Part shown: positions 1 to 64,000 of the stretch, one piece after another
How positions within the stretch are numbered: the first letter of the stretch is position 1
Layout of the letters: every line of letters starts with the position of its first letter
Source: a virus
Taxonomy: Duplodnaviria; Caudoviricetes
DNA length: 64,000 nt
Direction: 5' to 3' (one strand)
IMG/VR virus record: IMGVR_UViG_3300025715_000009
Span: 160,001 to 224,000 of that record
Made by a program: the position numbers and the translations under genes
The notes under the pieces: generated by a model
The model's input: the letters and a program-made list of their open reading frames with translations, nothing else
Told to the model about the DNA's origin: nothing
The model's database searches: none

Positions 1-1189
1 TACTTACACCCCAACTATTAAGTAGTTGATTAAACACTGTTGCATTATTAAACATAGCTTGAATAGTAGTAACATTACTTACATCCCAAGATCCAATGGG
101 TTGATTAAATGCAGCTGCATGACTAAACATATAACTCATATTTGTAATATTGCTTACATTCCAAGAAGATATATCTTGATTAAATAATGTTGCTAACATA
201 AACATACCTTGTGCATTGTTTATATTAGACAAATCTGGTTGTCCTATGTTAATCATATTTTTAGTATCTGCAAATTGGTAGCCATTATTATGAAGCTTCA
301 CACTACCCCAATCATTAATAGATAATAATTTACCAGCATCAGTACGCCTAGTAATATAAAATCCAAAACCATTACATTGTCCATCTATTGTTATTGTATA
401 TTCTCCGCCAGTAGAATAAGTATGTGTAGCTTCAGCTTGATTATAAGAAGTTATAATGTTTGAAGAACCATCACCCCAATTGACTGTAAAGTTATATACT
501 CCACTTGCATCAAGAGGTAATTTAATTGAATTTGTTCCAGATGTCTGTGTAGATGTTTTAGTAGTATCCCAAGTTGATGAGAATAATCCACCACCACTAG
601 CTGCTTTAACTATAACTGTATAACTCTTGGTTTGTGTTGCTCCATCTTTGCTAATTGTGGCAGTCATAATAACTGTTGCATCAGATCCAGAAGGTTGAGT
701 TACTACACCTGTATTACTTATAACAGATGGATTAGATGAAGACCAACTAATAGTAGTTGAATAATCACCAGTTGTTGGGAGTGTAAGATTAGATGTTATA
801 TTTTGTAAATTAGAATTTGATCCTAATCCTACTACTATACCTTGAGCTGCCAAATAAGCAGCTTCAGAATTACTGATCTCTAATGTATCTACAATTTGAG
901 ATAATGCATCATCAGCATTTTGTATAATTGTGTAATCTCCAATTGTCAATTTGAAAATATTGTCATCCGCACCACCTGCTGACCAATCAATTGCTACATC
1001 CATCATAGATGTAGGCATATCTTCAATGTTGGCAATTACTCCCATGCCCTTTAATGTTGCCACAAAGATTGATTGTATAGCAGCAATTTTCTTTTCATCA
1101 GTCATTGAAAGTATGAAATCTTTCAATGCTTGTATTTTTATTCCTCTTTTGAATGGTAATGTAGGATCTCTTCCTGCTAGTTGAGCCAT
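1..1189 (-). CDS. DUF285/BspA-like repeat protein with Ig-like and PKD-like domains (3' end runs off the window)
   Basis: Not in the ORF track. Manual translation from ATG 1189 (SD GGAGGGAG): MAQLAGRDP..., Ig-like NLTLPTTG..ISWSSSNPSVISNTGVVT, PKD-like FTVNWGDG..HTYSTGGEYTITI, then 25-aa repeats FNQDISSWNVSNITNMSYMF / FNQPIGSWDVSNVTTIQAMF. Confidence 0.85.
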   Translation of the reverse strand, partial: MAQLAGRDPTLPFKRGIKIQALKDFILSMTDEKKIAAIQSIFVATLKGMGVIANIEDMPTSMMDVAIDWSAGGADDNIFKLTIGDYTIIQNADDALSQIVDTLEISNSEAAYLAAQGIVVGLGSNSNLQNITSNLTLPTTGDYSTTISWSSSNPSVISNTGVVTQPSGSDATVIMTATISKDGATQTKSYTVIVKAASGGGLFSSTWDTTKTSTQTSGTNSIKLPLDASGVYNFTVNWGDGSSNIITSYNQAEATHTYSTGGEYTITIDGQCNGFGFYITRRTDAGKLLSINDWGSVKLHNNGYQFADTKNMINIGQPDLSNINNAQGMFMLATLFNQDISSWNVSNITNMSYMFSHAAAFNQPIGSWDVSNVTTIQAMFNNATVFNQLLNSWGVS

Positions 1190-1209
1190 TATCTCCCTCC
1201 TATTTTAAT

Positions 1210-4200
1210 TTACTCTCTCCAACAAATTACAACCATCACAACAGCATCTTTTGCTGGAACACCAGATGCGGGTACGAATGCTTGCAAATAATCTCCAGCA
1301 TCAAAATCTATATTTTTATTGATTGCAGAATAAGATCCACTTGTCAATGTAAAAGAGTCAAGAGGAGTTACTCTGTCATTATTTCTTCTTAATTCAAATA
1401 ACTTGGATTGATTTCCAGATGCAGATTTAGCAGTAACAGATATAATAGTTCCATTATATGGCATTAAATAACCTGTTTGAGTTGCTACTGCACCGTGGAT
1501 GTTGAGATACTTACCATCAGCAACGTTGCTACCCCAATCCAAGAACATTTGAGACATGCTTAGCCACTTACTCCTTGATGAATCATATTGGAAAGTCATA
1601 TTCAAATCTGTACGATAGAATATATCTCCAGCAGAAGGAGCAGGTGAAGTTGGGAAAGAAGTTCCAGATGGCATATCAAACTGTGTTATTTTACTGTTCA
1701 ATGCTTGAATTGCATCTTGAACATTATTGGCATTTAATGAAGTAAGTGTATCATCATAACCTACTGCAAATGCATTATCTGTCAAGTGGAATCTACCACC
1801 ATTTACACTAACCATGCTAGCACGAACATCTGGAGCTGATTGAGCATCAACATGAACATCAGCATTTCCGTCTGAGGTGAGTGTATCCCAAGAATAGTTG
1901 TTATAAAACTCTACCCATACGTTTTGTGATGCACCTTTCAATAACAAATTGCCACCCATACAATCTTTTACAGTATTAGAAGAAGCTGACCCATAACTAT
2001 CAAGATGTTCAACTCCTGTATCATCAATTGTTAATCCACCCATAAATACAGAGTTGTAAGCTGTAAGATTAGCAGCATGGATAGCAGTAGCTCCAGTTAT
2101 GGAAACATCATTTCTCAATTGAACATAATCAACACCACCACCCAACATGTTTGCTGTTAATGTTCCAATTTGACAGTTATCAAACCAAATTGATGTTCCA
2201 CCAGAGGATGTAGCTGGGTGAGTGAAAATCATATCTTGTGTTCCACCAAAACCTATATTCTTGGCAAACCATCTTCCACCACTTGTAAAGTTTGCAATAT
2301 GGTCACCAGTTTCTGTTCTTACTTTTGTTGTTTCTTTGGAAAGACCCATGATTCCAATCCATGGTTTTAATGTCAAATCCTCTAAATAAGTTCCAGGCAT
2401 AACAAATACTACATAATACTTGGTTGAAGAAGCATCCGTAATAGAATTCAATGCTGCTTGAACTGTAAGATATGGATTATCAAGAGTTCCTAATGTTACA
2501 TTTGGATTTGTATCAGTTCCATTTTTAGCAACATAAACAACATTTTGTATCTCTGTTCCCACTTCATTAGACAATTCAGTAATTGCATCTTGAACTGTTG
2601 TTGAAGATAAACTTGTTCCTGAATTATTATATGATATGTTAGATGCAGCATGTGTGTGTAGCAAGTCAGCATTACTTGCATTTGTTAATGTTTCTGCTTC
2701 AGCAGCAGTTATATCAGTATTAGGATCAGCCAACGATGCTTGAGTGAATGTTACTGTATGTGGGTTATCAGTTCTACCTTCATGATCTGATAAACCATCT
2801 AATATATTTGTAATTATATTATCTATTTGAGAAATTACTTCATCAATATCATCGCCAGTTATATTTACATCACCTGTTGAATTATAGTATAAATCATTTG
2901 CAGGGAAGAGTAGTGTTTTTGTTCCATTAAATGTTACTTTGGTTTGATTATATTCTACCCACCCCCAATATACTGTTCCACCTGATTGATTATAATCTTT
3001 TGCCCCTGTTCCTGAAGAAAGAGCAGCAGAAACAAGATATACTGTACCTGCTGATTGAGAAATTGCGTCACCACCATTATGAGAGAAATCACCATTATGA
3101 ACACGTAATGTTCCACTGGTAATATCTGTTACTGCTTCAACTACTTTAGAATCATAGAATTCAACTACACCTGCATCAATTCTAAACGTTCCACCTCTAA
3201 GATTTACATGTCTAAATGTTTGACTAAATGCTCCATTGATAAATGCTGTTCTTGCTCCAGATGTAGCTAATATATCAACATTAAAGATAGTTGGATTATT
3301 ACCAGTTATAGTTAGAGCTGCATCAGTTGTCATACTTGATGTAGATACTAAAGAAAGATTATATACACCATTTGATTTCTCTGTTGTAGATCCTACAGAC
3401 AGTGTTGTTCCAGAAGAAGATATAATTCTTGCTGCATTTTTTTGTGGTGATGCAAGATAGACAAATGGTTTATTTAATACAACATTCTCGTTATAATCAC
3501 CAGGCATAATATATACAACATATCGATTTGTAGATGATGCACCAGTAATAGAATCAATTGCTGCTTGAACTGTAAGATATGGGTTAGCAATTGTGCCTAA
3601 TGTAACGTTAGGATTTATATCTATGCCATTTTTGGCTACAAAAACTATATTATTTAAATCAACACCTTGTTCTGTAGCAATTTCATCAATTGCTGCTTGA
3701 ACTGTTGTTGCAGCAAGACCAGACGTTGTATTATTAAAAGAGATCGCAGTAGCAGGGTGAGAGTTAGCAGAATCTCTATCCCCTAAAGCATCGTGACTAC
3801 CCCAATCAACGTCTGCTATCTTAATCCAATCTGGTGGAAGACCAGATGAATCATAAACATATTGAGCAGATTTGCCATCACCATCATCTGAAACAACAAC
3901 CGCCCAATTATCTTGTGGTGCTGGATCTGGATCCCAAGAATCTCCATCCCACTCATATATTCTATCATCTGATCCTGTTCCATCTTTAAATATAACACGT
4001 GTTCCAGTAGTTGGAGAACCCTGATCTGTCCAAACACCAGAAGTATATCTATATAAATGATCATTATCTGTTGACAAATAGAATTGACCTTCTTCTGCAG
4101 TAGCTGGTATAGCTGAATATGCACCTTTACCAACAAGATTTCCTAATGCCGGAGATTGCCATTCTAATGCTCCAAATTGTGGAGCGTGAATTATATTATC

Positions 4201-4632
4201 CCAGTGAATTGAAACTGTTCCTGCGTTTGATGTTCCTAATTCTGTTTCTGTATAATAACGACTATCATGGTGGTGGAGTGTTGTTCCATTACCAGAAGTC
4301 AATTCATTTAATTCTGATAAAGTTATATCAGTGTTGGTATCTGCAGCTAAAGTTTGAGTAATTGTTGTATTGTGTGGGTTATCTCTATCAAAACGTGATG
4401 TTATAGAAAGAGCAGCAATTGCATCAGCAATGCTCATATCTCCACCATTATCTCCTATATCCGTAGTTGATAGAATTAAATTACCTGCTGTAATTGCAGC
4501 AGTTAAATCTGTCGTAAGATAAGCATTTATACCATTACTATCAATTACTAATGATTGATTGTTTGGGAGGGAAATACCAAGATCAATAACATTTACGAGT
4601 GATCCACTGGTGTTTTTCAAATAATAAGTCAT
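1210..4632 (-). CDS. Multidomain virion structural/fibre protein with two beta-helix-like domains
   Basis: Start moved to ATG 4632 (MTYYLKN, SD GAGGAG), matching the paralogous N-terminus of 10046..12112. Two internal copies of VAKNG.D.NPNVTLGT..NPYLTVQAA, DNPH and HxH knots, C-terminal YD..RSKWLS...WR module. Confidence 0.75.
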   Translation of the reverse strand: MTYYLKNTSGSLVNVIDLGISLPNNQSLVIDSNGINAYLTTDLTAAITAGNLILSTTDIGDNGGDMSIADAIAALSITSRFDRDNPHNTTITQTLAADTNTDITLSELNELTSGNGTTLHHHDSRYYTETELGTSNAGTVSIHWDNIIHAPQFGALEWQSPALGNLVGKGAYSAIPATAEEGQFYLSTDNDHLYRYTSGVWTDQGSPTTGTRVIFKDGTGSDDRIYEWDGDSWDPDPAPQDNWAVVVSDDGDGKSAQYVYDSSGLPPDWIKIADVDWGSHDALGDRDSANSHPATAISFNNTTSGLAATTVQAAIDEIATEQGVDLNNIVFVAKNGIDINPNVTLGTIANPYLTVQAAIDSITGASSTNRYVVYIMPGDYNENVVLNKPFVYLASPQKNAARIISSSGTTLSVGSTTEKSNGVYNLSLVSTSSMTTDAALTITGNNPTIFNVDILATSGARTAFINGAFSQTFRHVNLRGGTFRIDAGVVEFYDSKVVEAVTDITSGTLRVHNGDFSHNGGDAISQSAGTVYLVSAALSSGTGAKDYNQSGGTVYWGWVEYNQTKVTFNGTKTLLFPANDLYYNSTGDVNITGDDIDEVISQIDNIITNILDGLSDHEGRTDNPHTVTFTQASLADPNTDITAAEAETLTNASNADLLHTHAASNISYNNSGTSLSSTTVQDAITELSNEVGTEIQNVVYVAKNGTDTNPNVTLGTLDNPYLTVQAALNSITDASSTKYYVVFVMPGTYLEDLTLKPWIGIMGLSKETTKVRTETGDHIANFTSGGRWFAKNIGFGGTQDMIFTHPATSSGGTSIWFDNCQIGTLTANMLGGGVDYVQLRNDVSITGATAIHAANLTAYNSVFMGGLTIDDTGVEHLDSYGSASSNTVKDCMGGNLLLKGASQNVWVEFYNNYSWDTLTSDGNADVHVDAQSAPDVRASMVSVNGGRFHLTDNAFAVGYDDTLTSLNANNVQDAIQALNSKITQFDMPSGTSFPTSPAPSAGDIFYRTDLNMTFQYDSSRSKWLSMSQMFLDWGSNVADGKYLNIHGAVATQTGYLMPYNGTIISVTAKSASGNQSKLFELRRNNDRVTPLDSFTLTSGSYSAINKNIDFDAGDYLQAFVPASGVPAKDAVVMVVICWRE

Positions 4633-4634
4633 GC

Positions 4635-5357
4635 TCAATTCTCCTCATTTTTTTTAGAAAAATAATGTTTTATAGCTAAACTTATTTTTCTTTTTGTTTC
4701 TTCAGAAAGTTTTTTATTTTTATTTACTAAACTTAATTTTTTTTTATGTTCTTCTGTAAGTTTTTTCCCACAATGAGCATTGCTTATTTTTCTTTTTGTT
4801 TCTTGAGATATTTTTGTTTTTTCACAAGAAAATCTTTTTTTCTGTGAGATACTCATTTTTCTTTTAGTTTCTAAAGAATGTTGTTTTCCTTTTCTATTAC
4901 TTAATTTATTTTTTTTTGATTCACTAATTTTATTTTTAGTTTCATTTGATAAACTTTTTCCAGTTTTAGATTTACTTATTTTTTCTCTCCATTCTTTTGA
5001 TTTATTTAATGCTTGTAATCTTATTTTATTTCTAGTTTCTTCATTACAACGTTGTCCATCACCACCCAACGTTTTATTATAACCAAATTTTGAAATATAG
5101 GATTTGTATTTTCTAATATATTCAATTTCAATTTCATTTAAATTAATTTCATTTAATTCATTTATAGTATTAATTGCTAGCAGTATTTCAAATTTAAAAT
5201 TATTTATACCATATTTATTTATTGAATTAAATAAATGTTTATTTCCTCTACCTTTTTTATGTTCACTCCATCGTTTTTTCATGGAAATATAACTTTTGCC
5301 TATATAAATTTTATTATTTATTAAATTTGTTATTTTATATACACCAATATCTGGCAT
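4635..5357 (-). CDS. GIY-YIG homing endonuclease with NUMOD3 repeats
   Basis: GVYKITN..KIYIGKS motif, conserved E and GYN, followed by multiple S.ETK.KIS repeats. Confidence 0.9.
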   Translation of the reverse strand: MPDIGVYKITNLINNKIYIGKSYISMKKRWSEHKKGRGNKHLFNSINKYGINNFKFEILLAINTINELNEINLNEIEIEYIRKYKSYISKFGYNKTLGGDGQRCNEETRNKIRLQALNKSKEWREKISKSKTGKSLSNETKNKISESKKNKLSNRKGKQHSLETKRKMSISQKKRFSCEKTKISQETKRKISNAHCGKKLTEEHKKKLSLVNKNKKLSEETKRKISLAIKHYFSKKNEEN

Positions 5358-5367
5358 TTAAGTTCTC

Positions 5368-6090
5368 CTACTTTATTTTCGTTTCCAACACTTTTTTGAT
5401 TTTATGATTTAAGATTGGTTGAAGATTACGAGGTTCAAAATACTCATGATCCACCAATTCAAATTTTCTAATTTCAGGGAGGTTTTCACCTTCTACAAGA
5501 GCCATATATCCTTCATTTTCATTTTTCCAATAATAGAAAACATTATTATCTTCTGTCCAAGTACCGAATATATTTTTCTTGGCGTTATTCTCTTCTTTTA
5601 TTTCATTTAATTTTTTCTCTAATAATCTTTTTACTTTATAATTCTTAAATTCTTGCATAATACGAGGTTCAAAATAATCTTTATCTAATACTTTTACTTC
5701 TACAATTTGTGGTAATTTTATGCCATCATCCTCAACAATTGCCATATAACCTTTATTCTCACCTTTCCAATAGTAATACTTTTTACTATCATCTTTATCA
5801 ACCAACCATTTTTCAAATAAATTGAAATTATCTGATTTGTTTAATTCTTGAACTCTTTTGTTTAGAACCTTGTCCAATTCTTCTTCAATAATATGATTAT
5901 CAAATAGGTGATATGAGAATTTAGAACAATCATTAACACTTTCTATTACCATTGTTTCATAATTTATTTTATATCCTTTATCTGATGTACGCCACATATA
6001 ATAAATGTTATCATCATTTGAATCTTGAACCCATTCATAAAAATGGTTTTTATCTTCATCTAATGATTGAATAAATTTCTTGAACTTCAT
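5368..6090 (-). CDS. Hypothetical protein with three ~75-aa internal repeats; possible internal head protein
   Basis: Three copies of F..W..D....YY.W....GY; N-terminus MKFKKFIQSLDE; SD GAGG. Confidence 0.6.
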   Translation of the reverse strand: MKFKKFIQSLDEDKNHFYEWVQDSNDDNIYYMWRTSDKGYKINYETMVIESVNDCSKFSYHLFDNHIIEEELDKVLNKRVQELNKSDNFNLFEKWLVDKDDSKKYYYWKGENKGYMAIVEDDGIKLPQIVEVKVLDKDYFEPRIMQEFKNYKVKRLLEKKLNEIKEENNAKKNIFGTWTEDNNVFYYWKNENEGYMALVEGENLPEIRKFELVDHEYFEPRNLQPILNHKIKKVLETKIK

Positions 6091-6110
6091 ATTATTCCTC
6101 TTTTAATAAA

Positions 6111-6338
6111 TTACTTTCCAGATCTAATTTTATCTGGTGATATAGAATATTCTGTCCCTGTTCCATCAACCAAATAGGCCCTTTCTTCTCCACACTCAGA
6201 ACATTTTTCAATAACAGCTTTTACTCTAACGTTTTTAACATCACCTGCAATTCCTTGAAAATTACTACGTCCTATAGAATTATAAACTTCTTTCCAATTA
6301 TGTTTATGTTTTTTATTTAATATATTAGCAAATTTCAT
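6111..6338 (-). CDS. Small putative metal-binding protein
   Basis: HKH and CSEC motifs, SD GAGG. Confidence 0.55.
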   Translation of the reverse strand: MKFANILNKKHKHNWKEVYNSIGRSNFQGIAGDVKNVRVKAVIEKCSECGEERAYLVDGTGTEYSISPDKIRSGK

Positions 6339-6339
6339 A

Positions 6340-6486
6340 TTATTCCTCTTTTAAAATAAAATTAAAACTATCACCATCTTTTATAACAACTAATTCTTGA
6401 TCATCTGTCATTGTATCAATAATTGCTTTTATCTGATTACATGAAACATCATCACGTGACATTATCACCTGTTCTTCTATCTCCAT
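6340..6486 (-). CDS. Small acidic hypothetical protein (48 aa)
   Basis: Manual translation MEIEEQVIMSRDD...FILKEE; TAATG coupling to the upstream gene; fills the gap exactly. Confidence 0.6.
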   Translation of the reverse strand: MEIEEQVIMSRDDVSCNQIKAIIDTMTDDQELVVIKDGDSFNFILKEE

Positions 6487-7607
6487 TATTTCCTCCAAGC
6501 AATAGTAACATTTACTCTTGGATCATTGATTGGAGCTCCTGTTGCTACACAATAAACCTGTATAACATCACCAGCAGAAAAATCTATATTTAATGTATCA
6601 TTATTATATTTTCCTGTTGTAAGAGAAAATGTTGCAAGATCTGTTAAAACTCCATTCTTACGAATTGCAAAACCTTTACTTTGATCACCTGCTCCACCAA
6701 CTGCTGATACTCCAACGATTGTTCCATTTTTAAGAACTGAATAGCCAGAATTTAAATCACTATGGAAACCAGTTGATAAATAATTAGCATCACCTTTTCT
6801 TGCTTGGAAAGAAACAGATGTTTGATTAATACTTAACCACTTGGATCTTGTGCTATCATAGGCATATAACACTCCATCTATATTTACAATTTGACCTGCT
6901 GCCACACCAACTGATGGAGTATAAGCCACAGGTGTAATTTGTAATGGTGCATAATCATTAGATGCATTAAATGTAACTGGTCCATTATCTATTGCAATTG
7001 ATGATCCACCATTATATGCAGCATCTAATGTTAATCCAGGGATAGTAGAACCAGAAATACCAACTGCTCCAATATAACGATATACTCTAACCCATAGTGG
7101 TTGAGACCATCCAAGATTTGATGCAGTATACCCAGCTCCAAGAACAATAAACCCCATCTTATAAGATGGGACCCAAGCACCTTGAGTTGTAGTAATTTCT
7201 GTACCAGGAGCTGTACCACTTCCATTATCTTGGAAAAGTTTCATGGCATAGCCCTTTCCAAAAATTTGTGGAATAAGCCAATCACCTTTTATAACAGATG
7301 ATTCATTTCCTGGTGTAGAAAAAGCAGCCCAAGCTCTATCATTTGTTCCTGTTATTTTTGTTAATTTAAGATCAATTTTTTCAATCATAGTAGGATTAGC
7401 TGCAACAGCAGCATCTGCTTCGGCTGGAGTATTAGCAACTGGAACTTGTTCTACATATAAATCTTGATTTAAAAGAAATGGTCTCCAACCATATTTCTCT
7501 TCATAATATGCAAGACCACTTGAATCTGATGTATTACTTAAACCTTGAACACCAAATACCATTTTAATTGCTAAATTAAGTTTTTCTTGATCAGTTAAAT
7601 TTGCCAT
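6486..7607 (-). CDS. Virion structural protein (paralogue of 20850..21923)
   Basis: Shares LD.AY.G, Y.YD..RSKW.S and terminal IAWR with 20850..21923 and the C-terminal module of 1210..4632. Confidence 0.7.
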   Translation of the reverse strand: MANLTDQEKLNLAIKMVFGVQGLSNTSDSSGLAYYEEKYGWRPFLLNQDLYVEQVPVANTPAEADAAVAANPTMIEKIDLKLTKITGTNDRAWAAFSTPGNESSVIKGDWLIPQIFGKGYAMKLFQDNGSGTAPGTEITTTQGAWVPSYKMGFIVLGAGYTASNLGWSQPLWVRVYRYIGAVGISGSTIPGLTLDAAYNGGSSIAIDNGPVTFNASNDYAPLQITPVAYTPSVGVAAGQIVNIDGVLYAYDSTRSKWLSINQTSVSFQARKGDANYLSTGFHSDLNSGYSVLKNGTIVGVSAVGGAGDQSKGFAIRKNGVLTDLATFSLTTGKYNNDTLNIDFSAGDVIQVYCVATGAPINDPRVNVTIAWRK

Positions 7608-8428
7608 AAATAATTCTCCAATAATTTTGGATTTTTTTCTATATTAATAAGATCGCTTGTCAAAATAAGAACCAATCCAATTTCGTTTTTTGCTAAATCA
7701 ATTTTATCTTTTTGTAACTCATAAAAATAATTTGCTTTTGTATCTATATATTTATTTTCTATAATAAAATCTGGAGCATATCTTTCACCAGAAGATAGAA
7801 TTATTTGTTTATGATATAATTCCCATTTATAATTTAAATTATCAAGAATTTTTGCTAATCTTAATTCATATGTTCCTTGACATTTATGAATTTTACCGGT
7901 TTTATCAACAAATTCTATCCATTTACTTTTGCCACCCTTATTAATAAATTCTTTATATTTATTTACATCTTGATGGGCTTTTTTTAAACCAATACTTATT
8001 TTGTTTTTATATTCTTCTGTAAAGATTTTATTTTTTAACTTTAATTTTACATCCTCTCTTTGTGAATTATGTTCAACATTATATTTAGCCATTATACTTT
8101 TTTTCATTTTTTCTTTATCTTTAAGTATATAATCTATACCATATCTACTTAAATTAGTTTGTTTTATTTTTTCTTTAACAGAATTTAATTGAAAACAATT
8201 TATAACTCCATATTTTTTTAAAAAAGAACATTTTTTACAATAACAACCATTGTTACTCATAATACTTTTTTTATTAGTAATAATATCACATTCACAATCA
8301 AGACATTTTGTTTGAACTCTATCACGTTGTTTAATTTCTATTCCATTTAAAAATAAAGCTTTAAATTTTACGCCATTATAAATAGAATCTTTAATTTCTA
8401 TTTTTGGGCTAAATGGTATAGAAATCAT
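7595..8428 (-). CDS. Putative PD-(D/E)xK homing endonuclease with CxxC motifs and KYGV repeats
   Basis: CLDC and CKKC; KKYGV/SRYGI/AKYNV repeats; C-terminal YE...YAPDF...YIDTK; Lys-rich; free-standing. Confidence 0.75.
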   Translation of the reverse strand: MISIPFSPKIEIKDSIYNGVKFKALFLNGIEIKQRDRVQTKCLDCECDIITNKKSIMSNNGCYCKKCSFLKKYGVINCFQLNSVKEKIKQTNLSRYGIDYILKDKEKMKKSIMAKYNVEHNSQREDVKLKLKNKIFTEEYKNKISIGLKKAHQDVNKYKEFINKGGKSKWIEFVDKTGKIHKCQGTYELRLAKILDNLNYKWELYHKQIILSSGERYAPDFIIENKYIDTKANYFYELQKDKIDLAKNEIGLVLILTSDLINIEKNPKLLENYLWQI

Positions 8429-8733
8429 TTCACTTCTCCTATAAACTTAATTGGTGATGAAAAAATAGTTTTAATAATCAAATTATGATCCAACTTATTT
8501 AAATCCTTGTGCCAATTTTCATATATATTTCTAACTTGGTTTTGACCATGTAATTGATTAGATGTTATGGTCTTACCAGTTATATTACTATAATAACCAA
8601 AAAAATAATGTATTTCACATTCCAGCAATAAATTTGACCAATCAAATTTGGATATAGTAAAATATCCAAATTCTAATCCATCACTACTTTTCCAATAATA
8701 ATAAGCTTCACCTTTATAATTAGATGGAAACAT
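8425..8733 (-). CDS. Hypothetical protein (C-terminal IIKTIF motif)
   Basis: ORF track; co-oriented and tightly packed. Confidence 0.55.
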   Translation of the reverse strand: MFPSNYKGEAYYYWKSSDGLEFGYFTISKFDWSNLLLECEIHYFFGYYSNITGKTITSNQLHGQNQVRNIYENWHKDLNKLDHNLIIKTIFSSPIKFIGEVK

Positions 8734-8738
8734 ATTTA

Positions 8739-8909
8739 TTAAATTTCATCTCCAATTGTTGAAACATCATATTCAAGCATTTGATCTAAATTTGCCTTAA
8801 GCTTTTTAAGCTCGGTTTTAGAAAGAAAGATGCCCTGAACTAATGCTTCATTGTCTGAAAAATATACAAGATACTTTTCTTCATTTTTCTTTTCGATTTT
8901 GATTTTCAT
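8739..8909 (-). CDS. Small hypothetical protein (56 aa)
   Basis: Manual translation MKIKIEKKNEEKYLVYF...IGDEI; SD GAGG in the end of the upstream gene. Confidence 0.6.
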   Translation of the reverse strand: MKIKIEKKNEEKYLVYFSDNEALVQGIFLSKTELKKLKANLDQMLEYDVSTIGDEI

Positions 8910-8910
8910 T

Positions 8911-9204
8911 TTATTCCTCTTCTGGTGTAAAGGTTTTTCTCTTGAGAGATTTTACTTGAGATGTTCTTACGCCATAAGATGCTGATATCATATTAATGGC
9001 CATTTTAAGGGCTTTTTCCACTTGATTTGATTGAATTGCTGCAACCAACTCTTGTTTCATTTTATCATCAACATCAGATTGTTGAATTTGATTTACAAGA
9101 CCTGCTTTGAAATCATTTCCTAATTGTCTTTTTGCTGTAAGATTATCAGCAGCAAATTGTGATTCAGCAAGATCTATTTCTTTATTTAATTGTTTAAATT
9201 TCAT
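8911..9204 (-). CDS. Hypothetical protein, possible internal head protein
   Basis: N-terminus MKFKQLNKEIDLAE resembles a T4-type capsid targeting/cleavage leader. Confidence 0.5.
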   Translation of the reverse strand: MKFKQLNKEIDLAESQFAADNLTAKRQLGNDFKAGLVNQIQQSDVDDKMKQELVAAIQSNQVEKALKMAINMISASYGVRTSQVKSLKRKTFTPEEE

Positions 9205-9213
9205 ATTTGCCTC

Positions 9214-9693
9214 TTACTCTGTTGTATCAACTACTTCAATATCAAATTCTTTCTTAAATCTTGTTCCAGAAATACCAAGTATAATTGTTGCTTCACCTTC
9301 TGCAATAGCTGTAACTACAAATTTACCTTCATTTGCATCAACACCAGCTTCTACTGTTGCAACATCTTCATCAGAAGAAATGCAAGTAAAAGTATATGTC
9401 TTGTCTGTATTTGATGGGACGACTGCAGGTGTAATTAATGCTGATTGTAATCCACCACTCACCATATCAAATTCTGTTGCTGTAATACTACCATTTACTC
9501 CAGTAATTGGTCTATCAATATATTGAGTTGAATCGTAATCTCTTACACCATCATTTAACAAATCTGATGATTTAGATAATAAAGGATAGAATGCATGATC
9601 CTCTCCAAATCTCATATATTCTGGGTTTTTTCCATAAAATCTAACTAAACGAGCATAAGCTACTGGAACTTTATCGCCTTGAAAATCTGCCAT
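9214..9693 (-). CDS. Ig-like (Big_2) domain virion protein
   Basis: V.PSN.....F...SSDEDVATV....VTAIAEGEATI pattern; SD AGGAGG. Confidence 0.7.
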   Translation of the reverse strand: MADFQGDKVPVAYARLVRFYGKNPEYMRFGEDHAFYPLLSKSSDLLNDGVRDYDSTQYIDRPITGVNGSITATEFDMVSGGLQSALITPAVVPSNTDKTYTFTCISSDEDVATVEAGVDANEGKFVVTAIAEGEATIILGISGTRFKKEFDIEVVDTTE

Positions 9694-9704
9694 TCTAATC
9701 CTCC

Positions 9705-10031
9705 TTAAAGTTCAAATTCATCAACTTCATCTTCATCACTTATTCCTTTTCCAGTTTCATCTTCTGCATCCATTGTTGGGAATTCTGGTTCAGGAATTTC
9801 AGCTATTTCTTCTTTGTCGATTTCATTGATAAAAAATTCTAATGTTTTTCTTGCTGCTTCCAAGATTTCTGATCTATCAGCTTTCTTGGAAAATTGTTTC
9901 TTGACATCTTTTACAAATTCTGCTATGAGAGTAAGAGCATCTTCTTTGGCAAGATTTTTGCTTACTTGCTCATCTTGTTGCTCTGCTTCATATATCTCAC
10001 TTAATAACTTTTTTAATAATTTTTCACTCAT
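9705..10031 (-). CDS. Acidic helical hypothetical protein (possible prohead core-type)
   Basis: Very acidic C-terminus, several [IL]xE sites, SD GGAG. Confidence 0.45.
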   Translation of the reverse strand: MSEKLLKKLLSEIYEAEQQDEQVSKNLAKEDALTLIAEFVKDVKKQFSKKADRSEILEAARKTLEFFINEIDKEEIAEIPEPEFPTMDAEDETGKGISDEDEVDEFEL

Positions 10032-10045
10032 ATTATTCTCCTATA

Positions 10046-12112
10046 CTACCAATCTATTACTGACATATAACTAATGCGTGGTGCTGTGTTACCAGGATAT
10101 AAAACCTTAACAAGAATCATATATCCTGAATTGACTGTATAATTTGTTCCTAATGTAAATTGGAAATCACTTGTTGTTTGTATATCTCTATTTACCCAAC
10201 ACCCATCATCATCTGCTCCACTAAATGAAGAGAAGTTATAATCTCTTGTTAGGTCTAACCATCCAGTTTGAGATGGGGCTTTAATCCATACACGAACATC
10301 ACGATTATATAATTGTGTTTTTGTTATTCCTGTCATTCTTAATGTACCTGATGCATGTGATGAAGATGTATCTCTAAAAGCTCTTAAATAAACTTTATTT
10401 GTTTCAGATGCTATAAGAGAATAATCAGGGTTTCCACTTGGCATATAAGTAGAGAAATTCAATGTTGGGAAATAAAGTTCATCCATATAGAGTTGTAATC
10501 CAGCTCCATCATCATAAGTATCAAGAGATTGAGTACTATCCCATTGACCCGTTATTGTAGATGGAATTGAATTATATGCTAAATTTTGAAGACGATATTG
10601 TTCATCTCTGAAATGTTCAACCAAATCTGTAGATGCATTCCCATAAGACCAAATTAATATATTTTGTGATGCAGATTGAACTGCTGTATATGAACCATAT
10701 GGATCACGAGGTGTTGCAGTAATTCTTGCATTACTTGCCATTTGATTTGCTGCTTGACCTAAAGACCAATTTGATACTGACATTATTTCACCAATATCAG
10801 GGGGTGAAGAAACGCCAGATACAGCAACATTGTTATATGTTATTTCTGTTGATGACATTCCAGGCCACCCTGAAAATACTAAAGGAGCTCCTGATGAATG
10901 ATATACATTATCAAAAGCATCGCTTACAGTAACATCTACATCCCAAGTTGATCCTGTATCATAATATTTAACACCAGATAGATATTTAAATACTGGCGTA
11001 TCTTCTGTAATAATTGGTGTTGAAACAGATGGATTAGAGCCTGTATCTGTATCATAGAAAATATGAACTGATGCAGAAGTTTGTATCCCACCTTCTTGAG
11101 TTGATAATCCTTCATGTTTAATATAAATTTCACTATAACCTTGACGTAATAAAGCAGGATCAGTTATTTCTGCCCTTACTTGGAAACGTTGATAAAATTT
11201 AAAACCATTATGAGCTTGAACTGAAAGGACTTGGAAAGTACCTCCAGTAAATGTTACTACACCATTAGATATAACACTTCCTGTACCTTGAACATCATAT
11301 TCAGTTAAAATTTGAGATCCATCACGATTTGCAGGATTAAAATTTGCTCCTAAATCTATTGCAGCAATTACTGATCCATTGATATATAACTTGACTACAC
11401 CACGATCTCCATAATTAGAATAATTACCACCAGGGGTAGTAATTGTAAAAGTTGAATCTCTTGTTATGTAATTTACAACATCACCTGCAGGATCATCTGA
11501 TTTGTAATTTATATTAGATTGTGATAATCCACCAGTTACAAATGTAGTTCCAGCTACTGTAAGAGTTTGCCCATTCATAGAAAGAGGCGGATCTGGTGGA
11601 CCAATATAAGCCACATTTTTACCATTTTCAGTATCAATATATACATCATCTTCTGCTTGTACGAAAACAAGTTTTTCTATATTTTCTCCATATGGATCAT
11701 TATCATATTCTGTAACTACTAATGTTGATGTAGCTTGAGACCATTCAGCTGCTGTAGAATCCCAACGATAGAGAATTCCATTTTCACGAACAAGACGAAT
11801 GTCTCCATTTTCATTACCATTAATTGGAAGATTAGCAAAAGTAGCAACATTTGGTTTCCATTGATTTTTTAATGTCAATCTTTCAATAGCTATTGCTTTT
11901 GTAAAATCTCCAGTTGTATTACCGATATCAGTTGTAGAGAGAATCAATCCAGTAGCAGGGTTATCTGATAAATTAGTGACCATATCATCAGACAAATAAC
12001 CGTCAATATCATTAACATCAATTGTTATTGATTGACCATCTGCTATGACAATACCAAGATCATCAATGCTAACTTCTGCTCCTGTGCTGTTTTTAAGATA
12101 GTATTCAGCCAT
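10046..12112 (-). CDS. Virion structural protein
   Basis: N-terminus shared with 1210..4632; C-terminal ~500 aa shared with 22977..28025 (STDL.E.FRDE.YRL, TGWL.L, SGYMI). Confidence 0.7.
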   Translation of the reverse strand: MAEYYLKNSTGAEVSIDDLGIVIADGQSITIDVNDIDGYLSDDMVTNLSDNPATGLILSTTDIGNTTGDFTKAIAIERLTLKNQWKPNVATFANLPINGNENGDIRLVRENGILYRWDSTAAEWSQATSTLVVTEYDNDPYGENIEKLVFVQAEDDVYIDTENGKNVAYIGPPDPPLSMNGQTLTVAGTTFVTGGLSQSNINYKSDDPAGDVVNYITRDSTFTITTPGGNYSNYGDRGVVKLYINGSVIAAIDLGANFNPANRDGSQILTEYDVQGTGSVISNGVVTFTGGTFQVLSVQAHNGFKFYQRFQVRAEITDPALLRQGYSEIYIKHEGLSTQEGGIQTSASVHIFYDTDTGSNPSVSTPIITEDTPVFKYLSGVKYYDTGSTWDVDVTVSDAFDNVYHSSGAPLVFSGWPGMSSTEITYNNVAVSGVSSPPDIGEIMSVSNWSLGQAANQMASNARITATPRDPYGSYTAVQSASQNILIWSYGNASTDLVEHFRDEQYRLQNLAYNSIPSTITGQWDSTQSLDTYDDGAGLQLYMDELYFPTLNFSTYMPSGNPDYSLIASETNKVYLRAFRDTSSSHASGTLRMTGITKTQLYNRDVRVWIKAPSQTGWLDLTRDYNFSSFSGADDDGCWVNRDIQTTSDFQFTLGTNYTVNSGYMILVKVLYPGNTAPRISYMSVIDW

Positions 12113-12145
12113 TATTTACATACTCCTATTATAAGGGAACTTGTA

Positions 12146-12154
12146 ATTATCTTT
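12146..12154 (-). promoter_or_regulatory. AAAGATAAT candidate phage promoter
   Basis: Same motif recurs in most intergenic gaps (13068, 18614, 35590, 54920, 58010, 62689). Confidence 0.5.
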
Positions 12155-12191
12155 ATGTTTATTGAAGAAAAAGATAGTTTTTAGCAAGAAA

Positions 12192-12611
12192 TTATGACAG
12201 ATTTAATTTTGATATGATTTGTTTAAAATCTTGAAATTCAAAAATTATTTTTAATGTTTTATGTAAATTTTTTTTATAAGATACTTCCAAATTACCATAT
12301 TTTAATATTAAAATAAATATATCAACTAAATCTTTTTCTGAAAAATTTTCAACATTTTCCTGAAATGTCTTGTATGGTGTTTCTCTAAATGGTGGATCAA
12401 AATATTTTTGAGTGTTTATTCTTAAATTGGCTTTATTTTTAATAAGATATTTAGCTATTTCCGCCCCATCTTTATGTTTGCCAGTTAGACAATAAAACAA
12501 TAAAGTTCTACCATAACTATCTCTTGTATTAATATCAATATGATCAGAGATAATTAAACTTAAAACATCTTGTAGTTGACCCTTAGCCAACATTCTGTTT
12601 ATTTCAACCAT
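12192..12611 (-). CDS. Ankyrin-repeat protein
   Basis: DINTRDSYGRTLLFY...EIAKYLIKNKAN ankyrin pattern; C-terminal TLKIIF. Confidence 0.75.
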   Translation of the reverse strand: MVEINRMLAKGQLQDVLSLIISDHIDINTRDSYGRTLLFYCLTGKHKDGAEIAKYLIKNKANLRINTQKYFDPPFRETPYKTFQENVENFSEKDLVDIFILILKYGNLEVSYKKNLHKTLKIIFEFQDFKQIISKLNLS

Positions 12612-12614
12612 GAT

Positions 12615-12836
12615 TTATAATTCACCAATTTTTGCTGTAAAGATATATTTAATAAATTTTCTCAGATGTTGCTTTTTAGCTGGAATATAATCAAATACTC
12701 TTATTCTATCATAAGATAAATAATCTATTTCTAATTTATTAATATCTTTGTCATATAATATAATTATACTAATAGGTTTAACATGTAAAAAGAGGCACTC
12801 AAAAGTATATTTAGTTCTTTTAGCGTAATTCCACAT
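12615..12836 (-). CDS. Small hypothetical protein, tandem paralogue of 12843..13064
   Basis: Both begin MWNY and share ECLFL.VKPISII.LYD and AKKQHLRKFIKYIFTA.IGE. Confidence 0.7.
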   Translation of the reverse strand: MWNYAKRTKYTFECLFLHVKPISIIILYDKDINKLEIDYLSYDRIRVFDYIPAKKQHLRKFIKYIFTAKIGEL

Positions 12837-12842
12837 AATATT

Positions 12843-13064
12843 TTATATCTCACCAATTTCTGCTGTAAAGATATATTTAATGAATTTTCTTAAATGTTGT
12901 TTTTTAGCAGAAGTAAATTCTCTTATTACTACTAAATCATATTTTTTATGTCGTATTTCGAGTATATTAAATTTTTCATCATATAATAATATTATACTAA
13001 TTGGTTTAACGTTTAAAAAGAGACATTCGTATTTATATTTATTTCCTGGTGTATAATTCCACAT
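12843..13064 (-). CDS. Small hypothetical protein, tandem paralogue of 12615..12836
   Basis: Start moved to MWNY (13064); the longer ORF would cross a terminator. Confidence 0.7.
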   Translation of the reverse strand: MWNYTPGNKYKYECLFLNVKPISIILLYDEKFNILEIRHKKYDLVVIREFTSAKKQHLRKFIKYIFTAEIGEI

Positions 13065-13067
13065 AAT

Positions 13068-13075
13068 ATTATCTT
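13068..13075 (-). promoter_or_regulatory. AAGATAAT candidate promoter, 3 nt before ATG (probably leaderless)
   Basis: Directly follows a terminator U-tract; no SD. Confidence 0.5.
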
Positions 13076-13077
13076 GC

Positions 13078-13106
13078 AAAAAAAAAGAGAGCAAGATGCT
13101 CTCTTT
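13078..13106 (-). terminator. Intrinsic terminator
   Basis: GAGAGCA-TCT-TGCTCTC stem-loop followed by T9 on the minus strand. Confidence 0.85.
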
Positions 13107-13124
13107 AAAATAAAACAACAATTA

Positions 13125-13394
13125 TTATACTTTATTGCCTTGTAATAATATCTTGGCAGCTATATTTGGTTCAGGATCAATTAAAATTCCACCTTTTAAC
13201 CAATCACAAAAATCATCCATTTTCATCTCTTGTTGGTTTACATATTGTCCATCTTTGCTAACACGACAAACAACATAAAGATCATTTTCATCTCCATCTT
13301 TAGGAGCGTATTTTGTTACATCGATAACACGGATGACATCTGCTCCATCAAAAACAACTGGAGGCATTGTAACTTGAAACATTCTTCCAATCAT
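13125..13394 (-). CDS. Hypothetical protein (C-terminal AAKILL)
   Basis: ORF track; SD GAGG. Confidence 0.6.
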   Translation of the reverse strand: MIGRMFQVTMPPVVFDGADVIRVIDVTKYAPKDGDENDLYVVCRVSKDGQYVNQQEMKMDDFCDWLKGGILIDPEPNIAAKILLQGNKV

Positions 13395-13396
13395 AT

Positions 13397-13699
13397 TTAC
13401 CTCTTCATTTGTAATCTAAATTTTGCTTCATCGCTTATATTATCAAATTTTACTAAATAAATTCTATTCTTTTTTTTACTATCTATTAAAAATCCTTGAA
13501 GTGATATTTGTCCAATGAATTGTAAGTTTATATCATAATTATCTATGAGAAAAAATAATGTATCTTGTATCATTCCAACATCTAAAATATGATAATATCT
13601 ACTAAAAGAAGAAGTCATAGTATCAAATGATAATGAATCATATAAAATATCATTTGGGCGTATATCTTCTACTGATTTTATTTCAATTAACTCAGACAT
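13397..13699 (-). CDS. Hypothetical protein (C-terminal EAKFRL)
   Basis: ORF track; overlaps the topoisomerase stop. Confidence 0.55.
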   Translation of the reverse strand: MSELIEIKSVEDIRPNDILYDSLSFDTMTSSFSRYYHILDVGMIQDTLFFLIDNYDINLQFIGQISLQGFLIDSKKKNRIYLVKFDNISDEAKFRLQMKR

Positions 13700-15455
13700 T
13701 TGGATATTTTTTATAAAAATCTGACTCTACATCCTTGGCCCATTCAAAACGAGCTTGTACTGATGGAGTATAAAGGCGCTTGATATCTACATTATTATCC
13801 TTACACCAACTAATACCAATCCTCGGATCAGAATAATTCAGTTTAGATGTACCAAGAGCAACGCCCTTGGTTTTTTCTTTCATATCAATTTTAGATTGAA
13901 GGTCATTAATTCTTTCTTCGAGCTTATTTAGCTTTTTAGTAAGAGCTTCCTCTTTCTTTTTATATGTTTCTTTAGCTCTCCTTATACTATCTTTTTTTCT
14001 ATCACCAGTATACTTCTCAGCAAAGGAGATACGCTTATCTCTTTCTTGTTTGAGAAGATCAAGCTCTTGTTTGAGAGATGCCTTAATATTTTTAAATTCA
14101 TTTTTATATGTCTTAAGCTTATCCTTCATGTTCTGCAGAGAGCGTTCATATGCTTCAGAAACAGCAGATTGGTGATTAAGCTTAAGAGCAACTTCTAAAT
14201 TGGCATTAACATAATACTCAAGTTTTTTCTTCTCAGAAAGAGAAGAATTGATTTTTTGAGCTTGTAATTCCTTGGCTAGAAGAACAGAGCCGGTAGCTGT
14301 TCTAAATTGTTTCGCAGTGAGACCAGGAAGTACCATACCCAAGAATTCATTGACATCAGAACTTGTAATTGAATCAAAAACTTGTTCACTTTTTCCTTTA
14401 CCATTAATAAACTCCTCTATATTACGAATTGCATTAATATGCAAATTCTCTACACGATTATGGTAGCGAATGCTATCTTTGCCAAGAAAATCAAAAACAA
14501 CTGCTGTCCCATCAACTTGAATATGCTCTACTCTCAGAGTAGTAGCACCCACGGTATCAGCTTCGTCTTCATCTTTTTCATCTCCTACACGAATACTCAT
14601 TTTGGCAATGAGCTCGCAGACAGTTGCAATTTGACGAGTAGAACGATCACGAGATGCAAGTTTCTTTTCAATAAATGAATTTACTTTATCAAAGTTATTT
14701 GCCAGCTCTATTGCCTTGGCAAATTTCTTTTCAGCTGATTTGTGAGATACAATAGAAGTAGCAGAAAAGAGGATTGGTTTAAATTTGCCAGTAAGAGGAC
14801 AATACCACCCAGCAGTAAAAAGACTATTTTGATTCTCTTCTACCCTCTTCCAAGAATGACCTTCAGGAGGAGAAGGAGGGTTAAGATTGAGAGAGTGGTT
14901 AATTATAACATCTTCAGGGGCGATTGCTCTTTTCCATGAACCACGAAGAGGATGATTACCTCTCCCAAGGAAAAGGCCAGCAGGTTCAACCACATAATTA
15001 CCAAGAGGAACTTTTTGACCATCAAGTTCAGCAAAACCATGAATAGCTTTTAGCTCTTCTCTCTTCCTCTTCTCTTCTTCTTTTACCTCTTTCCCAATCT
15101 GCTTTTTTTCATCTCTTTGAGCAATATAAATTCGTCGTAGTTTAGTAAAATCCCAGTCTTCAGGAAACTTAGATTTCTTTATCTCTTCATAATCAAGGTA
15201 GTTGTTAAGAGTAGAATTAGCAAGACCATCAGAAAATGTTTTGATAAAGTCTTTAAAAAAATTCTTTTGAAAAGTTTTGTCTTTTACATATGGTGTTTCA
15301 AATTTAGCAACCCAAGCCCATGCCATTTCTTCTTGTTTGGAAGTGAAAACAAATTCTTTATCAAACAGCTTAAAACAGGCACCCTTAAACTGATAAGGTT
15401 TAGGGAATACAGGGCCATTATGTTTAAGTGTTTTCCATTTTTCTGCCATATTCAT
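13692..15455 (-). CDS. DNA topoisomerase IB, long (eukaryote/archaea-like) form
   Basis: KWKTLKHNGPVFP; EPAGLFLGRGNHP; catalytic R (IRVGDEK), K (FLGKDSI), R (TAKQFRT), H (LNHQ), coiled-coil linker, Y in GTSKLNYSDPRI. Confidence 0.95.
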   Translation of the reverse strand: MNMAEKWKTLKHNGPVFPKPYQFKGACFKLFDKEFVFTSKQEEMAWAWVAKFETPYVKDKTFQKNFFKDFIKTFSDGLANSTLNNYLDYEEIKKSKFPEDWDFTKLRRIYIAQRDEKKQIGKEVKEEEKRKREELKAIHGFAELDGQKVPLGNYVVEPAGLFLGRGNHPLRGSWKRAIAPEDVIINHSLNLNPPSPPEGHSWKRVEENQNSLFTAGWYCPLTGKFKPILFSATSIVSHKSAEKKFAKAIELANNFDKVNSFIEKKLASRDRSTRQIATVCELIAKMSIRVGDEKDEDEADTVGATTLRVEHIQVDGTAVVFDFLGKDSIRYHNRVENLHINAIRNIEEFINGKGKSEQVFDSITSSDVNEFLGMVLPGLTAKQFRTATGSVLLAKELQAQKINSSLSEKKKLEYYVNANLEVALKLNHQSAVSEAYERSLQNMKDKLKTYKNEFKNIKASLKQELDLLKQERDKRISFAEKYTGDRKKDSIRRAKETYKKKEEALTKKLNKLEERINDLQSKIDMKEKTKGVALGTSKLNYSDPRIGISWCKDNNVDIKRLYTPSVQARFEWAKDVESDFYKKYPNV

Positions 15456-15470
15456 ATTATAATCCTTTTA

Positions 15471-16019
15471 TTAATTCTCTAAATTAAGTAATAGTTTGGC
15501 TGCTCTTGCTTGCAAACGATCAAAATCATCAATGAATAAAAATATATCATAACTCCAATGGCCATAACTCCCACTACCAGACCCTGTGTTTAATGGTATA
15601 GGATATATATTATTTTTATAACTAGGAAGATATTCTCCTTTACTTGTATAAGTTTTTCCACTTATCCTGCCTCTATATCCAGGATAACCAAATGGGAGTT
15701 CAGGTTTATTATGCCAGTTTGTTGGTTTTCCTACTGGAGCATGATGACTATTAGACACCTCTGGATTAAATGTGACATCAAGAGATATATCATCAATATG
15801 GTCATCATACATTTCTTTAAGAAAATCATTTATCACTTCAAGATAGTTATCTAAATCAAAGTTTTTATAAAATTTTGCAACTGCATTTGCATAATTATTT
15901 TTTCTAAATTCTTCTAAAGCAGCTTCTTTTCTACAAATATCTTCATGCTCAAAAGCTTTTTTTATATTAGAGAATTTCTTTTTACAGTACTCACATTGAT
16001 AATGCTCAACTATAATCAT
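15471..16019 (-). CDS. Zinc-finger phage protein (C-terminal AAKLLL)
   Basis: YQCEYC...HEDIC finger; VSNSHHAP..GYPGYRGRI motif. Confidence 0.6.
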   Translation of the reverse strand: MIIVEHYQCEYCKKKFSNIKKAFEHEDICRKEAALEEFRKNNYANAVAKFYKNFDLDNYLEVINDFLKEMYDDHIDDISLDVTFNPEVSNSHHAPVGKPTNWHNKPELPFGYPGYRGRISGKTYTSKGEYLPSYKNNIYPIPLNTGSGSGSYGHWSYDIFLFIDDFDRLQARAAKLLLNLEN

Positions 16020-16020
16020 C

Positions 16021-16293
16021 TTAATGCTCCAATAAATATTTAGCCATTATTACATCAAATTCATCTTTTGTTATTACTTTTATAGCTGTTTTTAATAATC
16101 TATTTATCCCAGCCAAGTTATGAACAATATCACCCTCTGTTAAACCATAACTTGAAAAATAATAAAATTTAACTTTATATTCATAAGTTTTATCTGTCTT
16201 TCTTCTTGAGTATAAAAAATAATATTCATCGTCATCATCTTTTACATTATGTCTTTTACAAACAAATACTTGACCAACTTTATGCACCTTCAT
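16021..16293 (-). CDS. Hypothetical protein (C-terminal MAKYLL)
   Basis: ORF track; SD AAGGAG. Confidence 0.55.
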   Translation of the reverse strand: MKVHKVGQVFVCKRHNVKDDDDEYYFLYSRRKTDKTYEYKVKFYYFSSYGLTEGDIVHNLAGINRLLKTAIKVITKDEFDVIMAKYLLEH

Positions 16294-16639
16294 TTAATTG
16301 CTCCTTGGCAATAACATCCCACCCTATTTTAACTATTGATCCAACATAAATTTTATGATCTAAAACTCTTTTTGGCACCCATTTAATCAACTCATCTGGG
16401 TCTTTCATATTACTAAAACTCCAAGTATAATACTTGGTGTCTGTTTTGCCTTTTTCACAAAATAATCTTATTTTATAAATAAATTTTTTATTAAATTTTC
16501 TTTTATCTACTATTTCCATATACTTTAAAGAATTATATGGAAAAAATTGGGTTGTTCTTCCCAATCCATCTTTCGAGACATCACTATCAAACCCATAACT
16601 TTTGGGACAAGTAAAAACATCACCAACTTCGAACATCAA
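16280..16639 (-). CDS. Hypothetical protein (C-terminal IAKEQL)
   Basis: ORF track; SD GGAG; FEVGD start typical of SH3-like phage orphans. Confidence 0.55.
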   Translation of the reverse strand: MMFEVGDVFTCPKSYGFDSDVSKDGLGRTTQFFPYNSLKYMEIVDKRKFNKKFIYKIRLFCEKGKTDTKYYTWSFSNMKDPDELIKWVPKRVLDHKIYVGSIVKIGWDVIAKEQLNEGA

Positions 16640-16829
16640 AACTCCAATTTTCGCATATACTACAAGAAGGATCTATATCATCAATATTTATTTGATTAGC
16701 ATCACAATATATATAACCTTTACCTTTAATCAAATAATAACAATTAATACATAGTTTAACATCTTGATTATTTAATAATTCCTTGGCCAAAAAATTGACT
16801 GGCCATTGTTGGGGAACTACTCTTCTCAA
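16620..16829 (-). CDS. Small Cys-rich hypothetical protein
   Basis: CINC, YC and CSIC; ATGA coupling. Confidence 0.55.
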   Translation of the reverse strand: MRRVVPQQWPVNFLAKELLNNQDVKLCINCYYLIKGKGYIYCDANQINIDDIDPSCSICENWSFDVRSW

Positions 16830-17011
16830 ACGTTTTCTACCCCAGTAATCTTAATTCCATATTCATCTTTTTCCCAAGTGAATTGGAATTTTTTCCTCTT
16901 ATCCACCCAATCTTCAAGAGAGTCAAGATGTCCATCATCAGTAATGAGCATATTATACTCTTTACAAAGATCAGCAAATTTTTCTAAAAATTCATGCTGG
17001 AATCTATTCAT
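16826..17011 (-). CDS. Small hypothetical protein
   Basis: Start moved to MNRFQ (17011), which follows SD AAGGAG. Confidence 0.55.
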   Translation of the reverse strand: MNRFQHEFLEKFADLCKEYNMLITDDGHLDSLEDWVDKRKKFQFTWEKDEYGIKITGVENV

Positions 17012-17201
17012 CTCTTCTCTCCTTGATAAATTTATTGATATCAATTTCTTGACCATTAAAATAAAAATGATCACCAGAAAATGGACGCAAAATAGCTTTG
17101 ATTAGTTGAATAATATAAGTTAATATTGTGGATAAAATTATTATTCCACCTAAAAATATCCAAAAACCATTAAATAATAATAGTTGTAATATCTCAATCA
17201 T
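17004..17201 (-). CDS. Small membrane protein
   Basis: Long hydrophobic N-terminal segment; ATGA-type coupling. Confidence 0.6.
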   Translation of the reverse strand: MIEILQLLLFNGFWIFLGGIIILSTILTYIIQLIKAILRPFSGDHFYFNGQEIDINKFIKERRDE

Positions 17202-17821
17202 TTAAATAATTCTCCCTTAGAATTATACCAGAAAACAAAATCAAGAGCAAAAACAGGAATATTAATATCATGGGCAAAATCAATCATTTTACTTTCAATT
17301 TCTAAATATGCTTTTTTATTCATATGCCTAGGAACTTCAGGGATGACTTTGTTAGCTACAAGATTTCTAAGAATATGGCGATCAAGAATACAAATTTCAT
17401 CACCAAAACCAACATTTCTAAGAAAATGACTTGCTTCTTTCATGCCCAATCCATTAATAGTATCTGCAAGCCAATTTCTTGTTTCTACTACTCCGATCTC
17501 TGCAATTTTATTTTCAACTATATTTTTAATATTGCTATATTGATTAATTGCTTGAGCAATATACTTGGCTTTGTTTTTATTAAATCTTACACCAGCTGCA
17601 CTTAATTCTTGCTGAATTAGATATTGATCTGGTATATTTAAAAGATTTGACTTAGTAAGATATTGAACTGCTTTCCACCCACACTTAGCATTTGTTTGTG
17701 GAGTGCAAAGACAAAACACAAGTTCTGAAAATACTTCTTGTCCACCTAATTTCCAAATTGTTTTAAATGTTAGGTATCGTTGATCAATCTCTGGTTTAAT
17801 TTGTTTGTAGATCTGCAACAT
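17198..17821 (-). CDS. ogg: 8-oxoguanine DNA glycosylase/AP lyase (OGG2 type, HhH-GPD)
   Basis: FSELVFCLCTP, GVRF..NKAKYI, HhH GLGMKEASHFLRNVG, ILDRHILR, LD..FW and C-terminal Lys. Confidence 0.9.
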   Translation of the reverse strand: MLQIYKQIKPEIDQRYLTFKTIWKLGGQEVFSELVFCLCTPQTNAKCGWKAVQYLTKSNLLNIPDQYLIQQELSAAGVRFNKNKAKYIAQAINQYSNIKNIVENKIAEIGVVETRNWLADTINGLGMKEASHFLRNVGFGDEICILDRHILRNLVANKVIPEVPRHMNKKAYLEIESKMIDFAHDINIPVFALDFVFWYNSKGELFK

Positions 17822-18362
17822 GTTCTCCCCTATGATAAATAAAATCTAAATATATTTTGACAAATGATTCATTGATAGTATAATAATCATATTCATCATT
17901 TCTTATAACTGGCAATACAGATGAAGAGAGTAAAAGCGTTTTAACCCATATAATATCACTATCTATATTTGTTATACATTCTTCTAATTCTTGATAAAAT
18001 AAAAATCCAATGTCTGTAAACTCATAATAATAACTTGGTTCATAAAATAATTTTAATAATCCAGCAGCTTCAAATCCTTCAACCAACTCTCTAGAAAGTT
18101 TCAATCCAAAATGAATTAAACGTTCATTGTTATCATAATCTTGAACAGTGCTACATGCTCTAAGTAATTTAATATGAGGAATTTTACCAAATTTATAATG
18201 TTTAGCATCTTCAGTGCTTATCGTAGTGAGAATTTTAAAATATAACATTAATGCTATCGCATTGTTATCAGATACTTCTTTATCATTAGATGCAAAAATT
18301 GGGAGTATTTTATTATCTGATAATAGTTTAATGAATTTTTGTTTATTGACTTCTATATCCAT
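17796..18362 (-). CDS. Protein with a ribosomal bL12 C-terminal-like motif
   Basis: KIPHIKLLR...GLKLSRELVE resembles bL12 KI..IK.VR...GLKEAK.LVE; start moved to ATG 18362. Confidence 0.45.
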   Translation of the reverse strand: MDIEVNKQKFIKLLSDNKILPIFASNDKEVSDNNAIALMLYFKILTTISTEDAKHYKFGKIPHIKLLRACSTVQDYDNNERLIHFGLKLSRELVEGFEAAGLLKLFYEPSYYYEFTDIGFLFYQELEECITNIDSDIIWVKTLLLSSSVLPVIRNDEYDYYTINESFVKIYLDFIYHRGEHVADLQTN

Positions 18363-18368
18363 GTGGAT

Positions 18369-18397
18369 ATTATACAATAGATAGGATATATTCTAAA
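18369..18397 (-). promoter_or_regulatory. Sigma70-type promoter, leaderless
   Basis: TTTAGA-17 nt-TATAAT, then 6 nt to ATG 18362. Confidence 0.6.
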
Positions 18398-18404
18398 TAA
18401 TAAA

Positions 18405-18587
18405 TCAGTGGGTAGAGGCTTCAACAAAGAATTGAAGTTGTTCAAGTAATTCTTGTTTTGGTAGTAAATTCTTTTTTAAAATTACTTGACCAGCCTTCTC
18501 ATGATTGTTCTGTGAAAAAGAGAGTATCTCTTTTTTCAAATTCTTGTCTATTTTACCCCTTGACTCCAAGAAATCCAAAAAATCCAT
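18405..18587 (-). CDS. Stand-alone degenerate MshEN-like protein
   Basis: FLDFLESRGKI...IL / KAGQVILKKNLL...LLEQLQ tandem pattern; SD GGAG. Confidence 0.5.
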   Translation of the reverse strand: MDFLDFLESRGKIDKNLKKEILSFSQNNHEKAGQVILKKNLLPKQELLEQLQFFVEASTH

Positions 18588-18613
18588 GGCTTCTCCATCT
18601 GAACGAATATATT

Positions 18614-18621
18614 ATTATCTT
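18614..18621 (-). promoter_or_regulatory. AAGATAAT candidate promoter
   Basis: Between a terminator and the 18587 start. Confidence 0.5.
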
Positions 18622-18634
18622 ATGTAGAAACAAT

Positions 18635-18661
18635 AAAAAAGAGAGCAAAAAGCTCTCTTTT
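18635..18661 (-). terminator. Intrinsic terminator
   Basis: GAGAGC-T5-GCTCTC plus T6 on the minus strand. Confidence 0.8.
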
Positions 18662-18676
18662 GTAAAAATTAACTAA

Positions 18677-19501
18677 TTAAACATTTTTATGATATTGCAA
18701 ATCCCTTACATACCTTGCTACTATTTCATGAATAGGATTATAGTCCCAAGAAGAATTTCTTACATCTTCCCAAGCGGAAGACCAGGTTTTAATTTTATCC
18801 ATATCCACTTCAGACCATGTAGTGCGAAGTGAATTAAGATAATCTATTACTTCTTGAACAGTTGCTTTTTGTTCTTGAGATCGTAAAATAAAAAGGCGAT
18901 CTTGTTCGGCCTTATCTATGGCTTGTGATAGACCAAGAGCTACAATCTTTTGTGTCTCTTCTTCTGTTAGATAATGTTTATTGTATGATACTTGTATAAG
19001 TAGTTCTTTGGCTTGCATGATCATGAATTGATTAACAATCAGATCACGTTTAACTTCCTTATCTAGATCTTTATATGCCTGTTTTCCTTTTTCTTCCATC
19101 CATCTATATTTTTGATACCCAATTTTTTTCTTTTCATCTTCTGAGAGAGCATCCCAAGCTTCTTGGCCTAATTTATCTTTAAGATCATTTCTAGCCTTAT
19201 TTGTTTCTGACATAACTCTCTTCATAAGAGCCTCTGCCAGATTGATATCTACACCCTTATCTTTAAAATGATGAATACATTCACTTCCTACTTTTAGAAT
19301 TTGTTCTGTTTTAAGGTTTTTAACTTCATAGGCAAAGGCACAATTTTTGTGTCCACAAAGCTGACAATCAAAAAATCTAGGATCGTAATAAGCATTGACA
19401 AGCTTAAACTCGTCATCAGGATTAGATGATATATTTGCTAGGTTTAATTGGATGCGATTAACAAAAGATTGAGAGCGGTATATCTTGTTATTATAATTCA
19501 T
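18677..19501 (-). CDS. Hypothetical protein with zinc-binding CxxCGH...VGSEC motif
   Basis: CQLCGHKNC...KVGSECIHHF; helical C-terminus. Confidence 0.6.
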   Translation of the reverse strand: MNYNNKIYRSQSFVNRIQLNLANISSNPDDEFKLVNAYYDPRFFDCQLCGHKNCAFAYEVKNLKTEQILKVGSECIHHFKDKGVDINLAEALMKRVMSETNKARNDLKDKLGQEAWDALSEDEKKKIGYQKYRWMEEKGKQAYKDLDKEVKRDLIVNQFMIMQAKELLIQVSYNKHYLTEEETQKIVALGLSQAIDKAEQDRLFILRSQEQKATVQEVIDYLNSLRTTWSEVDMDKIKTWSSAWEDVRNSSWDYNPIHEIVARYVRDLQYHKNV

Positions 19502-19510
19502 ACATCCCCC

Positions 19511-19545
19511 TAATGATATTATATCATTAAAAAGAGTTGTCTAAA
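19511..19545 (-). promoter_or_regulatory. Sigma70-type promoter with overlapping 9-1-9 palindrome
   Basis: TTTAGA-16 nt-TATAAT with extended TGn; perfect inverted repeat TAATGATAT-N-ATATCATTA at 19511-19529. Confidence 0.6.
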
Positions 19546-20104
19546 CTATTGAAACACGGCCCTGATTATCTATGGCTATAACTGACTTACATTGTGGACA
19601 TCTAAATCTTCCAGATTTTTTAGTAGATAATTTTTTATCACAAATTGGACATTTAAAAACTCTTGGAAAGATGATTTCTTTATCATCAACTGTTATATTT
19701 TTAGCCAAATTATTGATTGCTTCTTCAAAAGAATCATCAAAATTAAAAAATGTAGAGAATCCTAATAGTTGAAAAACTTCAAAAACCTTAGGTTTCATAT
19801 TAATAATACTTATGTTTCCATTTTTATTTTTAGCTGTTTTTAAAAAATCAACAAATGCTCCAATTCCAGTTGATGACATATAGTCAATTCCACCACAATC
19901 AAAAATTAATTTGATATAGCGAGCATTAAAACACATATCTACTTTCTGTTTAAAGAACTTTGTGTTATAATTATCAACCACACCATGACATTCTATTAAA
20001 AGCATATCATGGTGTGTTGGTATACGACGTAAGCGAATTTTAAAATCTTTTACAGTTTCTTTATCAAAGCCTGGAATTATCAAATCATTATCATTATAAG
20101 ACAT
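19541..20104 (-). CDS. STAS-domain anti-sigma factor antagonist with C-terminal zinc ribbon (spirochaete type)
   Basis: IDYMSSTGIG phosphoserine motif, PKVFEVFQLLGF, N-terminal IPGFD, C-terminal FP..FKCPIC...GRFRCPQC. Confidence 0.9.
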   Translation of the reverse strand: MSYNDNDLIIPGFDKETVKDFKIRLRRIPTHHDMLLIECHGVVDNYNTKFFKQKVDMCFNARYIKLIFDCGGIDYMSSTGIGAFVDFLKTAKNKNGNISIINMKPKVFEVFQLLGFSTFFNFDDSFEEAINNLAKNITVDDKEIIFPRVFKCPICDKKLSTKKSGRFRCPQCKSVIAIDNQGRVSIV

Positions 20105-20463
20105 CAGTACTCCTGATTTAGTAATATTTTAGCAGCAAAATCATATGGTATAAATTTTATTTTGATTATTAAATTAGTTTCAAAATATAAATTGCTTAAC
20201 ATATAAATTTCACCATTGTTGTTATCTTTAACAAAATTGCCTATTTTTATTAATAACTCTCCTAATCTTAATAAATCTAATTTGTTCTTATAAACATGAA
20301 TTTCAAAACAAAAATATCTTTTTCTTTTATCCCATTCACCCTTAGTAGTAAAATATTTTTCATATTTATCAATAAAAAGAGTTAAAAGTTGTTGTTCTAT
20401 ATCTTGATTTAAAAAATCTTTAACTTGTTGTGCATAGACTTCATATTCTTGTTTAGTAATCAT
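20104..20463 (-). CDS. Hypothetical protein (C-terminal AAKILL)
   Basis: SD AGGAG; upstream TGnCATAAT extended -10 at 20481-20489. Confidence 0.6.
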   Translation of the reverse strand: MITKQEYEVYAQQVKDFLNQDIEQQLLTLFIDKYEKYFTTKGEWDKRKRYFCFEIHVYKNKLDLLRLGELLIKIGNFVKDNNNGEIYMLSNLYFETNLIIKIKFIPYDFAAKILLNQEY

Positions 20464-20507
20464 ATTTACTCCTAGAAATAATTATGCCAAAATAGGATTA
20501 AATATAA

Positions 20508-20849
20508 TTATTTAATATGTTTTAATATCAAATCAATAATATTAGTCATGCTTGGGTGATAAGCTATAAAATGAAATTCATCATCATTTTCTCGTATTGT
20601 TTTAACTTCCCAGTTGAAAGACTTATACTCTTCTTCTACTTCCCCCATTCTCTCAACCATAAGATCAAAGGCTGATTCACCTTCATCTTCTTCATCGTAA
20701 AAATCTCCTACTTCAAAATTGAAATAATTTCCAAGATTATAATCATCAAAAGTATAATAACTTAATTTATATCCACTAAATATATCCTTGATTAACATTT
20801 GATAATTTGATTCATGTGGTAAATTTAAGTTTTCTTTTCTAACATACAT
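20508..20849 (-). CDS. Acidic hypothetical protein
   Basis: ORF track. Confidence 0.5.
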   Translation of the reverse strand: MYVRKENLNLPHESNYQMLIKDIFSGYKLSYYTFDDYNLGNYFNFEVGDFYDEEDEGESAFDLMVERMGEVEEEYKSFNWEVKTIRENDDEFHFIAYHPSMTNIIDLILKHIK

Positions 20850-21923
20850 TTAATTTATTCTCCAAGCTATTTCTAAATTCACCACCACATTATAAGTTGT
20901 AGTAAATTCTGATGTTGCTAAAATTTTTATTAAATCATTTGCTTCAAAATCTATTGACATGGTTCCGTCTGCAAAATAATAGTTATTTAAATTAAAGTTA
21001 TAAATAGACGTAGGGTCATTATTCTTGGACATAATAAATTTTTTATTAGCATAACCAGATGATGCTTGAGCAGTTATACCTAAGATAGTTCCTTTTCTTA
21101 AAGCAGGCCAACCTGAATTAGAAGAAGAGAAGTCAGCTACATTAAGATAACAGCCATCAGCTCTTTTAATTCCAAACGTGACATTTTGTCTCATCATGCT
21201 AATCCATTTTGATCTTGTTCCATCATATATATATAATATACCGGCTCGATTGATAATCTGCCCATCTGCTAAACCTAACGATGGTGTATATTCTACTGGG
21301 TCTAATTGTAATGCAGCTGACCCATTCGCTGCTTGAAATTGAACTGGCCCAAAGTCTACATGAATAACTCTTCCAGAACCAGATCCACTTGCACCATCAT
21401 ATGCTTCATCAAGAGGAGTAACGAAATCATGAGTATCAAAACCCCTTCTTCCTATATATCTATAACCAGAAATATAAAATGGAGGAGAATACAAAGAGGG
21501 TGTAAATTCAAAAGTTAAATTACCATTTGCGTAATCAAACTCCCAATTAACATCATCTCCTACGAAAATCTGTGTATTATTATTATCATATAATTTTATA
21601 TAATAACCTTGTTTTAATTCTTTATCTGGTTGAATAAAATCGCCAAGGCGAGTTGCCAAATTTCCTGGAGTAGAACAGGCAACCCATGATAAAGAACCAT
21701 CAACGGTTAAATCTGGAGTTAATTCTAATTTATTAATTATTTCTATGCTTGATGTAGATGTAGAAGGAGGATTTTCAGGTATATCATCAATCCAAACATC
21801 ACTTAGTTTTATTGTAAGAGCTTTGCCTGGAAATTCTTCATGCCACTTCTTGTTGACAGATGTATATTGGCGTTTAAGGAATTTTTTATATGCAATGTCC
21901 ACTTTTACATCATTACTTGGCAT
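20850..21923 (-). CDS. Virion structural protein (paralogue of 6486..7607)
   Basis: W.FDY.NG.L module shared with the N-terminal part of 22977..28025; C-terminal RSKW.S...IAWR module. Confidence 0.7.
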   Translation of the reverse strand: MPSNDVKVDIAYKKFLKRQYTSVNKKWHEEFPGKALTIKLSDVWIDDIPENPPSTSTSSIEIINKLELTPDLTVDGSLSWVACSTPGNLATRLGDFIQPDKELKQGYYIKLYDNNNTQIFVGDDVNWEFDYANGNLTFEFTPSLYSPPFYISGYRYIGRRGFDTHDFVTPLDEAYDGASGSGSGRVIHVDFGPVQFQAANGSAALQLDPVEYTPSLGLADGQIINRAGILYIYDGTRSKWISMMRQNVTFGIKRADGCYLNVADFSSSNSGWPALRKGTILGITAQASSGYANKKFIMSKNNDPTSIYNFNLNNYYFADGTMSIDFEANDLIKILATSEFTTTYNVVVNLEIAWRIN

Positions 21924-21926
21924 AAA

Positions 21927-22115
21927 TTATTCCTTTTTTAAGTTCTCCAATATCTTTTTTTCCATCTCTTCAAGACGCTTATATAAAATTTTTTGATTTT
22001 CAGCTAATGCTTCAATTGCCTGAAGAATTAAATTTTCTTGATTTTTTTCTTCAGCCATTGAACCATATTGTTGAGCTCTTTGTTCTATTATTTTTCCTAA
22101 GTTTGGTATTGACAT
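21927..22115 (-). CDS. Small coiled-coil protein
   Basis: Heptad pattern; TAATG coupling. Confidence 0.55.
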   Translation of the reverse strand: MSIPNLGKIIEQRAQQYGSMAEEKNQENLILQAIEALAENQKILYKRLEEMEKKILENLKKE

Positions 22116-22342
22116 TATTTAATCTTCTTTAGTGGCGATAAAAGCTTATCATAAGCAACAAGAACATCTGGTATTTTTTTAATATCTTCTTGCAATGCTT
22201 CTTCTAATTTACTCATATCTTTATCAAATTCTTGTTCGGAGATAGCATGATATTTACTTAAATCAAGAGGTTTGATATTTAAATTCTCATATATTTTTAT
22301 TTTCTCTTCATATTCTTTTGCTTTTTTTTCTACTTCTGACAT
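22115..22342 (-). CDS. Small hypothetical protein
   Basis: Start moved to MSEVEKK, which follows SD AGGAGG. Confidence 0.55.
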   Translation of the reverse strand: MSEVEKKAKEYEEKIKIYENLNIKPLDLSKYHAISEQEFDKDMSKLEEALQEDIKKIPDVLVAYDKLLSPLKKIK

Positions 22343-22355
22343 AATGCCTCCTGAA

Positions 22356-22967
22356 TTATAAATCATCTATTGTCAATTTTTGTCGTCTTTTTTCTGGCTC
22401 AACAGGTTCACTAGCTTTAGGTGGAGAAAATATTTTATCAATCTCTAATCTTAATTGTGTAAGAATATTCATTCTCTCAACTATATCACCAGTAAATATT
22501 GCTCTACATACTTGAAAATATCCAAATTCATTTATCATATCGTCTAATATTGCAAGAGATTTTAACTTTGTTGTGGAAATTTTATCTAATATACTAGAAA
22601 CTTCTTTTAACACAAGAATTGTATTTTTTATTTCTTGTGTTTCTAATCTATCTCCTGCATTATCCCAATCTTGCAAGACATTTATAATTTTATCCTCTAT
22701 TTTATAAACAGCTGGTTTAAAATATTCTTCAAGATAAACCTCTAATCCATATTGTTGAATAATATTTTCTTTATCTTGTCTTATACTCAACAATATGGCA
22801 AGTTCATTTTGTATACCTTGTATTATAAAAGCTTCGAGATTTACCATATTGTCAAAAACTTCACCTAATTTATTAATTGATGATGACATTTCTTTTAAGC
22901 TTCTTTTTTGTTTTTCATCAGTAAACGTTGAGCTCCTTTCATCAATATTTATGTTTTTTAATCTCAT
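22356..22967 (-). CDS. Helical hypothetical protein
   Basis: SD AAGGAG; ORF track. Confidence 0.55.
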   Translation of the reverse strand: MRLKNINIDERSSTFTDEKQKRSLKEMSSSINKLGEVFDNMVNLEAFIIQGIQNELAILLSIRQDKENIIQQYGLEVYLEEYFKPAVYKIEDKIINVLQDWDNAGDRLETQEIKNTILVLKEVSSILDKISTTKLKSLAILDDMINEFGYFQVCRAIFTGDIVERMNILTQLRLEIDKIFSPPKASEPVEPEKRRQKLTIDDL

Positions 22968-22976
22968 ATCTTCTCC

Positions 22977-25900
22977 TTACCATTTAACTTCCATATATTC
23001 AACATTTGGAACATTAGACGTTGGTAAAGTAATTCTTACAATTATCATATATCCACTGTTTGCTGTTGAAAAAGTTCCAGATGAGTAATGATAATCATTG
23101 CCTTCAACTTTTAATAAACACCCATCCCCATCTGAACCTGTAAAAACACTTACGTCATAATTTTTATTTAATGATAACCAACCTGTTTGGGTTGGCAATT
23201 TAATATCTATTAATATTCTATTAGATGTTATATCTTGAACTGTAACTCCATTTATTTGTATTCTTCCGCCATTTCTAGCCGTTGGTTTATAAAAACTTCT
23301 GAAATATCTTTGTTGCCCAGTAAAAGTAGAATAATTAGCAACTTGATTTGGTTTATATCCACTTGCAAAGTTTAAATTAGCATACATTAGCTTTTTATTA
23401 AATATTAATGCATCATTTTGCATTAATAAATTTTGACTGTTCCAAACATTAACTCTTTGTGTTGGGATGATATTGTAATTATCTTGTGGAAGACGATAAA
23501 TTTCATCGCGGAAATATTCTATTAAATCTGTACTTCCATTTGTAAAAGTATTAACTAAACGATTTACTGGTGTAGTTGTAGCCACTTCACCTTGCCCAAA
23601 TGGATCTCGTGTTTTTATTGTCATTACAGCATTGATATCATATTCGTTATATTCATTTAAAATTATTTCACCATTAAAATTATATAAATCTCCCAATCTT
23701 GGTGGTGTTTGATAACCTGTGGCATCTTCGTGATTCCATTCTAAATCAATTGGTTGTAATCCAGGCATGTCAATTTCAATTGGTGTCATTGTATATGTGT
23801 TATTAAATAATCCAATGCCTGTAAATTGCACATTGAATCTATCCCCAATAGAATAATATCTAACACCTGAACAATATTTTGTAGAAATAAGATTTGTTTC
23901 TTGTAATATTTTTTGTGTTGCTAAATATGGGCGTGCATTTGCTGTATCCAAAAAAAGTTTCAATGTCAGTGATCTACGATTAAAAGCAGGGCTTTCATGA
24001 ACAACATATAAATAATTATAACCTTGTCTTAACGTTCCTGGTGTTATATTGATTCTCACTCTTCCTTTTTGCCACATTTTGAAATTATTATATACACCAA
24101 CAGACATAATAGAAATATATCCATTAGAAGAATTTCTTATTGCACCATTTGTTCCAGCTATGCCTTCATTTTCTCTTGCACCATTAGCTTGTTGTCCATA
24201 TGATATAGCAGATTGTTCTGTTTTAGCATTGTTTTCTACAAATGCAGCATATAATCTAAAATTATCTATTTCATTACCATTTAAAAATAATCTTATTGTT
24301 CCTTTATCAGCATCTGCAAATGATGATGAATTTGGAGTATATAAATAAAAAGTTGTACTCTCTGTTAAATAATCATGGTATTCGCCAGGACCTATTTCAT
24401 AATTTATATTATTTTGAGACACATAGCCAGATACTAATGTTAAACCATTTTTATCTAATGGTTTATTGTCAAAAGTGTCAGGAGGAGATGGTGCAATATC
24501 TTTTAGAACCTCATTAATATCATCAATAGAATCATTAACTTTCATTTCATCAAATAAATATAATAATCCATCTGCCCAAGAACCATCAGACGGTGTTCCG
24601 AGAATAATATCTTGGGCGTTGCAACATCCTCCGGATATACCCTCACCAAATATAATAAATGTTAATTTATCCTCAGATGTTGATGCTATGCCTCTTAATT
24701 CTATTGTTGAATTTGATGTTTCATAATAATCATCATTAGGTTTTAATAAATCACCATTAAAATAAACTAACAATGTTTTTGAACCTGGAATGTAAAAATT
24801 CTCTAAATTAAAAACAGTTTGACCTGATGTTGCATTTTGTTCTTCAATTACATATGTTCCTTCACCTGATGCTTGATCCATAATTATAGCAATAATATGA
24901 TCTTGTGGATAAACAAGATGAGTAAATGTAAAAGACACAGGGCTTGTTTCTATATAATCATCACCTTTCTTTTGTAACAATCCATTCCACCAAACTACTA
25001 AATTTTTACTATTCATAATATATGGTTTGCTTAAAGTAAAAACCATTTGATTTTGTGTTACAACAAAATCTTGTCTATGATATTCATTACTGATCTCAAA
25101 TATTGTTTGTCCTTCCCAAGCAACAAAATCTTTTCTTATATAATAATCACCATTAATTACTAATGATACTCTATCACCACCTTTTGCTGGAATTATTAAT
25201 TCTACTGCTTTCTCTTTTATTCTAAGCCAATCAACACCCTGCATTTGATGAAGACCATTTAAATAAACTTGAACATTGGTTTTAGTAGAAGTAATAATTA
25301 CCCATCTTGATATTTCATCATCCCATCGATATAATGAGTTGTCTTCAATTACTAAACGAACATCTCCTCTAACATTATTTACCAATGGCAATAAATTATA
25401 TGTTTCAACTGGTTCTCGCCAATAATTTACATATTGATTTGCCCAATGTCCTACAAACACCCACTGCATGCCATCCCACTCATAAATATCACTATCATTT
25501 AAAACCATACGAATATCATATAAATCATTTCCAGTAGGTGGCAAGTCAGCAACGGTTTGAACTGGACTTTTCCAATGTCCATTTGCTAAATCTGGTTTTG
25601 ATACAACATTATCCCAATGAACCTCAGATAACCCAGATGTTGCTAATTCTGTTTTTCTATAGTATAAATCATCATGATCATGGGCACTTAATGGAGGAAC
25701 ATCGGTTAAATTATAATATGATATTCTTTTAGAATTTACACCATCATGATCATGTCCAGTGTCTGTATCAAATTTAGAATCTATTTTTTGATCTACTTGA
25801 GATTTAATATAATATCTATCATCATGATTATGATTTAAATCTGCTTTTTGGGCTAATAAACCAGATACCCATAATTGTAAATTTGATATGATTGAATCAA

Positions 25901-28025
25901 TTTCATCTTCTCTATAATATCGATTGTCATGATTGTGATTCACAGGAGCAAATAAACCAGAATTAATTAATGACCAATTTACACCAGTCCAAACATAAAG
26001 ACCATTTTCATTTAAAGTAATTCTGGCATCTCCCGTTGTATTTCCAACTAATGGTAAAGAAGTAAAGTTTGCAACCGGGCTTTTCCAATAAAAATATGGT
26101 ATATTTAATAAATTATTATAATCTATTTTTTTAGAGTTAATACCATCATGATTGTGTCCAGTATTAGGATCAAATCGAGCATTAATTTCATTCTCTGTAT
26201 AATAACGATTATCTAATTGACCTGCATCTAATTGTGATTTTGTATAATAATAATTATTGTGGTCATGTGGTGGATTTGCAACAACTTTCCAAATTTGACT
26301 TATTCCATCCCACATATATAACAATAGAGTGTCTTTTGCTATTCTTACATCACCATCAGTATTGTTTGTTAGTGGCAAATTAATAAATAAATCAACTGGG
26401 TCTTTCCATTTAGATGAAGAAGATATCAATACCCACTTGTTTTGTGATGCATTCCACCTATATACTTCATTTTTATCTAATGTTAATCTTACATCACCAT
26501 CAGTATTGTTTGTTGTTGGTAAAGCAGCAAAATTAGCAACTGGTGATAACCATCTTACTATTGTATTAATTTCAGCTTTTGTATAATATAAATCATTATG
26601 GTCGTGTTCAGCATTAGTAAATTGCAACCACTGTGTCCCATCCCACCAATAAGCATCTCCTTCATCTATAACAAGGCGAACATCACCAACTCTATTTCCA
26701 GTTGTTGGTAGATTGACCATATTTTGAACTGGCAACTTCCAAGTTAAATTACCATAAACAATTGGAATCCATTTTCCAAGAGGGAGAGCATTACTATCCC
26801 ATCTATATATTGTATTTGAATTTCTTACTAATATAACATCACCATTTCTTGATGATGTATGTTCTGGTAAATCTGCTTCATATTCTACTGATACTCTCCA
26901 TCTTACCATGTTTATAACTTCATGTTGTCTAAAATAAAGAGAGTCGTGAAGGTGATTGGTTGGAGCATAAGATTGTAATAAGGTATTTATTTCTGTTTCA
27001 GTAAAATATCTATCATCATGATCGTGAGCAAATATAATTTTCTTCCAAGAACCATTATCATATTTATAAAATGTATTTTCTTGATTTACAAGACGTATAT
27101 CTCCTTGAATTGCTATTACTGTTTGTAAATTAGCGAATGTTTCAACACTGTCTTTTACAACAGATGATATCATTTTCACCCAAATAGTTTTTGCATTGTC
27201 CCATCTCCAAAGAGTATTGTCTTGTAAAACAATTCGCGCATCACCATCTATATTACCCTCTGTTGGTAATTGATTTTGTAAAGGAACTGGATTTTTCCAA
27301 TGACTTATACCATCTAAATCTACACCATAACTACCAATATATTGATAGCCAGATATTTTAAATGGAGTAGTATAATTATGAAAGTTTTGAATTGTTAAAT
27401 AACCAGAAGCATAATCCCAATACCACTGCATTGTATCAGATGATACAATTTCATTATTATTAGCATCAAATAATCTTATATGATAATCTTGACCAAATTT
27501 TGGTGGAACCCAATCTTGCATTCTACCAGATAAAACACCATTAGATGAAGCATACCAACCTCTCTTGCCAGAGACAGTTATATCTTGTGTTAATGGTTTA
27601 AGATTAAAAAATTGAACTACACCTTGTGATGTTGCAATTGATGGATTTGAAGATATGGTTGAAGACCAAATTTCATCAGAGTGGGTAATCATCTTTGATG
27701 GGATGGTTTCTTCATATTCTTGTTTGTCCAATGATGTTTGAGTTTTACCATCAATTTTTTTATTGAATCTATCGACTTGCGTTTGAAACTTCAGATTTAA
27801 TTTTGTTATAAGAAATTGAATTTCATCACTATTATTCAAAGAGTTAGTAAATTGTATTCTATATGGATCGAGTATATTATATTTTGTTCTATCTTCTGGA
27901 TTACCGTTAAGATAGACTACAAGATTAGCACCATTATTTTCCCAAGGAGTGTTAGTAGAAAAAATGGTTTTTTGAGAGTTTTCTGCTTCTGCACCTGTTT
28001 TTGTAATAATAACATTTTCAATCAT
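22977..28025 (-). CDS. Large repetitive virion fibre/structural protein
   Basis: Nine W..PV....LP..GN..GD.R......Y.W...W repeats, many HDHDDRYY knots, several VYLNG..Q..G.DY repeats, C-terminal module shared with 10046..12112. Confidence 0.75.
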   Translation of the reverse strand: MIENVIITKTGAEAENSQKTIFSTNTPWENNGANLVVYLNGNPEDRTKYNILDPYRIQFTNSLNNSDEIQFLITKLNLKFQTQVDRFNKKIDGKTQTSLDKQEYEETIPSKMITHSDEIWSSTISSNPSIATSQGVVQFFNLKPLTQDITVSGKRGWYASSNGVLSGRMQDWVPPKFGQDYHIRLFDANNNEIVSSDTMQWYWDYASGYLTIQNFHNYTTPFKISGYQYIGSYGVDLDGISHWKNPVPLQNQLPTEGNIDGDARIVLQDNTLWRWDNAKTIWVKMISSVVKDSVETFANLQTVIAIQGDIRLVNQENTFYKYDNGSWKKIIFAHDHDDRYFTETEINTLLQSYAPTNHLHDSLYFRQHEVINMVRWRVSVEYEADLPEHTSSRNGDVILVRNSNTIYRWDSNALPLGKWIPIVYGNLTWKLPVQNMVNLPTTGNRVGDVRLVIDEGDAYWWDGTQWLQFTNAEHDHNDLYYTKAEINTIVRWLSPVANFAALPTTNNTDGDVRLTLDKNEVYRWNASQNKWVLISSSSKWKDPVDLFINLPLTNNTDGDVRIAKDTLLLYMWDGISQIWKVVANPPHDHNNYYYTKSQLDAGQLDNRYYTENEINARFDPNTGHNHDGINSKKIDYNNLLNIPYFYWKSPVANFTSLPLVGNTTGDARITLNENGLYVWTGVNWSLINSGLFAPVNHNHDNRYYREDEIDSIISNLQLWVSGLLAQKADLNHNHDDRYYIKSQVDQKIDSKFDTDTGHDHDGVNSKRISYYNLTDVPPLSAHDHDDLYYRKTELATSGLSEVHWDNVVSKPDLANGHWKSPVQTVADLPPTGNDLYDIRMVLNDSDIYEWDGMQWVFVGHWANQYVNYWREPVETYNLLPLVNNVRGDVRLVIEDNSLYRWDDEISRWVIITSTKTNVQVYLNGLHQMQGVDWLRIKEKAVELIIPAKGGDRVSLVINGDYYIRKDFVAWEGQTIFEISNEYHRQDFVVTQNQMVFTLSKPYIMNSKNLVVWWNGLLQKKGDDYIETSPVSFTFTHLVYPQDHIIAIIMDQASGEGTYVIEEQNATSGQTVFNLENFYIPGSKTLLVYFNGDLLKPNDDYYETSNSTIELRGIASTSEDKLTFIIFGEGISGGCCNAQDIILGTPSDGSWADGLLYLFDEMKVNDSIDDINEVLKDIAPSPPDTFDNKPLDKNGLTLVSGYVSQNNINYEIGPGEYHDYLTESTTFYLYTPNSSSFADADKGTIRLFLNGNEIDNFRLYAAFVENNAKTEQSAISYGQQANGARENEGIAGTNGAIRNSSNGYISIMSVGVYNNFKMWQKGRVRINITPGTLRQGYNYLYVVHESPAFNRRSLTLKLFLDTANARPYLATQKILQETNLISTKYCSGVRYYSIGDRFNVQFTGIGLFNNTYTMTPIEIDMPGLQPIDLEWNHEDATGYQTPPRLGDLYNFNGEIILNEYNEYDINAVMTIKTRDPFGQGEVATTTPVNRLVNTFTNGSTDLIEYFRDEIYRLPQDNYNIIPTQRVNVWNSQNLLMQNDALIFNKKLMYANLNFASGYKPNQVANYSTFTGQQRYFRSFYKPTARNGGRIQINGVTVQDITSNRILIDIKLPTQTGWLSLNKNYDVSVFTGSDGDGCLLKVEGNDYHYSSGTFSTANSGYMIIVRITLPTSNVPNVEYMEVKW

Positions 28026-28573
28026 AATTTAAGAGTTTTCGTGATTACTTCTTTTATTTTTAAGATACGAATTATGTATGCTTCTTTCAAAAACGTATCT
28101 ATTGTATCTACTAAAAATCTTATAAATGTTTCTGTATCAAGAAATGTTTTACCTATTTTTAATTTATATTCATTTGTTTTAGAAATAATAAGAGTTCTTA
28201 TTGATTTTAAATATGCTAATGATTGTTTTAGTTTTAATTTGCTTTCTTCAAAATCTATGACTCTAAGAATAGCAGCAAGCCCATCAATAAATTGATCAAC
28301 TGTCATAACAATATCTCTTACCTGAACTTCTAATTCTTGGACTGATGGTTTTTTTGCTATTTCAATCATATCAAGAATTGTTGTTCCTAAATCCTCGAGA
28401 CTAATTTCCATCTTTTCTACATATTCATAAATGAGTTTTAATTTTTCTATATCTTCTGGGGTTTTATTTTCTTTGAGGATTAAATCAACTAATTCTGGTA
28501 AATCAAATTTTTCGAAATCTTTTTCGTATAAAAGACTTTTAATGCGAGTAAATATATCATATAATTCGCTCAA
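28022..28573 (-). CDS. Helical hypothetical protein
   Basis: TTG start after GAGG. Confidence 0.5.
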   Translation of the reverse strand: MSELYDIFTRIKSLLYEKDFEKFDLPELVDLILKENKTPEDIEKLKLIYEYVEKMEISLEDLGTTILDMIEIAKKPSVQELEVQVRDIVMTVDQFIDGLAAILRVIDFEESKLKLKQSLAYLKSIRTLIISKTNEYKLKIGKTFLDTETFIRFLVDTIDTFLKEAYIIRILKIKEVITKTLKL

Positions 28574-28584
28574 AATAACCTCTC

Positions 28585-29265
28585 TTAGAGCAAAGATTCT
28601 ATTAAAAATTTAATTATAAAAAATAATATACCACCAGAACCAAATAATATACCTATAATCTTTGCCCAGAACATTAATTTATTTTTTTCTTTAGTGGCAT
28701 CTGTTTTTATCTTTGAATCTTCGAGAGAAATTTGAGCTTTTTGTATATCACTTTTATTACTTACAAGAGAATTTATTATAGAATATAAGCCTTCTTGGTT
28801 TTTTATTAATTCATCTTTAGTTGTCTTAAAAGAAGAGGCTACGCCTTTTATTTGTGTTTCCATTCTCTCTAATCTTTTATCATTTTCTATATCTTTTGTC
28901 TTTACTTGCTGTGCTAATGCTCCAATATATTGAGCTAATTTTTTTAAATTATCAGTATTTACTTGAAAACCTTTGTTTAATTCATTTACAATTTTCAATT
29001 CAGATGCATTAATAGAAGGTTTAATGCTATTCAATTCTTTTTCTATTGCATCTAATTTAGCCATATACTCTTTAATAGATTCAAGAATTGTTTCTATTTT
29101 AACAACAGTAATTCTAATTTCTGATAAATCATGAGCAGAAACGTTTAGATAACCTGTTAATTCTTTGAGGATTATTTCTGTTGATGCTTTCAAATCATTG
29201 ATAACAGTTATTAAGTTATTCTCTAACTGTTCAAGATCTTGTGCCAAATCTTGCAAGTTATCCAT
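28585..29265 (-). CDS. Coiled-coil protein with C-terminal transmembrane segment
   Basis: Long heptad region; hydrophobic LMFWAKIIGILFGSGGILFFII. Confidence 0.6.
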   Translation of the reverse strand: MDNLQDLAQDLEQLENNLITVINDLKASTEIILKELTGYLNVSAHDLSEIRITVVKIETILESIKEYMAKLDAIEKELNSIKPSINASELKIVNELNKGFQVNTDNLKKLAQYIGALAQQVKTKDIENDKRLERMETQIKGVASSFKTTKDELIKNQEGLYSIINSLVSNKSDIQKAQISLEDSKIKTDATKEKNKLMFWAKIIGILFGSGGILFFIIKFLIESLL

Positions 29266-29831
29266 TATACTCCTACTTGTTCTATATTGATATCTTTATT
29301 TATCTTAGGTAAAAATTCCATAAAGATGTCATGTTGCTTTTTAATCATAGATAATTTCTTATCTAATTTAACTTTATCTAATTCTGGTTCTTTATCCCAC
29401 CAATGAATATATCCATCAATACAATCAAAATCATATCCATATAAAATTGCCTTTTTATATCCTAAATCTACTGCTAAATGCAGTGCAAGCATAAATGCTA
29501 AGTTTTTATCATCATATAATTTTAATTGATGCCATCCACGAATATCAAAAGTTGTAAATTTATGAATTAGTGGATATTTTCTTGTCATCATTATATACCT
29601 TTCTTTTTCAACATCATACGGTTCATTATATACATGATATGTTGCTTTTAAAGGCAAATGAAAAATAGTATCATTAATTGTAAGTATATCTTTACCACGA
29701 ATTGTTTGCCAATTAAAATTTCTTACAGAAGGGCCTGCAGAAATAATATGTATGTCTTCCTCTTTTGATTCTTTAAGATGAGACAATGGTGTTGCTATCT
29801 TCCTCTCTGTTATTATTCTTGGCCCTGTCAT
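29265..29831 (-). CDS. Maf/MptE-like (DUF115) Rossmann protein, putative glycosyltransferase
   Basis: IHIISAGPS, ILTIND, ALHLAVDLGYKKAILYGYDF motifs. Confidence 0.65.
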   Translation of the reverse strand: MTGPRIITERKIATPLSHLKESKEEDIHIISAGPSVRNFNWQTIRGKDILTINDTIFHLPLKATYHVYNEPYDVEKERYIMMTRKYPLIHKFTTFDIRGWHQLKLYDDKNLAFMLALHLAVDLGYKKAILYGYDFDCIDGYIHWWDKEPELDKVKLDKKLSMIKKQHDIFMEFLPKINKDINIEQVGV

Positions 29832-32800
29832 TTTATTTTAATTTTATATCCATCTTTTATAGAATCAATCATACCGATGATTCTATCTCTCAAGAATAAT
29901 TTTTCGAACCAAGATGCTTTAATTGCCATACCATCATAATATGATACGACCTCATCACCGATTTCAGCTCTACCTTCTAATTTAATTTTTACTCTTCCTG
30001 CAATACCAATAGGAACAACTTTAGATGTTTTTAAATCATTAAATTTATCATCATTTAATAAATAACCATACGTGTTTGAAATAACACCAATAGTAGCTTT
30101 CTCTGCTCTTTTTTTAGATGGTCTTACACCATTTTCAGTTTGAACAACTACTTGGCCATATTCAAATTCATAATTTGGTGCCTTATTCCAACATTCAGCT
30201 ATATCATTCCAAACAGCATTATATACTCTTCCAGCATAAAATCTAGAATAGGCATCTACAGTAACAGGTGGAGATGTATTATTGCCAGTTAAAAATGCTA
30301 AAGCAGTTCCTCCTGTGCCTGCTTGACCAAATGTAGAATTATAATCACCTTTTCTAAACCAAACAAAATGATCATTACTTCTAAAATAAACTGAACTAGA
30401 TTGAGTTCCTATTTCCGGTTTATCTAATATGTCGTTAAGAATTATTTTCTTACCATTTATATCACTAAACCTTAATAAACTATTAAATCTTGCATCACTA
30501 TTTATCTCTATTATTCCACTGGATTCAAATGTTAGATTTTTGGTTGATTTAGAAGAAATAACATTATCATTAAATAATATATTATCAATATAAGTAGGAG
30601 TTGAGCCAGAGTTAATTTGTGTAGTTGTTAATGGTTGAATTATGATATTATTTGCTTGGTTTACGTGTTCATTTCCTATTATTCTTGATATACCAGAATA
30701 AGAATTAATAATTACTTCTGATGATATTGTATCGTTAGCAAGAGTTGTATTTCCAGAAAATGATTTGATTTGATTATTTTTTACTCTTAAATTATCAAGA
30801 TGAATGTCCCCTGTCCCTGCATTTAAATCTATATTATCAGAATTAATTTCTACTTTTCTACCAGATGGTGAAGTTAGTGTTAAATCATTCATACCAATAG
30901 AAGTAATACTATTGCTATCCAATTTCAAGTTATCAACTGTTAAATATCCACTTGGGTGAATATCAAGAAAATCAGTAGAACCAACTTTACCATATAAGTG
31001 ATTTGTAATATATACAGGAATATTAAATTTAGCATCTGAATTATCACCGTATGGAGTTGTTCTAAATTCGATGTTATTTGTTTGTGAATCTTTACCATGG
31101 ATAATCAATCTTTCTGTCATTATTGTAGTATTAGATTTTGTTTTTATATCCCATAAAGAAGAAACAACAATATTACCACTTGAGTCTGTTTTAAATCCAC
31201 CTATTTTATTACTAAAAAACTTACAAGTATTATTTGGAGTAATTGCATTAGATGAAACAACTATATCTATTTCTTCTTCTTCACCCTCACAATCAACTAA
31301 ATAAATATAATATTCTGTTAATGGAGAAAAACTTGAACTAATATCTAAATAAGAAGAATCTATAACTATACTATCATTAGAAGATTCAAATACTTTATAT
31401 TCATTGTTATCTGGTTTTGATTCTTTCTGTGAATCTAATTTAACAGCATCATTTGTTTTTGTAAAAAGATTGAATTTGAGTGAGGATAATAAACCTTCAA
31501 ATTTTTGAGCACCATTTCCACCTAATTCTATTAATCCTAATAATGAAGAATCTATGGTTGTATATTCTTGATTAAGTGATATTAAATCTTCTCCATTAAG
31601 AGATAATTTTATTTGTGATTGCTCCCATAATATTATTAATCTTTGCCAATGATCAATTAAACCATTAAATGCCATTGATGTCATAGATTTAGATAATTGT
31701 TTTTCTGTCTGTGTAGTAGCATCATATATAAAAAACGATATTGCTGATGATCCTAATTCAAGGCGCATAGCATCATTATAATATCTACTTTGTATAGGAT
31801 TATACTGCTGAGTCATTTCAACTCTAAATAAAACATTTTTTTCTGAATTAAAGAATTTTGGCATAAATTCTAAATCAATTAATCCCTTCTCAATACGAAT
31901 CATGTCATTACCATATTTTAATATTGATTCTCCTCTTGAAGATGGCGTAAATGTTGAACAATATGCCTTTTTTTCAATTTGAACTGCATCAATATAACTT
32001 TGAGCATTTGATTGTGTAGTATAAATTGATAATTTTAAATTATTATAATCATTAGTAGATGACCATAAAGTATTAGTTCTAATATTCTTTATTTCAACTC
32101 TTTTCCAATCAGAAGTTGGAGAAAGTGTAATTAAAGATACTGATGAATTGACTTCCCATCTTAATCCAGATGGACTATTATTCCAATAAACTGGTTGAGA
32201 TGAATCATGTTTTCCTATTATTAAAAAATTTAAATCTTTATCTGATTTATAATAAAATGATATAGATACATTTGGATTATCATCATCATCTGGAACTGGT
32301 GGAAAATTGATGGCCTGCTCTATTTTTGCTTGTGATATTGCAGAAGATGTAGACAATAGAACACAATTTCCATATAAACCATCAGTTGATATAGATACAT
32401 TTCCACCACCAGAATTTGTAGGGGTCCAATTATTTAAACCATCAGAAAAATCTCCATTTAATATTTCATTTATAGTTGATGTTTCTAATGCTATAGATTT
32501 TCCAATAGAAAGAGGGGTTTCTTTTCTATAATTAATATTAATGGCTGTGTTTGCAGAATATTTACTATTATGAGAGACGAGAGAGTCATTAAATCCAAAA
32601 TAAGCAACTGTTGGTTGTTTTGTTGTTACAAACCTTGAATTTGCTTTTATTTTTAATTTATTATCTGCATTTTCAATAAAATCATTATTATCAAAATAAA
32701 TAATATTATCACTATTATAATCTTGGATAATTTTTGAAAGATTTGATGCAGTTATTGGAGTATCAGGATTGTTTTCCCATACTAGTTTAAATTTAGCCAT
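29828..32800 (-). CDS. Tail fibre with CBM-like, LamG-like and Mtd-like domains and C-terminal peptidase G2-type autocleaving chaperone
   Basis: NEILNGDF..DAVQIE; IGGF..SSLWD; WNDIAECW..IGVIS..VPIGIAGRV. Confidence 0.75.
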   Translation of the reverse strand: MAKFKLVWENNPDTPITASNLSKIIQDYNSDNIIYFDNNDFIENADNKLKIKANSRFVTTKQPTVAYFGFNDSLVSHNSKYSANTAININYRKETPLSIGKSIALETSTINEILNGDFSDGLNNWTPTNSGGGNVSISTDGLYGNCVLLSTSSAISQAKIEQAINFPPVPDDDDNPNVSISFYYKSDKDLNFLIIGKHDSSQPVYWNNSPSGLRWEVNSSVSLITLSPTSDWKRVEIKNIRTNTLWSSTNDYNNLKLSIYTTQSNAQSYIDAVQIEKKAYCSTFTPSSRGESILKYGNDMIRIEKGLIDLEFMPKFFNSEKNVLFRVEMTQQYNPIQSRYYNDAMRLELGSSAISFFIYDATTQTEKQLSKSMTSMAFNGLIDHWQRLIILWEQSQIKLSLNGEDLISLNQEYTTIDSSLLGLIELGGNGAQKFEGLLSSLKFNLFTKTNDAVKLDSQKESKPDNNEYKVFESSNDSIVIDSSYLDISSSFSPLTEYYIYLVDCEGEEEEIDIVVSSNAITPNNTCKFFSNKIGGFKTDSSGNIVVSSLWDIKTKSNTTIMTERLIIHGKDSQTNNIEFRTTPYGDNSDAKFNIPVYITNHLYGKVGSTDFLDIHPSGYLTVDNLKLDSNSITSIGMNDLTLTSPSGRKVEINSDNIDLNAGTGDIHLDNLRVKNNQIKSFSGNTTLANDTISSEVIINSYSGISRIIGNEHVNQANNIIIQPLTTTQINSGSTPTYIDNILFNDNVISSKSTKNLTFESSGIIEINSDARFNSLLRFSDINGKKIILNDILDKPEIGTQSSSVYFRSNDHFVWFRKGDYNSTFGQAGTGGTALAFLTGNNTSPPVTVDAYSRFYAGRVYNAVWNDIAECWNKAPNYEFEYGQVVVQTENGVRPSKKRAEKATIGVISNTYGYLLNDDKFNDLKTSKVVPIGIAGRVKIKLEGRAEIGDEVVSYYDGMAIKASWFEKLFLRDRIIGMIDSIKDGYKIKIK

Positions 32801-32812
32801 TTATCTCCCCTC

Positions 32813-33097
32813 TTATACTATTTCTAAAGTTCCTGTTTCTATGTTTTTTTCTATCATATATTCTAGAACTAATTTATAAATATTATCAATTACTGATAAA
32901 TTAATATTTGGTTTTGATAATAGAATTTCATTAAATTTAGATTCATTGGAATTAATAGTAAATGTTTTTTCAAATAAAGTCAAAGAATCATTTTTAACTT
33001 CATAAGTTACAGCAATAGAATTATCATACAAAAATAAATTTTTGATAAAAACTTTATTATAATTTCTATATGGCAATGAAAGTTGTATATAAATCAT
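32813..33097 (-). CDS. Small protein, possible fibre assembly chaperone
   Basis: Position between fibre genes; SD GGAG. Confidence 0.4.
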   Translation of the reverse strand: MIYIQLSLPYRNYNKVFIKNLFLYDNSIAVTYEVKNDSLTLFEKTFTINSNESKFNEILLSKPNINLSVIDNIYKLVLEYMIEKNIETGTLEIV

Positions 33098-33106
33098 AAT
33101 TTCTCC

Positions 33107-35158
33107 TTATAGTTTTATGCATATTAAAAATTCTTTATATGGAGCAAAACTAGATGTAGTTCCACTATCTAAACTTGTAGGTTCACTTGTTTGCCCACTA
33201 AATGAAGTATGTCCATGTTGACCTCTTTGAGAAGCAATGCTTCCTGTATGTATATGACTAGATAAGGTAACATTTAGTGGTGTTCCTGCACCATTATATT
33301 GAATGGCTTGTCCAAGTTGTGTTGTATTAGTTGTTTGATTTGTAGAAAAAGAATCTAATTCATGTCCATGATTACTTTCTGGAGAAGCAGTTATTCTTAA
33401 ATCCCAACCAGATCCACTAGATGCATGCTTATGTGAAATAGAATGTGAGTGTTGTGTATTACCACCAATAGAACCACAACTTTCAGATGAACCACTAACT
33501 ATTGCAACAAAATTTGTATTCCCAGAAATTGCTTGCCATTTAAATGGTGGTTGTGCTACACTTTTTTCTACAGTCATATTACTTATAACAGAAAAACTTG
33601 ATTCATCAAACATTTTTATTTGTCTATTATACATATTTGGAGTTTGTACCCACCAATTGTTTTGCCATTCTATTCCAGATGGTGCTGGCATATTATCATA
33701 AACATTTGGAGAATTTCCTGTTATATCATGCCACTTACCATCACACAAAAATAAACCATCAGGACATACTGTTCCGTGAATTATATGGATACTGTTTTTT
33801 GGAACATTTGTATCAAAAGTATTTACAACAGACATTTTTTCAACATACATCTGCCCATCTGCTCTTACTCTAAATTTACCAATACATCTTGAGTTATCAA
33901 TTATTGAATACCATCCTCTTCTTGCTTGATCATTTATAAATTTTGGTGCTCCATATAAATCACTTTCTCTAAATATAATTTCTCCATTAGAATTAATATA
34001 CACCCTCCATAATCCAGGATATATTGTTGTAGAAGGAGAATCAGAATAAGGATTTCCAGGTGCACTTCCTAATTGTATTTGATCTACCAATGTAGGACAA
34101 TTATTAATTTTCATTTTATTAGATTTATCGCCCAAATATATTGGTGAAGAAATAGTTATTCTCTTGCCATCTACGTTAATATAACCAGGAGTTATTCTTA
34201 ATGGGAGGAGGAGAGAATTATTATTTAAATCTATAGGTTGGATTGCTCCATTTACTTTTGTAAAAATTGAGTATTCTAATTCTACACCGCTTCTTTCATC
34301 TGTGTAATACATGTCTTCATATAGTTGATTAACGCTAACTTTAACATCTGCTAATGCACCTTCTACATCTGTAGAAACAAAATTGCCTGCTTCATCTTTT
34401 ATAGAAATGTCAGATGCTACAAAATCTCTAACTCCTGTGTTGTCTAAAATTTTATATTTTTGTGTTATTATCTCTTTATTGTATGTTGTTAAATCCCATA
34501 GAGAATCTGGGTCTATACTTCTATCTATTGTTGTTCTAAATCCACCTATTTTTCTTATTGCAATAACTTTTGAACCAGTTGGTGAACTAAGATCTGCTAT
34601 GCCTTGTTTCCATGAAGAAGTATTATTTTCGTCATCATATTCTGAAACTATTTTAATTTGGCAATAATCACCTAATCCAATTGTATTATATAAATAAAGA
34701 TTATATCGCATGCTAGGAGAAAAATCTTGTTCTAATAAAAGTGATTCAATAGAAACAAGAGCACTCGTAGTTCCTATATCATAATTAAGATATTTTATTT
34801 GACCAGATGTATTAACATAAGACATTCCAATCTTTGTGTTTGCTTTTATTTTTAATAGTTTATTAAATGGAGTAGAAAATCCACTTGATATAAATGAAGG
34901 ACCAATTTGAGTGTTTACTCCTTTAATAAAACTATTAGAACTAGAAATATATAATATTTTATCTACGTATATTGAGGATGGAGCAGGTTGCGTTGTAAAA
35001 TTATAATCAGCCCAAGAGGAATAATCTGATATTGAATTTGTATATTCAATAAATTTAGATTCTGCTATTACATCTATTGATTTAGATAAATTTGTTGCTA
35101 CTAGTGAAGTATCTGGATTATCTTCCCAAATTACTTTAGCATTTATTTTACCAGGCAT
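33107..35158 (-). CDS. Tail fibre with collar domain and His-rich tip
   Basis: CPDGLFLCDG...TPNM collar pattern; HSH/HGH/HIH motifs; terminal APY...ICIKL. Confidence 0.75.
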   Translation of the reverse strand: MPGKINAKVIWEDNPDTSLVATNLSKSIDVIAESKFIEYTNSISDYSSWADYNFTTQPAPSSIYVDKILYISSSNSFIKGVNTQIGPSFISSGFSTPFNKLLKIKANTKIGMSYVNTSGQIKYLNYDIGTTSALVSIESLLLEQDFSPSMRYNLYLYNTIGLGDYCQIKIVSEYDDENNTSSWKQGIADLSSPTGSKVIAIRKIGGFRTTIDRSIDPDSLWDLTTYNKEIITQKYKILDNTGVRDFVASDISIKDEAGNFVSTDVEGALADVKVSVNQLYEDMYYTDERSGVELEYSIFTKVNGAIQPIDLNNNSLLLPLRITPGYINVDGKRITISSPIYLGDKSNKMKINNCPTLVDQIQLGSAPGNPYSDSPSTTIYPGLWRVYINSNGEIIFRESDLYGAPKFINDQARRGWYSIIDNSRCIGKFRVRADGQMYVEKMSVVNTFDTNVPKNSIHIIHGTVCPDGLFLCDGKWHDITGNSPNVYDNMPAPSGIEWQNNWWVQTPNMYNRQIKMFDESSFSVISNMTVEKSVAQPPFKWQAISGNTNFVAIVSGSSESCGSIGGNTQHSHSISHKHASSGSGWDLRITASPESNHGHELDSFSTNQTTNTTQLGQAIQYNGAGTPLNVTLSSHIHTGSIASQRGQHGHTSFSGQTSEPTSLDSGTTSSFAPYKEFLICIKL

Positions 35159-35159
35159 T

Positions 35160-35573
35160 TTAATTCCCCTTTACAAGTAATTCTGTCAATAAAATTGGAG
35201 TCCAATAATCTCCACAACCACCTTCAAGTAATGGTCCTTTTGTTAAAATAACAAATTTGGCGCACTTTTTTTCTATACATTCTTTATCCAAATAAGGACA
35301 TGTTTTAGAATCATAAATATATCCTTTTGATAAAATTGATTGTATACCATCTTTACCCATAATATAAACATCATTATTATTTTGTTTTCCAATTAATAAT
35401 GCTGGAAATGATTTTACGCTCTTATCAAATTTTATATATCCATTCTCTGTTTTTTCATGCCATTCGTTTTCTAAACTTACTAATTCTATTGTTTCTACTT
35501 CAATTGAATTACTTACTGCCCAATCTTTCATTTCTTGGCATGATTCATCATTTAGTAAAGTATACAGTTTCAT
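35160..35573 (-). CDS. Glutaredoxin-like protein with C-terminal Cys cluster
   Basis: KLYT....SC...K.W...I....I and KSFPAL cis-Pro pattern; CPY...C....C...GC. Confidence 0.5.
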   Translation of the reverse strand: MKLYTLLNDESCQEMKDWAVSNSIEVETIELVSLENEWHEKTENGYIKFDKSVKSFPALLIGKQNNNDVYIMGKDGIQSILSKGYIYDSKTCPYLDKECIEKKCAKFVILTKGPLLEGGCGDYWTPILLTELLVKGN

Positions 35574-35589
35574 TTTTATCTCCTTTATA

Positions 35590-35598
35590 ATTATCTTT
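35590..35598 (-). promoter_or_regulatory. AAAGATAAT candidate promoter
   Basis: Recurrent intergenic motif upstream of SD AAGGAG. Confidence 0.5.
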
Positions 35599-35603
35599 GT
35601 CTA

Positions 35604-36140
35604 TTATATATCTTTTGTATCGCCAAAAGTTTTTTTCATTTTAACTTGTTCATAAATTTCTTGTGTTGACTTATTAGAACAATCTACCTCTATATTAACT
35701 GCTGCTTCAATAATTCCTCTAGGTGAAGCAAGTTTTAACATATTTAATACTTCATCTTTTGATTGTTGAAAAAACAATTCACCTAATTGTAATACTATAT
35801 CTAAATCTGGAAACTCTTCTATCCAAGATTGATTAATGTATTTTTGTATATCATAAAATTCTTGATTTAATTTATTGAACTTATCATATTTAATTTTTAT
35901 CTCTTCATTGTTGTTTAAAAAATCTTGTATTGTTTCTTCTGTTTGTCCAGTTAATAACTTATTTAATTCTTTTTCTTGATTTTCTAATTCTACATTTAAA
36001 TAATCAAGAAAAAATTTAACTTTATTTTTATATAATTTTTCTCCTTCTCTATCTTGTTCAGAAAGATAAAATTTAAAATTAACTAACTGGTTAGAGTTTT
36101 CTATTTTTATATAATTATTACTATCATTTAATAATGCCAT
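35604..36140 (-). CDS. Hypothetical protein, possible fibre chaperone
   Basis: Follows the Gly-rich fibre gene; coiled-coil insert. Confidence 0.45.
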   Translation of the reverse strand: MALLNDSNNYIKIENSNQLVNFKFYLSEQDREGEKLYKNKVKFFLDYLNVELENQEKELNKLLTGQTEETIQDFLNNNEEIKIKYDKFNKLNQEFYDIQKYINQSWIEEFPDLDIVLQLGELFFQQSKDEVLNMLKLASPRGIIEAAVNIEVDCSNKSTQEIYEQVKMKKTFGDTKDI

Positions 36141-36148
36141 ATTTCCTC

Positions 36149-37180
36149 TTAATAATAAATTCTTACTTCACCTCTAGCACCAGTTCCACCATCATTATGC
36201 CCTGCTATTTGACCGCCGGCGCCGCCGCCACCACCACCTGGAGCAGTACCTGCTCCTCCTCTACCTTCATTATTTCCATTTCCTCCACGAGCTTCGGAGC
36301 CGCCTCCTCCACCACCACCACCATAATCTCCACCACCATAACCTCCACCAGATCCTGCTGATATTGAAGTATTATAATTTTCCGGTTTAATTAATTCAGA
36401 TATTGCAGCAGAAGAACCGCCAGAGCTTCCAGCACGGCCGCCACTTCCACCAGTTTGTGAAATAAGTATTCCAATATTAGAATTATTAGGAGATGTTATA
36501 CTGCAAACACCTCCAGGGCCGCCTGTTCCATCATGACCACCCCATCCAGCACCACCCCCAGATCCTCCACCAGCTATCATTGTTATGTTTTCATATGATA
36601 TTGATGAATTACCACCAGTTGAACCAACAATAATTTGATTTCCATTAGACCAAGAATTTGTTTCTATTATTTTACAATATCCAATAAGTTTTCCACCTCC
36701 GCCACCACCACCACCATCATGTCTTTGTGCTCCATTAGTATATCCACCTTGTCCACCACCTCCAATAATATGAACTAGTATTATTTTAGGAGCAAAGGTT
36801 TTTCCACTTGTTCCCAAGATATTAAAAGAATAAAGTAAAGATCCTGAACTAGTATATATTTTAACATAAGGAGGTATTATTGGATTAGCAGAAGGATTTC
36901 CTTCATCTCTAGTAATATAATAAGTTCCAGGTGTAGAAAAAGTATATCTTAATGTTGGTCTGGGTCTTTTACCAATGGTAGCACATGATATATCTATATT
37001 ATTAAGTTTATATCCTGTATTTGGTTTTTCATAAAATAAATAATCTAATGTATATGTAGCATATGCATTCATCTCAATATAAGAAGATGGAGTTCCATTA
37101 TTAACAATATATTCAGTGCCTATATTTACAGGTTCGTAAAAATCATCTAAATCTTTAGTATTATATTTATAGATGCTCAT
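36149..37180 (-). CDS. Glycine-rich adhesin/fibre tip protein
   Basis: IIGGGGQGG, several poly-Gly runs, terminal GARGEVRIYY. Confidence 0.75.
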   Translation of the reverse strand: MSIYKYNTKDLDDFYEPVNIGTEYIVNNGTPSSYIEMNAYATYTLDYLFYEKPNTGYKLNNIDISCATIGKRPRPTLRYTFSTPGTYYITRDEGNPSANPIIPPYVKIYTSSGSLLYSFNILGTSGKTFAPKIILVHIIGGGGQGGYTNGAQRHDGGGGGGGGKLIGYCKIIETNSWSNGNQIIVGSTGGNSSISYENITMIAGGGSGGGAGWGGHDGTGGPGGVCSITSPNNSNIGILISQTGGSGGRAGSSGGSSAAISELIKPENYNTSISAGSGGGYGGGDYGGGGGGGGSEARGGNGNNEGRGGAGTAPGGGGGGAGGQIAGHNDGGTGARGEVRIYY

Positions 37181-38789
37181 TTTTTAATTCCTGGATCTGT
37201 TGTTGTAATTCTTGAACCGCTTTAATTAAAACACCAATACAATCTGATACACTCATTTTATCTTGAGTTGATGTTGATAATTCAGATGGTGTATCTTCAG
37301 CAATGAATCCAATATGCTCTTGATTTGAATCATCATTAATAAACTTATATTTAACAATTTTTACTTTATTTAATAAATTCAATGCACTATCCTGATAATC
37401 AACAATATCTTTTTTCATTTCTCTACTAGAAGTAGAATTAAAAGATGCAGCTTGCACTTGACCCGTTGCTGTTAGTGTAGATGTATTAATAGTTGTTGCT
37501 GTAATTGTTGGTATATTTACTTGACTGTTATTATTAGTTAATGTCAACAGTGCAGTAGTTGTTGTTCCATTCCAAGATTCAAACACTATTTTATCATTAG
37601 ATGATGTTCCTATTTGATGGTGAATAATAGTATTATCACCACTCACTTCACAATAAATTTTTGCTGAGTCACCAGTTTGTGCTTTTGGATGAAAATATAA
37701 TCCTTGACTATATAAATTTGTTGTATATAAATTAGCATCTATACCTAAACTATTTGTATTGCTTGGCGTTATTAATCCATTTGTAATATTTATCCCATTA
37801 ATTGACAAAGTATTATTAGTTGTTGATATCTTGCCATTATGTTCAACTCTTAATCTTTCAGATTGATCTAATGATCTAACAGAAAAAATAGATCCACCGG
37901 AAATTGGATTACTATCTGGTTTTATTATTATACCAGAATCAGATGGAGCAGGACTAAAAATATGTGCAATATCATCTTTATCTAAAATTTTTAATGTATC
38001 AGTCGAAGTTTGATTTATTACATTTAAATTAGCATTAATAGTAGTATTACCAGCCACAGATAATGTACCACTAATTGTAGATTCTATGCCAGCGGATTCT
38101 AAATCTGCTATTCTTAATCTACGATAAACAGGATTTGGATTAGCATACTCGTCTAAAATCATATATTGTTTTGATTTTATAGTGTGGTATTTGCCAGCAA
38201 TATCCCAAATGGAAGAAGAGATAATAACACCCAATGAATTAACCCTAAACCCACCAATTAATCTAGTATCTTTTTCAGAATAATAATCACCGGTTTCAGG
38301 AATTTGAGTGTTTTGAGGATAAGAACTGCTTTGAGATACTATTATTTGAGCAATATTTTTTCCAGTTTCAGAATTATTTATTCTAGCATCACAAAGAAAT
38401 ATAAACCAATCTTTATTTATACCCCATCCAGAAACTGAAGAGGAGGCATTATCTTTATTATCATAAGTTATCCATAAATCATCTAAACCTGTATCAAATA
38501 TTTTATATTGTCCTCTTGGATAAGTAACTTCATCAACTTGATTTATTATTGAAAAAACACATCCTCTTTTTAAAACTAATTTAATTGGACTTGGTTCACT
38601 TGGATCTGCCATTAAAATAGTTCCTTCACGATGATGAGGATTGTTGGCATCATTATATTTAAAATCTAAATATGATATTACTAAATCAGCACTTTTAGAT
38701 AATGCTGTTGCCGTAATTGGAGTATCTGGATTATTCTCCCAAATTAATTCAGGTATATGATCTGATATTGGTGTTCCTGTCAAAGACAT
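37167..38789 (-). CDS. Tail fibre with C-terminal intramolecular chaperone (peptidase S74)
   Basis: SSREMKKDI...Y.F...HIGFIAED...LIKAVQEL plus coiled coil. Confidence 0.85.
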   Translation of the reverse strand: MSLTGTPISDHIPELIWENNPDTPITATALSKSADLVISYLDFKYNDANNPHHREGTILMADPSEPSPIKLVLKRGCVFSIINQVDEVTYPRGQYKIFDTGLDDLWITYDNKDNASSSVSGWGINKDWFIFLCDARINNSETGKNIAQIIVSQSSSYPQNTQIPETGDYYSEKDTRLIGGFRVNSLGVIISSSIWDIAGKYHTIKSKQYMILDEYANPNPVYRRLRIADLESAGIESTISGTLSVAGNTTINANLNVINQTSTDTLKILDKDDIAHIFSPAPSDSGIIIKPDSNPISGGSIFSVRSLDQSERLRVEHNGKISTTNNTLSINGINITNGLITPSNTNSLGIDANLYTTNLYSQGLYFHPKAQTGDSAKIYCEVSGDNTIIHHQIGTSSNDKIVFESWNGTTTTALLTLTNNNSQVNIPTITATTINTSTLTATGQVQAASFNSTSSREMKKDIVDYQDSALNLLNKVKIVKYKFINDDSNQEHIGFIAEDTPSELSTSTQDKMSVSDCIGVLIKAVQELQQQIQELKNEHL

Positions 38790-38801
38790 ATTATTCTCCT
38801 A

Positions 38802-39779
38802 TTAAGTCAAGGTTGTACTAACCCAAGATGTTCCATTATAAATATATAATATATTAGTTGATGCATCAAATCTAACTGTTCCTGCAGTTGGTGAATCCGA
38901 TGGTGCACCTGATGTTGATGGAATTAAAATTTCATTAAATTTGGTATCAACTTCACTCTCTGTATAATATCTATCATCATGATTATGATTACCCTCTGCA
39001 AATGTTCCAGATGTTGTTCCAAATGATCCAGTTGTTACTACTCCGTCTGTAGTTGTTTTAAGAGGTAAGTTAGCTGTTGATCCAACTTTACCATCATTAG
39101 TTATATTACCATGTTCATGATCACCTTCAGCAACAGAATCTGATACAGTGCCAAAATCTTTATTAAATGCTGTGTTCTTTGTGAATACTGGTTCATAAAC
39201 ACCACTGTGGTCATGTGTTGTATCAGATTTAGATAATAACAAAGTATCAACTTGTAATTGAGTATATTTATCTAAATCAGTTATATCCGTCTCTGTATGA
39301 GTGTGTCCTGTAGGTGAATAAGACAAATCATGATTATGTGATCCTATTGCTAATTGTGTGGCTGCAGTACCAATATCTCCATTTGTTTGCAATGTTTCAA
39401 AAGTAACTGCTGCAGAAGTTATATAATTTTCTGAGTGTGATGTATTTGAGTGAGTTGTTGGATTATATAATGATGGTTTATTTATAACATTAGAAAAATC
39501 AACTTGTTTTTTACCACTACTCTCCCCTTCGAAAAATGCATCAACTTCTTCTTCTGTATAATATACATCATTGTGATCATGCACTCCAACTCCACCTGGT
39601 GTAAGTTCTAACCATGCTGAAGATCCACCAAACCATAACTTGCTTGTATCTTCAGCATGTATTACTACACCTATATAATCACTTGACCAAATTGGAAGTG
39701 TTGCTTCATGCTCAACTCCATGTGGTTTTCCATTAATCTTTATTGGCTTTTGAAAATCTATTGTTCCCTGCCATTTCAT
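38802..39779 (-). CDS. Fibre-like protein with HxH repeats
   Basis: HDHNDVYYTE, A.G.H.H repeats, terminal LYIYNGTSW. Confidence 0.7.
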   Translation of the reverse strand: MKWQGTIDFQKPIKINGKPHGVEHEATLPIWSSDYIGVVIHAEDTSKLWFGGSSAWLELTPGGVGVHDHNDVYYTEEEVDAFFEGESSGKKQVDFSNVINKPSLYNPTTHSNTSHSENYITSAAVTFETLQTNGDIGTAATQLAIGSHNHDLSYSPTGHTHTETDITDLDKYTQLQVDTLLLSKSDTTHDHSGVYEPVFTKNTAFNKDFGTVSDSVAEGDHEHGNITNDGKVGSTANLPLKTTTDGVVTTGSFGTTSGTFAEGNHNHDDRYYTESEVDTKFNEILIPSTSGAPSDSPTAGTVRFDASTNILYIYNGTSWVSTTLT

Positions 39780-39831
39780 ACTCTATCCTCCTATATTATT
39801 TCTAAAATATTGAGCTTTGCTCATTATAGGT

Positions 39832-42800
39832 TTATTTAACTATAATCATTCTAATTATATCATTCTGTGATCTTGCTAATGTCAATACTCCATTCTCAAG
39901 TTGAACCATGTCAATACCAACTGTCTTACCAGTAGATGGATCAAAGAATGTGAATACAGCATCATATGAAGCATCAACTTGTATCAATGATATATAAGCA
40001 TTTTTTGTAGGATCCCAAGTCCATTTTTGAATATCTTTTGTTATACTATTATTTGCCTTCTTCACAATAAAGACATTCATTGTCGTAGCATTATCTGCTG
40101 TCTTTACTCTTATTGTATTGAGATCAATAAATTCTATTGATTCGGCTCCTGTAAGCCAACCAAGACCTAATGTTGTATCAATATCAAATGTTGATACCAT
40201 GAGTTTATTAGTATTAAAATTATGAACTATATCAGCATAATATCCACCTTGACCATCTGGCGTCCATTGACTTACTACTTTAGAATATTTATCAATTACT
40301 CCAAACACTGTAATATCTAAATTAAGAGAATTGTCAGCAACATAAATACGAACATTGTTTGCATCTAATCTTTCTATTTCTTCAACACCTATTACTATTC
40401 CATTTTCTGTAATAAGACAAACGACATCTGTTGTTCCTAATCCATGATTTACATCAGCATAATAATATCCATTATATTGCCCAGATCCAACTTGCCAAGC
40501 TGTATTTAATATTTCACCTTGTGATGATGTTTTGTCTTTTTGATTGAGATAAACATAATCAATTGCTGCTTGTACTGTTGTTGCTGGAATAGTAGAAGTT
40601 GTATTATTATATGATATGTCAGAAGCTTGGCCCCAATCAATATCGGCAATTTTAACCCATGCTGTTCCACTCCATACATATTGTGCTTGTCTTCCATCAC
40701 CATCATCTAATACTGTTCGAGCATTTCCAACTGTATTTCCTGATGTTGGAAGATCAGCATAAGTATTAACTGGTGATTGCCAAGATAATGCCCCTGCTAA
40801 TGCTGCTATCTTATCATCAACTTCTGCTAATGCACCTTCGACTGTTGTTGCAGTATATTTACCTGCAACATCTTGTATACTAATTAATGAAGCACCTTTA
40901 CCTACTGTTGTACTTGCTAAATCTTGTCTAATAGATAAATCACCATTTACACGATTATTAATCTCAGTTGATAGTCCAGTGCTTAATGCCCCAACAGATT
41001 GATTAAGATTAAATATGTCGTTTGAATTAACTGCAATTGCAACATTAGCAGATGATATATTTTGTGTATTTGTAGTAATTCTACTTTCATGATTCATCAA
41101 GTTTGGTTTTGTTGCTAAAGCATTCCAAGTAGAACCGTCAATACCGTCTTTCATTAATCCTAATGTATTGTTTATATTAGATATACTTGATGAATTAGAA
41201 GATGTGTTTGTTTGTAATGTTGATATGTCTGATATCATACCTTGAATTGCATTATAATTCCCAGCAACAGTCATAGAAGCATTTCTTCCTGGTCCGGCTA
41301 ATTCTTGTAGCACATCTTCAACTGTTGTTTCTATAAATAATCCATTGCCTTCTACTCCAATTAGTGATGCTCCACGATTAAGATCTTGACTCAACAAATC
41401 AGTTCTTAATGCATTTACAGTTGCTTGTCTATCATTTACTTCTTGTGTAATTCTTGATGATAGTGTAACATTATTCATTGTAGAAGCAATAAAACTAGAT
41501 CCAATAGCAGTTGCGGATGATAATGTTGCTCCTAATGAAGAAATTAAATCTAAATAAGAAATTCCAGATTGTATATTAATTGCATGACCAAGTGTATAAT
41601 CTGTTTTATCAAATATTCTAATATTATATAATGTGTTAACTCCATCGATATAAGATATTGCTTCAATACGATATGATAAAGATAGTGGAAGGCCAGATGT
41701 AGTATGTATTGCATTTGGCAAATAATTTATAATCAAATCTTCCCAAGTTATTATTGATGATGTAGTAAAATAATACTCTCCACCATTGATAATAAGAGAA
41801 TAATCACCATTAGATGAAAGAGCAGTATCATCAGCATCTACAAATCCAGTTAAAATATCTTGATAAGATTCTGCTACAGATGTTTGATTGTCTTTTATTG
41901 ATTCAACTTCTATATCAAGAGCAGTTAAATTTGTTTTAATATTATAAATATTATAACCACTTGACTGAGCCAAACTTCTAGTCCATAATCCAGAATTCCC
42001 ATCTTGCATATAATCAAGATCTTCTAATGAAGTAGAAGTTGATGATCCAATTGCAGTAATATCATCTTTTAAAGATTTCAAACTTTCAGTTGTTCTACCA
42101 GCACCTGCAATTTCTTGTAATATGTCTTCTACCGTAGTAGCAGAGTATCTAGCACCAACATCATAGACACCAATTAGTGCCGCACCTTTATTTATATCCG
42201 TAGATGCATACAAATCTTTTATTTGTTGATCTGCAATAACTCTAGCATTTATTTCATTATTCAAACCATCAGATAAAGTATCAATATTGCCATCAAGTGT
42301 ATTAACTGCATTATTAGTATTAATAAGATTATTTTGAATTGAAGTTGTTTTAATATCTAAATTTAATGCAGTTGCCTCAAGAGTTGTTATTCTATTTTCG
42401 TGATTACCAACACCAGATGGTAAAGATGAAGAATCTTGATTAAATGGCCAAGCATACCCAGTGAAATTCTTTAATTTACTAATTGCATTATCATTATTGA
42501 TTTCATTCTCTTCATATTCTGCCACTCTACTTTGTAATGAGTTGACAGTATTCACAATATCATTTGTTATATCAACATATTCATAAGTATCTTGTTTTAT
42601 GCCAAGAATTTCATTTTTCATTTCTTCTATATTAGAAGAAATAAATGATTCATTATAAAATTCATAAGTAGTATTCCAATTTAATACTTCTGAATCTGTT
42701 GTTGTATAGTCGTGAATTATTACATCTTTTACAACAATATCAGCGGCTTTTTCTGTACTTGTGTCGTATCCAATATACATATCAGCCCATATGTTGTTTG

Positions 42801-45800
42801 CAAATGGAGAATCAATGATATAATTAAAATAATCGAACCAATAAACAAATCTATTGTTGATATAATCATAAACAAAACCAATAGAATGCCATTGATTAAA
42901 GAAATCATCGGTTGTTTCAAATCTCCAAATTGATGAAGAATCATTATTTATAGAATATTCAAATATACCTCTATTTTTGTCTGAATCAAAATAATAAATA
43001 ACTTTTAATCCAAGAGATTGATTAACAATTCCAGCATCATAAGCAGGCAAAGAAATTATTGTTTTTGTTTCATTATTCTCGTATTCAAAATATGGTTTAA
43101 ATTTAAAGAATATAGTTCCTCTTTCTTTGTTAAGCAAAGATTTACCAATCTTAATTCTACCAATAGTATTATTAGTTGACTCAACAAATGGAGAAGCAAA
43201 TGTTTTTGCTTCTAATTGAACTGAATCAATATAAATACGATCAACTTCTTTTATAACAAATCCAATATTATAATCACCTGCATATTCATTTATAAATGTA
43301 TAAATTACTCTCCACCAATTATCATCAAGTTTTTCAATCTTAGTCCAATTTTTTTCTTCATTAGTAATCTTACATTGTAAATGATTAGATGTAATTCTGT
43401 CATCACTATGAATATAAGCAGATAATGTATATTTTGTATTCTCTTGTAAGAATTTTCTTTGAGTTATATAAAGAGGAACTGTGGACATCTTTTCAACAAC
43501 TAAAGAATTTTCAGAGAATTTATTATATTTTGGATTAAGATTAAAAGAGACAGTGTTATTTAATGGTGTTTCTAAAACAACTGATATATCCCAAATTTCA
43601 GAACCAGGAACTCCAACTTGTTTTAATCCAGATATTACCTGTATTGGATTAATTACACCAACATCTTCTTTAAAATCAACTTCAATAGAGGAGGCAACAA
43701 AATCATCTGTTAAGAACATTAATCTTCCATTTCTTATACCCCAAGTAATTCTTGTATTTATTCCTTCAAATGCAGCATACATCATCTTCTCTAATTCATA
43801 TTGATTAGAAATTGTTACTCTAGCATAACCATCAAATGCTGCTGGAAGAGTAGAATAATTCACACCTATTGCAGTTAACAAATCGTTCGTTTCTGTTGTG
43901 TCTGTAAATTTAACGCCTGAATTTGTGCCTTCAAAATTTGATATTGCTCTAATATCTAATCCAACTTTATTCCAAGATATACCTAAATTTAAATTGTTTA
44001 ATTTAGAAAGGATAATATCCCATCTATCATCTACTGGTGTTCCATATTGTTTTGTTTGAGTAGTTGCATCAAGTGCATCTAATAATTCACAAGTTGGATT
44101 TATTTCAACAGATGCAGTATCTCCTCTTGCTGTTGTTGTGGCTCTTAATTTGCCATTTACAATTGACCATATAAGATCGCCTGATGTAACAACATTTAAT
44201 TTATTTACAAGACTTGCAAATGTTGTATTTGCATTTGATCCTTCTTGGAAAATTAAATATCTAGCTCCAGCAGTTCCAGATCTTGGATTTATATTAACAG
44301 CACCATTTTCTATATTTGTAAATCTAACATATGGTAATTTACCTTGATAATTTACGGCTAATGTTATAACACCATTTAATGTTCCTATTGATGGATCAGA
44401 AATATAGTGTGTATCATCTGTTGTAACTATTTCAACAACTGCACCAGTCCCAGATGCATTAAATTCTGCTGCAGTATTTACCGTAGTTCTTATTGCATCT
44501 GCTATCTCTTCTTTTGTAACAAGCCCATCAATTTCAACTTTAATTCCAGTATAACCAGATGGAGAAGGATTGGTTGTTGGTTTTATACCACTTGTTATTA
44601 CACTACCAGTAAAATTAATATAAGAAAAATCAGGTGGTGAAACAGATTCTTTTACAGCATTTGTAACTGTCAATATATTATTAAGAACAGTTGAATTAAA
44701 ATCAATAACACTATTTATTCTACTATTAGTTAATGATGCTACATCGTTTGCTGACTCATTTGCAGCAATTTCAACCATATGTCCAATACCAGAACCTAAA
44801 TATGTTTTTGCTCTATAATTTTTACCCTTTACTTTAAGACTAAAAATCATATCAGAGCCAAATGTTCCATTTGAAGATTCAAGACTGGTTGCTCCTGCAG
44901 GAATAATAAATCTGGCTGTATATTCACCTTCACTGTTATAATTTCTTATCATCGAATCATTTGTAAATCCAGATACTTGAGCGGTCAATACAGCAATTGT
45001 TTTTTCTATAATAGCAATTCTCTGATCAACACCAGTTATTGAAGAATCAAGATCTACTTTAATTCTATTTTTATCAGAAGGTGGAAGTGTAACAGATTGA
45101 TTATTAACAGTATAATAAACATAATAATCTCCTGTTGGCGTTGATAACTCAAAATATTTACCTTCATAGTCTTCTTTTAATTTAATCGTATCTGTGAATT
45201 CAAGAGTAAATTGTTCTTGAACTGCAGGCTGATTTATTCCAGGATCACGGCCATCATTAGCAACATTATACCAGAAATAGTGCTCATTTCCACCGCCTGA
45301 AATGGTAAAGAATTTTTCATTAAGCATTAAATTTGGATCATTGCTTGTTGTGTCATCAGCAGAACAAGTAATTTCTGTAACTTGTTCAACGCCAGCTTGA
45401 TTAGCATCAAACCATACATAATATAATCTATCATTACCATATTGATCATTGCTCATAATAGTAAAATATTTACTATCATAATCAAGAATATTGTTTGATA
45501 GTGCTGTTATTGTGGTAGTTTCTGCTTGACCATTATGCTTGGTTGCAGTCATTTTGGTGACTGGGAACGCAGTCGCAACTTTTGTTAAAATTGCATCTTG
45601 ATTATCACCACTTGCTATTACTACCTCAACACCAGTTTTTGTGCTTGGAGAAGCAAGATTTGTATCTGGCGCAGCACCTACTTTTGTTGTTGTAATTGTA
45701 AATATTCCAATTGAATCATGATCTTCTGCTAATGAAAGAGTAGCATTTTGAGTATTTGTTATTGTAATAACATTATCAACTCTTTGAATGTTAAAATCTG

Positions 45801-48800
45801 AAATTGGAGATAATAGTGTTACTATTCTATTTGCTATTTCATTTCTTAAAACTTCAGGACCAAGAACACTATATGTTAAATTAAGCGGCAAATAAGATCC
45901 TGTATTCCCAAAATCTGGAGTACTACCAGAAACAGTTGAAACATCAATCCAAATGTTTACTGCTGTTCCATCATTTTTATATATTGTAAATCCTTTGCCT
46001 TCCCACGATGTATATCCTGGTATATCCCAATTTAAATTCACAGTAATAACTGTTGTTTGTTTTTGTCCAGCGGGGTCACGTGATCCACCATCCAGATATG
46101 TTCCATCAGAGAACCAAACATAATATTGTGTTTCGTCTCTTAAAGAAGAAATCTCAAAGAATTTATTTTTTAAATAACCAAGATCACCAACAACGGTTAT
46201 ATCTGTTATTTCTTTTGTTCCTTCAAGTTTAACAGTCTTATCAACAACAGTTGATCCAGGATAAAGAGTATATTGTAAATCATATTCTGTTTCCACACCA
46301 CTTGGATTTAAAGGAGTAGGAGATGAACCAGTGATTGAAGAAGAAAATGTTAGTTCTTGATATCCAGGATCTGCTTCTAATTCAATTGTGTGTCTCTCAG
46401 TTGGTTGGCCGTTTATATCAATATCAAATACAAATTCACCAGCACCAACTCCTGATGAAGCATTAAAATCTGTAATATTAAGACCAAGATCTTGATATCC
46501 TGCAGCGGCAGAATATTGTGGTAAATCTGGGTTCACAACGTTAATAGTTATACCAGTATTATCTGATATCAATCTTGACTCATAGGTTTTTATTCTCCAA
46601 TTAGATTCAAGAACAAGTGGTGTAGTATAATCAATAACTGTAGTTTGGGCAAGAGCATTGTGATTACCAGAGAAATTAGAGTTTTGTAATATGTTCTCTG
46701 TTGGGTTGCCAATAAACCAAGCCTGATATCCATCTTCCCAAGTCATTCTCTTGTTTGTCTCTGGCAAGAATCTATTTTTCTTAGCACCAAGATCTGAATC
46801 ACCTTTTAATGACCAATATTCTTGTAATGTACGTGGATCAAGAGTTCTAGCAAGAGGAATTTGATTTACATAAGACACAGGATCGTTGAATTGAACTTTT
46901 TTTACATTCCAAAGTTCGAATTGTTTACGATCAATGAATCTGTTATCGATTCTAAACTCATCATAATAACCAGTCATCTTATTAGAACCATCAAATGCGG
47001 CACCAATAGTTATATATTTTGTAATATCATTATAATTCCAAGCATTGTTTCCATCATCACCCCTACCAGGGATAAGTTTTCCATTTGTGTATCTTGAAAG
47101 ATCATATTTAACAAATGATTCAATTGATTCTTGATCATTATGATAGAAAATAATAATATTTTGTAATTTATTATATTCATCAAACTGTGGTTTAGAGTTA
47201 ATTATTTTTTCATAGTTGATTGTAAAAGAAAGCCTATGCCATTTTTGATATTCTTCATCAGATGTGATGTCAATTGGAGAAATTATAGAATAAGATTTTT
47301 CTTTATTAGCAACTATAACCCTAAAGTGATATGGGTCTGTTGGTGAATTGGTAGGATCTGGTTCTACTGAATGATTATCAAGAGCATTGTTGTTATAAGC
47401 CAATACAATATAATCTTCATTATCATCAGCAACTCTTGTATCAAATAAAATACCAGAGTTAGCAACTGATCCTGCTGGTTTAAATTCTAATGTAACAGTT
47501 ATTTTTTCAGAATTTATAGCCATTGCATAACGAATTGCTTCATCAATATAAGCAGTGTAATTCTTTAATTTTCTTGGGATGTCTTTTTCTGTTTGCTGTC
47601 TTATTTCTGCATAACAGCCAAGATCTAATCCACCTCTACCTTGCTCAAGAGCAGGAGAGTCTGATGTTGATCCTTTTGCAATTGACTTCAAATGATAATC
47701 ATCCTCACCAATAAACTGTGGAGATCCACCAACACCTTCAGAATAAATACAAGATTCTCTGCCCAATAAATCACCACTTCTATAGTTAAAGTTTGTATAT
47801 TCTCCAACCCCAGTAGAGAAATTTGGGAAATCAATAAAACAAGTGTCAAAATTTACTGATGAGTTTGTATTGAATGGTTTTGCTTGATCACCAAGTACTT
47901 CATTATTATTAAATAAAATTGAGTTAGAATAATTAATTATTAAATCATATTTTGGTGTAGCAAACAAACCATTATTATCTGCAATAGTACAGAAATCAAA
48001 CCCAAAACTTCCAGACCAATTTGGTTCAGGATCAAATTCAACAATATGATCTGTTGAATTGTGAATAAGACAATTTTGGAAAGTATATGATGCTGATTGT
48101 TGAACAATGTTTGTGAATACATCACCAGGCGCAATAGACTCATTATCACTTGTAGCAACAGATAATGGAGTGCCTGTAATACCATCATCTCTTTCACTTG
48201 ATTTCATATATGGGTGAATAAATGGAGATGGATATAAGATATTCTTTACACGAATCAATGAATTATGATTATATCTTGCTTCAGAATTATATATATTTAT
48301 TTTTTGTGGAGAAACACAGTTTAAAGATGTATTTTCAAACGTACAATAATAAATTGATAGTTCATTATAAGGATAAAGAGAAGTATTTTTAAAATAAATG
48401 CCTTGTAAATTAAGTTTAGTGATGTTTTGAATTGATCCAAGCCAATTACAATAAGATTTAGCAACAATGGAAACGGTAAATGGTTTATCAATTTCTATAT
48501 TTTCTGTGATGTTTGCTGGTTGAGTAATAATAATATTAGTAACATAATCATCAGTATCATTATAATACAATGCATCAAGTGCTTTTTTAACTGTTTTAAA
48601 TGCTGTTGTTTCAGATCTACCATTGTTAGTATCTAAACCAGAAATTGGGTCTACAAACACAGAGAATGATGTTCCTGGATAAGTAAATTTAGTTCTTAAT
48701 CCTAATTGATATCCATCATGCCATGCGCCAATTTCTTCAAGTTGAATAACAGAATAATTTTTAATGATAGGTATAATTTTGCTATTCTGAATAAAATTGA

Positions 48801-51800
48801 GAGGCGTGAGTCCATTTGTAGAATTAAAGTCTTTCTTAAATGGGAAGTAGGCAAGTGTTTCTGGTAATAATGAAATATTAAAATTAAGATTATCACGAGC
48901 ATCAATATAAATTCTTCTATCGTAAATATCATTGATTTGATAATCATTGTCAACAACATTTATTTCATAAAGAACATCATTATTTGTATTGTCTTCTATT
49001 TCATATATTTCAACACCGTTATAATATTGTTTTGATTCTCTTATTCCAGTTCCTACACCTGGATCATATGGTTTATATGGATTATCATAAGCAGATCTAC
49101 CACGAACAATATAAATAAAATTACCAAATCTATCTGGAGTATTACGAATTTTAATTTGATCAATTCTTGGATAATGATAATTATAAGATACCTTTATAGG
49201 ATCTTGTATTTCAAGAGACAACATTGCAAACATTTGATTGATTGCCCAAATTCTTCCTTCAGGGCGGAGTAAGAAATAATCATCTCTTGGATCATAAATA
49301 ATAGTTGTTATAGGTTTAGAATTTCCAAAATCATAAGCATTGAATATTTTTTCATATTTATATTGGAAGTAAAAATATTCATTATCAGATATTGTTTCAT
49401 GGATTGTGATCTTTCTTGTGTTTGTATCAAAAGAATAATCAATTCCTTTTTCCATTTCTTGATATTCAACAAAATCTGCCCAAACGTGCATGTTTGGATC
49501 AATACGAGAGAATCTTGATCCTTCAATAAATGGAGTTGCTGAAGCATTCTTTTCTAATTGTACTTTATCAACTAATAATTGACCTGTAGTAAGAGAATAA
49601 ATTTCTACTCTCAATTTAGTTGTTCTTGAATCTTGTACTTCATGAGATAAAGACAGTCTATGCCATTTATCATAATCTTCTACATCTTCAAAATTGTTGA
49701 ATTCACCAATTTCTTTAATTAAAACAGAAGATCTAAATACAGTATCAGTAAAAGAGTTAGATGATTTATTATATCCAAAATTATTTACATTAGAATTATC
49801 ACACTCTGAAATTCTTATTATTGCTTTTGAATAATTGTATGATTTAAGATCTAATGATAAAGTATATGTATCAGATGCAAAATCAACATCTTTTACTTGA
49901 TAAATTAATCCTATTTCTTCACCAGAAGTCTCTGGTTGTAATACAAATTCTGTTATATCGTTTCTATCATCATAGAGATCTTTTGTTTGTTTAAATCTTG
50001 TTTCTATTTCATTACCATTTAATAAATGTAAATCCCAAGAAGTTGGCACATTATCATTATAAAATTTTTCCCAAATTGTTTCTATTGTAGATCCACTTGG
50101 ATTTATGCAGCGATAATAAGTACTTTCATTAGACACAAACCAAGCATCGTTCAACACCATGCCATTGACTGGTAATTCACTTTTTAAAGATTTTTGTCCT
50201 TTATAAACATAACCAAATTTTTGGATAGCGGATTGGAAATAAGAGAAATCTGGATTAGATAACAAGTTATCTGTGTCAGATCTTATTATTTTATTGTTTG
50301 TATAATCAACAAAATAATCTTCACCTTCTGTAAATCCTACTTCTGCAACGGTGTTTGTCTTTAATCTTACTGAACCTTTGAGAAGATTATAACCTGGATC
50401 TATTGGAAGATCGATCCAAACTTTATTTATAGAAGTATCACCAAATGTTTTTTCTACGTTATCAATATGTTTATATTTTGTCAATACAACATCATCATAA
50501 ATTTTCCATTTTGTATAATATGGAATTTCAACCCAATGATCTCCAAGCCATTGATAATATGCTTTATCTAAAACATGCCAAATATCGCCAACATTAGAGG
50601 AATTGAGTGATTTTGGAAGTAATTCTTCTGTTAATACAGTTCCTTTTATGATTGGAGTGTCTGGATAAAACCCAGAACTATTCTTTAAAACATTAGGATC
50701 ATATTTGGATTGGAATATTTGCTTTCCTCTAATTATATAAAACTTTTTTGTTTGATTTTCAGGGATAAATATTTTGTGAACGTTTCCACGAATGTGTTTA
50801 GTTAAATCTTTTCTTCCTATGGAATAAAATCCATCTGTTTTAATTGAAGAAGATTCTGGAATTTTCCAATCAAAGTCTGGAGATATTGAATCTTGACCTC
50901 TCGGATCTAACCATTCTAATTTTGCTCCAGAATATATTGTTTTAATTGCTTCATATATTTGTTGAATAGTCCAAGGACCTGAATCTTCTTTTGGTGATAT
51001 AATAGTTATTTGTTCACCATCTTTTTTACCATCAACCCAAACTTCAAAACCATATCTTTCATTTGGCTTATAATAACCCAATGTTGTATCACCATTTGGA
51101 TCAATAACTTCATAGCAGTGTTCTATTCTTGTAAATTCTCTTGAAGCGGAGTCTACACCATTTGAATAAACAAATATATTCTCACCTAATAAATCCAAAA
51201 GTTGTTCACTATCATCTGTAGCAGGTTTAAATTCTATAGTATGATCATTTGCATCATCTTTATATTTTGCTTTTATTACTCTATTGTCAACTGTTCCGCC
51301 AAAAAGAATACGATCATTGAATTTTGCAATTGATTCAAACTTATAAATATTTTTTGTAAAATCAAGATCACTTTCTTTTTCACCAATATCAACAAGAGTA
51401 AATCTGTCATACGTAGTATAATTATTTAAGAAAACAAGGGAGTAAATTCTCTTATCATCTGCAACAAACATTCTATTAGAATCATCATGTAAAGCAGCAT
51501 TTACTCTTTTAATTTTACCATATTTACCATTTACATATTTTATTGCTTGTGGTCCTGTTGGGTTTTTTATATCAATAAAAGCAAATGGTGGATCTTGGGT
51601 ATTATTTGGTTGTTTTTCAAAACCAATAAAGAGATATTCATAGTTTTCAACATATTGAGATGCTTGATATAATCCTTGGATGGCAACATTGATTGAGAAG
51701 CCTTCTGGTCCTAATGTTCCTGCTTCAGCATCTACAACTTCTCCTGGCAGATCAGTCTTAACTTGAACTTTTATAGTGTTTTGAATTCTGTAAGCCACAA

Positions 51801-54099
51801 AATCTGACAAGAAGTTAATTGCAGCAGCAGTTTTATCAGCAACATTAATTGCTGTATCATTTTTATTAATTAAAACGGAAACACCGGTTTTAGTTGCTAA
51901 TTGTGGATATAATGGAAGACCACTTCCTGGAGAAGATTCTACCAATTTGGGATCAAGAGAATCACCAACACCATTAAGGTCTGTATCAACATTCATCCAA
52001 ACATAATAATCAGTAAATGGAGAATTTATAAGAAAATATTTTCCAGACAAAGAACCATTTACATCGGCAGCACAAGTTATATCTGTAATTTCTATTCCTG
52101 TATTATCTATCTCTTCTAATTGTGCTCCATCTATTTGAAGTGGTGTATTAGATTCACAATTAATATAATATTTCAAATATTTTGCATCATTAGAAGATAC
52201 CCTAAATGATAGTTCTGGTCTTATCCACGTGTTGATATTGCTTGAATCTATTGCCCAATTTTCTTCACTAAGTGTGATAATTTCATCATTTGCATTATAC
52301 TCAGCAATTCCAATTGTAGAATTTTGTGGAGCAACTGATTTTAAGAAAACAGAAAAATTATAAATTCTATTTCTTGAATTTGGCTCTAAAAGATATGTTT
52401 GCCAGACAGTAGCCTTAGAAGCAGAAACATATTTTGTAAGTACACCTTTATAATTACCCCATCTATCAGTATTAGAATTACCAGAAGAGGCTGTCATCTT
52501 GAATGTAGAAAGCATTGGGATGAGATTGTCAGTTATATTCCAGTTTGTAGGAGTATCTCCAGGAACGCCTGTTTCAAATGATCCGTTTTTTGAGAGATTA
52601 AAAATATTTTTATTGATAGATGTATCAATTATAATATTTCCTCTTGTTCTCTCTAATGTTGTAATTGTTTTTACAAGTGGATTTCCTGCTTGGTCTTTTA
52701 TTGTTGTATTTAAATCTAATGCAGTAAATGTCCAATTAAACATATCGTCTTCATCTATAACTTCACTTAAACGTTGATCAGAATGCCAAAGTGTTGTTTC
52801 ACCAGCAATCCAAATTTGATCATTCCATTCATACATAGATATAATGTTTTGATCAGTGCTAAATAATCCGAGTGTTTTTACAGCAGCCTCAGGAAATGTA
52901 TTAGTTAAATCAATTGCTCTAATAAAACCATTTGTTCCGAATACAAATAAATGATTTTTAAATCTCTTTATGCCAGTGTTAATAAATGTGGTTGATCCAC
53001 TGCTAATATCTTTTTGTTGCAATTGTATTGATACAGCGGATTTATAATATAGGTACTTTGTCTGTGTAGATCTAAGAATAAAATAGATATTATCATTAGA
53101 ATCAACATATAGATCTTGAATATCAGCATTAGAATCTAAAAGATTTTCTGCTACTGACCATTGAATGTCGTTAAAGAAGATACCATCTGTTATAACTTCA
53201 TATTCTTTTTCACCAGTTGTTAAATTTGTTGTAAATCTATTTTTTTCTAAGAATTTATCTTTTATTTCAATATCTTTTTTTATTTCGACATTAGATACAT
53301 ATGTTCCTGGAATTGTTTGACCTTCATCAGTTGGACATTTTAACCAATAGCCTTCACTACTCTGACCAAAATTGATATCATTTTGGAAGTTAACAACTTC
53401 ATTAGTAGATGCTTTTGAATCTGCTTTTAATGGTGTTATTTCTTCCCAATCTCTATATGTTTTATATACTAAAACTCTATCGTCTTGACTTGGATTAGTT
53501 GTTGATTTATTAGTAATTTTTATTTCATAAGACTCAAAATTATCCGGGAGATTTTCAGATATTGTTGTATAAACAACTCTATATTCACCAAAATAATTAT
53601 CATCTTTAAGATCAGTAAAGGCAACTCCATCTTCATATTCAGGGAAAAGAAGTGAATCATCTTCTCGCAAGAAATATAATATTTTTTGATTTCCAATACG
53701 AGTAACTTTACCATTTATAATAGAAGAGCCAGAATTAACTCTAAGAGGTGTTATAAATATTTCAGAGGATGGAACTTCAGGGTCAGTATAATAATCTTGT
53801 GTTTGTATGTCAAGTGAAAATTCGTTATATTTATTTTTAAAAACACCATGATCTACTTCAGAAGCAACATCAGAAATGTTTTTATCTAATATAACATCAT
53901 TCTCTACCAAGTTTTTGAGTGGTCTATTATCTGTAGAAGCAACAACTTCATCTTCTTCAATATAAGCCTCTACACCAGGACCAATAATTTCTCCATTGAT
54001 ATCATAGGCCAATCCTTTAGTATTTGGATTGTCTCTATCACTATGATCTGGATATGGATTTCCTATTGAACCCGTGCTCCATTTTTTGATAACGCTCAT
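39832..54099 (-). CDS. Giant (4755 aa) baseplate-associated fibre protein
   Basis: N-terminal NRPLKNL..ND anchor; three CBM-like N...N..F...D..QLE domains; beta-helix (FVDPISGLDTNNG...FKTV); LamG-like domains; coiled coils; C-terminal H.LGT repeats. Confidence 0.8.
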   Translation of the reverse strand: MSVIKKWSTGSIGNPYPDHSDRDNPNTKGLAYDINGEIIGPGVEAYIEEDEVVASTDNRPLKNLVENDVILDKNISDVASEVDHGVFKNKYNEFSLDIQTQDYYTDPEVPSSEIFITPLRVNSGSSIINGKVTRIGNQKILYFLREDDSLLFPEYEDGVAFTDLKDDNYFGEYRVVYTTISENLPDNFESYEIKITNKSTTNPSQDDRVLVYKTYRDWEEITPLKADSKASTNEVVNFQNDINFGQSSEGYWLKCPTDEGQTIPGTYVSNVEIKKDIEIKDKFLEKNRFTTNLTTGEKEYEVITDGIFFNDIQWSVAENLLDSNADIQDLYVDSNDNIYFILRSTQTKYLYYKSAVSIQLQQKDISSGSTTFINTGIKRFKNHLFVFGTNGFIRAIDLTNTFPEAAVKTLGLFSTDQNIISMYEWNDQIWIAGETTLWHSDQRLSEVIDEDDMFNWTFTALDLNTTIKDQAGNPLVKTITTLERTRGNIIIDTSINKNIFNLSKNGSFETGVPGDTPTNWNITDNLIPMLSTFKMTASSGNSNTDRWGNYKGVLTKYVSASKATVWQTYLLEPNSRNRIYNFSVFLKSVAPQNSTIGIAEYNANDEIITLSEENWAIDSSNINTWIRPELSFRVSSNDAKYLKYYINCESNTPLQIDGAQLEEIDNTGIEITDITCAADVNGSLSGKYFLINSPFTDYYVWMNVDTDLNGVGDSLDPKLVESSPGSGLPLYPQLATKTGVSVLINKNDTAINVADKTAAAINFLSDFVAYRIQNTIKVQVKTDLPGEVVDAEAGTLGPEGFSINVAIQGLYQASQYVENYEYLFIGFEKQPNNTQDPPFAFIDIKNPTGPQAIKYVNGKYGKIKRVNAALHDDSNRMFVADDKRIYSLVFLNNYTTYDRFTLVDIGEKESDLDFTKNIYKFESIAKFNDRILFGGTVDNRVIKAKYKDDANDHTIEFKPATDDSEQLLDLLGENIFVYSNGVDSASREFTRIEHCYEVIDPNGDTTLGYYKPNERYGFEVWVDGKKDGEQITIISPKEDSGPWTIQQIYEAIKTIYSGAKLEWLDPRGQDSISPDFDWKIPESSSIKTDGFYSIGRKDLTKHIRGNVHKIFIPENQTKKFYIIRGKQIFQSKYDPNVLKNSSGFYPDTPIIKGTVLTEELLPKSLNSSNVGDIWHVLDKAYYQWLGDHWVEIPYYTKWKIYDDVVLTKYKHIDNVEKTFGDTSINKVWIDLPIDPGYNLLKGSVRLKTNTVAEVGFTEGEDYFVDYTNNKIIRSDTDNLLSNPDFSYFQSAIQKFGYVYKGQKSLKSELPVNGMVLNDAWFVSNESTYYRCINPSGSTIETIWEKFYNDNVPTSWDLHLLNGNEIETRFKQTKDLYDDRNDITEFVLQPETSGEEIGLIYQVKDVDFASDTYTLSLDLKSYNYSKAIIRISECDNSNVNNFGYNKSSNSFTDTVFRSSVLIKEIGEFNNFEDVEDYDKWHRLSLSHEVQDSRTTKLRVEIYSLTTGQLLVDKVQLEKNASATPFIEGSRFSRIDPNMHVWADFVEYQEMEKGIDYSFDTNTRKITIHETISDNEYFYFQYKYEKIFNAYDFGNSKPITTIIYDPRDDYFLLRPEGRIWAINQMFAMLSLEIQDPIKVSYNYHYPRIDQIKIRNTPDRFGNFIYIVRGRSAYDNPYKPYDPGVGTGIRESKQYYNGVEIYEIEDNTNNDVLYEINVVDNDYQINDIYDRRIYIDARDNLNFNISLLPETLAYFPFKKDFNSTNGLTPLNFIQNSKIIPIIKNYSVIQLEEIGAWHDGYQLGLRTKFTYPGTSFSVFVDPISGLDTNNGRSETTAFKTVKKALDALYYNDTDDYVTNIIITQPANITENIEIDKPFTVSIVAKSYCNWLGSIQNITKLNLQGIYFKNTSLYPYNELSIYYCTFENTSLNCVSPQKINIYNSEARYNHNSLIRVKNILYPSPFIHPYMKSSERDDGITGTPLSVATSDNESIAPGDVFTNIVQQSASYTFQNCLIHNSTDHIVEFDPEPNWSGSFGFDFCTIADNNGLFATPKYDLIINYSNSILFNNNEVLGDQAKPFNTNSSVNFDTCFIDFPNFSTGVGEYTNFNYRSGDLLGRESCIYSEGVGGSPQFIGEDDYHLKSIAKGSTSDSPALEQGRGGLDLGCYAEIRQQTEKDIPRKLKNYTAYIDEAIRYAMAINSEKITVTLEFKPAGSVANSGILFDTRVADDNEDYIVLAYNNNALDNHSVEPDPTNSPTDPYHFRVIVANKEKSYSIISPIDITSDEEYQKWHRLSFTINYEKIINSKPQFDEYNKLQNIIIFYHNDQESIESFVKYDLSRYTNGKLIPGRGDDGNNAWNYNDITKYITIGAAFDGSNKMTGYYDEFRIDNRFIDRKQFELWNVKKVQFNDPVSYVNQIPLARTLDPRTLQEYWSLKGDSDLGAKKNRFLPETNKRMTWEDGYQAWFIGNPTENILQNSNFSGNHNALAQTTVIDYTTPLVLESNWRIKTYESRLISDNTGITINVVNPDLPQYSAAAGYQDLGLNITDFNASSGVGAGEFVFDIDINGQPTERHTIELEADPGYQELTFSSSITGSSPTPLNPSGVETEYDLQYTLYPGSTVVDKTVKLEGTKEITDITVVGDLGYLKNKFFEISSLRDETQYYVWFSDGTYLDGGSRDPAGQKQTTVITVNLNWDIPGYTSWEGKGFTIYKNDGTAVNIWIDVSTVSGSTPDFGNTGSYLPLNLTYSVLGPEVLRNEIANRIVTLLSPISDFNIQRVDNVITITNTQNATLSLAEDHDSIGIFTITTTKVGAAPDTNLASPSTKTGVEVVIASGDNQDAILTKVATAFPVTKMTATKHNGQAETTTITALSNNILDYDSKYFTIMSNDQYGNDRLYYVWFDANQAGVEQVTEITCSADDTTSNDPNLMLNEKFFTISGGGNEHYFWYNVANDGRDPGINQPAVQEQFTLEFTDTIKLKEDYEGKYFELSTPTGDYYVYYTVNNQSVTLPPSDKNRIKVDLDSSITGVDQRIAIIEKTIAVLTAQVSGFTNDSMIRNYNSEGEYTARFIIPAGATSLESSNGTFGSDMIFSLKVKGKNYRAKTYLGSGIGHMVEIAANESANDVASLTNSRINSVIDFNSTVLNNILTVTNAVKESVSPPDFSYINFTGSVITSGIKPTTNPSPSGYTGIKVEIDGLVTKEEIADAIRTTVNTAAEFNASGTGAVVEIVTTDDTHYISDPSIGTLNGVITLAVNYQGKLPYVRFTNIENGAVNINPRSGTAGARYLIFQEGSNANTTFASLVNKLNVVTSGDLIWSIVNGKLRATTTARGDTASVEINPTCELLDALDATTQTKQYGTPVDDRWDIILSKLNNLNLGISWNKVGLDIRAISNFEGTNSGVKFTDTTETNDLLTAIGVNYSTLPAAFDGYARVTISNQYELEKMMYAAFEGINTRITWGIRNGRLMFLTDDFVASSIEVDFKEDVGVINPIQVISGLKQVGVPGSEIWDISVVLETPLNNTVSFNLNPKYNKFSENSLVVEKMSTVPLYITQRKFLQENTKYTLSAYIHSDDRITSNHLQCKITNEEKNWTKIEKLDDNWWRVIYTFINEYAGDYNIGFVIKEVDRIYIDSVQLEAKTFASPFVESTNNTIGRIKIGKSLLNKERGTIFFKFKPYFEYENNETKTIISLPAYDAGIVNQSLGLKVIYYFDSDKNRGIFEYSINNDSSSIWRFETTDDFFNQWHSIGFVYDYINNRFVYWFDYFNYIIDSPFANNIWADMYIGYDTSTEKAADIVVKDVIIHDYTTTDSEVLNWNTTYEFYNESFISSNIEEMKNEILGIKQDTYEYVDITNDIVNTVNSLQSRVAEYEENEINNDNAISKLKNFTGYAWPFNQDSSSLPSGVGNHENRITTLEATALNLDIKTTSIQNNLINTNNAVNTLDGNIDTLSDGLNNEINARVIADQQIKDLYASTDINKGAALIGVYDVGARYSATTVEDILQEIAGAGRTTESLKSLKDDITAIGSSTSTSLEDLDYMQDGNSGLWTRSLAQSSGYNIYNIKTNLTALDIEVESIKDNQTSVAESYQDILTGFVDADDTALSSNGDYSLIINGGEYYFTTSSIITWEDLIINYLPNAIHTTSGLPLSLSYRIEAISYIDGVNTLYNIRIFDKTDYTLGHAINIQSGISYLDLISSLGATLSSATAIGSSFIASTMNNVTLSSRITQEVNDRQATVNALRTDLLSQDLNRGASLIGVEGNGLFIETTVEDVLQELAGPGRNASMTVAGNYNAIQGMISDISTLQTNTSSNSSSISNINNTLGLMKDGIDGSTWNALATKPNLMNHESRITTNTQNISSANVAIAVNSNDIFNLNQSVGALSTGLSTEINNRVNGDLSIRQDLASTTVGKGASLISIQDVAGKYTATTVEGALAEVDDKIAALAGALSWQSPVNTYADLPTSGNTVGNARTVLDDGDGRQAQYVWSGTAWVKIADIDWGQASDISYNNTTSTIPATTVQAAIDYVYLNQKDKTSSQGEILNTAWQVGSGQYNGYYYADVNHGLGTTDVVCLITENGIVIGVEEIERLDANNVRIYVADNSLNLDITVFGVIDKYSKVVSQWTPDGQGGYYADIVHNFNTNKLMVSTFDIDTTLGLGWLTGAESIEFIDLNTIRVKTADNATTMNVFIVKKANNSITKDIQKWTWDPTKNAYISLIQVDASYDAVFTFFDPSTGKTVGIDMVQLENGVLTLARSQNDIIRMIIVK

Positions 54100-54434
54100 T
54101 CTTTTTCCTCCGACTCTTTAAATATTATCTTTATAACTGCTTGATTATTCATTGCATTTTCTCTTTTTACTCTTGCTTGTTTATTATATTTGATTGCTAT
54201 ATCTTTTAATAATTTTAAAATATATCTTATTTTTGAATCTGTATTACTTAGCATAGCATATTCTGATTTAAGATGAAAAAGCATGTTATATCCACCTTGG
54301 CTTAAATATATTTCTCTCATTCTTAAATCACCAAAATTAGTTATTTCTTTTGTTTTATTTATTTCATCATAAAATGAATTAAATTGTTGAACTATCTCTT
54401 GAGACGCTTCTGTTATTAGATTTTTAAATTTCAT
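54096..54434 (-). CDS. Hypothetical protein, possible internal head protein
   Basis: N-terminus MKFKNLITEA resembles the T4 capsid targeting sequence. Confidence 0.5.
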   Translation of the reverse strand: MKFKNLITEASQEIVQQFNSFYDEINKTKEITNFGDLRMREIYLSQGGYNMLFHLKSEYAMLSNTDSKIRYILKLLKDIAIKYNKQARVKRENAMNNQAVIKIIFKESEEKE

Positions 54435-54865
54435 ATTATTTTTCTTTTTTGGTCTTTTATACCAGAACTATTTGGTCCTGTTATTTTATATCTTCTTATA
54501 AATTTTGCCATATATGGAAATTTTTTAATAAGGGAGTCATATCTTCTTTTTCTTTCATCGATTTCCCAAGATGAAATATCTTGACCTTTATTAAAAAATT
54601 TTTTTAATCTTACTTTAGTTTCAAAACCACGAAAACCTTCTTCATTATCATTTGAATTTATATCATTTATGAGTTTATTAACATCACCAAGATAATAATT
54701 AAGATTGAGTCCTAAAACAGAAAGGCCATTATCATCTGGATTATACTTCTCATCTACCGCGACGATATATGGGTGGGAGTCATGGATTTTATAGTTTTTT
54801 CGAGTCCCAATATAATGTAATTTATATCGCTTAAATGACTCATTCAGTGCTTTTTCGAATTGCAT
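54431..54865 (-). CDS. T4 gp2-like DNA end protector
   Basis: D.HPYI...GLNLNY...Y...FIRRY pattern resembling gp2 D.FPL..GLNLHY..KRY. Confidence 0.55.
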   Translation of the reverse strand: MQFEKALNESFKRYKLHYIGTRKNYKIHDSHPYIVAVDEKYNPDDNGLSVLGLNLNYYLGDVNKLINDINSNDNEEGFRGFETKVRLKKFFNKGQDISSWEIDERKRRYDSLIKKFPYMAKFIRRYKITGPNSSGIKDQKRKII

Positions 54866-54919
54866 TGTCCCTCTATATAAATTTGAAATTTTGCTTAAAA
54901 AGCAATTAGAGGCTTTATT

Positions 54920-54926
54920 TTATCTT
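54920..54926 (-). promoter_or_regulatory. AAGATAA candidate promoter for the gp2-like and giant fibre genes
   Basis: Recurrent intergenic motif. Confidence 0.4.
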
Positions 54927-54951
54927 ATAGGTTTTATGAAAAAATTACAGT

Positions 54952-55209
54952 TTAAGAATCATTTTTTGTCATTATTCTAATAATTAATTCTCTACGTTGT
55001 TTTTTATTTTTTGAATCAAAAACTCTTTTAGATGATACATAATATGCTATTCTTTCAATTGTATTATTATCATAACCTGGAGATACATAAAATATTTTAT
55101 AGTTTTTAAGTTGTATACCCAAACTCTTATCTACAAAATCATCAAATGTTAAAATAACACCTTTAAAATAATCTACAGTGTCATCAAATAATATATAATA
55201 GAACCTCAT
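54952..55209 (-). CDS. Hypothetical protein (C-terminal LIIRIM)
   Basis: ATGA coupling. Confidence 0.55.
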   Translation of the reverse strand: MRFYYILFDDTVDYFKGVILTFDDFVDKSLGIQLKNYKIFYVSPGYDNNTIERIAYYVSSKRVFDSKNKKQRRELIIRIMTKNDS

Positions 55210-55781
55210 ATCAACTCCAACTTGGGAAATTCTATTTGTTTACCAAATTCTACACCATTATTCTCCAAATATAATCTTGTATTCTTTTCACAAATTATTC
55301 TTATGATTTTCTCTGCTATTTTTGGGCTTATTTTTTGCCCATTGCTTTTTTTTATCATTCTTGGTTCTTCGTTTAACAAGCCCCAATTGCTTGGTAATTT
55401 ATCCTCTGAAATCATATTATCTGGTGCTATAATATATCTATATGTTGATAATTTTAGTAATGATTCATCTAATAATTTTGTGCTTTTATCTCTTGTTTTC
55501 TTTAACTGTTTAATATATTTTTCTTTATCACAATCTATTTTAAACTGCTCTTTTAATAATTGAATTTTGGTTTTTATATCATCAGGATTATTTAATTCTC
55601 GAGTATAATCTTTTATATCTTGTTTGGCCTCTATGATGAAAACTCTTGAGCCATCTGTTCCAATTACATCAAAAATATATTTACCTATTTTTACTTCAGT
55701 AGAAATATATTGACATTCAGCATTTAAATATAGCCACTCTATTGCTTTCATCTTAAGGACTTCATGATTATGGGTTGCCAT
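55206..55781 (-). CDS. PD-(D/E)xK nuclease, MmcB-like
   Basis: H..LK..A..WL, TEV, DVIG, IEAK...DY, Y.YIIAP..I....LP..WGLL. Confidence 0.7.
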   Translation of the reverse strand: MATHNHEVLKMKAIEWLYLNAECQYISTEVKIGKYIFDVIGTDGSRVFIIEAKQDIKDYTRELNNPDDIKTKIQLLKEQFKIDCDKEKYIKQLKKTRDKSTKLLDESLLKLSTYRYIIAPDNMISEDKLPSNWGLLNEEPRMIKKSNGQKISPKIAEKIIRIICEKNTRLYLENNGVEFGKQIEFPKLELI

Positions 55782-56031
55782 ATAGATAATCCTTGATTAC
55801 TTTATCATCTTTATATAACCTATGAATATATAGCGAGCCATCTTTTTTCCACAGTTTATATTCACCATCATAATTTTTATTTTTATAAAAACAATGCATA
55901 ACTAAACTGCCATTTTCATGCCATTCTTTATATTCACCCTCACTCTTATATCCACTAAACCATAGGCCATTCATCATTGCTCTTTGAGGATTATTAAATA
56001 AATAAACTATTTGTTCATGCATTACATTCAT
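55768..56031 (-). CDS. MORN-variant repeat protein (array member 4)
   Basis: Two GEYK.W...G.L units. Confidence 0.8.
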   Translation of the reverse strand: MNVMHEQIVYLFNNPQRAMMNGLWFSGYKSEGEYKEWHENGSLVMHCFYKNKNYDGEYKLWKKDGSLYIHRLYKDDKVIKDYLYGNP

Positions 56032-56357
56032 TTTAAATAATCCTTGACCACTTCACCATCTTTAAATAAATAATGTTTATATAATTTTCCATTATCAAAC
56101 CATGATTTATATTTGCCATCTTTTTCACCTTGTTTATAAAAACAATGTACCCATAATTGCCCATTTTCGTGCCATCTTTTATATTCACCATCTAATTCAT
56201 CATTTTTATAAAAGCAATGTCTTGTTAATTGCCCATTTTTATACCATTCTTTATATTCACCCTCACTCTTATAACCACTAAACCATAAACCATTCATCAT
56301 TGCTCTTTGAGGATTAGTAAATAAATCTTTTATTTGCTCTCTGGCTATATATTTCAT
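56028..56357 (-). CDS. MORN-variant repeat protein (array member 3)
   Basis: Three G.YK.W..NG.L units. Confidence 0.8.
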   Translation of the reverse strand: MKYIAREQIKDLFTNPQRAMMNGLWFSGYKSEGEYKEWYKNGQLTRHCFYKNDELDGEYKRWHENGQLWVHCFYKQGEKDGKYKSWFDNGKLYKHYLFKDGEVVKDYLK

Positions 56358-56539
56358 TCTAAATAATCCTTGATTACTTTACCATCTTTAAATAAATAAT
56401 GTTGTGTTAATTTACCTTTTTTATCCCATAATTTATATTCACCATTATACTCATAGCCACTAAACCATAAACCTATTATAAATATTGTTTTTTGAGGATT
56501 ATTAAATAAATCTACTATCTGTTTACGCATTATATTCAT
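56354..56539 (-). CDS. MORN-variant repeat protein (array member 2)
   Basis: One GEYKLW...G.L unit. Confidence 0.75.
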   Translation of the reverse strand: MNIMRKQIVDLFNNPQKTIFIIGLWFSGYEYNGEYKLWDKKGKLTQHYLFKDGKVIKDYLE

Positions 56540-56790
56540 TCTAAATAATCCTTGACTATTTCACCATTTTTATATAAATAATGTCTATATAATTTTCCAT
56601 TTTTATACCATGATTTATATTCACCTTCCATATTACCATTTTTATTAAAAAAACAATGTTCCCATAATTGACCATTTTCATACCATGATTTATATTCACC
56701 TTCCCACTTATATCCACTATAAAATAAACCATTGGTTATTGTTTTTTGAGGATTAGTAAATAAGTCTATTATCTGCTTATGCATTATCAT
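56536..56790 (-). CDS. MORN-variant repeat protein (array member 1)
   Basis: Two GEYKSWY.NG.L units. Confidence 0.8.
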   Translation of the reverse strand: MIMHKQIIDLFTNPQKTITNGLFYSGYKWEGEYKSWYENGQLWEHCFFNKNGNMEGEYKSWYKNGKLYRHYLYKNGEIVKDYLE

Positions 56791-57016
56791 ATATAGCCTT
56801 TATAAAAAACCTTTTATCATCATCTGAACAATTATAATCTACTTTTACATCAAAATTTCTAATAAATAATTTTAAATTTCCATCGTTTAAAAATACTAAT
56901 TTATTATCACCGATGAAATTATATATCATAATATAATGATCTTTGGAATTTTTAACTATTATACCATGCTTTTTATCTGTTATTATTGGTTTATACAAAT
57001 AATCACTTAGGTTCAT
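56777..57016 (-). CDS. Hypothetical protein (C-terminal FIKAIY)
   Basis: ORF track; overlaps both neighbours. Confidence 0.55.
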   Translation of the reverse strand: MNLSDYLYKPIITDKKHGIIVKNSKDHYIMIYNFIGDNKLVFLNDGNLKLFIRNFDVKVDYNCSDDDKRFFIKAIYDNA

Positions 57017-57209
57017 TTTCCCATTCTCTTAATAAAGCATATAAATCTTCTTTATTCTTAACCGCAGGTTGAAAATCATTGAGAATAATATATCCAATCA
57101 TTCTATGATAACCTTGTTCACTCTCCTCTTTTTGAATAATCAAGGCTTTATCTAATTGTTCAGAAGTAATTATTCCTCTTTGAACTAAAAATTCTCCAAA
57201 TTTTGCCAT
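57003..57209 (-). CDS. Stand-alone MshEN (c-di-GMP-binding type) protein
   Basis: KFGEFLVQRGIITSEQLDKALIIQ matches RLGxxLLxxGLIxxxxLxxALxxQ; partial second motif RMIGYIIL; SD AGGAG. Confidence 0.75.
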   Translation of the reverse strand: MAKFGEFLVQRGIITSEQLDKALIIQKEESEQGYHRMIGYIILNDFQPAVKNKEDLYALLREWENEPK

Positions 57210-57252
57210 TTCCTACTCCTATAGTAGTAATATATTTATTCTATATTTATAC

Positions 57253-57299
57253 GTTCACCATGTGAACTCCAGAGTTCATGTAGTGAACAGCTCTGTTCA
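57253..57299. repeat. 21-bp-periodic array of alternating GTTCA/TGAAC half-sites
   Basis: GTTCA at 57253, 57274, 57295; TGAAC at 57263, 57284. Confidence 0.85.
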
Positions 57300-57479
57300 T
57301 TTAATAAACAGCCTTATAGTATATCCTTGAAATTTTTCAAACAATAATTTAATAATTTTTTTATATGGAAGGGCCTCATAATAGTTATCATTAATTCTTT
57401 TTTTATATATATTGCATAATCCATTTGGCATGTGTTTGAGTAAACCTGCTTGATTATATGTTATATAATATTCATCCAT
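57297..57479 (-). CDS. Small hypothetical protein (IIKLLF motif)
   Basis: ORF track. Confidence 0.5.
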   Translation of the reverse strand: MDEYYITYNQAGLLKHMPNGLCNIYKKRINDNYYEALPYKKIIKLLFEKFQGYTIRLFIK

Positions 57480-57484
57480 GTCTA

Positions 57485-57739
57485 TTACCCAAAAGTAGAA
57501 ATTTCTGCCAAAAACAATGCTTTAACAATTTCATACTTATGTTCTGTATCCTCTTCTAATGATGCAAATATATGGTCAGGCATTGGTCTATATTTATATA
57601 AATAAAGATTATATAAACTACTACCATCTGAATAATGTTCAATGCTCAAATACCATTTACACATATAATTTTTTTCTTCTTTAATAGAGTAAACTACTAT
57701 ATGTTTTAAGCGTGTCTCATTGGTAAAAAATCTTATCAT
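57485..57739 (-). CDS. Hypothetical protein (IVKALF motif)
   Basis: TAATG coupling. Confidence 0.55.
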   Translation of the reverse strand: MIRFFTNETRLKHIVVYSIKEEKNYMCKWYLSIEHYSDGSSLYNLYLYKYRPMPDHIFASLEEDTEHKYEIVKALFLAEISTFG

Positions 57740-58005
57740 TATTCTACATCCTCAAATTTTACTTCACTTTCAAAAATTTTAATAATACAATCTTGAGGAT
57801 ATACTCTGCTATTATATTCAACTGCTGAATTTTCTAATTTTTTCTTCATATTGCCAAAATAAATAGTGTCTTTAAAAAAATTTGGATATAAGATTATACC
57901 ATAATAAGAAAAATGATTGTTATCTAATCTCTTTAAAGGACAAAAAAGAGTATAACCATAAGTGTGATATTCATCTTCAAAAGTATACCAATTATATAAT
58001 TCCAT
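57739..58005 (-). CDS. Hypothetical protein (CIIKIF motif)
   Basis: First gene after a terminator and AAAGATAA. Confidence 0.55.
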   Translation of the reverse strand: MELYNWYTFEDEYHTYGYTLFCPLKRLDNNHFSYYGIILYPNFFKDTIYFGNMKKKLENSAVEYNSRVYPQDCIIKIFESEVKFEDVE

Positions 58006-58009
58006 ATAT

Positions 58010-58017
58010 TTATCTTT
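58010..58017 (-). promoter_or_regulatory. AAAGATAA candidate promoter, probably leaderless
   Basis: AAGATAAA-TAT-ATG directly after a terminator. Confidence 0.5.
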
Positions 58018-58019
58018 AT

Positions 58020-58051
58020 AAAAAAAGACCTACTATTCAAAGTAGGTCTTT
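58020..58051 (-). terminator. Intrinsic terminator
   Basis: AGACCTACT-6 nt-AGTAGGTCT plus T-tract. Confidence 0.85.
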
Positions 58052-58070
58052 AAAACTATAAATTTAATTT

Positions 58071-58874
58071 TTAAAATTGGAACGTCCAATTGAACTGAAC
58101 ATCAATTGAATCATTTTTTGTGATGCCATAAAATGTTCTATATGCCATCATTATACCTGTTCTCATTTTATTATCTATACTTCCACCATTTGTTACTTTA
58201 AGAGCAGCATCACAAAATAATCCTGCTTCAGAAATAACATATCCATCATATGGATAATTTGTTCCACCACCTGGTAATTTAACAGAAAAAGTTACTTTAT
58301 TAATTGTTCCTATACTTCCTTCTGATAAAGTAATATGGGATGTATTTGTTGCTCTTGTTCTGTCAATTGTTACAAACGGGAAAACATCTAAAACATTTTG
58401 CAAATTTGTAGCAGAAGTAGGAATTCCTGTTCTTGGATTTTGGTCAGCATCTAAACCACCAATCCCAAAACGCATTTTAGTTGGGAAAAATGGATAAAGG
58501 GGTGCTCCTAAGGTTGTGCTATCACCAACTAAATCACCATCTTCATAGGTTCTTAATTGAATAAGTCCTCTCATGGCATCAGAATAAACCCAAGGTGATG
58601 CAGTTTCTCTATCTCCAGAAGATGAACCATCAGTGTTATCCTTAAAATGTGGAATTTGATTATATGTTCCAAGATTGACATCAGTAAATACTTCACCATG
58701 ATTTCCCCATGTTGAGAATAATCTACCTGACATTAAATAAGTAAGAGCATGTCTAGCCCAATCTTGAATTTGATTGTGGTCAACATCATGTCTCAATATT
58801 TCTCCAGTTTTATAATCTGAAACTATTATTTCAAGAAAACCTTTTGGCATTTTAAATTGTTCTAAAAAATTCAT
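58071..58874 (-). CDS. Baseplate/tail-collar protein (P2 gpH N-terminal-like)
   Basis: G...I......GE......HN.I; M.FG.GG; ISEAGLF; A.RTF..ITK.......W...F; follows the wedge genes. Confidence 0.7.
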   Translation of the reverse strand: MNFLEQFKMPKGFLEIIVSDYKTGEILRHDVDHNQIQDWARHALTYLMSGRLFSTWGNHGEVFTDVNLGTYNQIPHFKDNTDGSSSGDRETASPWVYSDAMRGLIQLRTYEDGDLVGDSTTLGAPLYPFFPTKMRFGIGGLDADQNPRTGIPTSATNLQNVLDVFPFVTIDRTRATNTSHITLSEGSIGTINKVTFSVKLPGGGTNYPYDGYVISEAGLFCDAALKVTNGGSIDNKMRTGIMMAYRTFYGITKNDSIDVQFNWTFQF

Positions 58875-58897
58875 TGTATTCTCCTTATATAATTACC

Positions 58898-61642
58898 TTA
58901 CGAAAAATTGATAGTAAATTCATATAAATTACTCCACTCTGTCCATTGATTATTTCCAACATAAGATTTTATTCTCCAATAATATTTACCATTTTCTAAT
59001 TCTACAGCAAATGAGTTATTAGTAACAAAACTATCATAAGACATATTAATGTAATAATTATTGACATCTTCTGCTGGAACATAAGAATAAAATTCATTCA
59101 AAGATTGAACAAAATAAACAGAATCTAATTCCTCAACCATGTTAATTAACTGATCTAATGTTCCTATATTTCCAAGAACATTATGCATATTATCATTCTC
59201 TTGCCATTGATTTAATGTAGATTGCCAACAATAAAATTTCTCCCTATCCAAAGTATACCAACAGTCCCCAATTTTTTGTTCAGATACCGGGAGGTTTTCA
59301 AATTTATCAATAACACTCCAAGAATCTGGTTGTGGTATTTCAACCCAATCTTGATTTATAGATTTATAAATATAAAACTTTTCTTCATCAACTACATAAT
59401 ATTCTGTCCCAAGAGGTTTATTAGTTGGTAAAGTAGAATAATCAAGATTATAGTATATGCCTTGTTTTATAGCCCAAACATAAGGTTTATTCTTCATAAT
59501 TTGAATTTTATATTGTTGTGAACCAGGGATATCTTGCCATTTTATGTTGAATTTTGCAGTTTTAAATAATCCCAATTCTCTATTTTCAGAAACGAATGCA
59601 GTTGTTTTATTTATAATTTCTCCATTATATGGAAATGGTAAAGCATTTATAGCAAATTGCCATCTATTTGACCACAAAGTCCATTGATAATCTAAAGTGT
59701 TTATTGGATTATCGCTTGGTAAATTAGGAAATGTAGCGTCATTTTTTACTTTAATTCTCCAATAATATCTATCATTTGAAAACAATTCAGATGATATATA
59801 ATTATTATTTGTCAAAGTATTATCATCTACCACTATAGTATTGAAATTTGAATCAGTAGATACTTGAAGCCAATATCCTTGATTTCCTTTTATATCTTCC
59901 CAAGAAAATGTTAAATGATTTGTAGAAATTGTTTGGCCACTATTTGGGACTGGATTAACAGGTGTTGCTGGATATGAACGATATGAATAATCATTCCACA
60001 ATATAATATCCCATCTTGATATAATTGAATTAAAACGATAATATCCAAGCAAATTATCATTTTCATCATATTTAACATAATAGATTGTGTCGTTAGGAAT
60101 ATTGCTTGGCAAGTCAGAATAATAATTTACTTGTGGTATAATATCATCATTTATATAATCTCTTATTTGCAAGGATAAAAAGTCAAAGGATATTTTTTTA
60201 TCTCCTTGATGTGTTATGTTTGAAATAAATTTAGGGTGTCCAGGTTGACGAATATATACACCATCGCGTTTTAATGTTGTTCCAATATTTTCATGACCGC
60301 CTAAATTCATATTATTAGAAACACTAAATGTCATCTTTTCACCGTTTTTATAAATTTCTAACACTTCATCACAAGGTTCATAATCATAATATATACCATC
60401 ATTATTAAATCCGTTAAACCCTAAATCTGCTGATGTTTTTCTGGTAAACGGCCATGGTTGTGGTGTTGGTCTTGGGTCTCCCAAATTTTGTATAACAGAG
60501 ATAAGCCAATCATCATTTGAATCAACAATAATATTTATATCTTCAATCCAAGGTTTAATATTAACATTAATCCAAGTAAATAGATATGTTGGTGATAAGA
60601 ATTTGACATATTTTCTTATTGTCTCATTATCACTTGCTGTAAGATTTAATTTATCAAAAAATGGATTAAGTTCATATTCTATTAAATTGGTTTTAAAATA
60701 TTTCCATGGATTAGAATGCCAAGTTGGATTATCAAGTATATTATTATATGGTTCAAAACCTAACATATATTTTATACTATTGGTACAACCTTTTGATTCT
60801 AAACTTGTAAGTTCTAATGCCCAATCATTTATATTTTTAGTTTTTTCAAGATATTTTGCTGGTTTGTTATTAGAAATATCTAATGTTGGATTTTTTGTTG
60901 TGAGATAATATTCAACTTTATTTAATTCTACTCCAGGGAAACCTTCTGGATTTTTCACATCACGATTAAAAAAGAATTCTTTTAACGATATTTCAAAACC
61001 AAGAAATTTAAAAAAGAAAGAGAAAGAATAATTAGTTCCTTTTATTTTATAAATTTCTATTATATTTTTTAATAACTCACGAAACGAAACGTTTTTTAAA
61101 GTATAATCTTCTTTTTCATAACCAATATTCTGGCCTAAATAATCTAATAGTTGTTCAGGCACAGAATCAATATCATAAATATTTTTCATTTGTGATATTG
61201 ATAGTTCTATGTTATCTAACTTCCTTCCTATTGCCTCATATAAAAGTTTTAATTTTGGTTGTGATAAAATATAATCTCTATCATATTCTGGCAAGAAATT
61301 TAAAATATTATTTTCATAAAAATTTTCAGTAGTTCCAAATTTGTATAAATAAACTGTAAAATTTAATAATTCTTGTAGTGGTGTTCCTGAAGAAGATAAT
61401 TGATCATCAAAAGGTGGAAGAAATCCATATAACTCTCCTATTTGCTCGATTAATTCTGAATAATATACTTGTTGTAAATTAGTGGATGCAATTTCATCAT
61501 GGTTTTCTAACAAGAATAATGCTACGGCCTTAATATTATCTATATCAACATTAAACTCTTCTAATAATTTATGCATTATTGGGTGATCATATAAGAGATG
61601 ATAGATTTTTATTTGTGTATCATAATAAGTTCTTAACGCCAT
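58898..61642 (-). CDS. Baseplate wedge protein (P2 gpI / T4 gp7-like) with FN3-like C-terminal domains
   Basis: YDIDSVPEQLLDYLGQNIG...RELLKNIIEIYKIKGT...FLGF; YYWRIK..WS motifs. Confidence 0.8.
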   Translation of the reverse strand: MALRTYYDTQIKIYHLLYDHPIMHKLLEEFNVDIDNIKAVALFLLENHDEIASTNLQQVYYSELIEQIGELYGFLPPFDDQLSSSGTPLQELLNFTVYLYKFGTTENFYENNILNFLPEYDRDYILSQPKLKLLYEAIGRKLDNIELSISQMKNIYDIDSVPEQLLDYLGQNIGYEKEDYTLKNVSFRELLKNIIEIYKIKGTNYSFSFFFKFLGFEISLKEFFFNRDVKNPEGFPGVELNKVEYYLTTKNPTLDISNNKPAKYLEKTKNINDWALELTSLESKGCTNSIKYMLGFEPYNNILDNPTWHSNPWKYFKTNLIEYELNPFFDKLNLTASDNETIRKYVKFLSPTYLFTWINVNIKPWIEDINIIVDSNDDWLISVIQNLGDPRPTPQPWPFTRKTSADLGFNGFNNDGIYYDYEPCDEVLEIYKNGEKMTFSVSNNMNLGGHENIGTTLKRDGVYIRQPGHPKFISNITHQGDKKISFDFLSLQIRDYINDDIIPQVNYYSDLPSNIPNDTIYYVKYDENDNLLGYYRFNSIISRWDIILWNDYSYRSYPATPVNPVPNSGQTISTNHLTFSWEDIKGNQGYWLQVSTDSNFNTIVVDDNTLTNNNYISSELFSNDRYYWRIKVKNDATFPNLPSDNPINTLDYQWTLWSNRWQFAINALPFPYNGEIINKTTAFVSENRELGLFKTAKFNIKWQDIPGSQQYKIQIMKNKPYVWAIKQGIYYNLDYSTLPTNKPLGTEYYVVDEEKFYIYKSINQDWVEIPQPDSWSVIDKFENLPVSEQKIGDCWYTLDREKFYCWQSTLNQWQENDNMHNVLGNIGTLDQLINMVEELDSVYFVQSLNEFYSYVPAEDVNNYYINMSYDSFVTNNSFAVELENGKYYWRIKSYVGNNQWTEWSNLYEFTINFS

Positions 61643-62685
61643 TGTACTATTTTCCTTAATATATTATTAATATCGAAAAACTCATCAAAAACTATAATAT
61701 TCTTTCCATTATTTATACATTCTAAAATTTTATATTCAAAATTATCATCCCAGTAGTATCTTGAATGTGGTTCAAGATATATATCATATTCTGGTAAATA
61801 AAAGTCTGGAAAATAATATTTTTGTTTTTTATTTTTATCAAAATATTTTATCCCACTAATTCCCTTATGTGCAATCCATTTTATATTATTTTCGGTTAAA
61901 AATTTTGCCACAAGTAATTCAAAACTTCCTTGTATTAATTGACCATTATATTCAATCCACTTGCATCTATTGTTAATTTTTAATTGAGCCTCTGCAGTTT
62001 GCATATAATTTTCAACTCCGTATTTTTTTAAACAAGTTTGTTTTTGTTTTTCTATATTAGTATAATTTTCATTACCATATCTTTCAAGTTTTGTTTGTTT
62101 TTGTTTTTCTATATTAGTATAATTTTCATTACCATATCTTTCAAGTTTTGTTTGCCTTCTTTTATCAAGAACAAATTTCAACTGCCCTGGGTTTTCAACG
62201 CCATACTTTTTTTTAAATCCATTGTGTCTTAAATCTTTCCATGTTTTATTATATTTAATTTTAAGTGTTTTTTCTTTTTTTTCATGTATTAACATATTTT
62301 CTGTTTTAGATTTATTTAATTTAGATTTAGATATTTTTTCTTTAATACTTCTTCTTTGAGAATTAAATTCGACACCATATTTTTTCAAATTATTTTCTTT
62401 CATTTTGTTTATTCTAACAAAAGAATTTTCTTTTTGTTCTAATGATAATGAACATTTTTTGCAAAGGTTTTTATTTTTTTTAACTCTATAGTTTGCTATA
62501 TGAATTGTTTCTTGATAAGAGCACTTATCACACTTATATTCTATTAAATCTCTTTTATTACATATTATTTTTTTATTTATTATAAAAGTAAAATACTTTT
62601 TATTATTGTAGATTGTTTCTTTCCATTCTATAAAATTTTCTAAAAACAAATATTCTTTTTCAATTTTTATTATTCTTATATTCAT
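61633..62685 (-). CDS. Putative PD-(D/E)xK homing endonuclease with KYGV repeats
   Basis: CDKC and CKKC; KKYGVEN repeats; GSFE...YFPDFYLPEYDIYLEPH. Confidence 0.8.
   Translation of the reverse strand: MNIRIIKIEKEYLFLENFIEWKETIYNNKKYFTFIINKKIICNKRDLIEYKCDKCSYQETIHIANYRVKKNKNLCKKCSLSLEQKENSFVRINKMKENNLKKYGVEFNSQRRSIKEKISKSKLNKSKTENMLIHEKKEKTLKIKYNKTWKDLRHNGFKKKYGVENPGQLKFVLDKRRQTKLERYGNENYTNIEKQKQTKLERYGNENYTNIEKQKQTCLKKYGVENYMQTAEAQLKINNRCKWIEYNGQLIQGSFELLVAKFLTENNIKWIAHKGISGIKYFDKNKKQKYYFPDFYLPEYDIYLEPHSRYYWDDNFEYKILECINNGKNIIVFDEFFDINNILRKIVQWR
62036..62154. repeat. Perfect 57-bp tandem duplication (19-aa unit) inside the endonuclease gene
   Basis: Unit starting at 62036 repeats exactly at 62093; encodes QTKLERYGNENYTNIEKQK. 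Confidence 0.9.
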
Positions 62686-62688
62686 ACT

Positions 62689-62696
62689 ATTATCTT
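62689..62696 (-). promoter_or_regulatory. AAGATAAT candidate promoter, probably leaderless
   Basis: AAGATAAT-AGT-ATG; no SD. Confidence 0.5.
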
Positions 62697-62721
62697 GTTA
62701 AATATAGAATAATAATGAAAT

Positions 62722-63999
62722 TTAAGCGTAATTACTATCCTTGTATTTAAAAACTAAACCATGAATTTTATTTTCAATCATTGCTTCACCATCATATTCA
62801 TCATTTGATACAACATAAATTCTATTATATTTTGCGGGCATTTGCTGTTCTTCTAATTTAGAATAATTGATAGCGCCTAAATTTGATAATTGTTGTTGTG
62901 TTATTTGGTCTAAAACATATCTTTTATAAAGATGATAATTTGTTCCTAAATAATCTAATTGGAAAAATCTTACACCATCAAAATTCATTATATCACTAAT
63001 AATATCTGGAACAAGAATAGGCTTATCATATGTCATTTTATCAAGACTATATTTATTTCTAATATAATTTTCCAAATTCTCTACAACATGTGTTCTCATA
63101 TTTTTATAACAATGAACCGTTCCTGCTATGTCGAATGGTAAAAATTCACTATCTTTTATATGATTATCAACACAAATCATTTTTTTATTTTTTACTATCT
63201 CTAATAAATTATATTCTTCTGATGTTGTATTATCAGCATCATAATTATCAGCATAATATATTATAACTTTTTGATTAGTAGATATAGTGCCAGACGTTAA
63301 TCTTGTGATATTACCAGTTTGCCAATCAACTGAATAATCTTTGTCTTGTGTATATAACACATCCATTTTATTATTATAAATTTTAATGGTATAAGCAGGA
63401 TATAATATATTATTTCCTAATCCTAAATATATTTTGTCTGCTAAGTCAAATGTTTTCACTGTTTTTGTATAAAAGTCAGCAACATTTGATTTAATATATC
63501 TTACTCTTAATGTTCTGTCTCCAGATGGTATAGAACCGCCACTAACAGTTGATATACGTGTTATTTCTCCAGTTGTGCGGTTTAATGTATAATCTACTCC
63601 TTCTATATATGATTGCACGGTTAGCCAATTAGAACCTTCAGCACTATTTTCATATAAAGTAATATATAAATTATGACTATAATATTTTTTTATCTTACCT
63701 AATAAAGTTGTTTGATTGGTTGCACTAAAAATAATATCTTCATATCCATCTTCTTGCCATATATCATAAGGACGAGTTATATTAAATAAATTATTATATT
63801 CATATGGTGAATAACTTGACCATTCGTCTCTTGTTGGTGTTATATACAACCAGGTATCTAATGGTGGAAGAGAGTATCCATAATCTTGTTTTAATTCTTC
63901 TGGTTCATTCTCTGCACCTATTGCTTTAACATGCATAATTCTTGAATCATCTTCAAGATGTGTGATATAATCTTCTTCTGTAACTGTTTTATTGGCCGT
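62722..63999 (-). CDS. Baseplate wedge protein (baseplate J / T4 gp6-like), 5' end outside the window
   Basis: Frame stays open upstream of 63936: TANKTVTEEDYI resembles the gp6/J RAVT..DY motif; C-terminal PI..PDIIS.IM..DGV. Confidence 0.8.
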   Translation of the reverse strand, partial: TANKTVTEEDYITHLEDDSRIMHVKAIGAENEPEELKQDYGYSLPPLDTWLYITPTRDEWSSYSPYEYNNLFNITRPYDIWQEDGYEDIIFSATNQTTLLGKIKKYYSHNLYITLYENSAEGSNWLTVQSYIEGVDYTLNRTTGEITRISTVSGGSIPSGDRTLRVRYIKSNVADFYTKTVKTFDLADKIYLGLGNNILYPAYTIKIYNNKMDVLYTQDKDYSVDWQTGNITRLTSGTISTNQKVIIYYADNYDADNTTSEEYNLLEIVKNKKMICVDNHIKDSEFLPFDIAGTVHCYKNMRTHVVENLENYIRNKYSLDKMTYDKPILVPDIISDIMNFDGVRFFQLDYLGTNYHLYKRYVLDQITQQQLSNLGAINYSKLEEQQMPAKYNRIYVVSNDEYDGEAMIENKIHGLVFKYKDSNYA

Positions 64000-64000
64000 T

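Follow-up and report, generated by a model that had tools for sequence, protein, structure and literature searches.

A short terminal peptide recurs on many otherwise unrelated small proteins of a 388-kb phage and may serve as a portable docking tag

A six-residue peptide of the form hydrophobic-Ile-Lys-x-Ile/Leu-Phe (tag A) lies near one end of about 1 in 11 proteins of a 388-kb phage (55 of ~604 predicted proteins), its carriers being mostly small and otherwise unrelated to each other. A second peptide built on the same template, A-K-x-L-L (tag B), is found on 44 other proteins. Judging from the sequences, we give a probability of roughly one half to the reading that tags A and B are portable docking peptides with one or more predicted readers. 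The existence of the terminal tag itself is confirmed, by evidence stronger than that available to the preliminary description of the window (the whole 64,000-nucleotide stretch under analysis).

We have scanned the whole 388,268-bp contig (604 ORFs from a crude caller) with the strict pattern [ILVFMC][ILV]K.[ILVA][FY], taking the last 25 residues as the C-terminal zone. The pattern occurred 54 times, and 36 of these copies were within 25 residues of the C-terminus, compared with 2.9 ± 1.7 in shuffled sequences and 7.1 expected from the overall density. When Gln was permitted at position 0 for a terminus-by-terminus count, 20 N-terminal and 36 C-terminal copies were obtained (~3.5 expected at each end), with internal copies at expectation (14 vs. 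14.1). The genome-wide comparison of C-terminal copies with shuffles and internal positions thus bore out the terminal enrichment anticipated in the preliminary description. Moreover, among 75,739 gapped patterns compared without bias in a reduced alphabet, the tag A motif came first in C-terminal enrichment (66 C-terminal vs. 107 internal matches to the reduced pattern, p=1.4e-16). Summarised as a consensus, tag A reads [K/R]-x-[I/F/V]-I-K-x-[I/L]-F, and Glu is often the next residue.

All nine peptides quoted in the preliminary description were located in the ORFs given for them, and one core pattern accommodated IIKTIF, TLKIIF, the two copies of FIKYIF, FIKAIY, IIKLLF and IVKALF, with LIIRIM and CIIKIF falling outside it. 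On the minus strand of the window, tag A is represented by IIKTIF (8461–8478), 11 residues before the stop of a 102-aa ORFan (ORF 8425–8733); by FIKYIF (12639–12656) in the 73-aa ORF 12615–12836, for which a search of 5.8 billion proteins returned only self-clusters; and by FIKYIF (12867–12884) in its paralogue with 63% identity, ORF 12843–13064 (73 aa from the first ATG). Further minus-strand copies are FIKAIY (56789–56806; ORF 56777–57016, 79 aa), the orthologue of which in a sister phage carries the degenerate FVKRAM, IIKLLF (57339–57356; ORF 57297–57479, 60 aa) and IVKALF (57512–57529; ORF 57485–57739, 84 aa). A copy that had been overlooked, VIKIIF (54120–54137, minus strand; ORF 54096–54434, 112 aa), belongs to a family with 14 orthologues, all of which keep the motif unchanged while differing in the length and sequence of the tail beyond it. 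Also on the minus strand, CIIKIF (57772–57789; ORF 57739–58005) is one residue out of register and was excluded from the strict count, and LIIRIM (54970–54987; ORF 54952–55209) is off the core, having no Lys and ending in Met. N-terminal copies on this strand are LIKDIF (residues 19–24 of ORF 20508–20849) and FIKNLF (residues 17–22 of ORF 32813–33097). LVKVLY, 16 residues from the end of a 688-aa structural-region protein (10046–12112, minus strand), was taken as a chance match. Tag B is present as AKILL near the C-terminus of a minus-strand product (13125–13394), and other tag B carriers of the window are encoded at 15471–16019, 16021–16293 and 20104–20463. The hIKxIF peptides of the window are best read as the local members of a tag set that is spread over protein ends throughout the genome.

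The residue pattern of tag A bears the mark of the encoded protein. Over the final 30 codons, matches in the three sense frames numbered 36, 7 and 0, and neither the wobble bases nor the codon for x showed constraint. Swapping residues one position at a time gave 35 copies with Lys at position 2, against 6 with Asp, 6 with His and 3 with Arg; Phe scored 30 and Ile 27 (the latter at position 1), with position 0 nearly devoid of Leu. Glu directly follows Phe in 8/28 independent carriers (p=5e-4 vs. background). An earlier remark that H/K/R precedes the peptide was weakly upheld, with Lys/Arg at position −2 in 52% of carriers. These data supported that tag A is maintained by protein-level selection and not made by AT-rich composition; being kept in this way, the tag looks like a transferable handle.

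At the sequence level, tag A is also conserved within the clade. Orthologues at ~30% identity retain most of it, and the sister phage G006 has five tag A carriers without a homologue in the 388-kb genome, i.e. lineage-specific ORFans. Tag A was observed 8 times in G006 (2.75 expected) and 5 times in G002, a relative with 40.6% GC (1.5 expected), which is a modest enrichment. For tag B, the corresponding values were 13 vs. 0.8 and 27 vs. 0.9. No excess of tag A was seen in the first 94 kb of T4 (1 vs. 0.55 expected), and the G001 control (50% GC) had no copy.

The relation between the two tags is best seen in the MORN family. Tag B occurs 22 times at the N-terminus and 22 times at the C-terminus (~1.2 expected), and no protein carries both tags, compared with 4.0 expected by chance. 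The window holds four tandem MORN-repeat genes (55768–56790, minus strand), and all four of their products begin, as had been claimed, with Q-I-x-x-L-F (55996–56013, 56319–56336, 56504–56521 and 56758–56775, minus strand); each also has a C-terminal [VI][VI]KDYL. By BLAST, the four genes fall into a 30-gene cluster, for one member of which, outside the window, Pfam MORN_2 was matched at 1e-4. Since the N-terminal copies were inherited within this single family, they do not count as separate instances. In this one N-terminal place, however, 23 of the 30 paralogues carry a peptide of the tag A type and 7 one of the tag B type, which argues for a portable module. That tag A is such a module, found at either terminus and alternating with tag B on the same MORN body, is supported by these observations.

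We have counted independent tag A families after collapsing paralogues and dropping three false friends, and obtained at least 29 without detectable mutual similarity, which supports the earlier notion of a constant short peptide on small proteins that otherwise do not align. Only two BLAST paralogue pairs were found among 45 carriers, and no Pfam or PHROG family common to the carriers was found. To call the carriers unrelated goes too far for some of them: there are two small sub-families, carriers stand in tandem arrays, and a Tyr-rich composition is common to them. One candidate was rejected: the copy in the ATP-dependent DNA ligase (Pfam DNA_ligase_A_M) is motif VI of that enzyme, a false friend. 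Its C-terminal RFP-h-h-K-x-h-[YF]...GR[DE] is kept in 5/5 relatives having the region, and this conservation among ligase orthologues means that the copy is not a tag.

The main rival explanation, which we regard as possible though considerably less probable than docking, is common descent. The carriers would then be one or a few hyper-diverged, tandem-expanded multigene families, in which the one part still recognisable is a structural element at the protein end, such as a closing strand or helix, with no external reader. Tag A carriers indeed stand in tandem arrays, adjoining each other 13 times against 4.4 expected in one count and 15 times against 4.9 in another. Their bodies resemble each other slightly more than those of controls do and are Tyr-rich, with Tyr at residues 2–6 in 19/33 carriers vs. 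83/333. HMM iteration joined four carriers and one orthologue in one family and tied another carrier to three Asp-variant paralogues. In the only confident structure model (AF2, pLDDT 79.5), that of the ORF 54096 family, the motif is an integral beta-strand, the last of the protein's own sheet. The "constant docking helix" of the preliminary description is not supported by this model, and the other model was unreliable. Against common descent, the tag is found on the N- or C-termini of differing bodies and near the C-terminus of an 801-aa helicase, and one MORN body type bears either tag. In addition, profile searches with decoys left most carriers as singletons, and homologue searches of billions of proteins returned only close orthologues within the clade.

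The adjacency of carriers could also reflect self-association, with A binding A and B binding B, so that co-expressed small neighbours would form hetero-oligomers without a separate hub. Like does adjoin like, for tag A as given above and for tag B (B-B pairs 14 vs. 3.1 expected), and mixed A-B pairs are not enriched (6 vs. 8.1); some proteins even have two tandem tag copies. Nevertheless, a core of only six residues offers little length for two helices to pack stably, and tandem duplication explains the adjacency equally well, which leaves this explanation improbable.

Still somewhat less probable, in our view, is that the tag is a membrane-targeting amphipathic helix of the MinD type and that the "hub" is the inner membrane. 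The C-terminus of Escherichia coli MinD reads KKGFLKRLFGG, in which FLKRLF fits the strict pattern, including the Lys at −2, and this helix is known to bind lipid and to be transplantable (PMC8155659 and references therein). The two share a terminal pattern of two hydrophobics, Lys, x, a hydrophobic and Phe, and tag A, too, would be a transplantable module. The tag A carriers are, however, much less cationic (mean net charge over positions −3 to +7 of +1.1, vs. +4 for MinD), are often acidic after the tag (the Glu of 8/28 independent carriers), and have a less favourable interfacial free energy (+1.6 vs. +0.4 kcal/mol). Tails of up to 24 residues extend beyond the tag, and Ile is strongly preferred over Leu, Phe and Trp at positions 0, 1 and 4, a choice that lipid partitioning would not select.

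Carrier genes show some peculiarities of context, in weak agreement with the preliminary description, which had most of them lacking a Shine-Dalgarno sequence (SD) and several lying downstream of AAGATAA. AGGAG occurs ≤25 nt upstream of 4/52 carriers vs. 82/344 other small genes (p=0.007), and AAGATAA, within the same distance, upstream of 9/52 vs. 28/344 (p=0.04). The peptide might be the by-product of a nucleotide-level constraint, with the promoter or translation-initiation region of the downstream gene lying inside the 3' end of the upstream one. Among tags ≤3 residues from the stop, x is Asp, Glu, Gly or Arg in 9/14 (vs. 6/45 elsewhere, p=4e-4), and their Lys-x codons form an AAGGA-type ribosome-binding site 13–17 nt before the next ATG, an arrangement also present at the MORN gene junctions. 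Yet the next start lies anywhere between 10 and 176 nt from the Lys codon, the matches are restricted to the coding frame, the wobble positions are not conserved, and tag A has N-terminal copies too. Such a constraint explains which residue stands at x in some of the copies; as the origin of the tag itself it is largely refuted and very unlikely. A chance product of AT-rich codon usage, for which the 29.7% GC genome and its 9.1% Lys and 8.8% Ile, together with common Phe, might speak, deserves almost no credence, as the excess was not reproduced by composition-preserving shuffles, internal positions, other frames or T4 (34.6% GC).

Returning to docking, we infer that the tag works by binding: a constant short handle would link a wide range of small, fast-evolving proteins to one shared partner, with the two flavours, A and B, serving two sites or two partners. 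The single phage hub proposed earlier was not identified. A close precedent is the sliding clamp of T4, to which gp43, gp55 and gp33 bind as one hub through short, hydrophobic, interchangeable C-terminal epitopes (PMC2988020). The C-termini of gp43 (SLDFLFG) and gp55 (SLDFLYEAND), with their order of hydrophobic, polar, x, Leu and Phe/Tyr ahead of acidic residues, agree in part with tag A, namely in spacing and in the final Leu/Ile-Phe/Tyr, and variants with Asp at position 2, such as ILDFIF and ILDYLF, are present in the 388-kb phage. In contrast, T4 has three or four carriers and not ~55, position 2 is Asp in T4 and mostly Lys here (35 copies vs. 6 with Asp), and tag A is also found at N-termini. 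Moreover, no gp45-, DnaN- or PCNA-type clamp was detected. Pfam searches of the phage genome and phmmer with T4 proteins revealed no PolB, gp45, DnaN or clamp loader; none of the profiles PF02916, PF00712, PF02768 and PF13177 was matched, no significant hit was obtained with T4 gp45, gp44 and gp62 as phmmer queries, and PHROG scans of ten replication-region proteins found no clamp. A strongly diverged clamp could have escaped these searches, or the clamp in use might be that of the host. The replicative polymerase is of the DnaE type (PF07733, 4.9e-71). It contains no segment like the tag, and its stretch aligned with QADMF of E. coli reads SSYKLLV. The bacterial beta-clamp-binding motif, reportedly given as QL[SD]LF by Dalrymple et al. 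in 2001, is likewise a terminal penta- or hexapeptide ending in Leu-Phe. It is known at the N-terminus in Hda, and the MORN N-terminal Q-I-K-x-L-F resembles its hexapeptide form; these MORN copies are, however, the only ones with Gln at position 0, which is found in 0/36 C-terminal copies.

Two further systems invite comparison. The T-even capsid targeting sequence, also a short peptide at a protein end, sends proteins that are not related to each other to a single structure, and this phage has T4-type head genes, with a gp20-like portal and a gp21-type prohead protease (PF03420 at 5.5e-22, genome 52696–53151). The gp21 protease cleaves at (I/L)-x-E, and Glu after Ile/Leu-Phe would create a site of this kind. 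The T4 leader is N-terminal and begins MKTYQEFIAE, and Glu is present in only 8/28 independent carriers here. No start like that of the T4 leader was found among the phage proteins, and a loose pattern for the MKT[YF]xEF-type leader matched one protein, which did not resemble the T4 sequence. Poxvirus ankyrin/PRANC adaptors similarly combine a variable binding domain with a constant C-terminal docking element. The analogy to poxvirus ankyrin/F-box adaptors drawn earlier does not hold well: it relied on one ankyrin-repeat protein (12192–12611, minus strand), whose doubtful copy, TLKIIF (12240–12257, minus strand), has Thr at position 0 and may be an ordinary ankyrin helix. Its Pfam matches were only Ank_4, Ank_2 and Ank, with no PRANC or F-box, and we know of no cullin-type hub in bacteria.

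We tentatively extend the docking idea to a two-letter protein address code in this phage clade, a possibility to which we give clearly less than even odds. About 100 proteins (90/396 small genes) would bear interchangeable terminal peptides, I-K-x-I-F or A-K-x-L-L, and be sorted as groups by one or two dedicated readers, with the prohead, a compartment or a timed protease as examples of destinations. To our knowledge, proteome-scale tagging of this kind has not been described for any phage. The genes of large phages are mostly small ORFans without an assignable function. Should around 55 of them, or about 100 when tag B is included, share a portable handle, finding its reader would give many unknown proteins a common context at once. 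If true, proteome-wide addressing by short motifs, familiar from eukaryotes, would exist in phages, and the tag would be transplantable for cargo delivery in phage-infected cells, like the T4 capsid targeting sequence. The more conservative alternative, in which six residues unite a hyper-diverged family, would also bear on the origin of phage ORFans.

All nine terminal peptides listed in the preliminary description were found where it had placed them on small proteins. A single core fitted seven of them, LIIRIM and CIIKIF being off-core, and VIKIIF in ORF 54096-54434 had been overlooked. We have defined this core, hereafter tag A, as [ILVFMC][ILV]K.[ILVA][FY] (positions 0 to 5, with Lys at position 2 and x at position 3) and searched it across the 388,268-bp virus contig (29.7% GC, ~86% of ORFs on the minus strand), of which the window makes up positions 160001-224000. 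The ORF calling was crude (start at the first ATG, minimum length 45 aa, overlaps resolved greedily) and gave 604 ORFs, with the C-terminal positions being independent of start choice because they are fixed by the stop codons. The strict pattern occurred 54 times genome-wide, with 36 copies lying within 25 residues of the C-terminus, compared with 2.9 ± 1.7 in composition-preserving shuffles and 7.1 predicted from the motif's own overall density. The shared terminal peptide and its C-terminal enrichment were thus confirmed. When 75,739 gapped patterns in a reduced alphabet were scanned in an unbiased way, tag A was the most C-terminally enriched (66 vs. 107 internal, P = 1.4e-16), and the next-ranked pattern group came from MORN family C-termini (30 paralogous MORN-repeat genes).

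Single-position swaps revealed that tag A has genuine residue specificity. Position 2 was occupied by Lys in 35 cases, against six for Asp, six for His and three for Arg, while Phe was found in 30 at position 5 and Ile in 27 at position 1. Leu was nearly missing from position 0, despite a proteome frequency equal to that of Ile. About half of the copies had Lys or Arg at -2, and of 28 independent copies, 8 had Glu immediately after the Phe. Literature searching yielded no description of such a tag. The 14 members of the ORF 54096 family kept N-N-Q-A-V-I-K-I-I-F-K invariant, followed by a tail of 6 to 27 residues. In orthologue pairs with the sister phage G006 (178-kb contig; ~30% identity), the hydrophobic positions were kept and the Lys not always; five tag carriers of G006 had no homologue in this genome. 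The tag excess was seen again, at a weaker level, in G006 and in the 40.6%-GC relative G002, and was absent in a 50%-GC phage and in the first 94 kb of T4. An ORFan of G006 (L048, positions 36744-37034) has two tandem C-terminal copies, CIKIIF and, ten residues on, FIKEIY.

A second terminal peptide, A-K-x-L-L (tag B), was counted alongside tag A. With Gln permitted at position 0, tag A was counted 20 times at N-termini, 36 at C-termini and 14 internally (expected 3.7, 3.3 and 14.1), and tag B 22, 22 and 15 times, respectively (expected 1.3, 1.1 and 6.8). Window carriers of tag B lie on the minus strand at 13125-13394, 15471-16019, 16021-16293 and 20104-20463. The same strand encodes, at 13692-15455, a full-length eukaryotic-type topoisomerase IB, which is uncommon in phages (Pfam Topoisom_I_N, 6e-54; Topoisom_I, 1.5e-62; Topo_C_assoc, 2e-24). 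Terminal copies of tags A and B were carried by 55 and 44 proteins, respectively, and no protein had both, against 4.0 expected by chance; one or the other was present on 90 of 396 small genes. Like adjoined like (A-A 15 vs. 4.9, B-B 14 vs. 3.1), and operon pairing of A with B was discarded since A-B adjacency was not enriched. Among the MORN paralogues, 23 of 30 begin with a tag A type (..Q-I-K-x-L-F..) and the other seven have, at the same position, a tag B type (..A-K-x-L-L-L..). A MORN protein used as query against PDB sequences returned no informative hit. That one body accepts alternative tags, and that a single tag is found at the N- or C-terminus of unrelated proteins, is what is expected of a portable module.

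The main rival explanation is that the carriers form a hyper-diverged family in which a terminal structural element persists; we consider it less likely than a docking handle. A fold-specific structural element would not predict alternating tags and either-end placement, and these two observations raised the odds of the tag reading. Full independence of the carriers is argued against by their adjacency (three times more frequent than chance), their Tyr richness, a Tyr at residues 2 to 6 (19 of 33 carriers vs. 83 of 333 other small proteins) and their scarcity of strong Shine-Dalgarno sites. BLAST found only two pairs of paralogues among 45 loosely defined carriers, and Pfam and PHROGs, run on all 36 small carriers, revealed no shared family. 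Once trimmed of the motif, the carrier bodies were just marginally more similar than controls in phmmer and Smith-Waterman score distributions. HMM iteration with body-shuffled decoys united four of the carriers with one orthologue in a single family and tied one further carrier to three paralogues ending in F-F-D-x-[IV]-F, with the remaining carriers staying single. Paralogy was rejected, as BLAST, phmmer, Smith-Waterman and HMM iteration showed only small sub-families. After collapsing families and dropping three false friends, 29 independent families were left. The false friends were the ligase, whose copy IIKHIY corresponds to ligase motif VI and is retained by all relatives, a structural-region protein of 688 aa, and one MORN end. 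Searches among billions of proteins returned only close orthologues within the clade of the phage. The profile of one sub-family, run against 1.84 billion representatives, matched its own members and two Big_3-repeat surface proteins (E ~1e-5), the latter being a weak lead.

In the AlphaFold2 model of the ORF 54096 family (pLDDT 79.5), the motif lies in the last beta-strand, which pairs with the one before it. As x is Ile in this family, its tag copy is possibly no more than a usual strand of the buried core. With this model as query, Foldseek found no match under E = 0.01 in either PDB or BFVD, and ESM Atlas yielded no usable result. The tag region was unstructured in a second model, of the family of genome ORF 41082, whose pLDDT of 48 makes it unreliable. 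Judging by its preferred residues, Ile, Val and Phe, the tag may be extended; the i, i+1, i+4, i+5 spacing, together with a tag B context that is clearly helical, points instead to a helix.

An origin of the tag as a DNA-level signal was ruled out, since matches in the last 30 codons were confined largely to the coding frame (36, vs. 7 and 0 in the other two sense frames), wobble positions and the entire x codon were unconstrained, and the following start codon lay anywhere from 10 to 176 nt from the Lys codon, all of which indicates selection on the peptide. Nucleotide constraint does mould the choice of x near stops, without creating the tag. For tags ending no more than three residues before the stop, x was Asp, Glu, Gly or Arg in 9 of 14 cases, vs. 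6 of 45 otherwise (P = 4e-4), and the Lys-x codons near stops read as an AAGGA-type ribosome-binding site of the overlapping next gene. The MORN genes (window 55768-56790, minus strand, and junctions genome-wide) end in ..GTC AAG GAT TAT TTA GAA TGA with the stop overlapped by the next ATG, hence their Lys-Asp codons also serve the next gene as its AAGGA ribosome-binding site. Separately, AAGATAA was six-fold enriched in the 60 nt 5' of starts (81 genes, window and genome-wide), frequently just 3-10 nt 5' of the ATG and 3' of a hairpin, and is a putative phage promoter whose transcripts would have very short leaders.

The phage has T4-like head genes, namely a T4-type large terminase, a gp21-type prohead protease and a gp20-type portal gene split by an intein that contains an HNH endonuclease (L004:3607-6570, genome 54604-57570, minus strand). 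Its replication genes are of mixed type, with a gp41-like helicase, UvsX, gp46/47, gp32 and primase alongside a DnaE-type Pol III alpha (L028, genome 373123-377268, minus strand). A tubulin/FtsZ-family GTPase gene (PF00091, 3.4e-9; L001:7145-8182, minus strand, genome 7142-8182) adjoins the primase and helicase genes. Signalling proteins are encoded on the minus strand at L004:7388-10624, L019:10149-11111 and L001:8560-9972, comprising a hybrid histidine kinase with periplasmic binding and PAS domains, a response regulator-HD domain fusion and a multi-PAS protein. The 4755-aa ORF at window 39832-54099 (minus strand) had no Pfam match at E ≤ 0.001.

Comparisons with the clamp, MinD-type and capsid-targeting systems identified no partner of the tag. 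A T4-type capsid targeting leader was searched in this genome and none was found; as in the T4 capsid targeting setting, a prohead protease gene is present, and Ile/Leu-Phe-Glu would suit the known specificity of gp21-type enzymes. The membrane-targeting end of Escherichia coli MinD, KKGFLKRLFGG, matches the tag pattern exactly; unlike it, the carriers are much less cationic and often have acidic residues after the tag. The nearest precedent among T4-type phages is the set of interchangeable clamp-binding C-terminal epitopes of T4 gp43, gp55 and gp33 (PMC2988020), with the gp43 and gp55 ends (SLDFLFG and SLDFLYEAND) having the spacing of tag A. Unlike T4, this phage has no detectable clamp and its polymerase is untagged: PolB, gp45, DnaN and a clamp loader were not detected in its genome by Pfam searches, by phmmer with T4 proteins or by PHROG scans of ten replication-region proteins, and alignment to E. 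coli DnaE revealed no tag at the QADMF position; on these results the clamp hypothesis was set aside. In the adaptor system put forward by the preliminary description, small proteins would dock through a common peptide to one phage hub; this idea is partly supported, in that the portable constant tag is real, and no such hub was identified. The tag is best read as a docking handle, to which we assign a probability of about one half.

Follow-up and report, generated by a model that had tools for sequence, protein, structure and literature searches.

AKxLL, a recurrent short peptide on small early/middle-type proteins of a T4-like jumbo phage: a candidate docking helix

The capsid targeting sequence (CTS) of T4 is a late signal that is cleaved after Glu. 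The T4 gp45 clamp-binding peptide, S/T-L-D-x-x-F, is an acidic-hydrophobic C-terminal consensus carried by replication and transcription proteins. Adaptors of the F-box, BC-box/SOCS-box and poxvirus ankyrin-PRANC types combine a variable binding domain with a short shared docking helix. The peptide considered here, AKxLL (Ala-Lys-x-Leu-Leu), belongs to an uncultured 388-kb T4-like jumbo phage from sludge, whose genome includes the 64,000 nt stretch analysed (the window); no description of the motif was found in the open literature searched. Its consensus differs from that of the gp45 peptide; SLDDFFN closes the product of another gene (genome 61688). In the box-type adaptors the helix docks on a common machine, as is proposed below for AKxLL, but these adaptors serve eukaryotic ubiquitin ligases and the likeness is in logic alone. 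A short motif shared by exchangeable bodies is found here as well, on MORN, WGR and Tad6 bodies, with a tag swap among MORN proteins and an insert in Tad6.

The T4 CTS of internal proteins (PMC3012670), like AKxLL, marks small proteins of many kinds in a T4-type phage, anti-defence proteins among them, with a short helical label. It stands at the N-terminus, however, and sends its carriers into the capsid, whereas AKxLL occurs at either end or internally and mostly on early/middle proteins; the phage also has CTS-like leaders of its own, apart from AKxLL. Lambda O has a ClpXP degron, N-motif 1 (PMC12723719), that contains the string AKIL. A-K-x-L is common to both, but in AKxLL the +2 position is free and a preceding Thr is rare, which leaves the match to a T-A-K-I-L-like core doubtful. 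This degron lies at the extreme N-terminus and enters the pore, whereas AKxLL is found at both ends of proteins and also within an insert. Lastly, group 2.2 jumbo phages encode a MoxR AAA+/metallopeptidase-vWA pair (PMC7824862) of the same kind as the candidate hub discussed below (NorQ-like fold); the portions of that account drawn on here propose a role in virion assembly and describe no tagged adaptors. In the present phage the pair is duplicated, as an early and a late set, and the early ATPase has a clade-specific C-terminal domain.

Across the whole genome, AKxLL is carried at the N- or C-end by approximately 45–53 small proteins, a count that is approximate given the simple codon-usage gene caller employed. 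Twenty-five copies lie near N-termini versus 0.7 expected and 16 near C-termini versus 0.5 expected, with further copies internal; the motif is thus not confined to N-termini in the manner of the T4 CTS. Nor does it occupy the extreme free N-terminus, as N-motif 1 does: 19 of the 25 N-terminal copies start at residue 7, and the rest of the motif's copies are C-terminal (6–17 residues before the end) or internal. When paralogues are collapsed, 31 independent families carry AKxLL at an end against 6 interior matches (p~1e-31). A profile trained on four other phage contigs only identifies 53 carriers where 3.5 are expected. The motif is found again in related phages of 29–41 % GC, whereas five control phages lack it; an A-to-T variant of the tag occurs in G004 and L132. 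Among 27 homologue pairs, the four core positions are 74–89 % conserved compared with 39 % for the bodies. The view of the sequence-only reading that chance is less likely is borne out by terminal enrichment genome-wide and by recurrence in related phages.

Only 6–7 of these carriers lie within the block at 13125–20463 (Table 1). All seven strings that had been cited are present at their ORFs on the minus strand, and six are individually significant (13125, 15471, 16021, 16280, 16620 and 20104; per-protein p 0.001–0.005), the exception being EAKFRL at 13397. The profile recovers five gene calls in the block as well as 16620, whose start was first called too far downstream. Confinement of the tag to this block holds within the window, but not for the genome, over the whole of which carriers are spread. 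The block proteins are unrelated, as had been proposed; none of the seven has a Pfam family, and searches of Pfam, PHROGs and the ESM Atlas returned nothing useful for them. The 15471 ORF has a weak C2H2-like N-terminus and a body corresponding to PHROG 12523, with a single 92 % copy found in homologue searches. An orthologue of the 16280 ORF (31 % identical) has AKEEL in place of AKEQL, the 16620 ORF looks like a member of an N-tagged CxxC family present elsewhere in the genome, and all eight members found of the 20104 family end in AAKxLL. Two homologue records carry the label Treponema MAG, which is a hint at the host only. Parts of the block are also present in RNA library contigs, an observation that says nothing on expression or timing.

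Table 1. AKxLL copies, promoter-like motifs and terminator in and around the block (window coordinates)
Feature	Position	Strand	Remark
AKILL tag near C-terminus, 89-aa ORF 13125–13394	13143..13157	-	kept in 74 %-identical orthologue
AKFRL, doubtful variant near C-terminus, 100-aa ORF 13397–13699	13412..13426	-	not significant, p 0.14
AKLLL tag near C-terminus, 182-aa ORF 15471–16019	15486..15500	-	string and profile
AKYLL tag near C-terminus, 90-aa ORF 16021–16293	16030..16044	-	string and profile
AKEQL variant tag near C-terminus, 118-aa ORF 16280–16636	16295..16309	-	profile p 0.003
AKELL tag near N-terminus, Cys-rich ORF 16620–16829	16773..16787	-	string and profile
AKILL tag near C-terminus, 119-aa ORF 20104–20463	20119..20133	-	family comparison
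Possible internal AKELL, 274-aa ORF 18677–19501	18998..19012	-	candidate; same string in related phage G006
TTTAGA-N16-TATAAT sigma70-like (early-type) motif, before topoisomerase IB, 13397 and 13125	15456..15483	-	sequence motif
TTTAGA-N17-TATAAT early-type motif, upstream of 16620, 16280, 16021 and 15471	18369..18397	-	sequence motif
TTTAGA-N16-TATAAT early-type motif, before ORF 18677–19501	19518..19545	-	sequence motif
GCATAAT, variant of middle-type GCATAT, before 20104 gene	20481..20487	-	sequence; class inferred
Terminator-like hairpin closing AKxLL block	13084..13106	-	sequence
AAGATAA late-type motif opening two hIKxIF genes (12843, 12615), directly past terminator	13069..13075	-	sequence motif

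The block had been described as sigma70-driven. A generic sigma70 scan of the block performs at chance (76 vs 76), but a phage-specific motif, TTTAGA-N16/17-TATAAT, is real, with 33 sites, 32 of them on the minus strand, against approximately 0.4 by chance. Three copies are located in the block and two of these precede six of the seven tag genes; all three lie downstream of the 20104 gene, which is preceded by a GCATAA motif. Genome-wide, 17 of 21 AKxLL units stand behind TTTAGA-N16/17-TATAAT or GCATAT (early/middle) motifs and 4 behind late-type ones, while 21 of 23 units of a second label, hIKxIF, stand behind late-type AAGATAA (p 1.6e-6). The two labels on different promoter classes that the sequence-only reading proposed are thus upheld at the level of motifs, and as mutually exclusive ones, although AKxLL is not a feature of the block and is equally middle-type (GCATAT) and sigma70-type. 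By the same motifs, AKxLL proteins would be early/middle and hIKxIF proteins late. The CTS-like leaders, a set separate from AKxLL, are late-type in 14 of 17 cases.

The two labels are never seen together on one protein. In a 30-member MORN family, AKxLL is present on 7 proteins, hIKxIF on 21 and both on none. Other AKxLL bodies include WGR, CxxC Zn-binding folds and a Tad6-family ThsB binder, and most are without known function. In the Tad6-family anti-Thoeris protein the helix lies in an internal 24-residue insert that interrupts the Tad6 domain and has no counterpart in an outgroup Tad6 of 39 % identity. The insert looks like a captured gene start. A start at an internal Met, one with no Shine–Dalgarno sequence, would make the motif N-terminal in the Tad6 homologue and is less likely; the reading frame stays open for another 81 codons, and an internal position of the motif is the most likely one. 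Tad6 itself co-purifies with ThsB (PMC13728456). Given this insert, a free end is perhaps not needed. The notion of a strictly terminal tag is contradicted by the insert and by the enrichment of interior copies among small proteins, both of which make a docking helix a better fit than a degron or a packaging leader.

AKxLL(L/N) may be pictured as an amphipathic helix, two to three turns long and portable between proteins, that is carried by approximately 50 small early/middle proteins. Binding of such a helix in a groove of a single partner is probable, the helix plugging into one groove of one common partner. The bodies would be variable target-binding modules, and the proteins would act like swappable adaptors on a common hub. 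Our tentatively preferred reading, plausible but short of probable, is that the hub is phage-encoded and non-structural, with MoxR first in line.

Several other readings were weighed against docking on such a hub. It is very improbable that AKxLL merely reflects an element acting at the DNA or RNA level (a recombination cassette end or a ribosome-binding enhancer) or serves as a generic membrane-binding helix. Leu codon TTA is mildly in excess in this genome (p 0.02), C-terminal copies are closely followed by the ribosome-binding site of the next gene and the Tad6 insert has the look of a captured start. However, matches to the codon pattern inside genes number 49 in frame 0 and 3 and 1 in the other frames, leaving no frame-independent nucleotide conservation of the kind seen in PeSL-like cassette ends or dual-coding tails. 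Synonymous codons follow each genome's usage and are free in five contigs, with all six Leu codons used in a 41 %-GC phage. Restriction to one frame together with free synonymous codons indicates that selection acts on the peptide, and with copies at both ends and inside, the DNA version of this reading is largely refuted; the near-invariant Ala-Lys also seems too specific for lipid binding. A second head-packaging signal, by which proteins would be loaded into virions for the next infection, is improbable. AKxLL, the CTS-like leaders and hIKxIF do have an h-x-x-h-h helical pattern in common, and the internal proteins of T-even phages, a varied group of anti-defence proteins, have nothing but a CTS in common (PMC3012670). 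Yet AKxLL carriers are mostly early/middle, unlike the late-type leader set, and have no fixed Glu cleavage site. TerL here begins with AKxLL, but was rejected as a carrier since homologues do not keep the motif.

Reading of AKxLL by a host machine, as a ClpXP degron or tether or a DnaK chaperone site that sets the half-life of early proteins or sends bound targets to proteolysis, is unlikely, though not negligibly so. The DnaK peptide NRLLLTG is similar to the basic-plus-Leu3 core, but the near-invariant Ala and acidic upstream residues would be more in keeping with a groove-bound helix than with an extended site for DnaK. Both protein ends are readable by AAA+ proteases, the phage encodes ClpP together with DnaJ- and Hsp20-like proteins (assigned by sequence), and the degron of lambda O contains AKIL (TNTAKILNFGR, PMC12723719). 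The placement of AKxLL away from the extreme N-terminus speaks against this reading, and a universal host reader leaves the absence from five control phages unexplained. It is rather unlikely, too, that AKxLL docks on another phage hub, such as a PhuZ-like tubulin, the phage ClpP, a sigma factor or an unannotated core protein, and thereby localizes early effectors. The PhuZ-like tubulin (phrog_4733) and several unannotated core genes are common to the tag clade and unmatched in controls, and the phylogenetic confounding described below for MoxR holds equally for them; none of these hubs, however, is known to come in two copies that parallel the two tag classes.

For docking on a MoxR hub, the best candidate on circumstantial grounds is the early MoxR AAA+ ATPase with its peptidase-VWA partner (genome 275526–278442, 51 kb beyond the window), an assignment that is possible rather than likely. 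The pair comprises a MoxR-type ATPase linked to a MIDAS VWA (Pfam AAA_5, DUF2201_N and DUF2201; invariant DxSGS). Two MoxR/peptidase/VWA sets occur in the genome, one fused and one split, and both are found again across the clade. Each gene of the fused set is preceded by an early-type motif, as are AKxLL genes, while the split set has late-type motifs and head-targeting-like leaders, which parallels the hIKxIF genes. The best fold matches of the early ATPase are NorQ and CbbQ, plus an extra helical domain in which R290 and D363 are invariant. A point against this hub is NorQ–NorD, in which the VWA protein engages the ATPase pore, with no third adaptor described in the parts of that source relied on here (PMC13036017). 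The likeliest docking site would be the helical domain (~110 residues, C-terminal), and MoxR is a candidate for physical recognition of AKxLL. A profile of this domain matches 11/11 clade ATPases, 0/77 outgroup and 0/4 control MoxRs, whereas a fold search gave only generic helical bundles (best Z 7.1; no Foldseek hit at E<=0.001). In outgroup ATPases the C-terminal region is about as long, so the difference is one of divergence and not of absence.

Tags are present on 17/284 neighbours of clade ATPases versus 3/1497 for the outgroup. On the ATPase tree the tag-bearing phages group together in a single clade (100/100), so the co-occurrence of tag and MoxR is a single event confounded with ancestry. 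Tagless phages often have MoxR/peptidase-VWA pairs (PBECO4, Atu_ph07, RM378 and Bas54), and at three clade loci (L130, L131 and L133) few or no tags lie near the ATPase. Three-chain predictions of the early ATPase, peptidase-VWA and the 34-residue tail of 13125 scored 0.68, 0.66 and 0.63, in a design in which the score is not attributable to one kept chain. Replacing the tail gave 0.00 in both controls of that kind and replacing the peptidase-VWA gave 0.70; the needed margin of 0.20 over every control was missed, and the prediction counts neither for nor against the hub. Phage Bas54 requires both its MoxR and an unannotated 99-aa gene to counter the defence system DS-28 (PMC13716836); Bas54 gp140 has no AKxLL.

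Were the MoxR pair the reader, the MoxR machine would receive host defence or regulatory proteins from the adaptors, for remodelling or cutting. In its full form, which we regard as a somewhat unlikely extension, the phage would possess its own adaptor-directed remodelling or degradation system, a counterpart of F-box logic in which the early MoxR/metallopeptidase-VWA reads AKxLL on dozens of exchangeable binders, the anti-Thoeris Tad6 homologue among them, and the second set is late and virion-borne. Genes of jumbo phages are mostly small ORFans, and the shared AKxLL handle places approximately 8 % of this genome's genes in one functional class and offers a direct route to their partner. If that partner is the MoxR pair, a widespread and unexplained gene pair would gain a counter-defence role, in keeping with the Bas54 genetics, and phages would possess a modular targeting system.

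All seven terminal strings that the sequence-only reading placed in the accessory block (window 13125–20463, minus strand) are present, and six of the seven proteins match significantly an AKxLL (Ala-Lys-x-Leu-Leu) profile trained on other phages; EAKFRL (13397) does not. Genome-wide the label far exceeds chance, with 25 N-terminal copies against 0.7 expected and 16 C-terminal copies against 0.5 expected, and 31 independent families remain once paralogues are collapsed. The supposed restriction to the block does not hold: among the 607 genes called with a simple codon-usage caller, a profile scan finds approximately 53 carriers scattered through the genome, 52 of them on the minus strand. Of the 25 N-terminal copies, 19 begin at residue 7; C-terminal copies begin 6–17 residues before the protein end.

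AKxLL is a peptide-level feature, and a DNA signal is not the explanation. Codon-level matches within genes number 49 in frame and 3 and 1 in the other two frames. Codon choice tracks the usage of each genome, and a 41%-GC relative uses all six Leu codons. Identity at the A, K, L and L positions is 74–89% across 27 homologue pairs, versus 39% for the protein bodies, and the 20104 family has an AAKxLL ending on each of its eight members. AKxLL also fails the membership tests for DNA cassette ends, the T4 capsid targeting sequence (CTS), ClpX N-motif 1 and clamp-binding peptides, and no named family was found for it in the libraries and literature searched.

The other label, hIKxIF, and AKxLL are mutually exclusive: zero proteins bear the two together, although one MORN family of 30 members bears AKxLL on 7 and hIKxIF on 21. 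The identifiable AKxLL bodies are binding modules, namely MORN, WGR and one Tad6-family (anti-Thoeris) protein; the Thoeris protein ThsB co-purifies with Tad6 proteins (PMC13728456). In this homologue, whose start codon is probably a GTG lying 76 codons before the obvious ATG, the AKxLL helix lies within a 24-residue insert that an outgroup Tad6, 39% identical, does not have. Because of this internal insert and a 4.7-fold enrichment of interior copies in small proteins, the label seems to need no free terminus, and a degron or a cleaved leader is therefore less favoured.

Three candidate promoter motifs recur upstream of genes. TTTAGA-N16/17-TATAAT has 33 sites where ~0.4 are expected; GCATAT is the second; the third, AAGATAA, lies before structural genes and before those whose products bear head-targeting-like leaders. 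Early, middle and late denote classes inferred from such upstream DNA motifs. Counted per transcription unit, 17 of 21 AKxLL units lie behind TTTAGA/TATAAT or GCATAT, whereas 21 of 23 for hIKxIF lie behind AAGATAA (p = 1.6e-6), which supports the proposed tie of the two labels to different promoter classes. Host-type promoters were claimed for the block; TTTAGA/TATAAT sites precede six of the seven cited genes, but not the seventh. The block ends at a terminator, followed by AAGATAA opening the two hIKxIF genes.

Two MoxR AAA+/HExxH peptidase/VWA sets, one early (fused) and one late-type (split), are kept across the clade. Split-set proteins have head-targeting-like N-termini, and their genes lie behind AAGATAA. 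The C-terminal helix of the split-set ATPase (L-K-x-L/V-F) resembles hIKxIF, and the related contig G005 has a scaffold-type LAG ending there; these likenesses hint that hIKxIF may be a head-binding signal. T4 CTS-like leaders at the N-terminus (M-K-F-x-x-h-L-x-E) form a third label, present genome-wide on ~17–25 small late-type genes, and leader and hIKxIF tail are both seen on one protein.

Features in the phage genome (G000; 388,268 bases, 98% complete; window, its positions 160001–224000) and in other phage contigs (L013 and L018, segments of G000)
Feature	Coordinates	Remarks
Sigma-like gene	G000 1834–2403	Sigma70_r2
Sigma-like gene	G000 133682–134443	Weak late-sigma match
PhuZ-like tubulin (phrog_4733)	G000 7142–8182	In a T4-like phage; kept in G003, G005
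Early (fused) MoxR set	G000 275526–278442	TTTAGA/TATAAT motif before each gene
Late-type (split) MoxR set	G000 280665–285894 (L013:1665–6894)	Homologues in L127–L130, G005
Tad6-family homologue	G000 383984–384703 (L018:11984–12703)	Pfam E 1e-30
STAS anti-anti-sigma proteins (two)	Window 19541–20104; G000 275013–275483	C-terminal zinc ribbon
Type IB topoisomerase-like gene	Window 13692–15455	Full-length by sequence motifs; own early-type promoter; kept in related phages, 37–64% identity
Last codons of 15471 gene, downstream of tag	Window 15472–15475	Compensated one-base deletion and insertion common to three sludge/sediment strains
8-oxoguanine glycosylase-like gene	Window 17198–17821	L130 homologue with PF22175 Ogg-HhH
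CTS-like leader gene (example)	Window 54096–54434	
hIKxIF-type gene array	L132:6397–7627	Between both MoxR sets of this relative
Small genes ending F-x-L-K/R-W (~18–25)	L193:5526–14797	344-kb phage; directly downstream of MoxR ATPase

The phage has a T4-like major capsid protein, with <40% identity to any named phage, and its DNA is found in anaerobic-digester and activated-sludge metagenomes. The enrichment check suggested earlier confirms a clade-wide terminal excess of AKxLL: it is strong in the related contigs G003, G005, G006 and G007, the label is also present in L127 and L128, and G004 has a T-K-x-L-L-like variant. AKxLL is absent from the controls PBECO4, Atu_ph07 (400 of 490 kb covered), RM378, Mel-JY01 and Bas54. 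Some MoxR homologues are recorded under Treponema MAGs, which weakly hints at a spirochaete host.

The leading candidate for a reader of AKxLL is the early MoxR pair, an assignment we hold to be possible but doubtful. Its ATPase has a NorQ/CbbQ-like fold with a helical C-terminal domain, the profile of which matches every clade ATPase and 0 of 77 outgroup ones. Tags occur often next to clade ATPases and seldom next to those of the outgroup. In Bas54, MoxR and a small unannotated gene are jointly required against one defence system (PMC13716836). These grounds are circumstantial. The clade is a single branch, phages that lack the tag also possess this gene pair, and the tag distribution is matched equally well by further clade-specific genes, the PhuZ-like tubulin among them. 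One STAS gene sits directly after the early pair in most relatives. AKxLL itself is a real, portable, protein-level motif, and its probable role is that of a docking helix carried by interchangeable early effectors.

What the first reader, a model, noticed from the sequence alone, without database searches (positions are those of the whole stretch)
13692..15455. Long-form eukaryote/archaea-type topoisomerase IB in a bacteriophage
Seen: full catalytic set plus the N-terminal core (KWKTL.HNG..FP, EP.GLF.GRG.HP) and a coiled-coil linker. Knowledge: poxviral and most bacterial TopIB are short and lack these parts, whereas eukaryotic and thaumarchaeal enzymes have them; T4-like phages normally use type II enzymes. 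Inference: cross-domain transfer or a deep viral lineage relevant to TopIB origins.
Basis: partly seen in the sequence, partly recalled or inferred. Interest (0 to 1): 0.75.

Follow-up and report, generated by a model that had tools for sequence, protein, structure and literature searches.

The report
Eukaryote-type topoisomerase I in huge phages
A 388-kb T4-like sludge bacteriophage carries a complete, apparently active copy of the long topoisomerase IB otherwise typical of eukaryotes and some archaea; it belongs to a previously undescribed phage-only branch of that enzyme family and seems to be the phage's only topoisomerase.

Summary
Observation confirmed. Window 13692-15455 (-) encodes a 587-aa long-form topoisomerase IB. 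It has all three Pfam domains, the R289/K326/R385/H428/Y541 pentad and a two-helix linker. The AlphaFold model (pLDDT 92) overlays DNA-bound human Top1 along its whole length (TM 0.81-0.84).

The genome is a 98%-complete 388-kb virus record with a T4-type capsid gene, UvsX/UvsW, 59 tRNAs and a tmRNA-like gene, so the host is bacterial. No type IA, IIA or IIB topoisomerase domain was found.

Misassembly is excluded: independent contigs from other studies span the locus.

The gene is not a singleton. About 60 metagenomic protein clusters (43-97% identity) form one clade (100/98 support). Its members lie in T4-type replication and recombination modules. The nearest cellular proteins are only about 38% identical.

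In trees the clade lies outside the archaeal group (AU p=0.015). It sits next to eukaryotes plus giant viruses (93/87, tentative) and shares the eukaryote-length linker.

INPHARED and PHROGs hold no relative. No paper found reports it.

The enzyme itself is canonical; the phage lineage is new. The scan has noted this enzyme family before on other DNA, but only in archaeal genomes.

The parts
13692..15455 (-). Long-form topoisomerase IB gene (587 aa, P0001), stop codon included
   Evidence: ORF; three Pfam domains; full-length matches to human Top1 and archaeal CsTOP1; AF2 model pLDDT 91.9 with TM 0.81-0.84 to 1k4t/1rrj
14772..15440 (-). N-terminal DNA-binding cap (Topoisom_I_N, residues 6-228), including KWKTLKHNG and EPAGLFLGRGNHP
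   Evidence: Pfam PF02919, 6e-54; own-genome search 6.3e-56
14079..14744 (-). Catalytic core (Topoisom_I, residues 238-459) carrying R289, K326, R385 and H428
   Evidence: Pfam PF01028, 1.5e-62; residues invariant in all 82 aligned sequences
13872..14156 (-). Coiled-coil linker: two antiparallel helices, residues 434-479 and 485-528
   Evidence: DSSP on the AF2 model; His-to-Tyr spacing 113 aa, like eukaryotes (median 115) and unlike archaea (66) or giant viruses (68)
13716..13919 (-). C-terminal domain (Topo_C_assoc, residues 513-580) with the active-site block LGTSKLNY541SDPR
   Evidence: Pfam PF14370, 2.2e-24; alignment to human LGTSKLNY723LDPR
13833..13835 (-). Codon of the catalytic tyrosine Y541
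   Evidence: Aligned with human Y723; Tyr in every sequence that has a residue at this column (81 of 82; one clade row has a gap)
15463..15467 (-). AAGGA Shine-Dalgarno, 7 nt before the ATG. The upstream gene's stop codon is at 15471-15473, so the genes are tightly packed and co-directional
   Evidence: Sequence read directly
17198..17821 (-). Ogg-HhH 8-oxoguanine DNA glycosylase in the same co-directional small-gene block. The same gene is kept near TopIB in the 64%-identical relative L082
   Evidence: Pfam PF22175, 2.5e-56; synteny in L082
13084..13106 (-). Terminator-like hairpin plus T-run downstream of the block. A similar one at 18637-18661 lies upstream. Together they may bound the transcription unit (inferred)
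   Evidence: Consensus scan: 8 terminator-like sites against 2.0 expected

Best explanation
The gene encodes a functional long-form (eukaryote/archaea-type) type IB topoisomerase of a 388-kb T4-like bacteriophage. Shown: the domain architecture, the catalytic residues, the fold, the phage context and the membership of a phage-specific clade. Inferred mechanism: the enzyme clamps duplex DNA between the N-terminal cap and the catalytic core. Tyr541 cuts one strand and forms a 3'-phosphotyrosyl link. The DNA then swivels under control of the linker, which releases positive and negative supercoils without ATP, and the nick is resealed. Inferred role: it is the phage's own swivel for replication, recombination and the massively one-directional transcription of a very large genome. 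It would do the relaxing work that T4 assigns to its type II enzyme (gp39/52/60), which this phage lacks. Evolution: the gene was not taken recently from any sampled cell. It belongs to an old lineage that circulates among distant T4-like huge phages.
For: Identity and integrity.
Phage and bacterial host: virus record, 98% complete; Gp23 capsid 1.4e-71; UvsW, UvsX and rIIA-like genes; tail genes beside the locus; 59 tRNAs; tmRNA-like gene E 1.4e-14; Shine-Dalgarno.
Sole topoisomerase: no PF00521, PF00204, PF01131 or PF04406 domain; the only Toprim hit is a 361-aa ORF with a zinc-ribbon-like motif; TopIB is single copy. T4 scored positive as the control.
Replication role: in divergent clade members the gene lies among gp44 clamp loader, RNase H, UvsY, UvsW, ligase and UvsX (L168). 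In L170 it lies between UvsX and rIIA-like/rIIB, the slot where T4 keeps genes 39/60.
Clade: 29 rows at 100/98; 49 rows at 96.5 in a 243-row tree. No cultured phage and no PHROG family matches.
Long residence: GC, GC3 and codon usage lie inside the genome's own range, at the 86th-90th percentile. The position is kept in a relative of 64% identity.
Real DNA: contigs from other studies span the locus.
Against: No biochemistry exists, and activity and drug sensitivity are inferred from conserved residues. In this genome the gene lies between tail-fibre modules, not in the replication module at about 5-30 kb. The nearest capsid relatives have neither TopIB nor type II enzymes. A phage topoisomerase is therefore dispensable in this group, and 'replacement of topo II' is not demonstrated. 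A TopIB cannot decatenate intact duplexes, so host enzymes may still be needed. Divergent topoisomerases outside the Pfam models tested could have been missed. The host is unidentified.
Confidence: 0.75

Rival explanations
1. Recent cross-domain capture: this phage, or a close ancestor, picked the gene up lately from an archaeon, a eukaryote or a giant virus in the sludge community.
For: The family is otherwise typical of eukaryotes, giant viruses and archaea. The gene's GC (35%) is somewhat above the genome mean of 30%.
Against: The best cellular identity is about 38-39%. The one 54% hit among GTDB genomes is a 16.5-kb phage-like contig binned into a MAG. About 60 clusters at 43-97% identity form one phage clade with deep internal branches. 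Holding the clade with archaea is rejected (AU p=0.015). Eukaryotes plus giant viruses form their own clade at 100/99.
Confidence: 0.05
2. The enzyme is used mainly against the host or at entry rather than as a replication swivel. It might relax the negatively supercoiled bacterial chromosome to shut down host transcription. Or it might be packaged in the virion, as in poxviruses, to act on incoming DNA and early transcription.
For: In this genome the gene lies in a small-gene block between tail-fibre modules. Vaccinia TopIB is a virion enzyme (textbook knowledge). Bacteria have no TopIB-like relaxase of negative and positive supercoils that works without ATP.
Against: In three divergent clade members the neighbours are replication and recombination genes. 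No signal for packaging was found. There are no expression-timing data, and sigma-70-like sites in the block are not above chance (62 against 56 expected).
Confidence: 0.15
3. Artefact: a chimeric assembly or a contaminating cellular or giant-virus fragment joined to phage DNA.
For: The record is a metagenome-derived contig. No end repeats were found.
Against: A 3.6-kb contig from another digester sample covers 13205-16811 with 4 differences. An 8.1-kb contig from a 2025 activated-sludge run, a strain differing at 181 positions, is collinear over 11720-17500. The same gene order is seen in L082 and L088 from other samples. Gene packing, strand and Shine-Dalgarno match the neighbours.
Confidence: 0.01
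4. The virus infects an archaeon (for example a Nitrososphaerota or DPANN archaeon in sludge), and the TopIB is simply a host-type gene.
For: The nearest cellular homologues by E-value are archaeal. The best solved-structure match is archaeal CsTOP1.
Against: The genome has a T4-type Gp23 capsid, and UvsX, UvsW and rIIA genes. rIIB is seen in clade member L170; the rIIB query found no match in this genome. It has a tmRNA-like gene, and tmRNA is a bacterial system. Relatives carry OmpA and SLT peptidoglycan-related genes. The nearest cultured capsids come from phages of Microcystis, Rhodothermus and Aeromonas. The tree places the clade away from archaea.
Confidence: 0.03

Closest known systems
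Eukaryotic nuclear topoisomerase I (human TOP1, PDB 1K4T/1A36/1RRJ)
   Same: Same three-domain layout of cap, core, coiled-coil linker and C-terminal Tyr domain. Same catalytic pentad. The camptothecin-contact residues are conserved (R364, D533, T718, N722 correspond to R165, D327, T536, N540). Full-length fold match at TM 0.81-0.84. The His-to-Tyr linker spacing is 113 aa against 91 aa in human, and the eukaryote median is 115. It lies on the same side of the tree.
   Different: Only 33-37% identical. It lacks the 200-plus-aa charged N-terminal extension (3-5 residues before the KW motif, against a median of 258). It is encoded by a bacteriophage. It forms a separate clade.
Archaeal long TopIB (Caldiarchaeum subterraneum CsTOP1, PDB 6Z01, PMC8748870; Thaumarchaeota TopoIB, PMC2621148)
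   Same: Same domains, no N-terminal extension and similar length. Best sequence match among solved structures (E 2e-106). About 38% identity to Nitrososphaerota proteins.
   Different: Archaeal enzymes mostly have a short linker (His-to-Tyr median 66 aa; the CsTOP1 alignment breaks in the linker). The tree separates them by a 100/100 branch, and uniting them with the phage clade is rejected at p-AU 0.015.
Long TopIB of giant viruses of eukaryotes (Nucleocytoviricota MAGs in IMG/VR, including records of 617,453 bp and 1,259,197 bp)
   Same: Virus-encoded long form. They group with eukaryotes on the same side of the tree as the phage clade.
   Different: 31-36% identity, short linker (median 68 aa), eukaryotic hosts, and a separate clade joined to eukaryotes at 100/99.
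Short 'phage-specific' TopIB of some jumbo phages (phiRSL1, Lu11, PaBG, Motura, NCTB; Iyer et al. 2021, PMC7824862) and the poxvirus, Deinococcus and mimivirus short TopIB
   Same: Same catalytic fold and chemistry (tyrosine-recombinase-like domain). Also found in large phages.
   Different: The short forms lack the Topoisom_I_N cap and the linker. None gave a tblastn match in 50,697 phage records, and there is no PHROG match. Variola and Deinococcus structures align only over about 220 residues (TMq about 0.3).
Phage T4 type II topoisomerase gp39/gp52/gp60
   Same: Probable functional counterpart: a phage-encoded relaxase serving replication in T4-type phages. In clade member L170 the TopIB gene lies directly upstream of rIIA-like/rIIB, where T4 has genes 39 and 60.
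   Different: An unrelated protein family. It is ATP-dependent, passes double strands and can decatenate. It is absent from this genome and from all seven related viral records tested.

Membership tests
Long-form type IB topoisomerase (Pfam PF02919 + PF01028 + PF14370) | Catalytic pentad Arg-Lys-Arg-His plus nucleophilic Tyr | tested here: met
   R289, K326, R385, H428 and Y541 align with human R488, K532, R590, H632 and Y723. R289, K326, R385 and H428 are invariant in all 82 aligned sequences; Y541 is Tyr in 81, with one clade row gapped at that column.
Long-form type IB topoisomerase (Pfam PF02919 + PF01028 + PF14370) | N-terminal DNA-binding cap (core subdomains I/II, Topoisom_I_N) | tested here: met
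   PF02919 at residues 6-228, 6e-54, well above the cut-off. It matches the yeast N-terminal fragment 1OIS.
Long-form type IB topoisomerase (Pfam PF02919 + PF01028 + PF14370) | Coiled-coil linker between the core and the C-terminal domain | tested here: met
   Two antiparallel helices, 434-479 and 485-528, at pLDDT about 90. They overlay the human linker in full-length alignments.
Long-form type IB topoisomerase (Pfam PF02919 + PF01028 + PF14370) | C-terminal domain with the SKxxY active-site block | tested here: met
   PF14370 at residues 513-580, 2.2e-24. Block LGTSKLNYSDPR.
Long-form type IB topoisomerase (Pfam PF02919 + PF01028 + PF14370) | Closed clamp fold around duplex DNA | tested here: met
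   The AF2 model (pLDDT 91.9, pTM 0.84) overlays human Top1-DNA complexes at TM 0.81-0.84 over about 585 columns. This is a prediction, not a solved structure.
Long-form type IB topoisomerase (Pfam PF02919 + PF01028 + PF14370) | ATP- and Mg-independent relaxation of positive and negative supercoils through a 3'-phosphotyrosyl intermediate | not testable with these tools
   Needs purified protein and plasmid relaxation and cleavage assays.
Long-form type IB topoisomerase (Pfam PF02919 + PF01028 + PF14370) | Camptothecin sensitivity (typical of eukaryotic enzymes; reported from memory for thaumarchaeal enzymes) | tested here: inconclusive
   The contact residues are conserved: R165, D327, T536, N540, F162 and G164. 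Drug response itself cannot be tested here.
Short TopIB (poxvirus / bacterial / jumbo-phage type) | About 300-350 aa, with a small N-terminal domain and no cap or linker | tested here: not met
   The protein has 587 aa with cap and linker. Short forms align only to residues about 250-410.
T4-like (Gp23-capsid) tailed bacteriophages | T4-type major capsid protein and T4-type recombination and replication genes | tested here: met
   Gp23 1.4e-71. UvsW, UvsX and rIIA-like genes found by tblastn. The capsid is only 25-40% identical to cultured phages, so the relationship is distant.
T4-like (Gp23-capsid) tailed bacteriophages | Phage type II topoisomerase (gp39/52/60) | tested here: not met
   No PF00521 or PF00204 match in this genome. 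T4 scored positive in the same searches.

The most novel reading that the evidence does not exclude
The long TopIB of T4-like huge phages is the closest outgroup of the eukaryote plus giant-virus enzymes, and it already has the eukaryote-length coiled-coil linker. Eukaryotic Top1 would then descend from a viral lineage (tailed phages, then giant viruses or proto-eukaryotes) rather than vertically from archaea. This would mirror the pattern proposed for Topo IIA (Guglielmini et al. 2022, PMC9752973).
Probability: 0.2. Interest if true: 0.85.

Novelty: new member of a known kind. Interest (0 to 1): 0.62.

Why it matters
The long topoisomerase IB has been treated as a marker of eukaryotes and of certain archaea, and has been used to argue for its presence in their common ancestor (PMC2621148). 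A sizeable, old, phage-only branch adds a third player to that history. The branch lies outside the archaeal group, next to eukaryotes and giant viruses, and has a eukaryote-length linker. This makes the origin of eukaryotic Top1 testable with real sequences.

It also shows that very large phages can run a 388-kb genome with an ATP-independent swivel as their only recognisable topoisomerase. That is a different solution from T4's type II enzyme.

In practice these proteins are small, lack the N-terminal extension and are predicted to be camptothecin-sensitive. They could serve as convenient models or reagents.

Tried and rejected
- tblastn of the protein against 50,697 phage records gave no match. 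PHROGs gave no family.
- A single-protein scan of IMG/VR found only one distant locus. The clade profile was needed.
- The idea that TopIB replaced T4 topo II was weakened. The four nearest capsid relatives lack both enzymes, so only the L170 gene order speaks for it.
- The sigma-70 promoter scan of 12-21 kb was not above chance (62 against 56.3). The TATAAT just before the ATG is the spacer after the Shine-Dalgarno, not a credible promoter.
- The AU test of 'all phage TopIBs are one clade' stalled under the mixture model. It was redone under LG+F+G4 and monophyly was not rejected (p-AU 0.41).
- A first direct IQ-TREE run failed or timed out.
- The 54% hit in a 'Gammaproteobacteria' MAG was rejected as host evidence, because the contig looks like phage DNA.
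- RNA-library contigs cover most of the gene with no differences. This is not proof of transcription, because DNA carry-over cannot be excluded.
- Parts of the stretch without contig cover in single runs carry no meaning.
- Rooting with short TopIBs was not attempted, because the alignable part is too short and divergent.
- No complex prediction was run.
Full report
**1. Observation**

Window 13692-15455 (minus strand) is one uninterrupted ORF of 587 aa. An AAGGA Shine-Dalgarno lies 7 nt before the ATG, and the upstream gene's stop codon is only 15 nt away.

Pfam finds all three domains of the long-form enzyme:
- Topoisom_I_N, residues 6-228, 6e-54
- Topoisom_I, residues 238-459, 1.5e-62
- Topo_C_assoc, residues 513-580, 2.2e-24

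Against solved structures the best match is 6z01 (E 2e-106). This is the archaeal Caldiarchaeum subterraneum TOP1 (PMC8748870). It is followed by full-length matches (residues 6-581) to human TOP1 at about 1e-89. Poxvirus and Deinococcus short enzymes match only about 140 residues of the catalytic domain.

The catalytic pentad is R289/K326/R385/H428/Y541, equivalent to human R488/K532/R590/H632/Y723. The four R/K/R/H residues are invariant in all 82 aligned sequences, and Y541 is Tyr in the 81 that have a residue there (one clade row is gapped). The camptothecin-contact residues R165, D327, T536 and N540 are present in this protein; R165, D327 and T536 are constant across the phage clade, while N540 is Ser in 3 of its 29 rows.

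An AlphaFold2 model built on a 36-sequence alignment has pLDDT 91.9 and pTM 0.84. It shows two long antiparallel helices (434-479 and 485-528), which form the coiled-coil linker. The model overlays DNA-bound human Top1 at TM 0.81-0.84 over about 585 columns.

**2. What genome this is**

The window is bases 160001-224000 of a single 388,268-bp contig. The contig is an IMG/VR virus record that CheckV rates 98% complete.

Evidence that it is a distant T4-like phage of a bacterium:
- It has a T4-type Gp23 capsid gene (1.4e-71).
- It has UvsW, UvsX and rIIA-like genes.
- The flanks of the locus hold baseplate and fibre genes: Tail_P2_I, Peptidase_S74 and Mtd.
- It carries 59 tRNA genes.
- It carries a tmRNA-like gene (41.7 bits, E 1.4e-14, slightly below Rfam's gathering score). 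tmRNA is a bacterial system.

The capsid is only 25-40% identical to any cultured phage. The nearest are Microcystis phage Mel-JY01, Rhodothermus phage RM378 and two uncultured phages of 484 and 595 kb. The phage occurs in anaerobic-digester and activated-sludge metagenomes. The host species is unknown.

**3. Not an artefact**

The stretch is held near-identically by runs from several studies and years. A 3,607-bp contig from another digester sample covers 13205-16811 with 4 differences. An 8,105-bp contig from a 2025 activated-sludge run is collinear over 11720-17500 with 181 differences, so it is a strain variant.

Contigs of an RNA library cover most of the gene with no differences. This is not proof of transcription.

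A relative of 64% protein identity keeps the same neighbourhood: Ogg glycosylase, small ORFs, TopIB, a 690-aa protein and a 1142-aa protein. The gene's GC (35.4%), GC3 (24%) and codon usage lie inside the genome's own spread, at the 86th-90th percentile.

**4. The only topoisomerase**

Searches of the whole genome found none of the following:
- GyrA/ParC/gp52 domain (PF00521)
- GyrB/gp39 domain (PF00204)
- type IA domain (PF01131)
- Topo VI/Spo11 domain (PF04406)

Control genomes were hit in each of these searches, and T4 itself scored positive for PF00521 and PF00204.

The single Toprim hit is a 361-aa ORF with a zinc-ribbon-like motif. It is probably a primase, but this was not verified. TopIB is single copy.

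None of seven related viral records with a TopIB has PF00521. However, the four nearest capsid relatives, which lack TopIB, also lack type II domains. Phage topoisomerases are therefore optional in this group. A strict 'swap' of topo II for TopIB is not shown.

**5. Relatives**

The large protein search returned about 60 clusters at 43-97% identity, all with the three domains. Some lie on contigs of 183, 275, 288, 480 and 732 kb. Identity then drops to about 38-40% with Nitrososphaerota and other archaea.

Among 185,579 reference prokaryote species the only close hit (54%) is a 16.5-kb contig in a 'Gammaproteobacteria' MAG. Its neighbours are phage-like: one gives phrog_7293 at 8.7e-88 and most are ORFans.

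IMG/VR holds 138 viral contigs with a long TopIB:
- four close phage contigs (49-64% identity)
- two at 38-40% identity
- many giant-virus MAGs at 31-36% identity

Divergent clade members lie in unmistakable T4-type modules:
- L168: gp44 clamp loader, RNase H, UvsY, UvsW, TopIB, NAD-ligase, UvsX
- L169: UvsX, TopIB, SLT
- L170: clamp loader, UvsX, TopIB, rIIA-like, rIIB

In T4 the transcribed order is 39 - 60 - rIIA (- rIIB). In L170, therefore, TopIB occupies the slot of the type II genes.

L093 (38% identity, 189 kb) also has a Gp23 capsid gene.

No cultured phage in INPHARED has a match, and no PHROG family matches the protein.

**6. Phylogeny**

The careful tree used 82 sequences, 558 columns and the LG+C20+F+G4 PMSF model. 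It gives:

| Grouping | Support |
|---|---|
| Archaea plus a few bacterial MAGs, on one side of a branch | 100/100 |
| Phage clade (29 rows) | 100/98 |
| Eukaryotes plus giant viruses | 100/99 |
| Phage clade sister to eukaryotes plus giant viruses | 93/87 (below the tool's threshold for a firm branch) |
| Second viral pair (L093/L001) | 100/100 |

The L093/L001 pair branches between the archaeal side and the rest.

Forcing the phage clade to the archaeal side costs 12.9 lnL units and is rejected (p-AU 0.015). Uniting the main clade with L093/L001 is not rejected (LG+F+G4, delta 6.4, p-AU 0.41). A single ancient origin in T4-like phages therefore remains possible.

A 243-row tree with dense eukaryote-like and giant-virus sampling (LG+F+G4, fast search) keeps the backbone. 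The phage clade has 49 rows (SH-aLRT 96.5). It is sister (97.3) to a 129-row clade of eukaryotes plus giant viruses (100).

Caveats:
- The trees are unrooted.
- Phage and giant-virus proteins come from AT-rich genomes.
- Eight rows fail the composition test.
- The sister relation is not firmly supported.

An independent character agrees with the tree. The spacing from the catalytic His to the Tyr, a proxy for linker length, differs by group:

| Group | Median His-to-Tyr spacing (aa) |
|---|---|
| Phage clade | 112 |
| L093/L001 | 114 |
| Eukaryotes | 115 |
| Archaea and bacterial MAGs | 66 |
| Giant viruses | 68 |

**7. Mechanism**

By homology the enzyme should clamp duplex DNA. Tyr541 would nick one strand and form a 3'-phosphotyrosyl link. 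The DNA would then rotate under linker control to release positive or negative supercoils without ATP, and the nick would be resealed. These steps are inferred from conserved residues and fold. None is shown biochemically.

The most likely role is a phage-owned swivel for replication, recombination and transcription. Every ORF of at least 150 aa in the 64-kb window is on one strand, except one that overlaps a 1682-aa gene. This role is supported by the replication and recombination neighbourhoods in other clade members.

In this genome the gene sits with an Ogg glycosylase in a small-gene block between fibre modules, bounded by terminator-like hairpins. A role in host shut-off or as a virion enzyme therefore cannot be excluded.

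**8. Comparison with what is known**

The enzyme is a canonical member of the long TopIB family.

Known before:
- long TopIB in eukaryotes
- long TopIB in Thaumarchaeota and Aigarchaeota (PMC2621148, PMC8748870)
- short TopIB in poxviruses, bacteria and mimivirus (Benarroch 2006, as cited in PMC8097291)
- a short 'phage-specific topoisomerase I' in some jumbo phages (PMC7824862)

Four literature searches found no report of the long form in tailed phages. The new element is therefore the lineage and its position, not the enzyme type.

The pattern resembles the one described for Topo IIA, where Caudoviricetes and Nucleocytoviricota versions branch between the cellular groups (PMC9752973).

Earlier notes of this scan record the same enzyme family only in archaeal genomes.

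**9. Verdict**

The protein is a new member of a known enzyme kind. It defines an undescribed phage clade that bears on the origin of eukaryotic Top1. Interest is moderate to high.

Noticed in passing
window 39832-54099 (-): A single 4755-aa ORF inside the tail module has no Pfam match at all. It is one of the largest phage proteins one could expect.
   Followed up: no
G000 293264-365537 (outside the window): There are 59 tRNA genes in one region. They include a tRNA with anticodon CTA, which would read the TAG stop codon. The long structural ORFs in the window are nevertheless open under the standard code.
   Followed up: no
G000 about 286.8 kb (L176:1342-1615, -): A tmRNA-like gene matches the full Rfam model at 41.7 bits (gathering score 47), E 1.4e-14. 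It was used here only as a marker of a bacterial host.
   Followed up: partly
L170:5707-11424: In a divergent clade member the TopIB gene lies directly upstream of a 922-aa rIIA-like gene and rIIB. This is the position that T4 gives to its type II topoisomerase genes 39 and 60.
   Followed up: partly
window 12615-12836 and 12843-13121 (-): Two tandem small ORFs are paralogues. They share the C-terminal stretch KKQHLRKFIKYIFTA.IGE.
   Followed up: no
window 19545-19518, 18397-18369, 15483-15456 (-): The same promoter-like pattern TTTAGA-N16/17-TATAAT recurs three times on the coding strand. The overall count of sigma-70-like sites is not above chance, and the third copy overlaps the Shine-Dalgarno spacer of the TopIB gene.
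   Followed up: partly
L023, L049, L059 (Anaerolineae MAGs); L031 (Cytophagia MAG) with L053 (Heimdallarchaeota): Long-form TopIB genes occur in a few bacterial MAGs and nest among archaeal sequences in the tree. This suggests archaea-to-bacteria transfers or binning errors.
   Followed up: no
window 17198-17821 (-): An Ogg-HhH 8-oxoguanine DNA glycosylase lies in the same small-gene block as TopIB. It is kept nearby in the 64%-identical relative L082.
   Followed up: partly
L084 (JGI contig of 732,019 bp): A 732-kb contig built of dense small co-directional ORFs (YopX, DnaJ, ornithine decarboxylase) carries a clade member of 51% identity. If it is a phage, it is among the largest known.
   Followed up: no
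window 2-1189 (-): An ORF running off the window's start combines an aBig_2 domain with a DUF285 ('Mycoplasma') repeat domain. It lies next to a 1142-aa protein with a weak pectinesterase-like stretch.
   Followed up: no

Follow-up and report, generated by a model that had tools for sequence, protein, structure and literature searches.

Gene and Setting

The window, a stretch of 64,000 nucleotides from an uncultured jumbo phage, carries the gene of a giant tail-fibre-type protein of 4755 residues (P0001), which is encoded by a single ORF on the minus strand (39832..54099) and has phage tail and baseplate genes as neighbours. Searched over its whole length, P0001 has no Pfam match with an E-value of 0.1 or less, and a weak match to a tail-needle PHROG was found at residues 4331-4417. 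A region of about 1,170 residues (2468-3640; window 43180-46698, minus strand) has diverged more than any other part of the protein: identity to the orthologue is 33-54% here and 57-84% in the remainder, as would fit an exposed structure subject to host-range pressure. In this region, a sequence-only reading of the DNA had proposed that domains are inserted into one another's loops, the chain running out through a series of first halves and back through the corresponding second halves. The landmark motifs on which that proposal was built were each located where it had placed them, and all are in the frame of the ORF. The observation stands up in our analysis; six levels are firmly established, and eight are likely.

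Layout of the Nest

The first strand of a CBM-like domain is followed by three B-type first halves and four A-type first halves, after which the second halves return in mirrored order (Table 1). One intact A copy stands within the nest as a side branch. Parsed manually, P0001 gives a balanced bracket string, while its automated string is not well formed because three diverged pieces fall below the threshold. A mirror-ordered mosaic might also be produced by an assembly or frame error, with DNA repeats joined wrongly, for which no support was found and which we consider next to impossible. The ORF is open across 14.3 kb, and the same order is found, at 41-45% protein identity, in a metagenome contig of independent origin (JFJP01037167.1). 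In addition, DNA repeats do not exceed 36 nt and are 64-86% identical, and the absence of long repeats argues that the nest is not an assembly artefact.

Table 1. Pieces of the nest in P0001, in chain order, and the reference copies outside it.
Feature	Residues	Window position	Strand	Basis
Level 1 opens: CBM-like host first strand, NILQNSNFSG	2468-2482	46654..46698	-	start motif and conservation
Level 2 opens: putative B0 first half	2483-2533	46501..46653	-	position and size
Level 3 opens: B1 first half, GYQDLG	2534-2578	46366..46500	-	B first-half profile iE 9e-18
Level 4 opens: B2 first half, GYQELT	2579-2628	46216..46365	-	B first-half profile iE 2e-13
Level 5 opens: A5 first half	2629-2678	46066..46215	-	A first-half profile iE 3e-12
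Side branch: intact A domain in A5 first loop	2679-2808	45676..46065	-	27 bits, fold match
A5 middle piece (second half, first part)	2809-2857	45529..45675	-	hhalign P 1e-5
Level 6 opens: A6 first half, in A5 second-half hairpin	2858-2903	45391..45528	-	A first-half profile iE 1.5e-11
Level 7 opens: A7 first half	2904-2959	45223..45390	-	A first-half profile iE 1.4e-14
Level 8 (likely): innermost contiguous A8, diverged cap domain	2960-3091	44827..45222	-	first-half match hhalign P 1e-11
Level 7 closes: A7 second half, ends ITSG	3092-3171	44587..44826	-	hhalign P 4e-12
Level 6 closes: A6 second half, ends NYQG	3172-3253	44341..44586	-	hhalign P 1e-10
Level 5 closes: A5 last piece, ends FQEG	3254-3287	44239..44340	-	hhalign P 1e-3
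Level 4 closes: B2 second half, ends KQYG	3288-3353	44041..44238	-	B second-half profile iE 5e-20
Level 3 closes: B1 second half, ends FDG	3354-3424	43828..44040	-	B second-half profile iE 1e-23
Level 2 closes: putative B0 second half, ends ISG	3425-3491	43627..43827	-	marginal B second-half match
Level 1 closes: CBM-like beta-sandwich body	3492-3640	43180..43626	-	CBM4 fold, IDSVQLE at 3624
Intact A reference copy	664-812	51664..52110	-	88 bits, intact-domain profile
B 'reference' of the sequence-only reading	4076-4200	41500..41874	-	marginal B similarity

A-Type Domains

Half-domain profiles built from other proteins detected A first halves at residues 2627, 2857, 2903 and 2975, and A second halves at residues 2753 (in the side branch), 2821 (partial), 3105 and 3182. 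An intact-domain profile of 118 positions was made solely from intact copies in other proteins. Against this profile the uncut nest sequence matched positions 2-49 only, a new first half following. The rejoined halves of A7, A6 and A5, in contrast, align with it end to end, each in a single match over positions 2-118, with scores of 69.1, 59.7 and 55.9 bits, respectively, the best of 60 shuffles reaching 8.5 bits. A5 was rejoined from three pieces. Its middle piece covers positions 2-26 of the second-half profile, and its last piece covers positions 41-69, after those of the middle piece and in the same order; without the last piece, the match to the intact-domain profile is confined to positions 2-74.

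The side branch matches positions 19-118 of the intact-domain profile. Uninterrupted copies of both domain types had been claimed for the same gene. For A the claim is sound, the reference copy having both halves with a longer loop between them; for B it is weaker, as detailed below. Compared with the nest, an intact A copy gives split matches. No Pfam match was found for the A-domain proteins P0001, P0004, P0011 and P0012, no PDB chain matched the A domain at the sequence level, and the PHROGs gave weak, unnamed matches only.

B-Type Domains and the CBM-Like Host

With half-domain profiles from other proteins, B first halves were found at residues 2534 and 2579 and B second halves at residues 3291 and 3357. 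The profile of rejoined B1 and B2 matched intact B-like domains at P 7e-4 only, in the same order across the junction. Clear intact B copies occur in the relatives P0040 and P0037. The copy proposed in P0001 itself is only marginally similar to B: hhalign gives P 0.005 in its first part, across 46 columns, and for its second half 1 of 200 shuffles reaches the observed score.

The outermost B level, proposed to run from ALAQTT to ISG, is weakly supported: its first half has no significant similarity to the B first-half profile, and its second half is marginal, the observed score being reached by 1, 9 and 0 of 200 shuffles in the three orthologues P0001, P0002 and P0009, respectively. B0 totals 118 residues, versus 116 for both B1 and B2. 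In a low-confidence model, its first half would form a beta-hairpin, and its second half would begin with a helix, like the other B second halves.

Start motifs of the NILQNSNFSG type also open CBM-like domains at residues 501 and 1278 of P0001, and each start is paired in order with an end motif, xD.VQLE, giving three pairs in the protein. The first strand of the host domain is strongly conserved in P0002 and P0010. Its body, predicted at pLDDT 73-84 in a model of the whole region, matched best the CBM4-2 structure 4bj0_A (Z 11.1, rmsd 3.1, 136 of 166 residues aligned), with many CBM4, 6, 22, 35 and 36 chains at Z 8-10. In the 4bj0_A alignment, model positions 1021-1173 (residues 3480-3632) face chain residues 16-167, and the first 15 or so chain residues have no partner. 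The closure of this domain, which was proposed to open at NILQNSNF and to be completed about 1000 residues later, is weakly supported, by the motif pair and the fold. The outermost host is, by its predicted fold, CBM-like, and carbohydrate binding is putative. Its likeness to CBM4/CBM22-type modules (4bj0_A, 1gui_A) lies in the beta-sandwich and in the start motif, which resembles their first strand, but here the module is split after that strand by about 1,010 residues and has no Pfam match.

Predicted Structures and Pairing Register

An AlphaFold2 model of the inner part of the nest (residues 2858-3253, 396 residues) reached pLDDT 78 and pTM 0.57. Structure searches with this model delineated domains that are not contiguous in sequence but enclosed in one another, at model positions 46-396, 102-317 and 150-246. 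Of the domain at 102-317, only about 87-93 residues align, to contiguous domains of 94-117 residues in solved structures of tail sheath, T4 gp11 and FliD. The top match of this split copy is 8kee_A (Z 9.9, rmsd 1.9, 87 residues aligned to the contiguous chain stretch 92-185); other matches of the A fold are 9cb9_A (Z 8.8), 9khy_a (7.9), 1el6_A (7.7) and 6kty_A (7.6). Foldseek, which aligns in sequence order only, found no significant match for the inner model. The side branch was also modelled, within a prediction of the whole region from an orthologue-only alignment, which is unbiased by distant rows; there it is contiguous (pLDDT 57-82) and matches the same residues of 8kee_A (Z 8.9, rmsd 2.1, 86 aligned). 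As judged from these models, the A fold is of the tail-sheath outer domain, T4 gp11 and FliD D2-D3 type.

The inner model pairs the first half of A8 (N8) with the second half of A7 (C7) and N7 with C6, and leaves N6 alone, which is one step off the parse in Table 1. The distant rows of its input alignment were shifted by one level, and the offset is probably an artefact of this misalignment. Taken at face value, the model would mean that the nest is real in another register, with residues 3005-3091 as a foreign small alpha/beta insert, N8 paired with 3092-3171, N7 with 3172-3253, and N6 unpaired; the partnerless N6 could then be a leftover of unequal duplication. Besides the model, whose pairing is exactly this one, the behaviour of residues 3005-3091 favours such a register: assigned in our parse to the second half of A8, they alone do not match the second-half profile (hhalign P 0.36), and in the inner model they align to ferredoxin-like folds at Z 4-4.8. 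We nevertheless regard it as unlikely. The input alignment put the innermost second half of most relatives on the A7 second half, which would push the model that way, whereas the orthologue-only alignment predicts N8 and 3005-3091 well, with the strand and helix order of the intact side branch, and A8 is among the three best-predicted stretches of that unbiased model (pLDDT 71-85). Moreover, residues 3005-3091 have the length of a second half, an 'IKVxLD' start and a terminal Gly, and no other complete protein of the family would have an unpaired first half. The A8 profile, too, aligns with relatives across domains in which N and C halves are contiguous, reaching position 123 of 136; the 'RIKVDL' start in A8 has DNA-level similarity to the starts of the A7 and A6 second halves.

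Relatives and Bracket Order

The only full-length relative, P0002, is 41% identical to P0001 and colinear with it, with the same depth and layout. A well-formed bracket string is found in 54 of 63 family proteins and, among the 40 with two or more pairs, in 35, versus 9.95 expected under random order; all exceptions are fragments or proteins with diverged or undetected halves. Strings that mix A and B always nest and never cross (nnnnNCcccc, NncC, nNCc). The two outer first halves of P0032 share 78% identity and its last two second halves 69%, the rest being at 43-56%; read from these identities, the pattern is that of a mirrored recent duplication. A and B are two undescribed domain families that follow a common nesting rule and occur in dozens of other proteins.

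These observations bear on whether there is any nesting, as the first and second halves might be two independent small modules lined up in successive arrays, like beads on a string. By sequence alone, an NNNCCC nest and two arrays are indistinguishable, and the whole-region model, which is poor (1191 residues, pLDDT 49, pTM 0.26), shows no confident long-range packing. Such arrays are nonetheless very improbable. In every complete relative, first halves are as numerous as second halves, and a lone half occurs in no protein; the proper bracketing of mixed strings has no exception, and the duplication in P0032 is mirrored. In intact copies the parts are adjacent and jointly match one compact solved domain, the fold into which halves separated by over 100 residues are packed in the confident inner model.

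Proposed Architecture

Residues 2468-3640 probably form one side arm that arose by repeated domain-in-loop insertion, and the out-and-back course first proposed for the chain is supported, in its inner part, by the rejoined A5-A7 and by the non-contiguous domains of the inner model. Neither outcome that had been named beforehand as refuting the proposal, contiguous predicted domains or rejoined halves that do not align to intact copies, was obtained. A CBM4-like beta-sandwich would be opened after its first strand, with the gap filled by a B-type domain, itself opened between its beta-hairpin and first helix; two further B domains would be opened likewise, and four A-type domains would follow inward. 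A5 appears to be opened twice, one of its loops harbouring an intact A copy and a hairpin of its second half the next level, while A6 and A7 would be opened in the loop after their 'YYVW' strand. The uninterrupted A8 would be the tip, from which the chain closes all domains in reverse. Two chain strands would then cross each joint, and the arm might therefore be a stiffer, branched projection compared with beads on a single string. It may stand out from the fibre, its outer domains contacting the host surface.

For phage biology, this suggests how one chain might build a long, branched, probably stiff arm that reaches for receptors. It would also explain why order-based structure and domain searches, as well as Pfam, are blind to these giant fibres. 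Residues 2858-3253 (396 residues) offer a concrete target for structure determination. More tentatively, A and B might constitute a general evolvable kit, with which stiff, branched, double-stranded stalks are extended level by level in phage fibres and some flagellar proteins, through mirrored duplication into a fixed loop. If so, nests would attain eight to nine levels or more, a depth beyond anything published, and recursive insertion would be a regular construction principle of virion appendages; the chances of this seem to us a little under even.

Comparison with Known Systems

Domain-in-domain nesting usually involves one or two levels. In a survey of 2.7 million domains, a six-level nest in cyanobacterial RNA polymerase was the extreme (PMC13114784). 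Nesting itself has thus already been published, and the depth of the phage nest, about eight levels in the likely parse, probably exceeds the six found in print. The earlier claim of exceptional depth holds against that literature but not within the family, where P0005 has at least nine levels.

The polymerase nest, Si3 of the beta' subunit (RpoC2), is similar in that one small domain type, the sandwich-barrel hybrid motif (SBHM), is repeatedly inserted into further copies of the same type, several domains are formed from distant chain segments, and a long projection emerges from a loop of the host (PMC10895346; PMC13114784). It differs in its units, which are SBHM, whereas here A is of the alpha/beta sheath-outer-domain type and B combines a hairpin with a helix-sheet part. 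The phage nest also mixes three domain kinds, has a side branch and likely reaches about eight levels. While Si3 belongs to a polymerase, the phage nest lies in a virion fibre and is known here from sequence and predicted structure. It would provide a second, independent and much larger natural system in which to ask how such chains fold and how levels are added.

The suggested link to tail sheath proteins and flagellins is supported by the A fold, which has Z scores of 5-7.6 against FliD D2-D3 and flagellin outer domains, and by the A domains inserted in FlgE hook and flagellin-type proteins (P0057, P0063, P0059, P0064). Flagellin D0-D3, FliD D1-D3 and the hook protein FlgE likewise run out through first parts and back through second parts around an uninterrupted tip. 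Flagellins have about four levels, with coiled-coil inner domains for filament packing, whereas the phage nest forms a side arm that emerges from a CBM-like domain's loop and has, at its likely eight levels, twice their depth. The best match of the A fold is the outer (inserted) domain of tail sheath, as in cyanophage A-1(L) (8kee_A, 92-185); T4 gp11 matches as well. Identity to the sheath domain is 13-19%, and the sheath stretch is one unbroken segment of chain that does not lie within further copies of its own kind.

Organization of the nest

P0001, the 4755-aa tail-fibre-type protein, is encoded by a single ORF on the minus strand (window 39832-54099; residue i begins at base 54099-3(i-1)), which is adjoined by phage tail and baseplate genes. 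Its residues 2468-3640 (window 43180-46698) read as a nest in which domains of two types, A and B, are split into halves and enclosed one in another within a CBM-like host domain (see table). The landmarks from which the sequence-only reading had proposed nesting of about eight levels were all recovered at their positions in the frame of this ORF. No long DNA repeats were found in the gene, and the same order of segments is present on an independent contig, so the nest is not an artefact. The whole protein has no match in Pfam, and its sole match among PHROGs is a weak one to a tail-needle family, at residues 4331-4417, outside the nest. A PDB sequence search with the nest region and with P0004, a metagenomic relative, returned no match at E <=1.

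Segments of the nest in P0001, in order along the chain (N and C, first and second half of a domain)
Segment	Residues	Strand	Place in the nest
CBM first strand	2468-2482	minus	level 1 opens
B0-N	2483-2533	minus	level 2 opens
B1-N	2534-2578	minus	level 3 opens
B2-N	2579-2628	minus	level 4 opens
A5-N	2629-2678	minus	level 5 opens
Intact side-branch A	2679-2808	minus	branch in A5
A5 middle piece	2809-2857	minus	first part of A5 second half
A6-N	2858-2903	minus	level 6 opens
A7-N	2904-2959	minus	level 7 opens
A8 (contiguous)	2960-3091	minus	level 8, tip
A7-C	3092-3171	minus	level 7 closes
A6-C	3172-3253	minus	level 6 closes
A5 last piece	3254-3287	minus	level 5 closes
B2-C	3288-3353	minus	level 4 closes
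B1-C	3354-3424	minus	level 3 closes
B0-C	3425-3491	minus	level 2 closes
CBM body	3492-3640	minus	level 1 closes

Split and intact domains

The intact A copy of P0001 (residues 664-812) matches the nest in a split fashion, its first 55 positions at nest residues 2630, 2903 and 2974 and its later positions at 2818, 3102 and 3178. That rejoined halves should align to uninterrupted copies was borne out with a profile whose members were all intact tandem copies from proteins other than P0001 (P0004, P0014, P0025 and P0024). Rejoined A7, rejoined A6 and A5 reassembled from its three pieces each gave a single match that covers profile positions 2-118 (of 118), with 69.1, 59.7 and 55.9 bits, respectively, the best of the shuffled controls reaching 8.5 bits (n=60). 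In the uncut nest sequence, positions 2-49 are matched and are then followed by another first half. The middle and last pieces of A5 correspond to positions 2-26 and then 41-69 of the second-half profile, and because these are successive parts, A5 has been opened at two loops. For the innermost domain, A8, both its status as a domain and the A identity of the first half are firm; the second half is not significant alone against the second-half profile, and is supported by its length, secondary structure and start and end motifs, by a weak same-order extension of the alignment and by short DNA similarity.

Nine B domains rejoined from their halves, drawn from four proteins, give a good mutual alignment, and their comparison with five intact B-like domains of the relatives P0005 and P0006 gave P 7e-4 over 83 columns, with order kept across the junction. 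A profile of five intact B-like domains scored at most 6.6 bits against rejoined B0, B1 and B2, too close to the shuffle maximum of 5.8 to be informative. An uninterrupted B copy is found within a split A domain in P0040 (NncC, with n at 122-162 and c at 166-233; lower case denotes B halves), and the converse, a whole A inserted in B, in P0037 (nNCc). In P0001, residues 2483-2533 and 3425-3491 are left by subtraction as one more split unit, which at 118 aa has the size of a B domain. The first half of this unit, B0, scores no higher than shuffles against the B first-half profile and its second half is a marginal match to the second-half profile; position, size and this marginal similarity lend weak support to B0 as a B-type domain.

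The model of the CBM body best matches a CBM4-2 module (4bj0_A; Z 11.1, 136 aligned). Because this match covers the chain only from residue 16 onward, the contiguous part lacks a counterpart for about one strand of the module. P0001 has three occurrences of a start motif, N-I/L-x-x-N-x-x-F-S/E, at 501, 1278 and 2469, and these pair in order with end motifs at 656, 1510 and 3624, the third pair enclosing the nest. Alignment of the rejoined domain to the intact CBM at 498-665 gave P 0.015, limited to the C-terminal 88 columns.

Predicted structures

An AlphaFold2 model of the inner region (residues 2858-3253), computed from an alignment of 22 distant nested relatives, has a mean pLDDT of 78 and a pTM of 0.57. 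Foldseek, which needs sequence order, found no match for it in the PDB at E <=0.001. A fold search independent of sequence order, against 48,161 PDB representatives, matched it to outer domains of tail sheaths and of flagellin, T4 gp11 and FliD D2-D3. In the best match, to the sheath of cyanophage A-1(L) (8kee_A; Z 9.9, rmsd 1.9, 87 aligned), model residues 103-312 correspond to one contiguous stretch of the chain, 92-185. The match ranges fall into three enclosed classes, 46-396, 102-317 and 150-246, so the model has compact domains, one enclosed in another, whose chain segments are separated by more than 100 residues. Pairing in the model is one step off the parse, N8 with C7 and N7 with C6, leaving N6 unpaired. 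In the input alignment, the innermost second half of most relatives sits on A7-C, because A8-C is diverged, and such misplacement would drive exactly this one-step shift.

Mixed MAFFT alignments of the orthologue P0002 and distant nested relatives broke the orthologue row, lowering its identity from 44% to 27-34%, and an orthologue-only alignment, in correct register, was therefore used for the whole region (1191 residues). The resulting model is poor (pLDDT 49, pTM 0.26), and three stretches of it can be used: the side-branch A domain, A8 (contiguous; pLDDT 71-85) and the body of the CBM (73-84). Side branch and A8 share their order of strands and helices in this model, and the side branch matches 8kee_A with Z 8.9 over the contiguous range 220-347.

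Relatives and the order of the halves

P0002 (4528 aa, contig JFJP01037167.1) is the only full-length relative. It is colinear with P0001 across the entire nest, to equal depth, as the comparison of relatives invited by the sequence-only reading now establishes. Divergence between the two proteins is greatest in the nest, where identity in 150-residue windows is 33-54%, vs 57-84% in the rest of the protein and 56-84% in the N-terminal 2400 residues. Searching 1.84 billion representatives, with a second search seeded with P0011, yielded 63 further proteins; a scan of viral contigs found no relative, nor did queries with the N-terminal 500 aa and P0032 against 50,697 deposited phage genomes.

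With halves labeled by four half-domain profiles, well-formed typed bracket strings were obtained for 54 of the 63 family proteins, and for 35 of the 40 that contain two or more pairs (random order predicts 9.95). Examples are NNCC (many), NNNCCC, NNNNNCCCCC (P0012), the branched NNNCCNNCCC (P0018) and nnnnNCcccc (P0006); the exceptions, among them P0001, are fragments or proteins with diverged or undetected halves. The string of P0005 runs N N n N N N N N, a diverged innermost domain and then the mirror, which amounts to at least nine levels. In P0008 (residues 100-1780), some 380-390 residues of another domain, propeller-like by sequence, lie between successive A first halves, after which comes a run of second halves; a large side branch of about 385 residues appears to sit on every A level.

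In P0032 (456 aa, three levels), identity is 78% between the two outer first halves and 69% between the last two second halves, every other pair of halves falling at 43-56%. This mirrored identity is the pattern expected from recent addition of one whole level, which is what P0032 looks like, and it raises the question of in-step duplication of two separated DNA segments. A permutation test for co-divergence of halves gave no informative signal for P0012, P0005, P0021, P0016 and P0041; the mirrored pattern was seen only in P0032 and P0026.

The A type has no Pfam family. Single uninterrupted A domains occur inside bacterial proteins of the FlgE hook type (P0057, P0063) and flagellin-N type (P0059, P0064), and in the sheath-like phage proteins P0051 (DUF3383) and P0060 ('tail sheath gpL-like'), which makes the A type a surface-decoration module common to flagella and phage tails.

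Depth of the nest and known systems

Rejoined halves, relatives and the inner model together uphold the sequence-only reading that domains in P0001 are nested. On sequence grounds B1, B2, A5, A6 and A7 can be firmly taken as levels, and fold and motifs argue for the CBM host as another. Six levels are firm, seven are probable and eight are likely. The nest may form an extended, stiff arm, which might have a role in host binding.

The out-and-back order is also that of flagellar axial proteins, with about four levels. Nested insertion is already established in Si3 of cyanobacterial RNA polymerase, which holds eight SBHM copies, four of them from distant segments (PMC10895346), and is cited in a survey of 2.7 million domains (PMC13114784) as the extreme case, nested to six levels, vs the likely eight levels of P0001. 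A literature search turned up no paper that describes nests of this kind in phage fibres. What P0001 adds to the established picture is a pair of undescribed domain families and a branched nest of mixed types, likely eight levels deep.

Other parts of P0001

The second CBM-like motif pair (window ~49560-50270, residues 1278-1516) spans 239 residues, vs 162 for the first; an insert, smaller than the nest, may be present within it. Blade-like repeats are seen by eye at window ~51000-53100 (residues ~330-1000), on either side of the uninterrupted CBM (498-665) and A copy (664-812), both of which may sit inside a β-propeller as a second, shallower nest. In the C-terminal part of the fibre (window ~40700-42400, residues ~3890-4470), three similar segments alternate with coiled-coil-like stretches, each segment ending in a motif of the 'GASLIGV...ATTVE..LQE' type.
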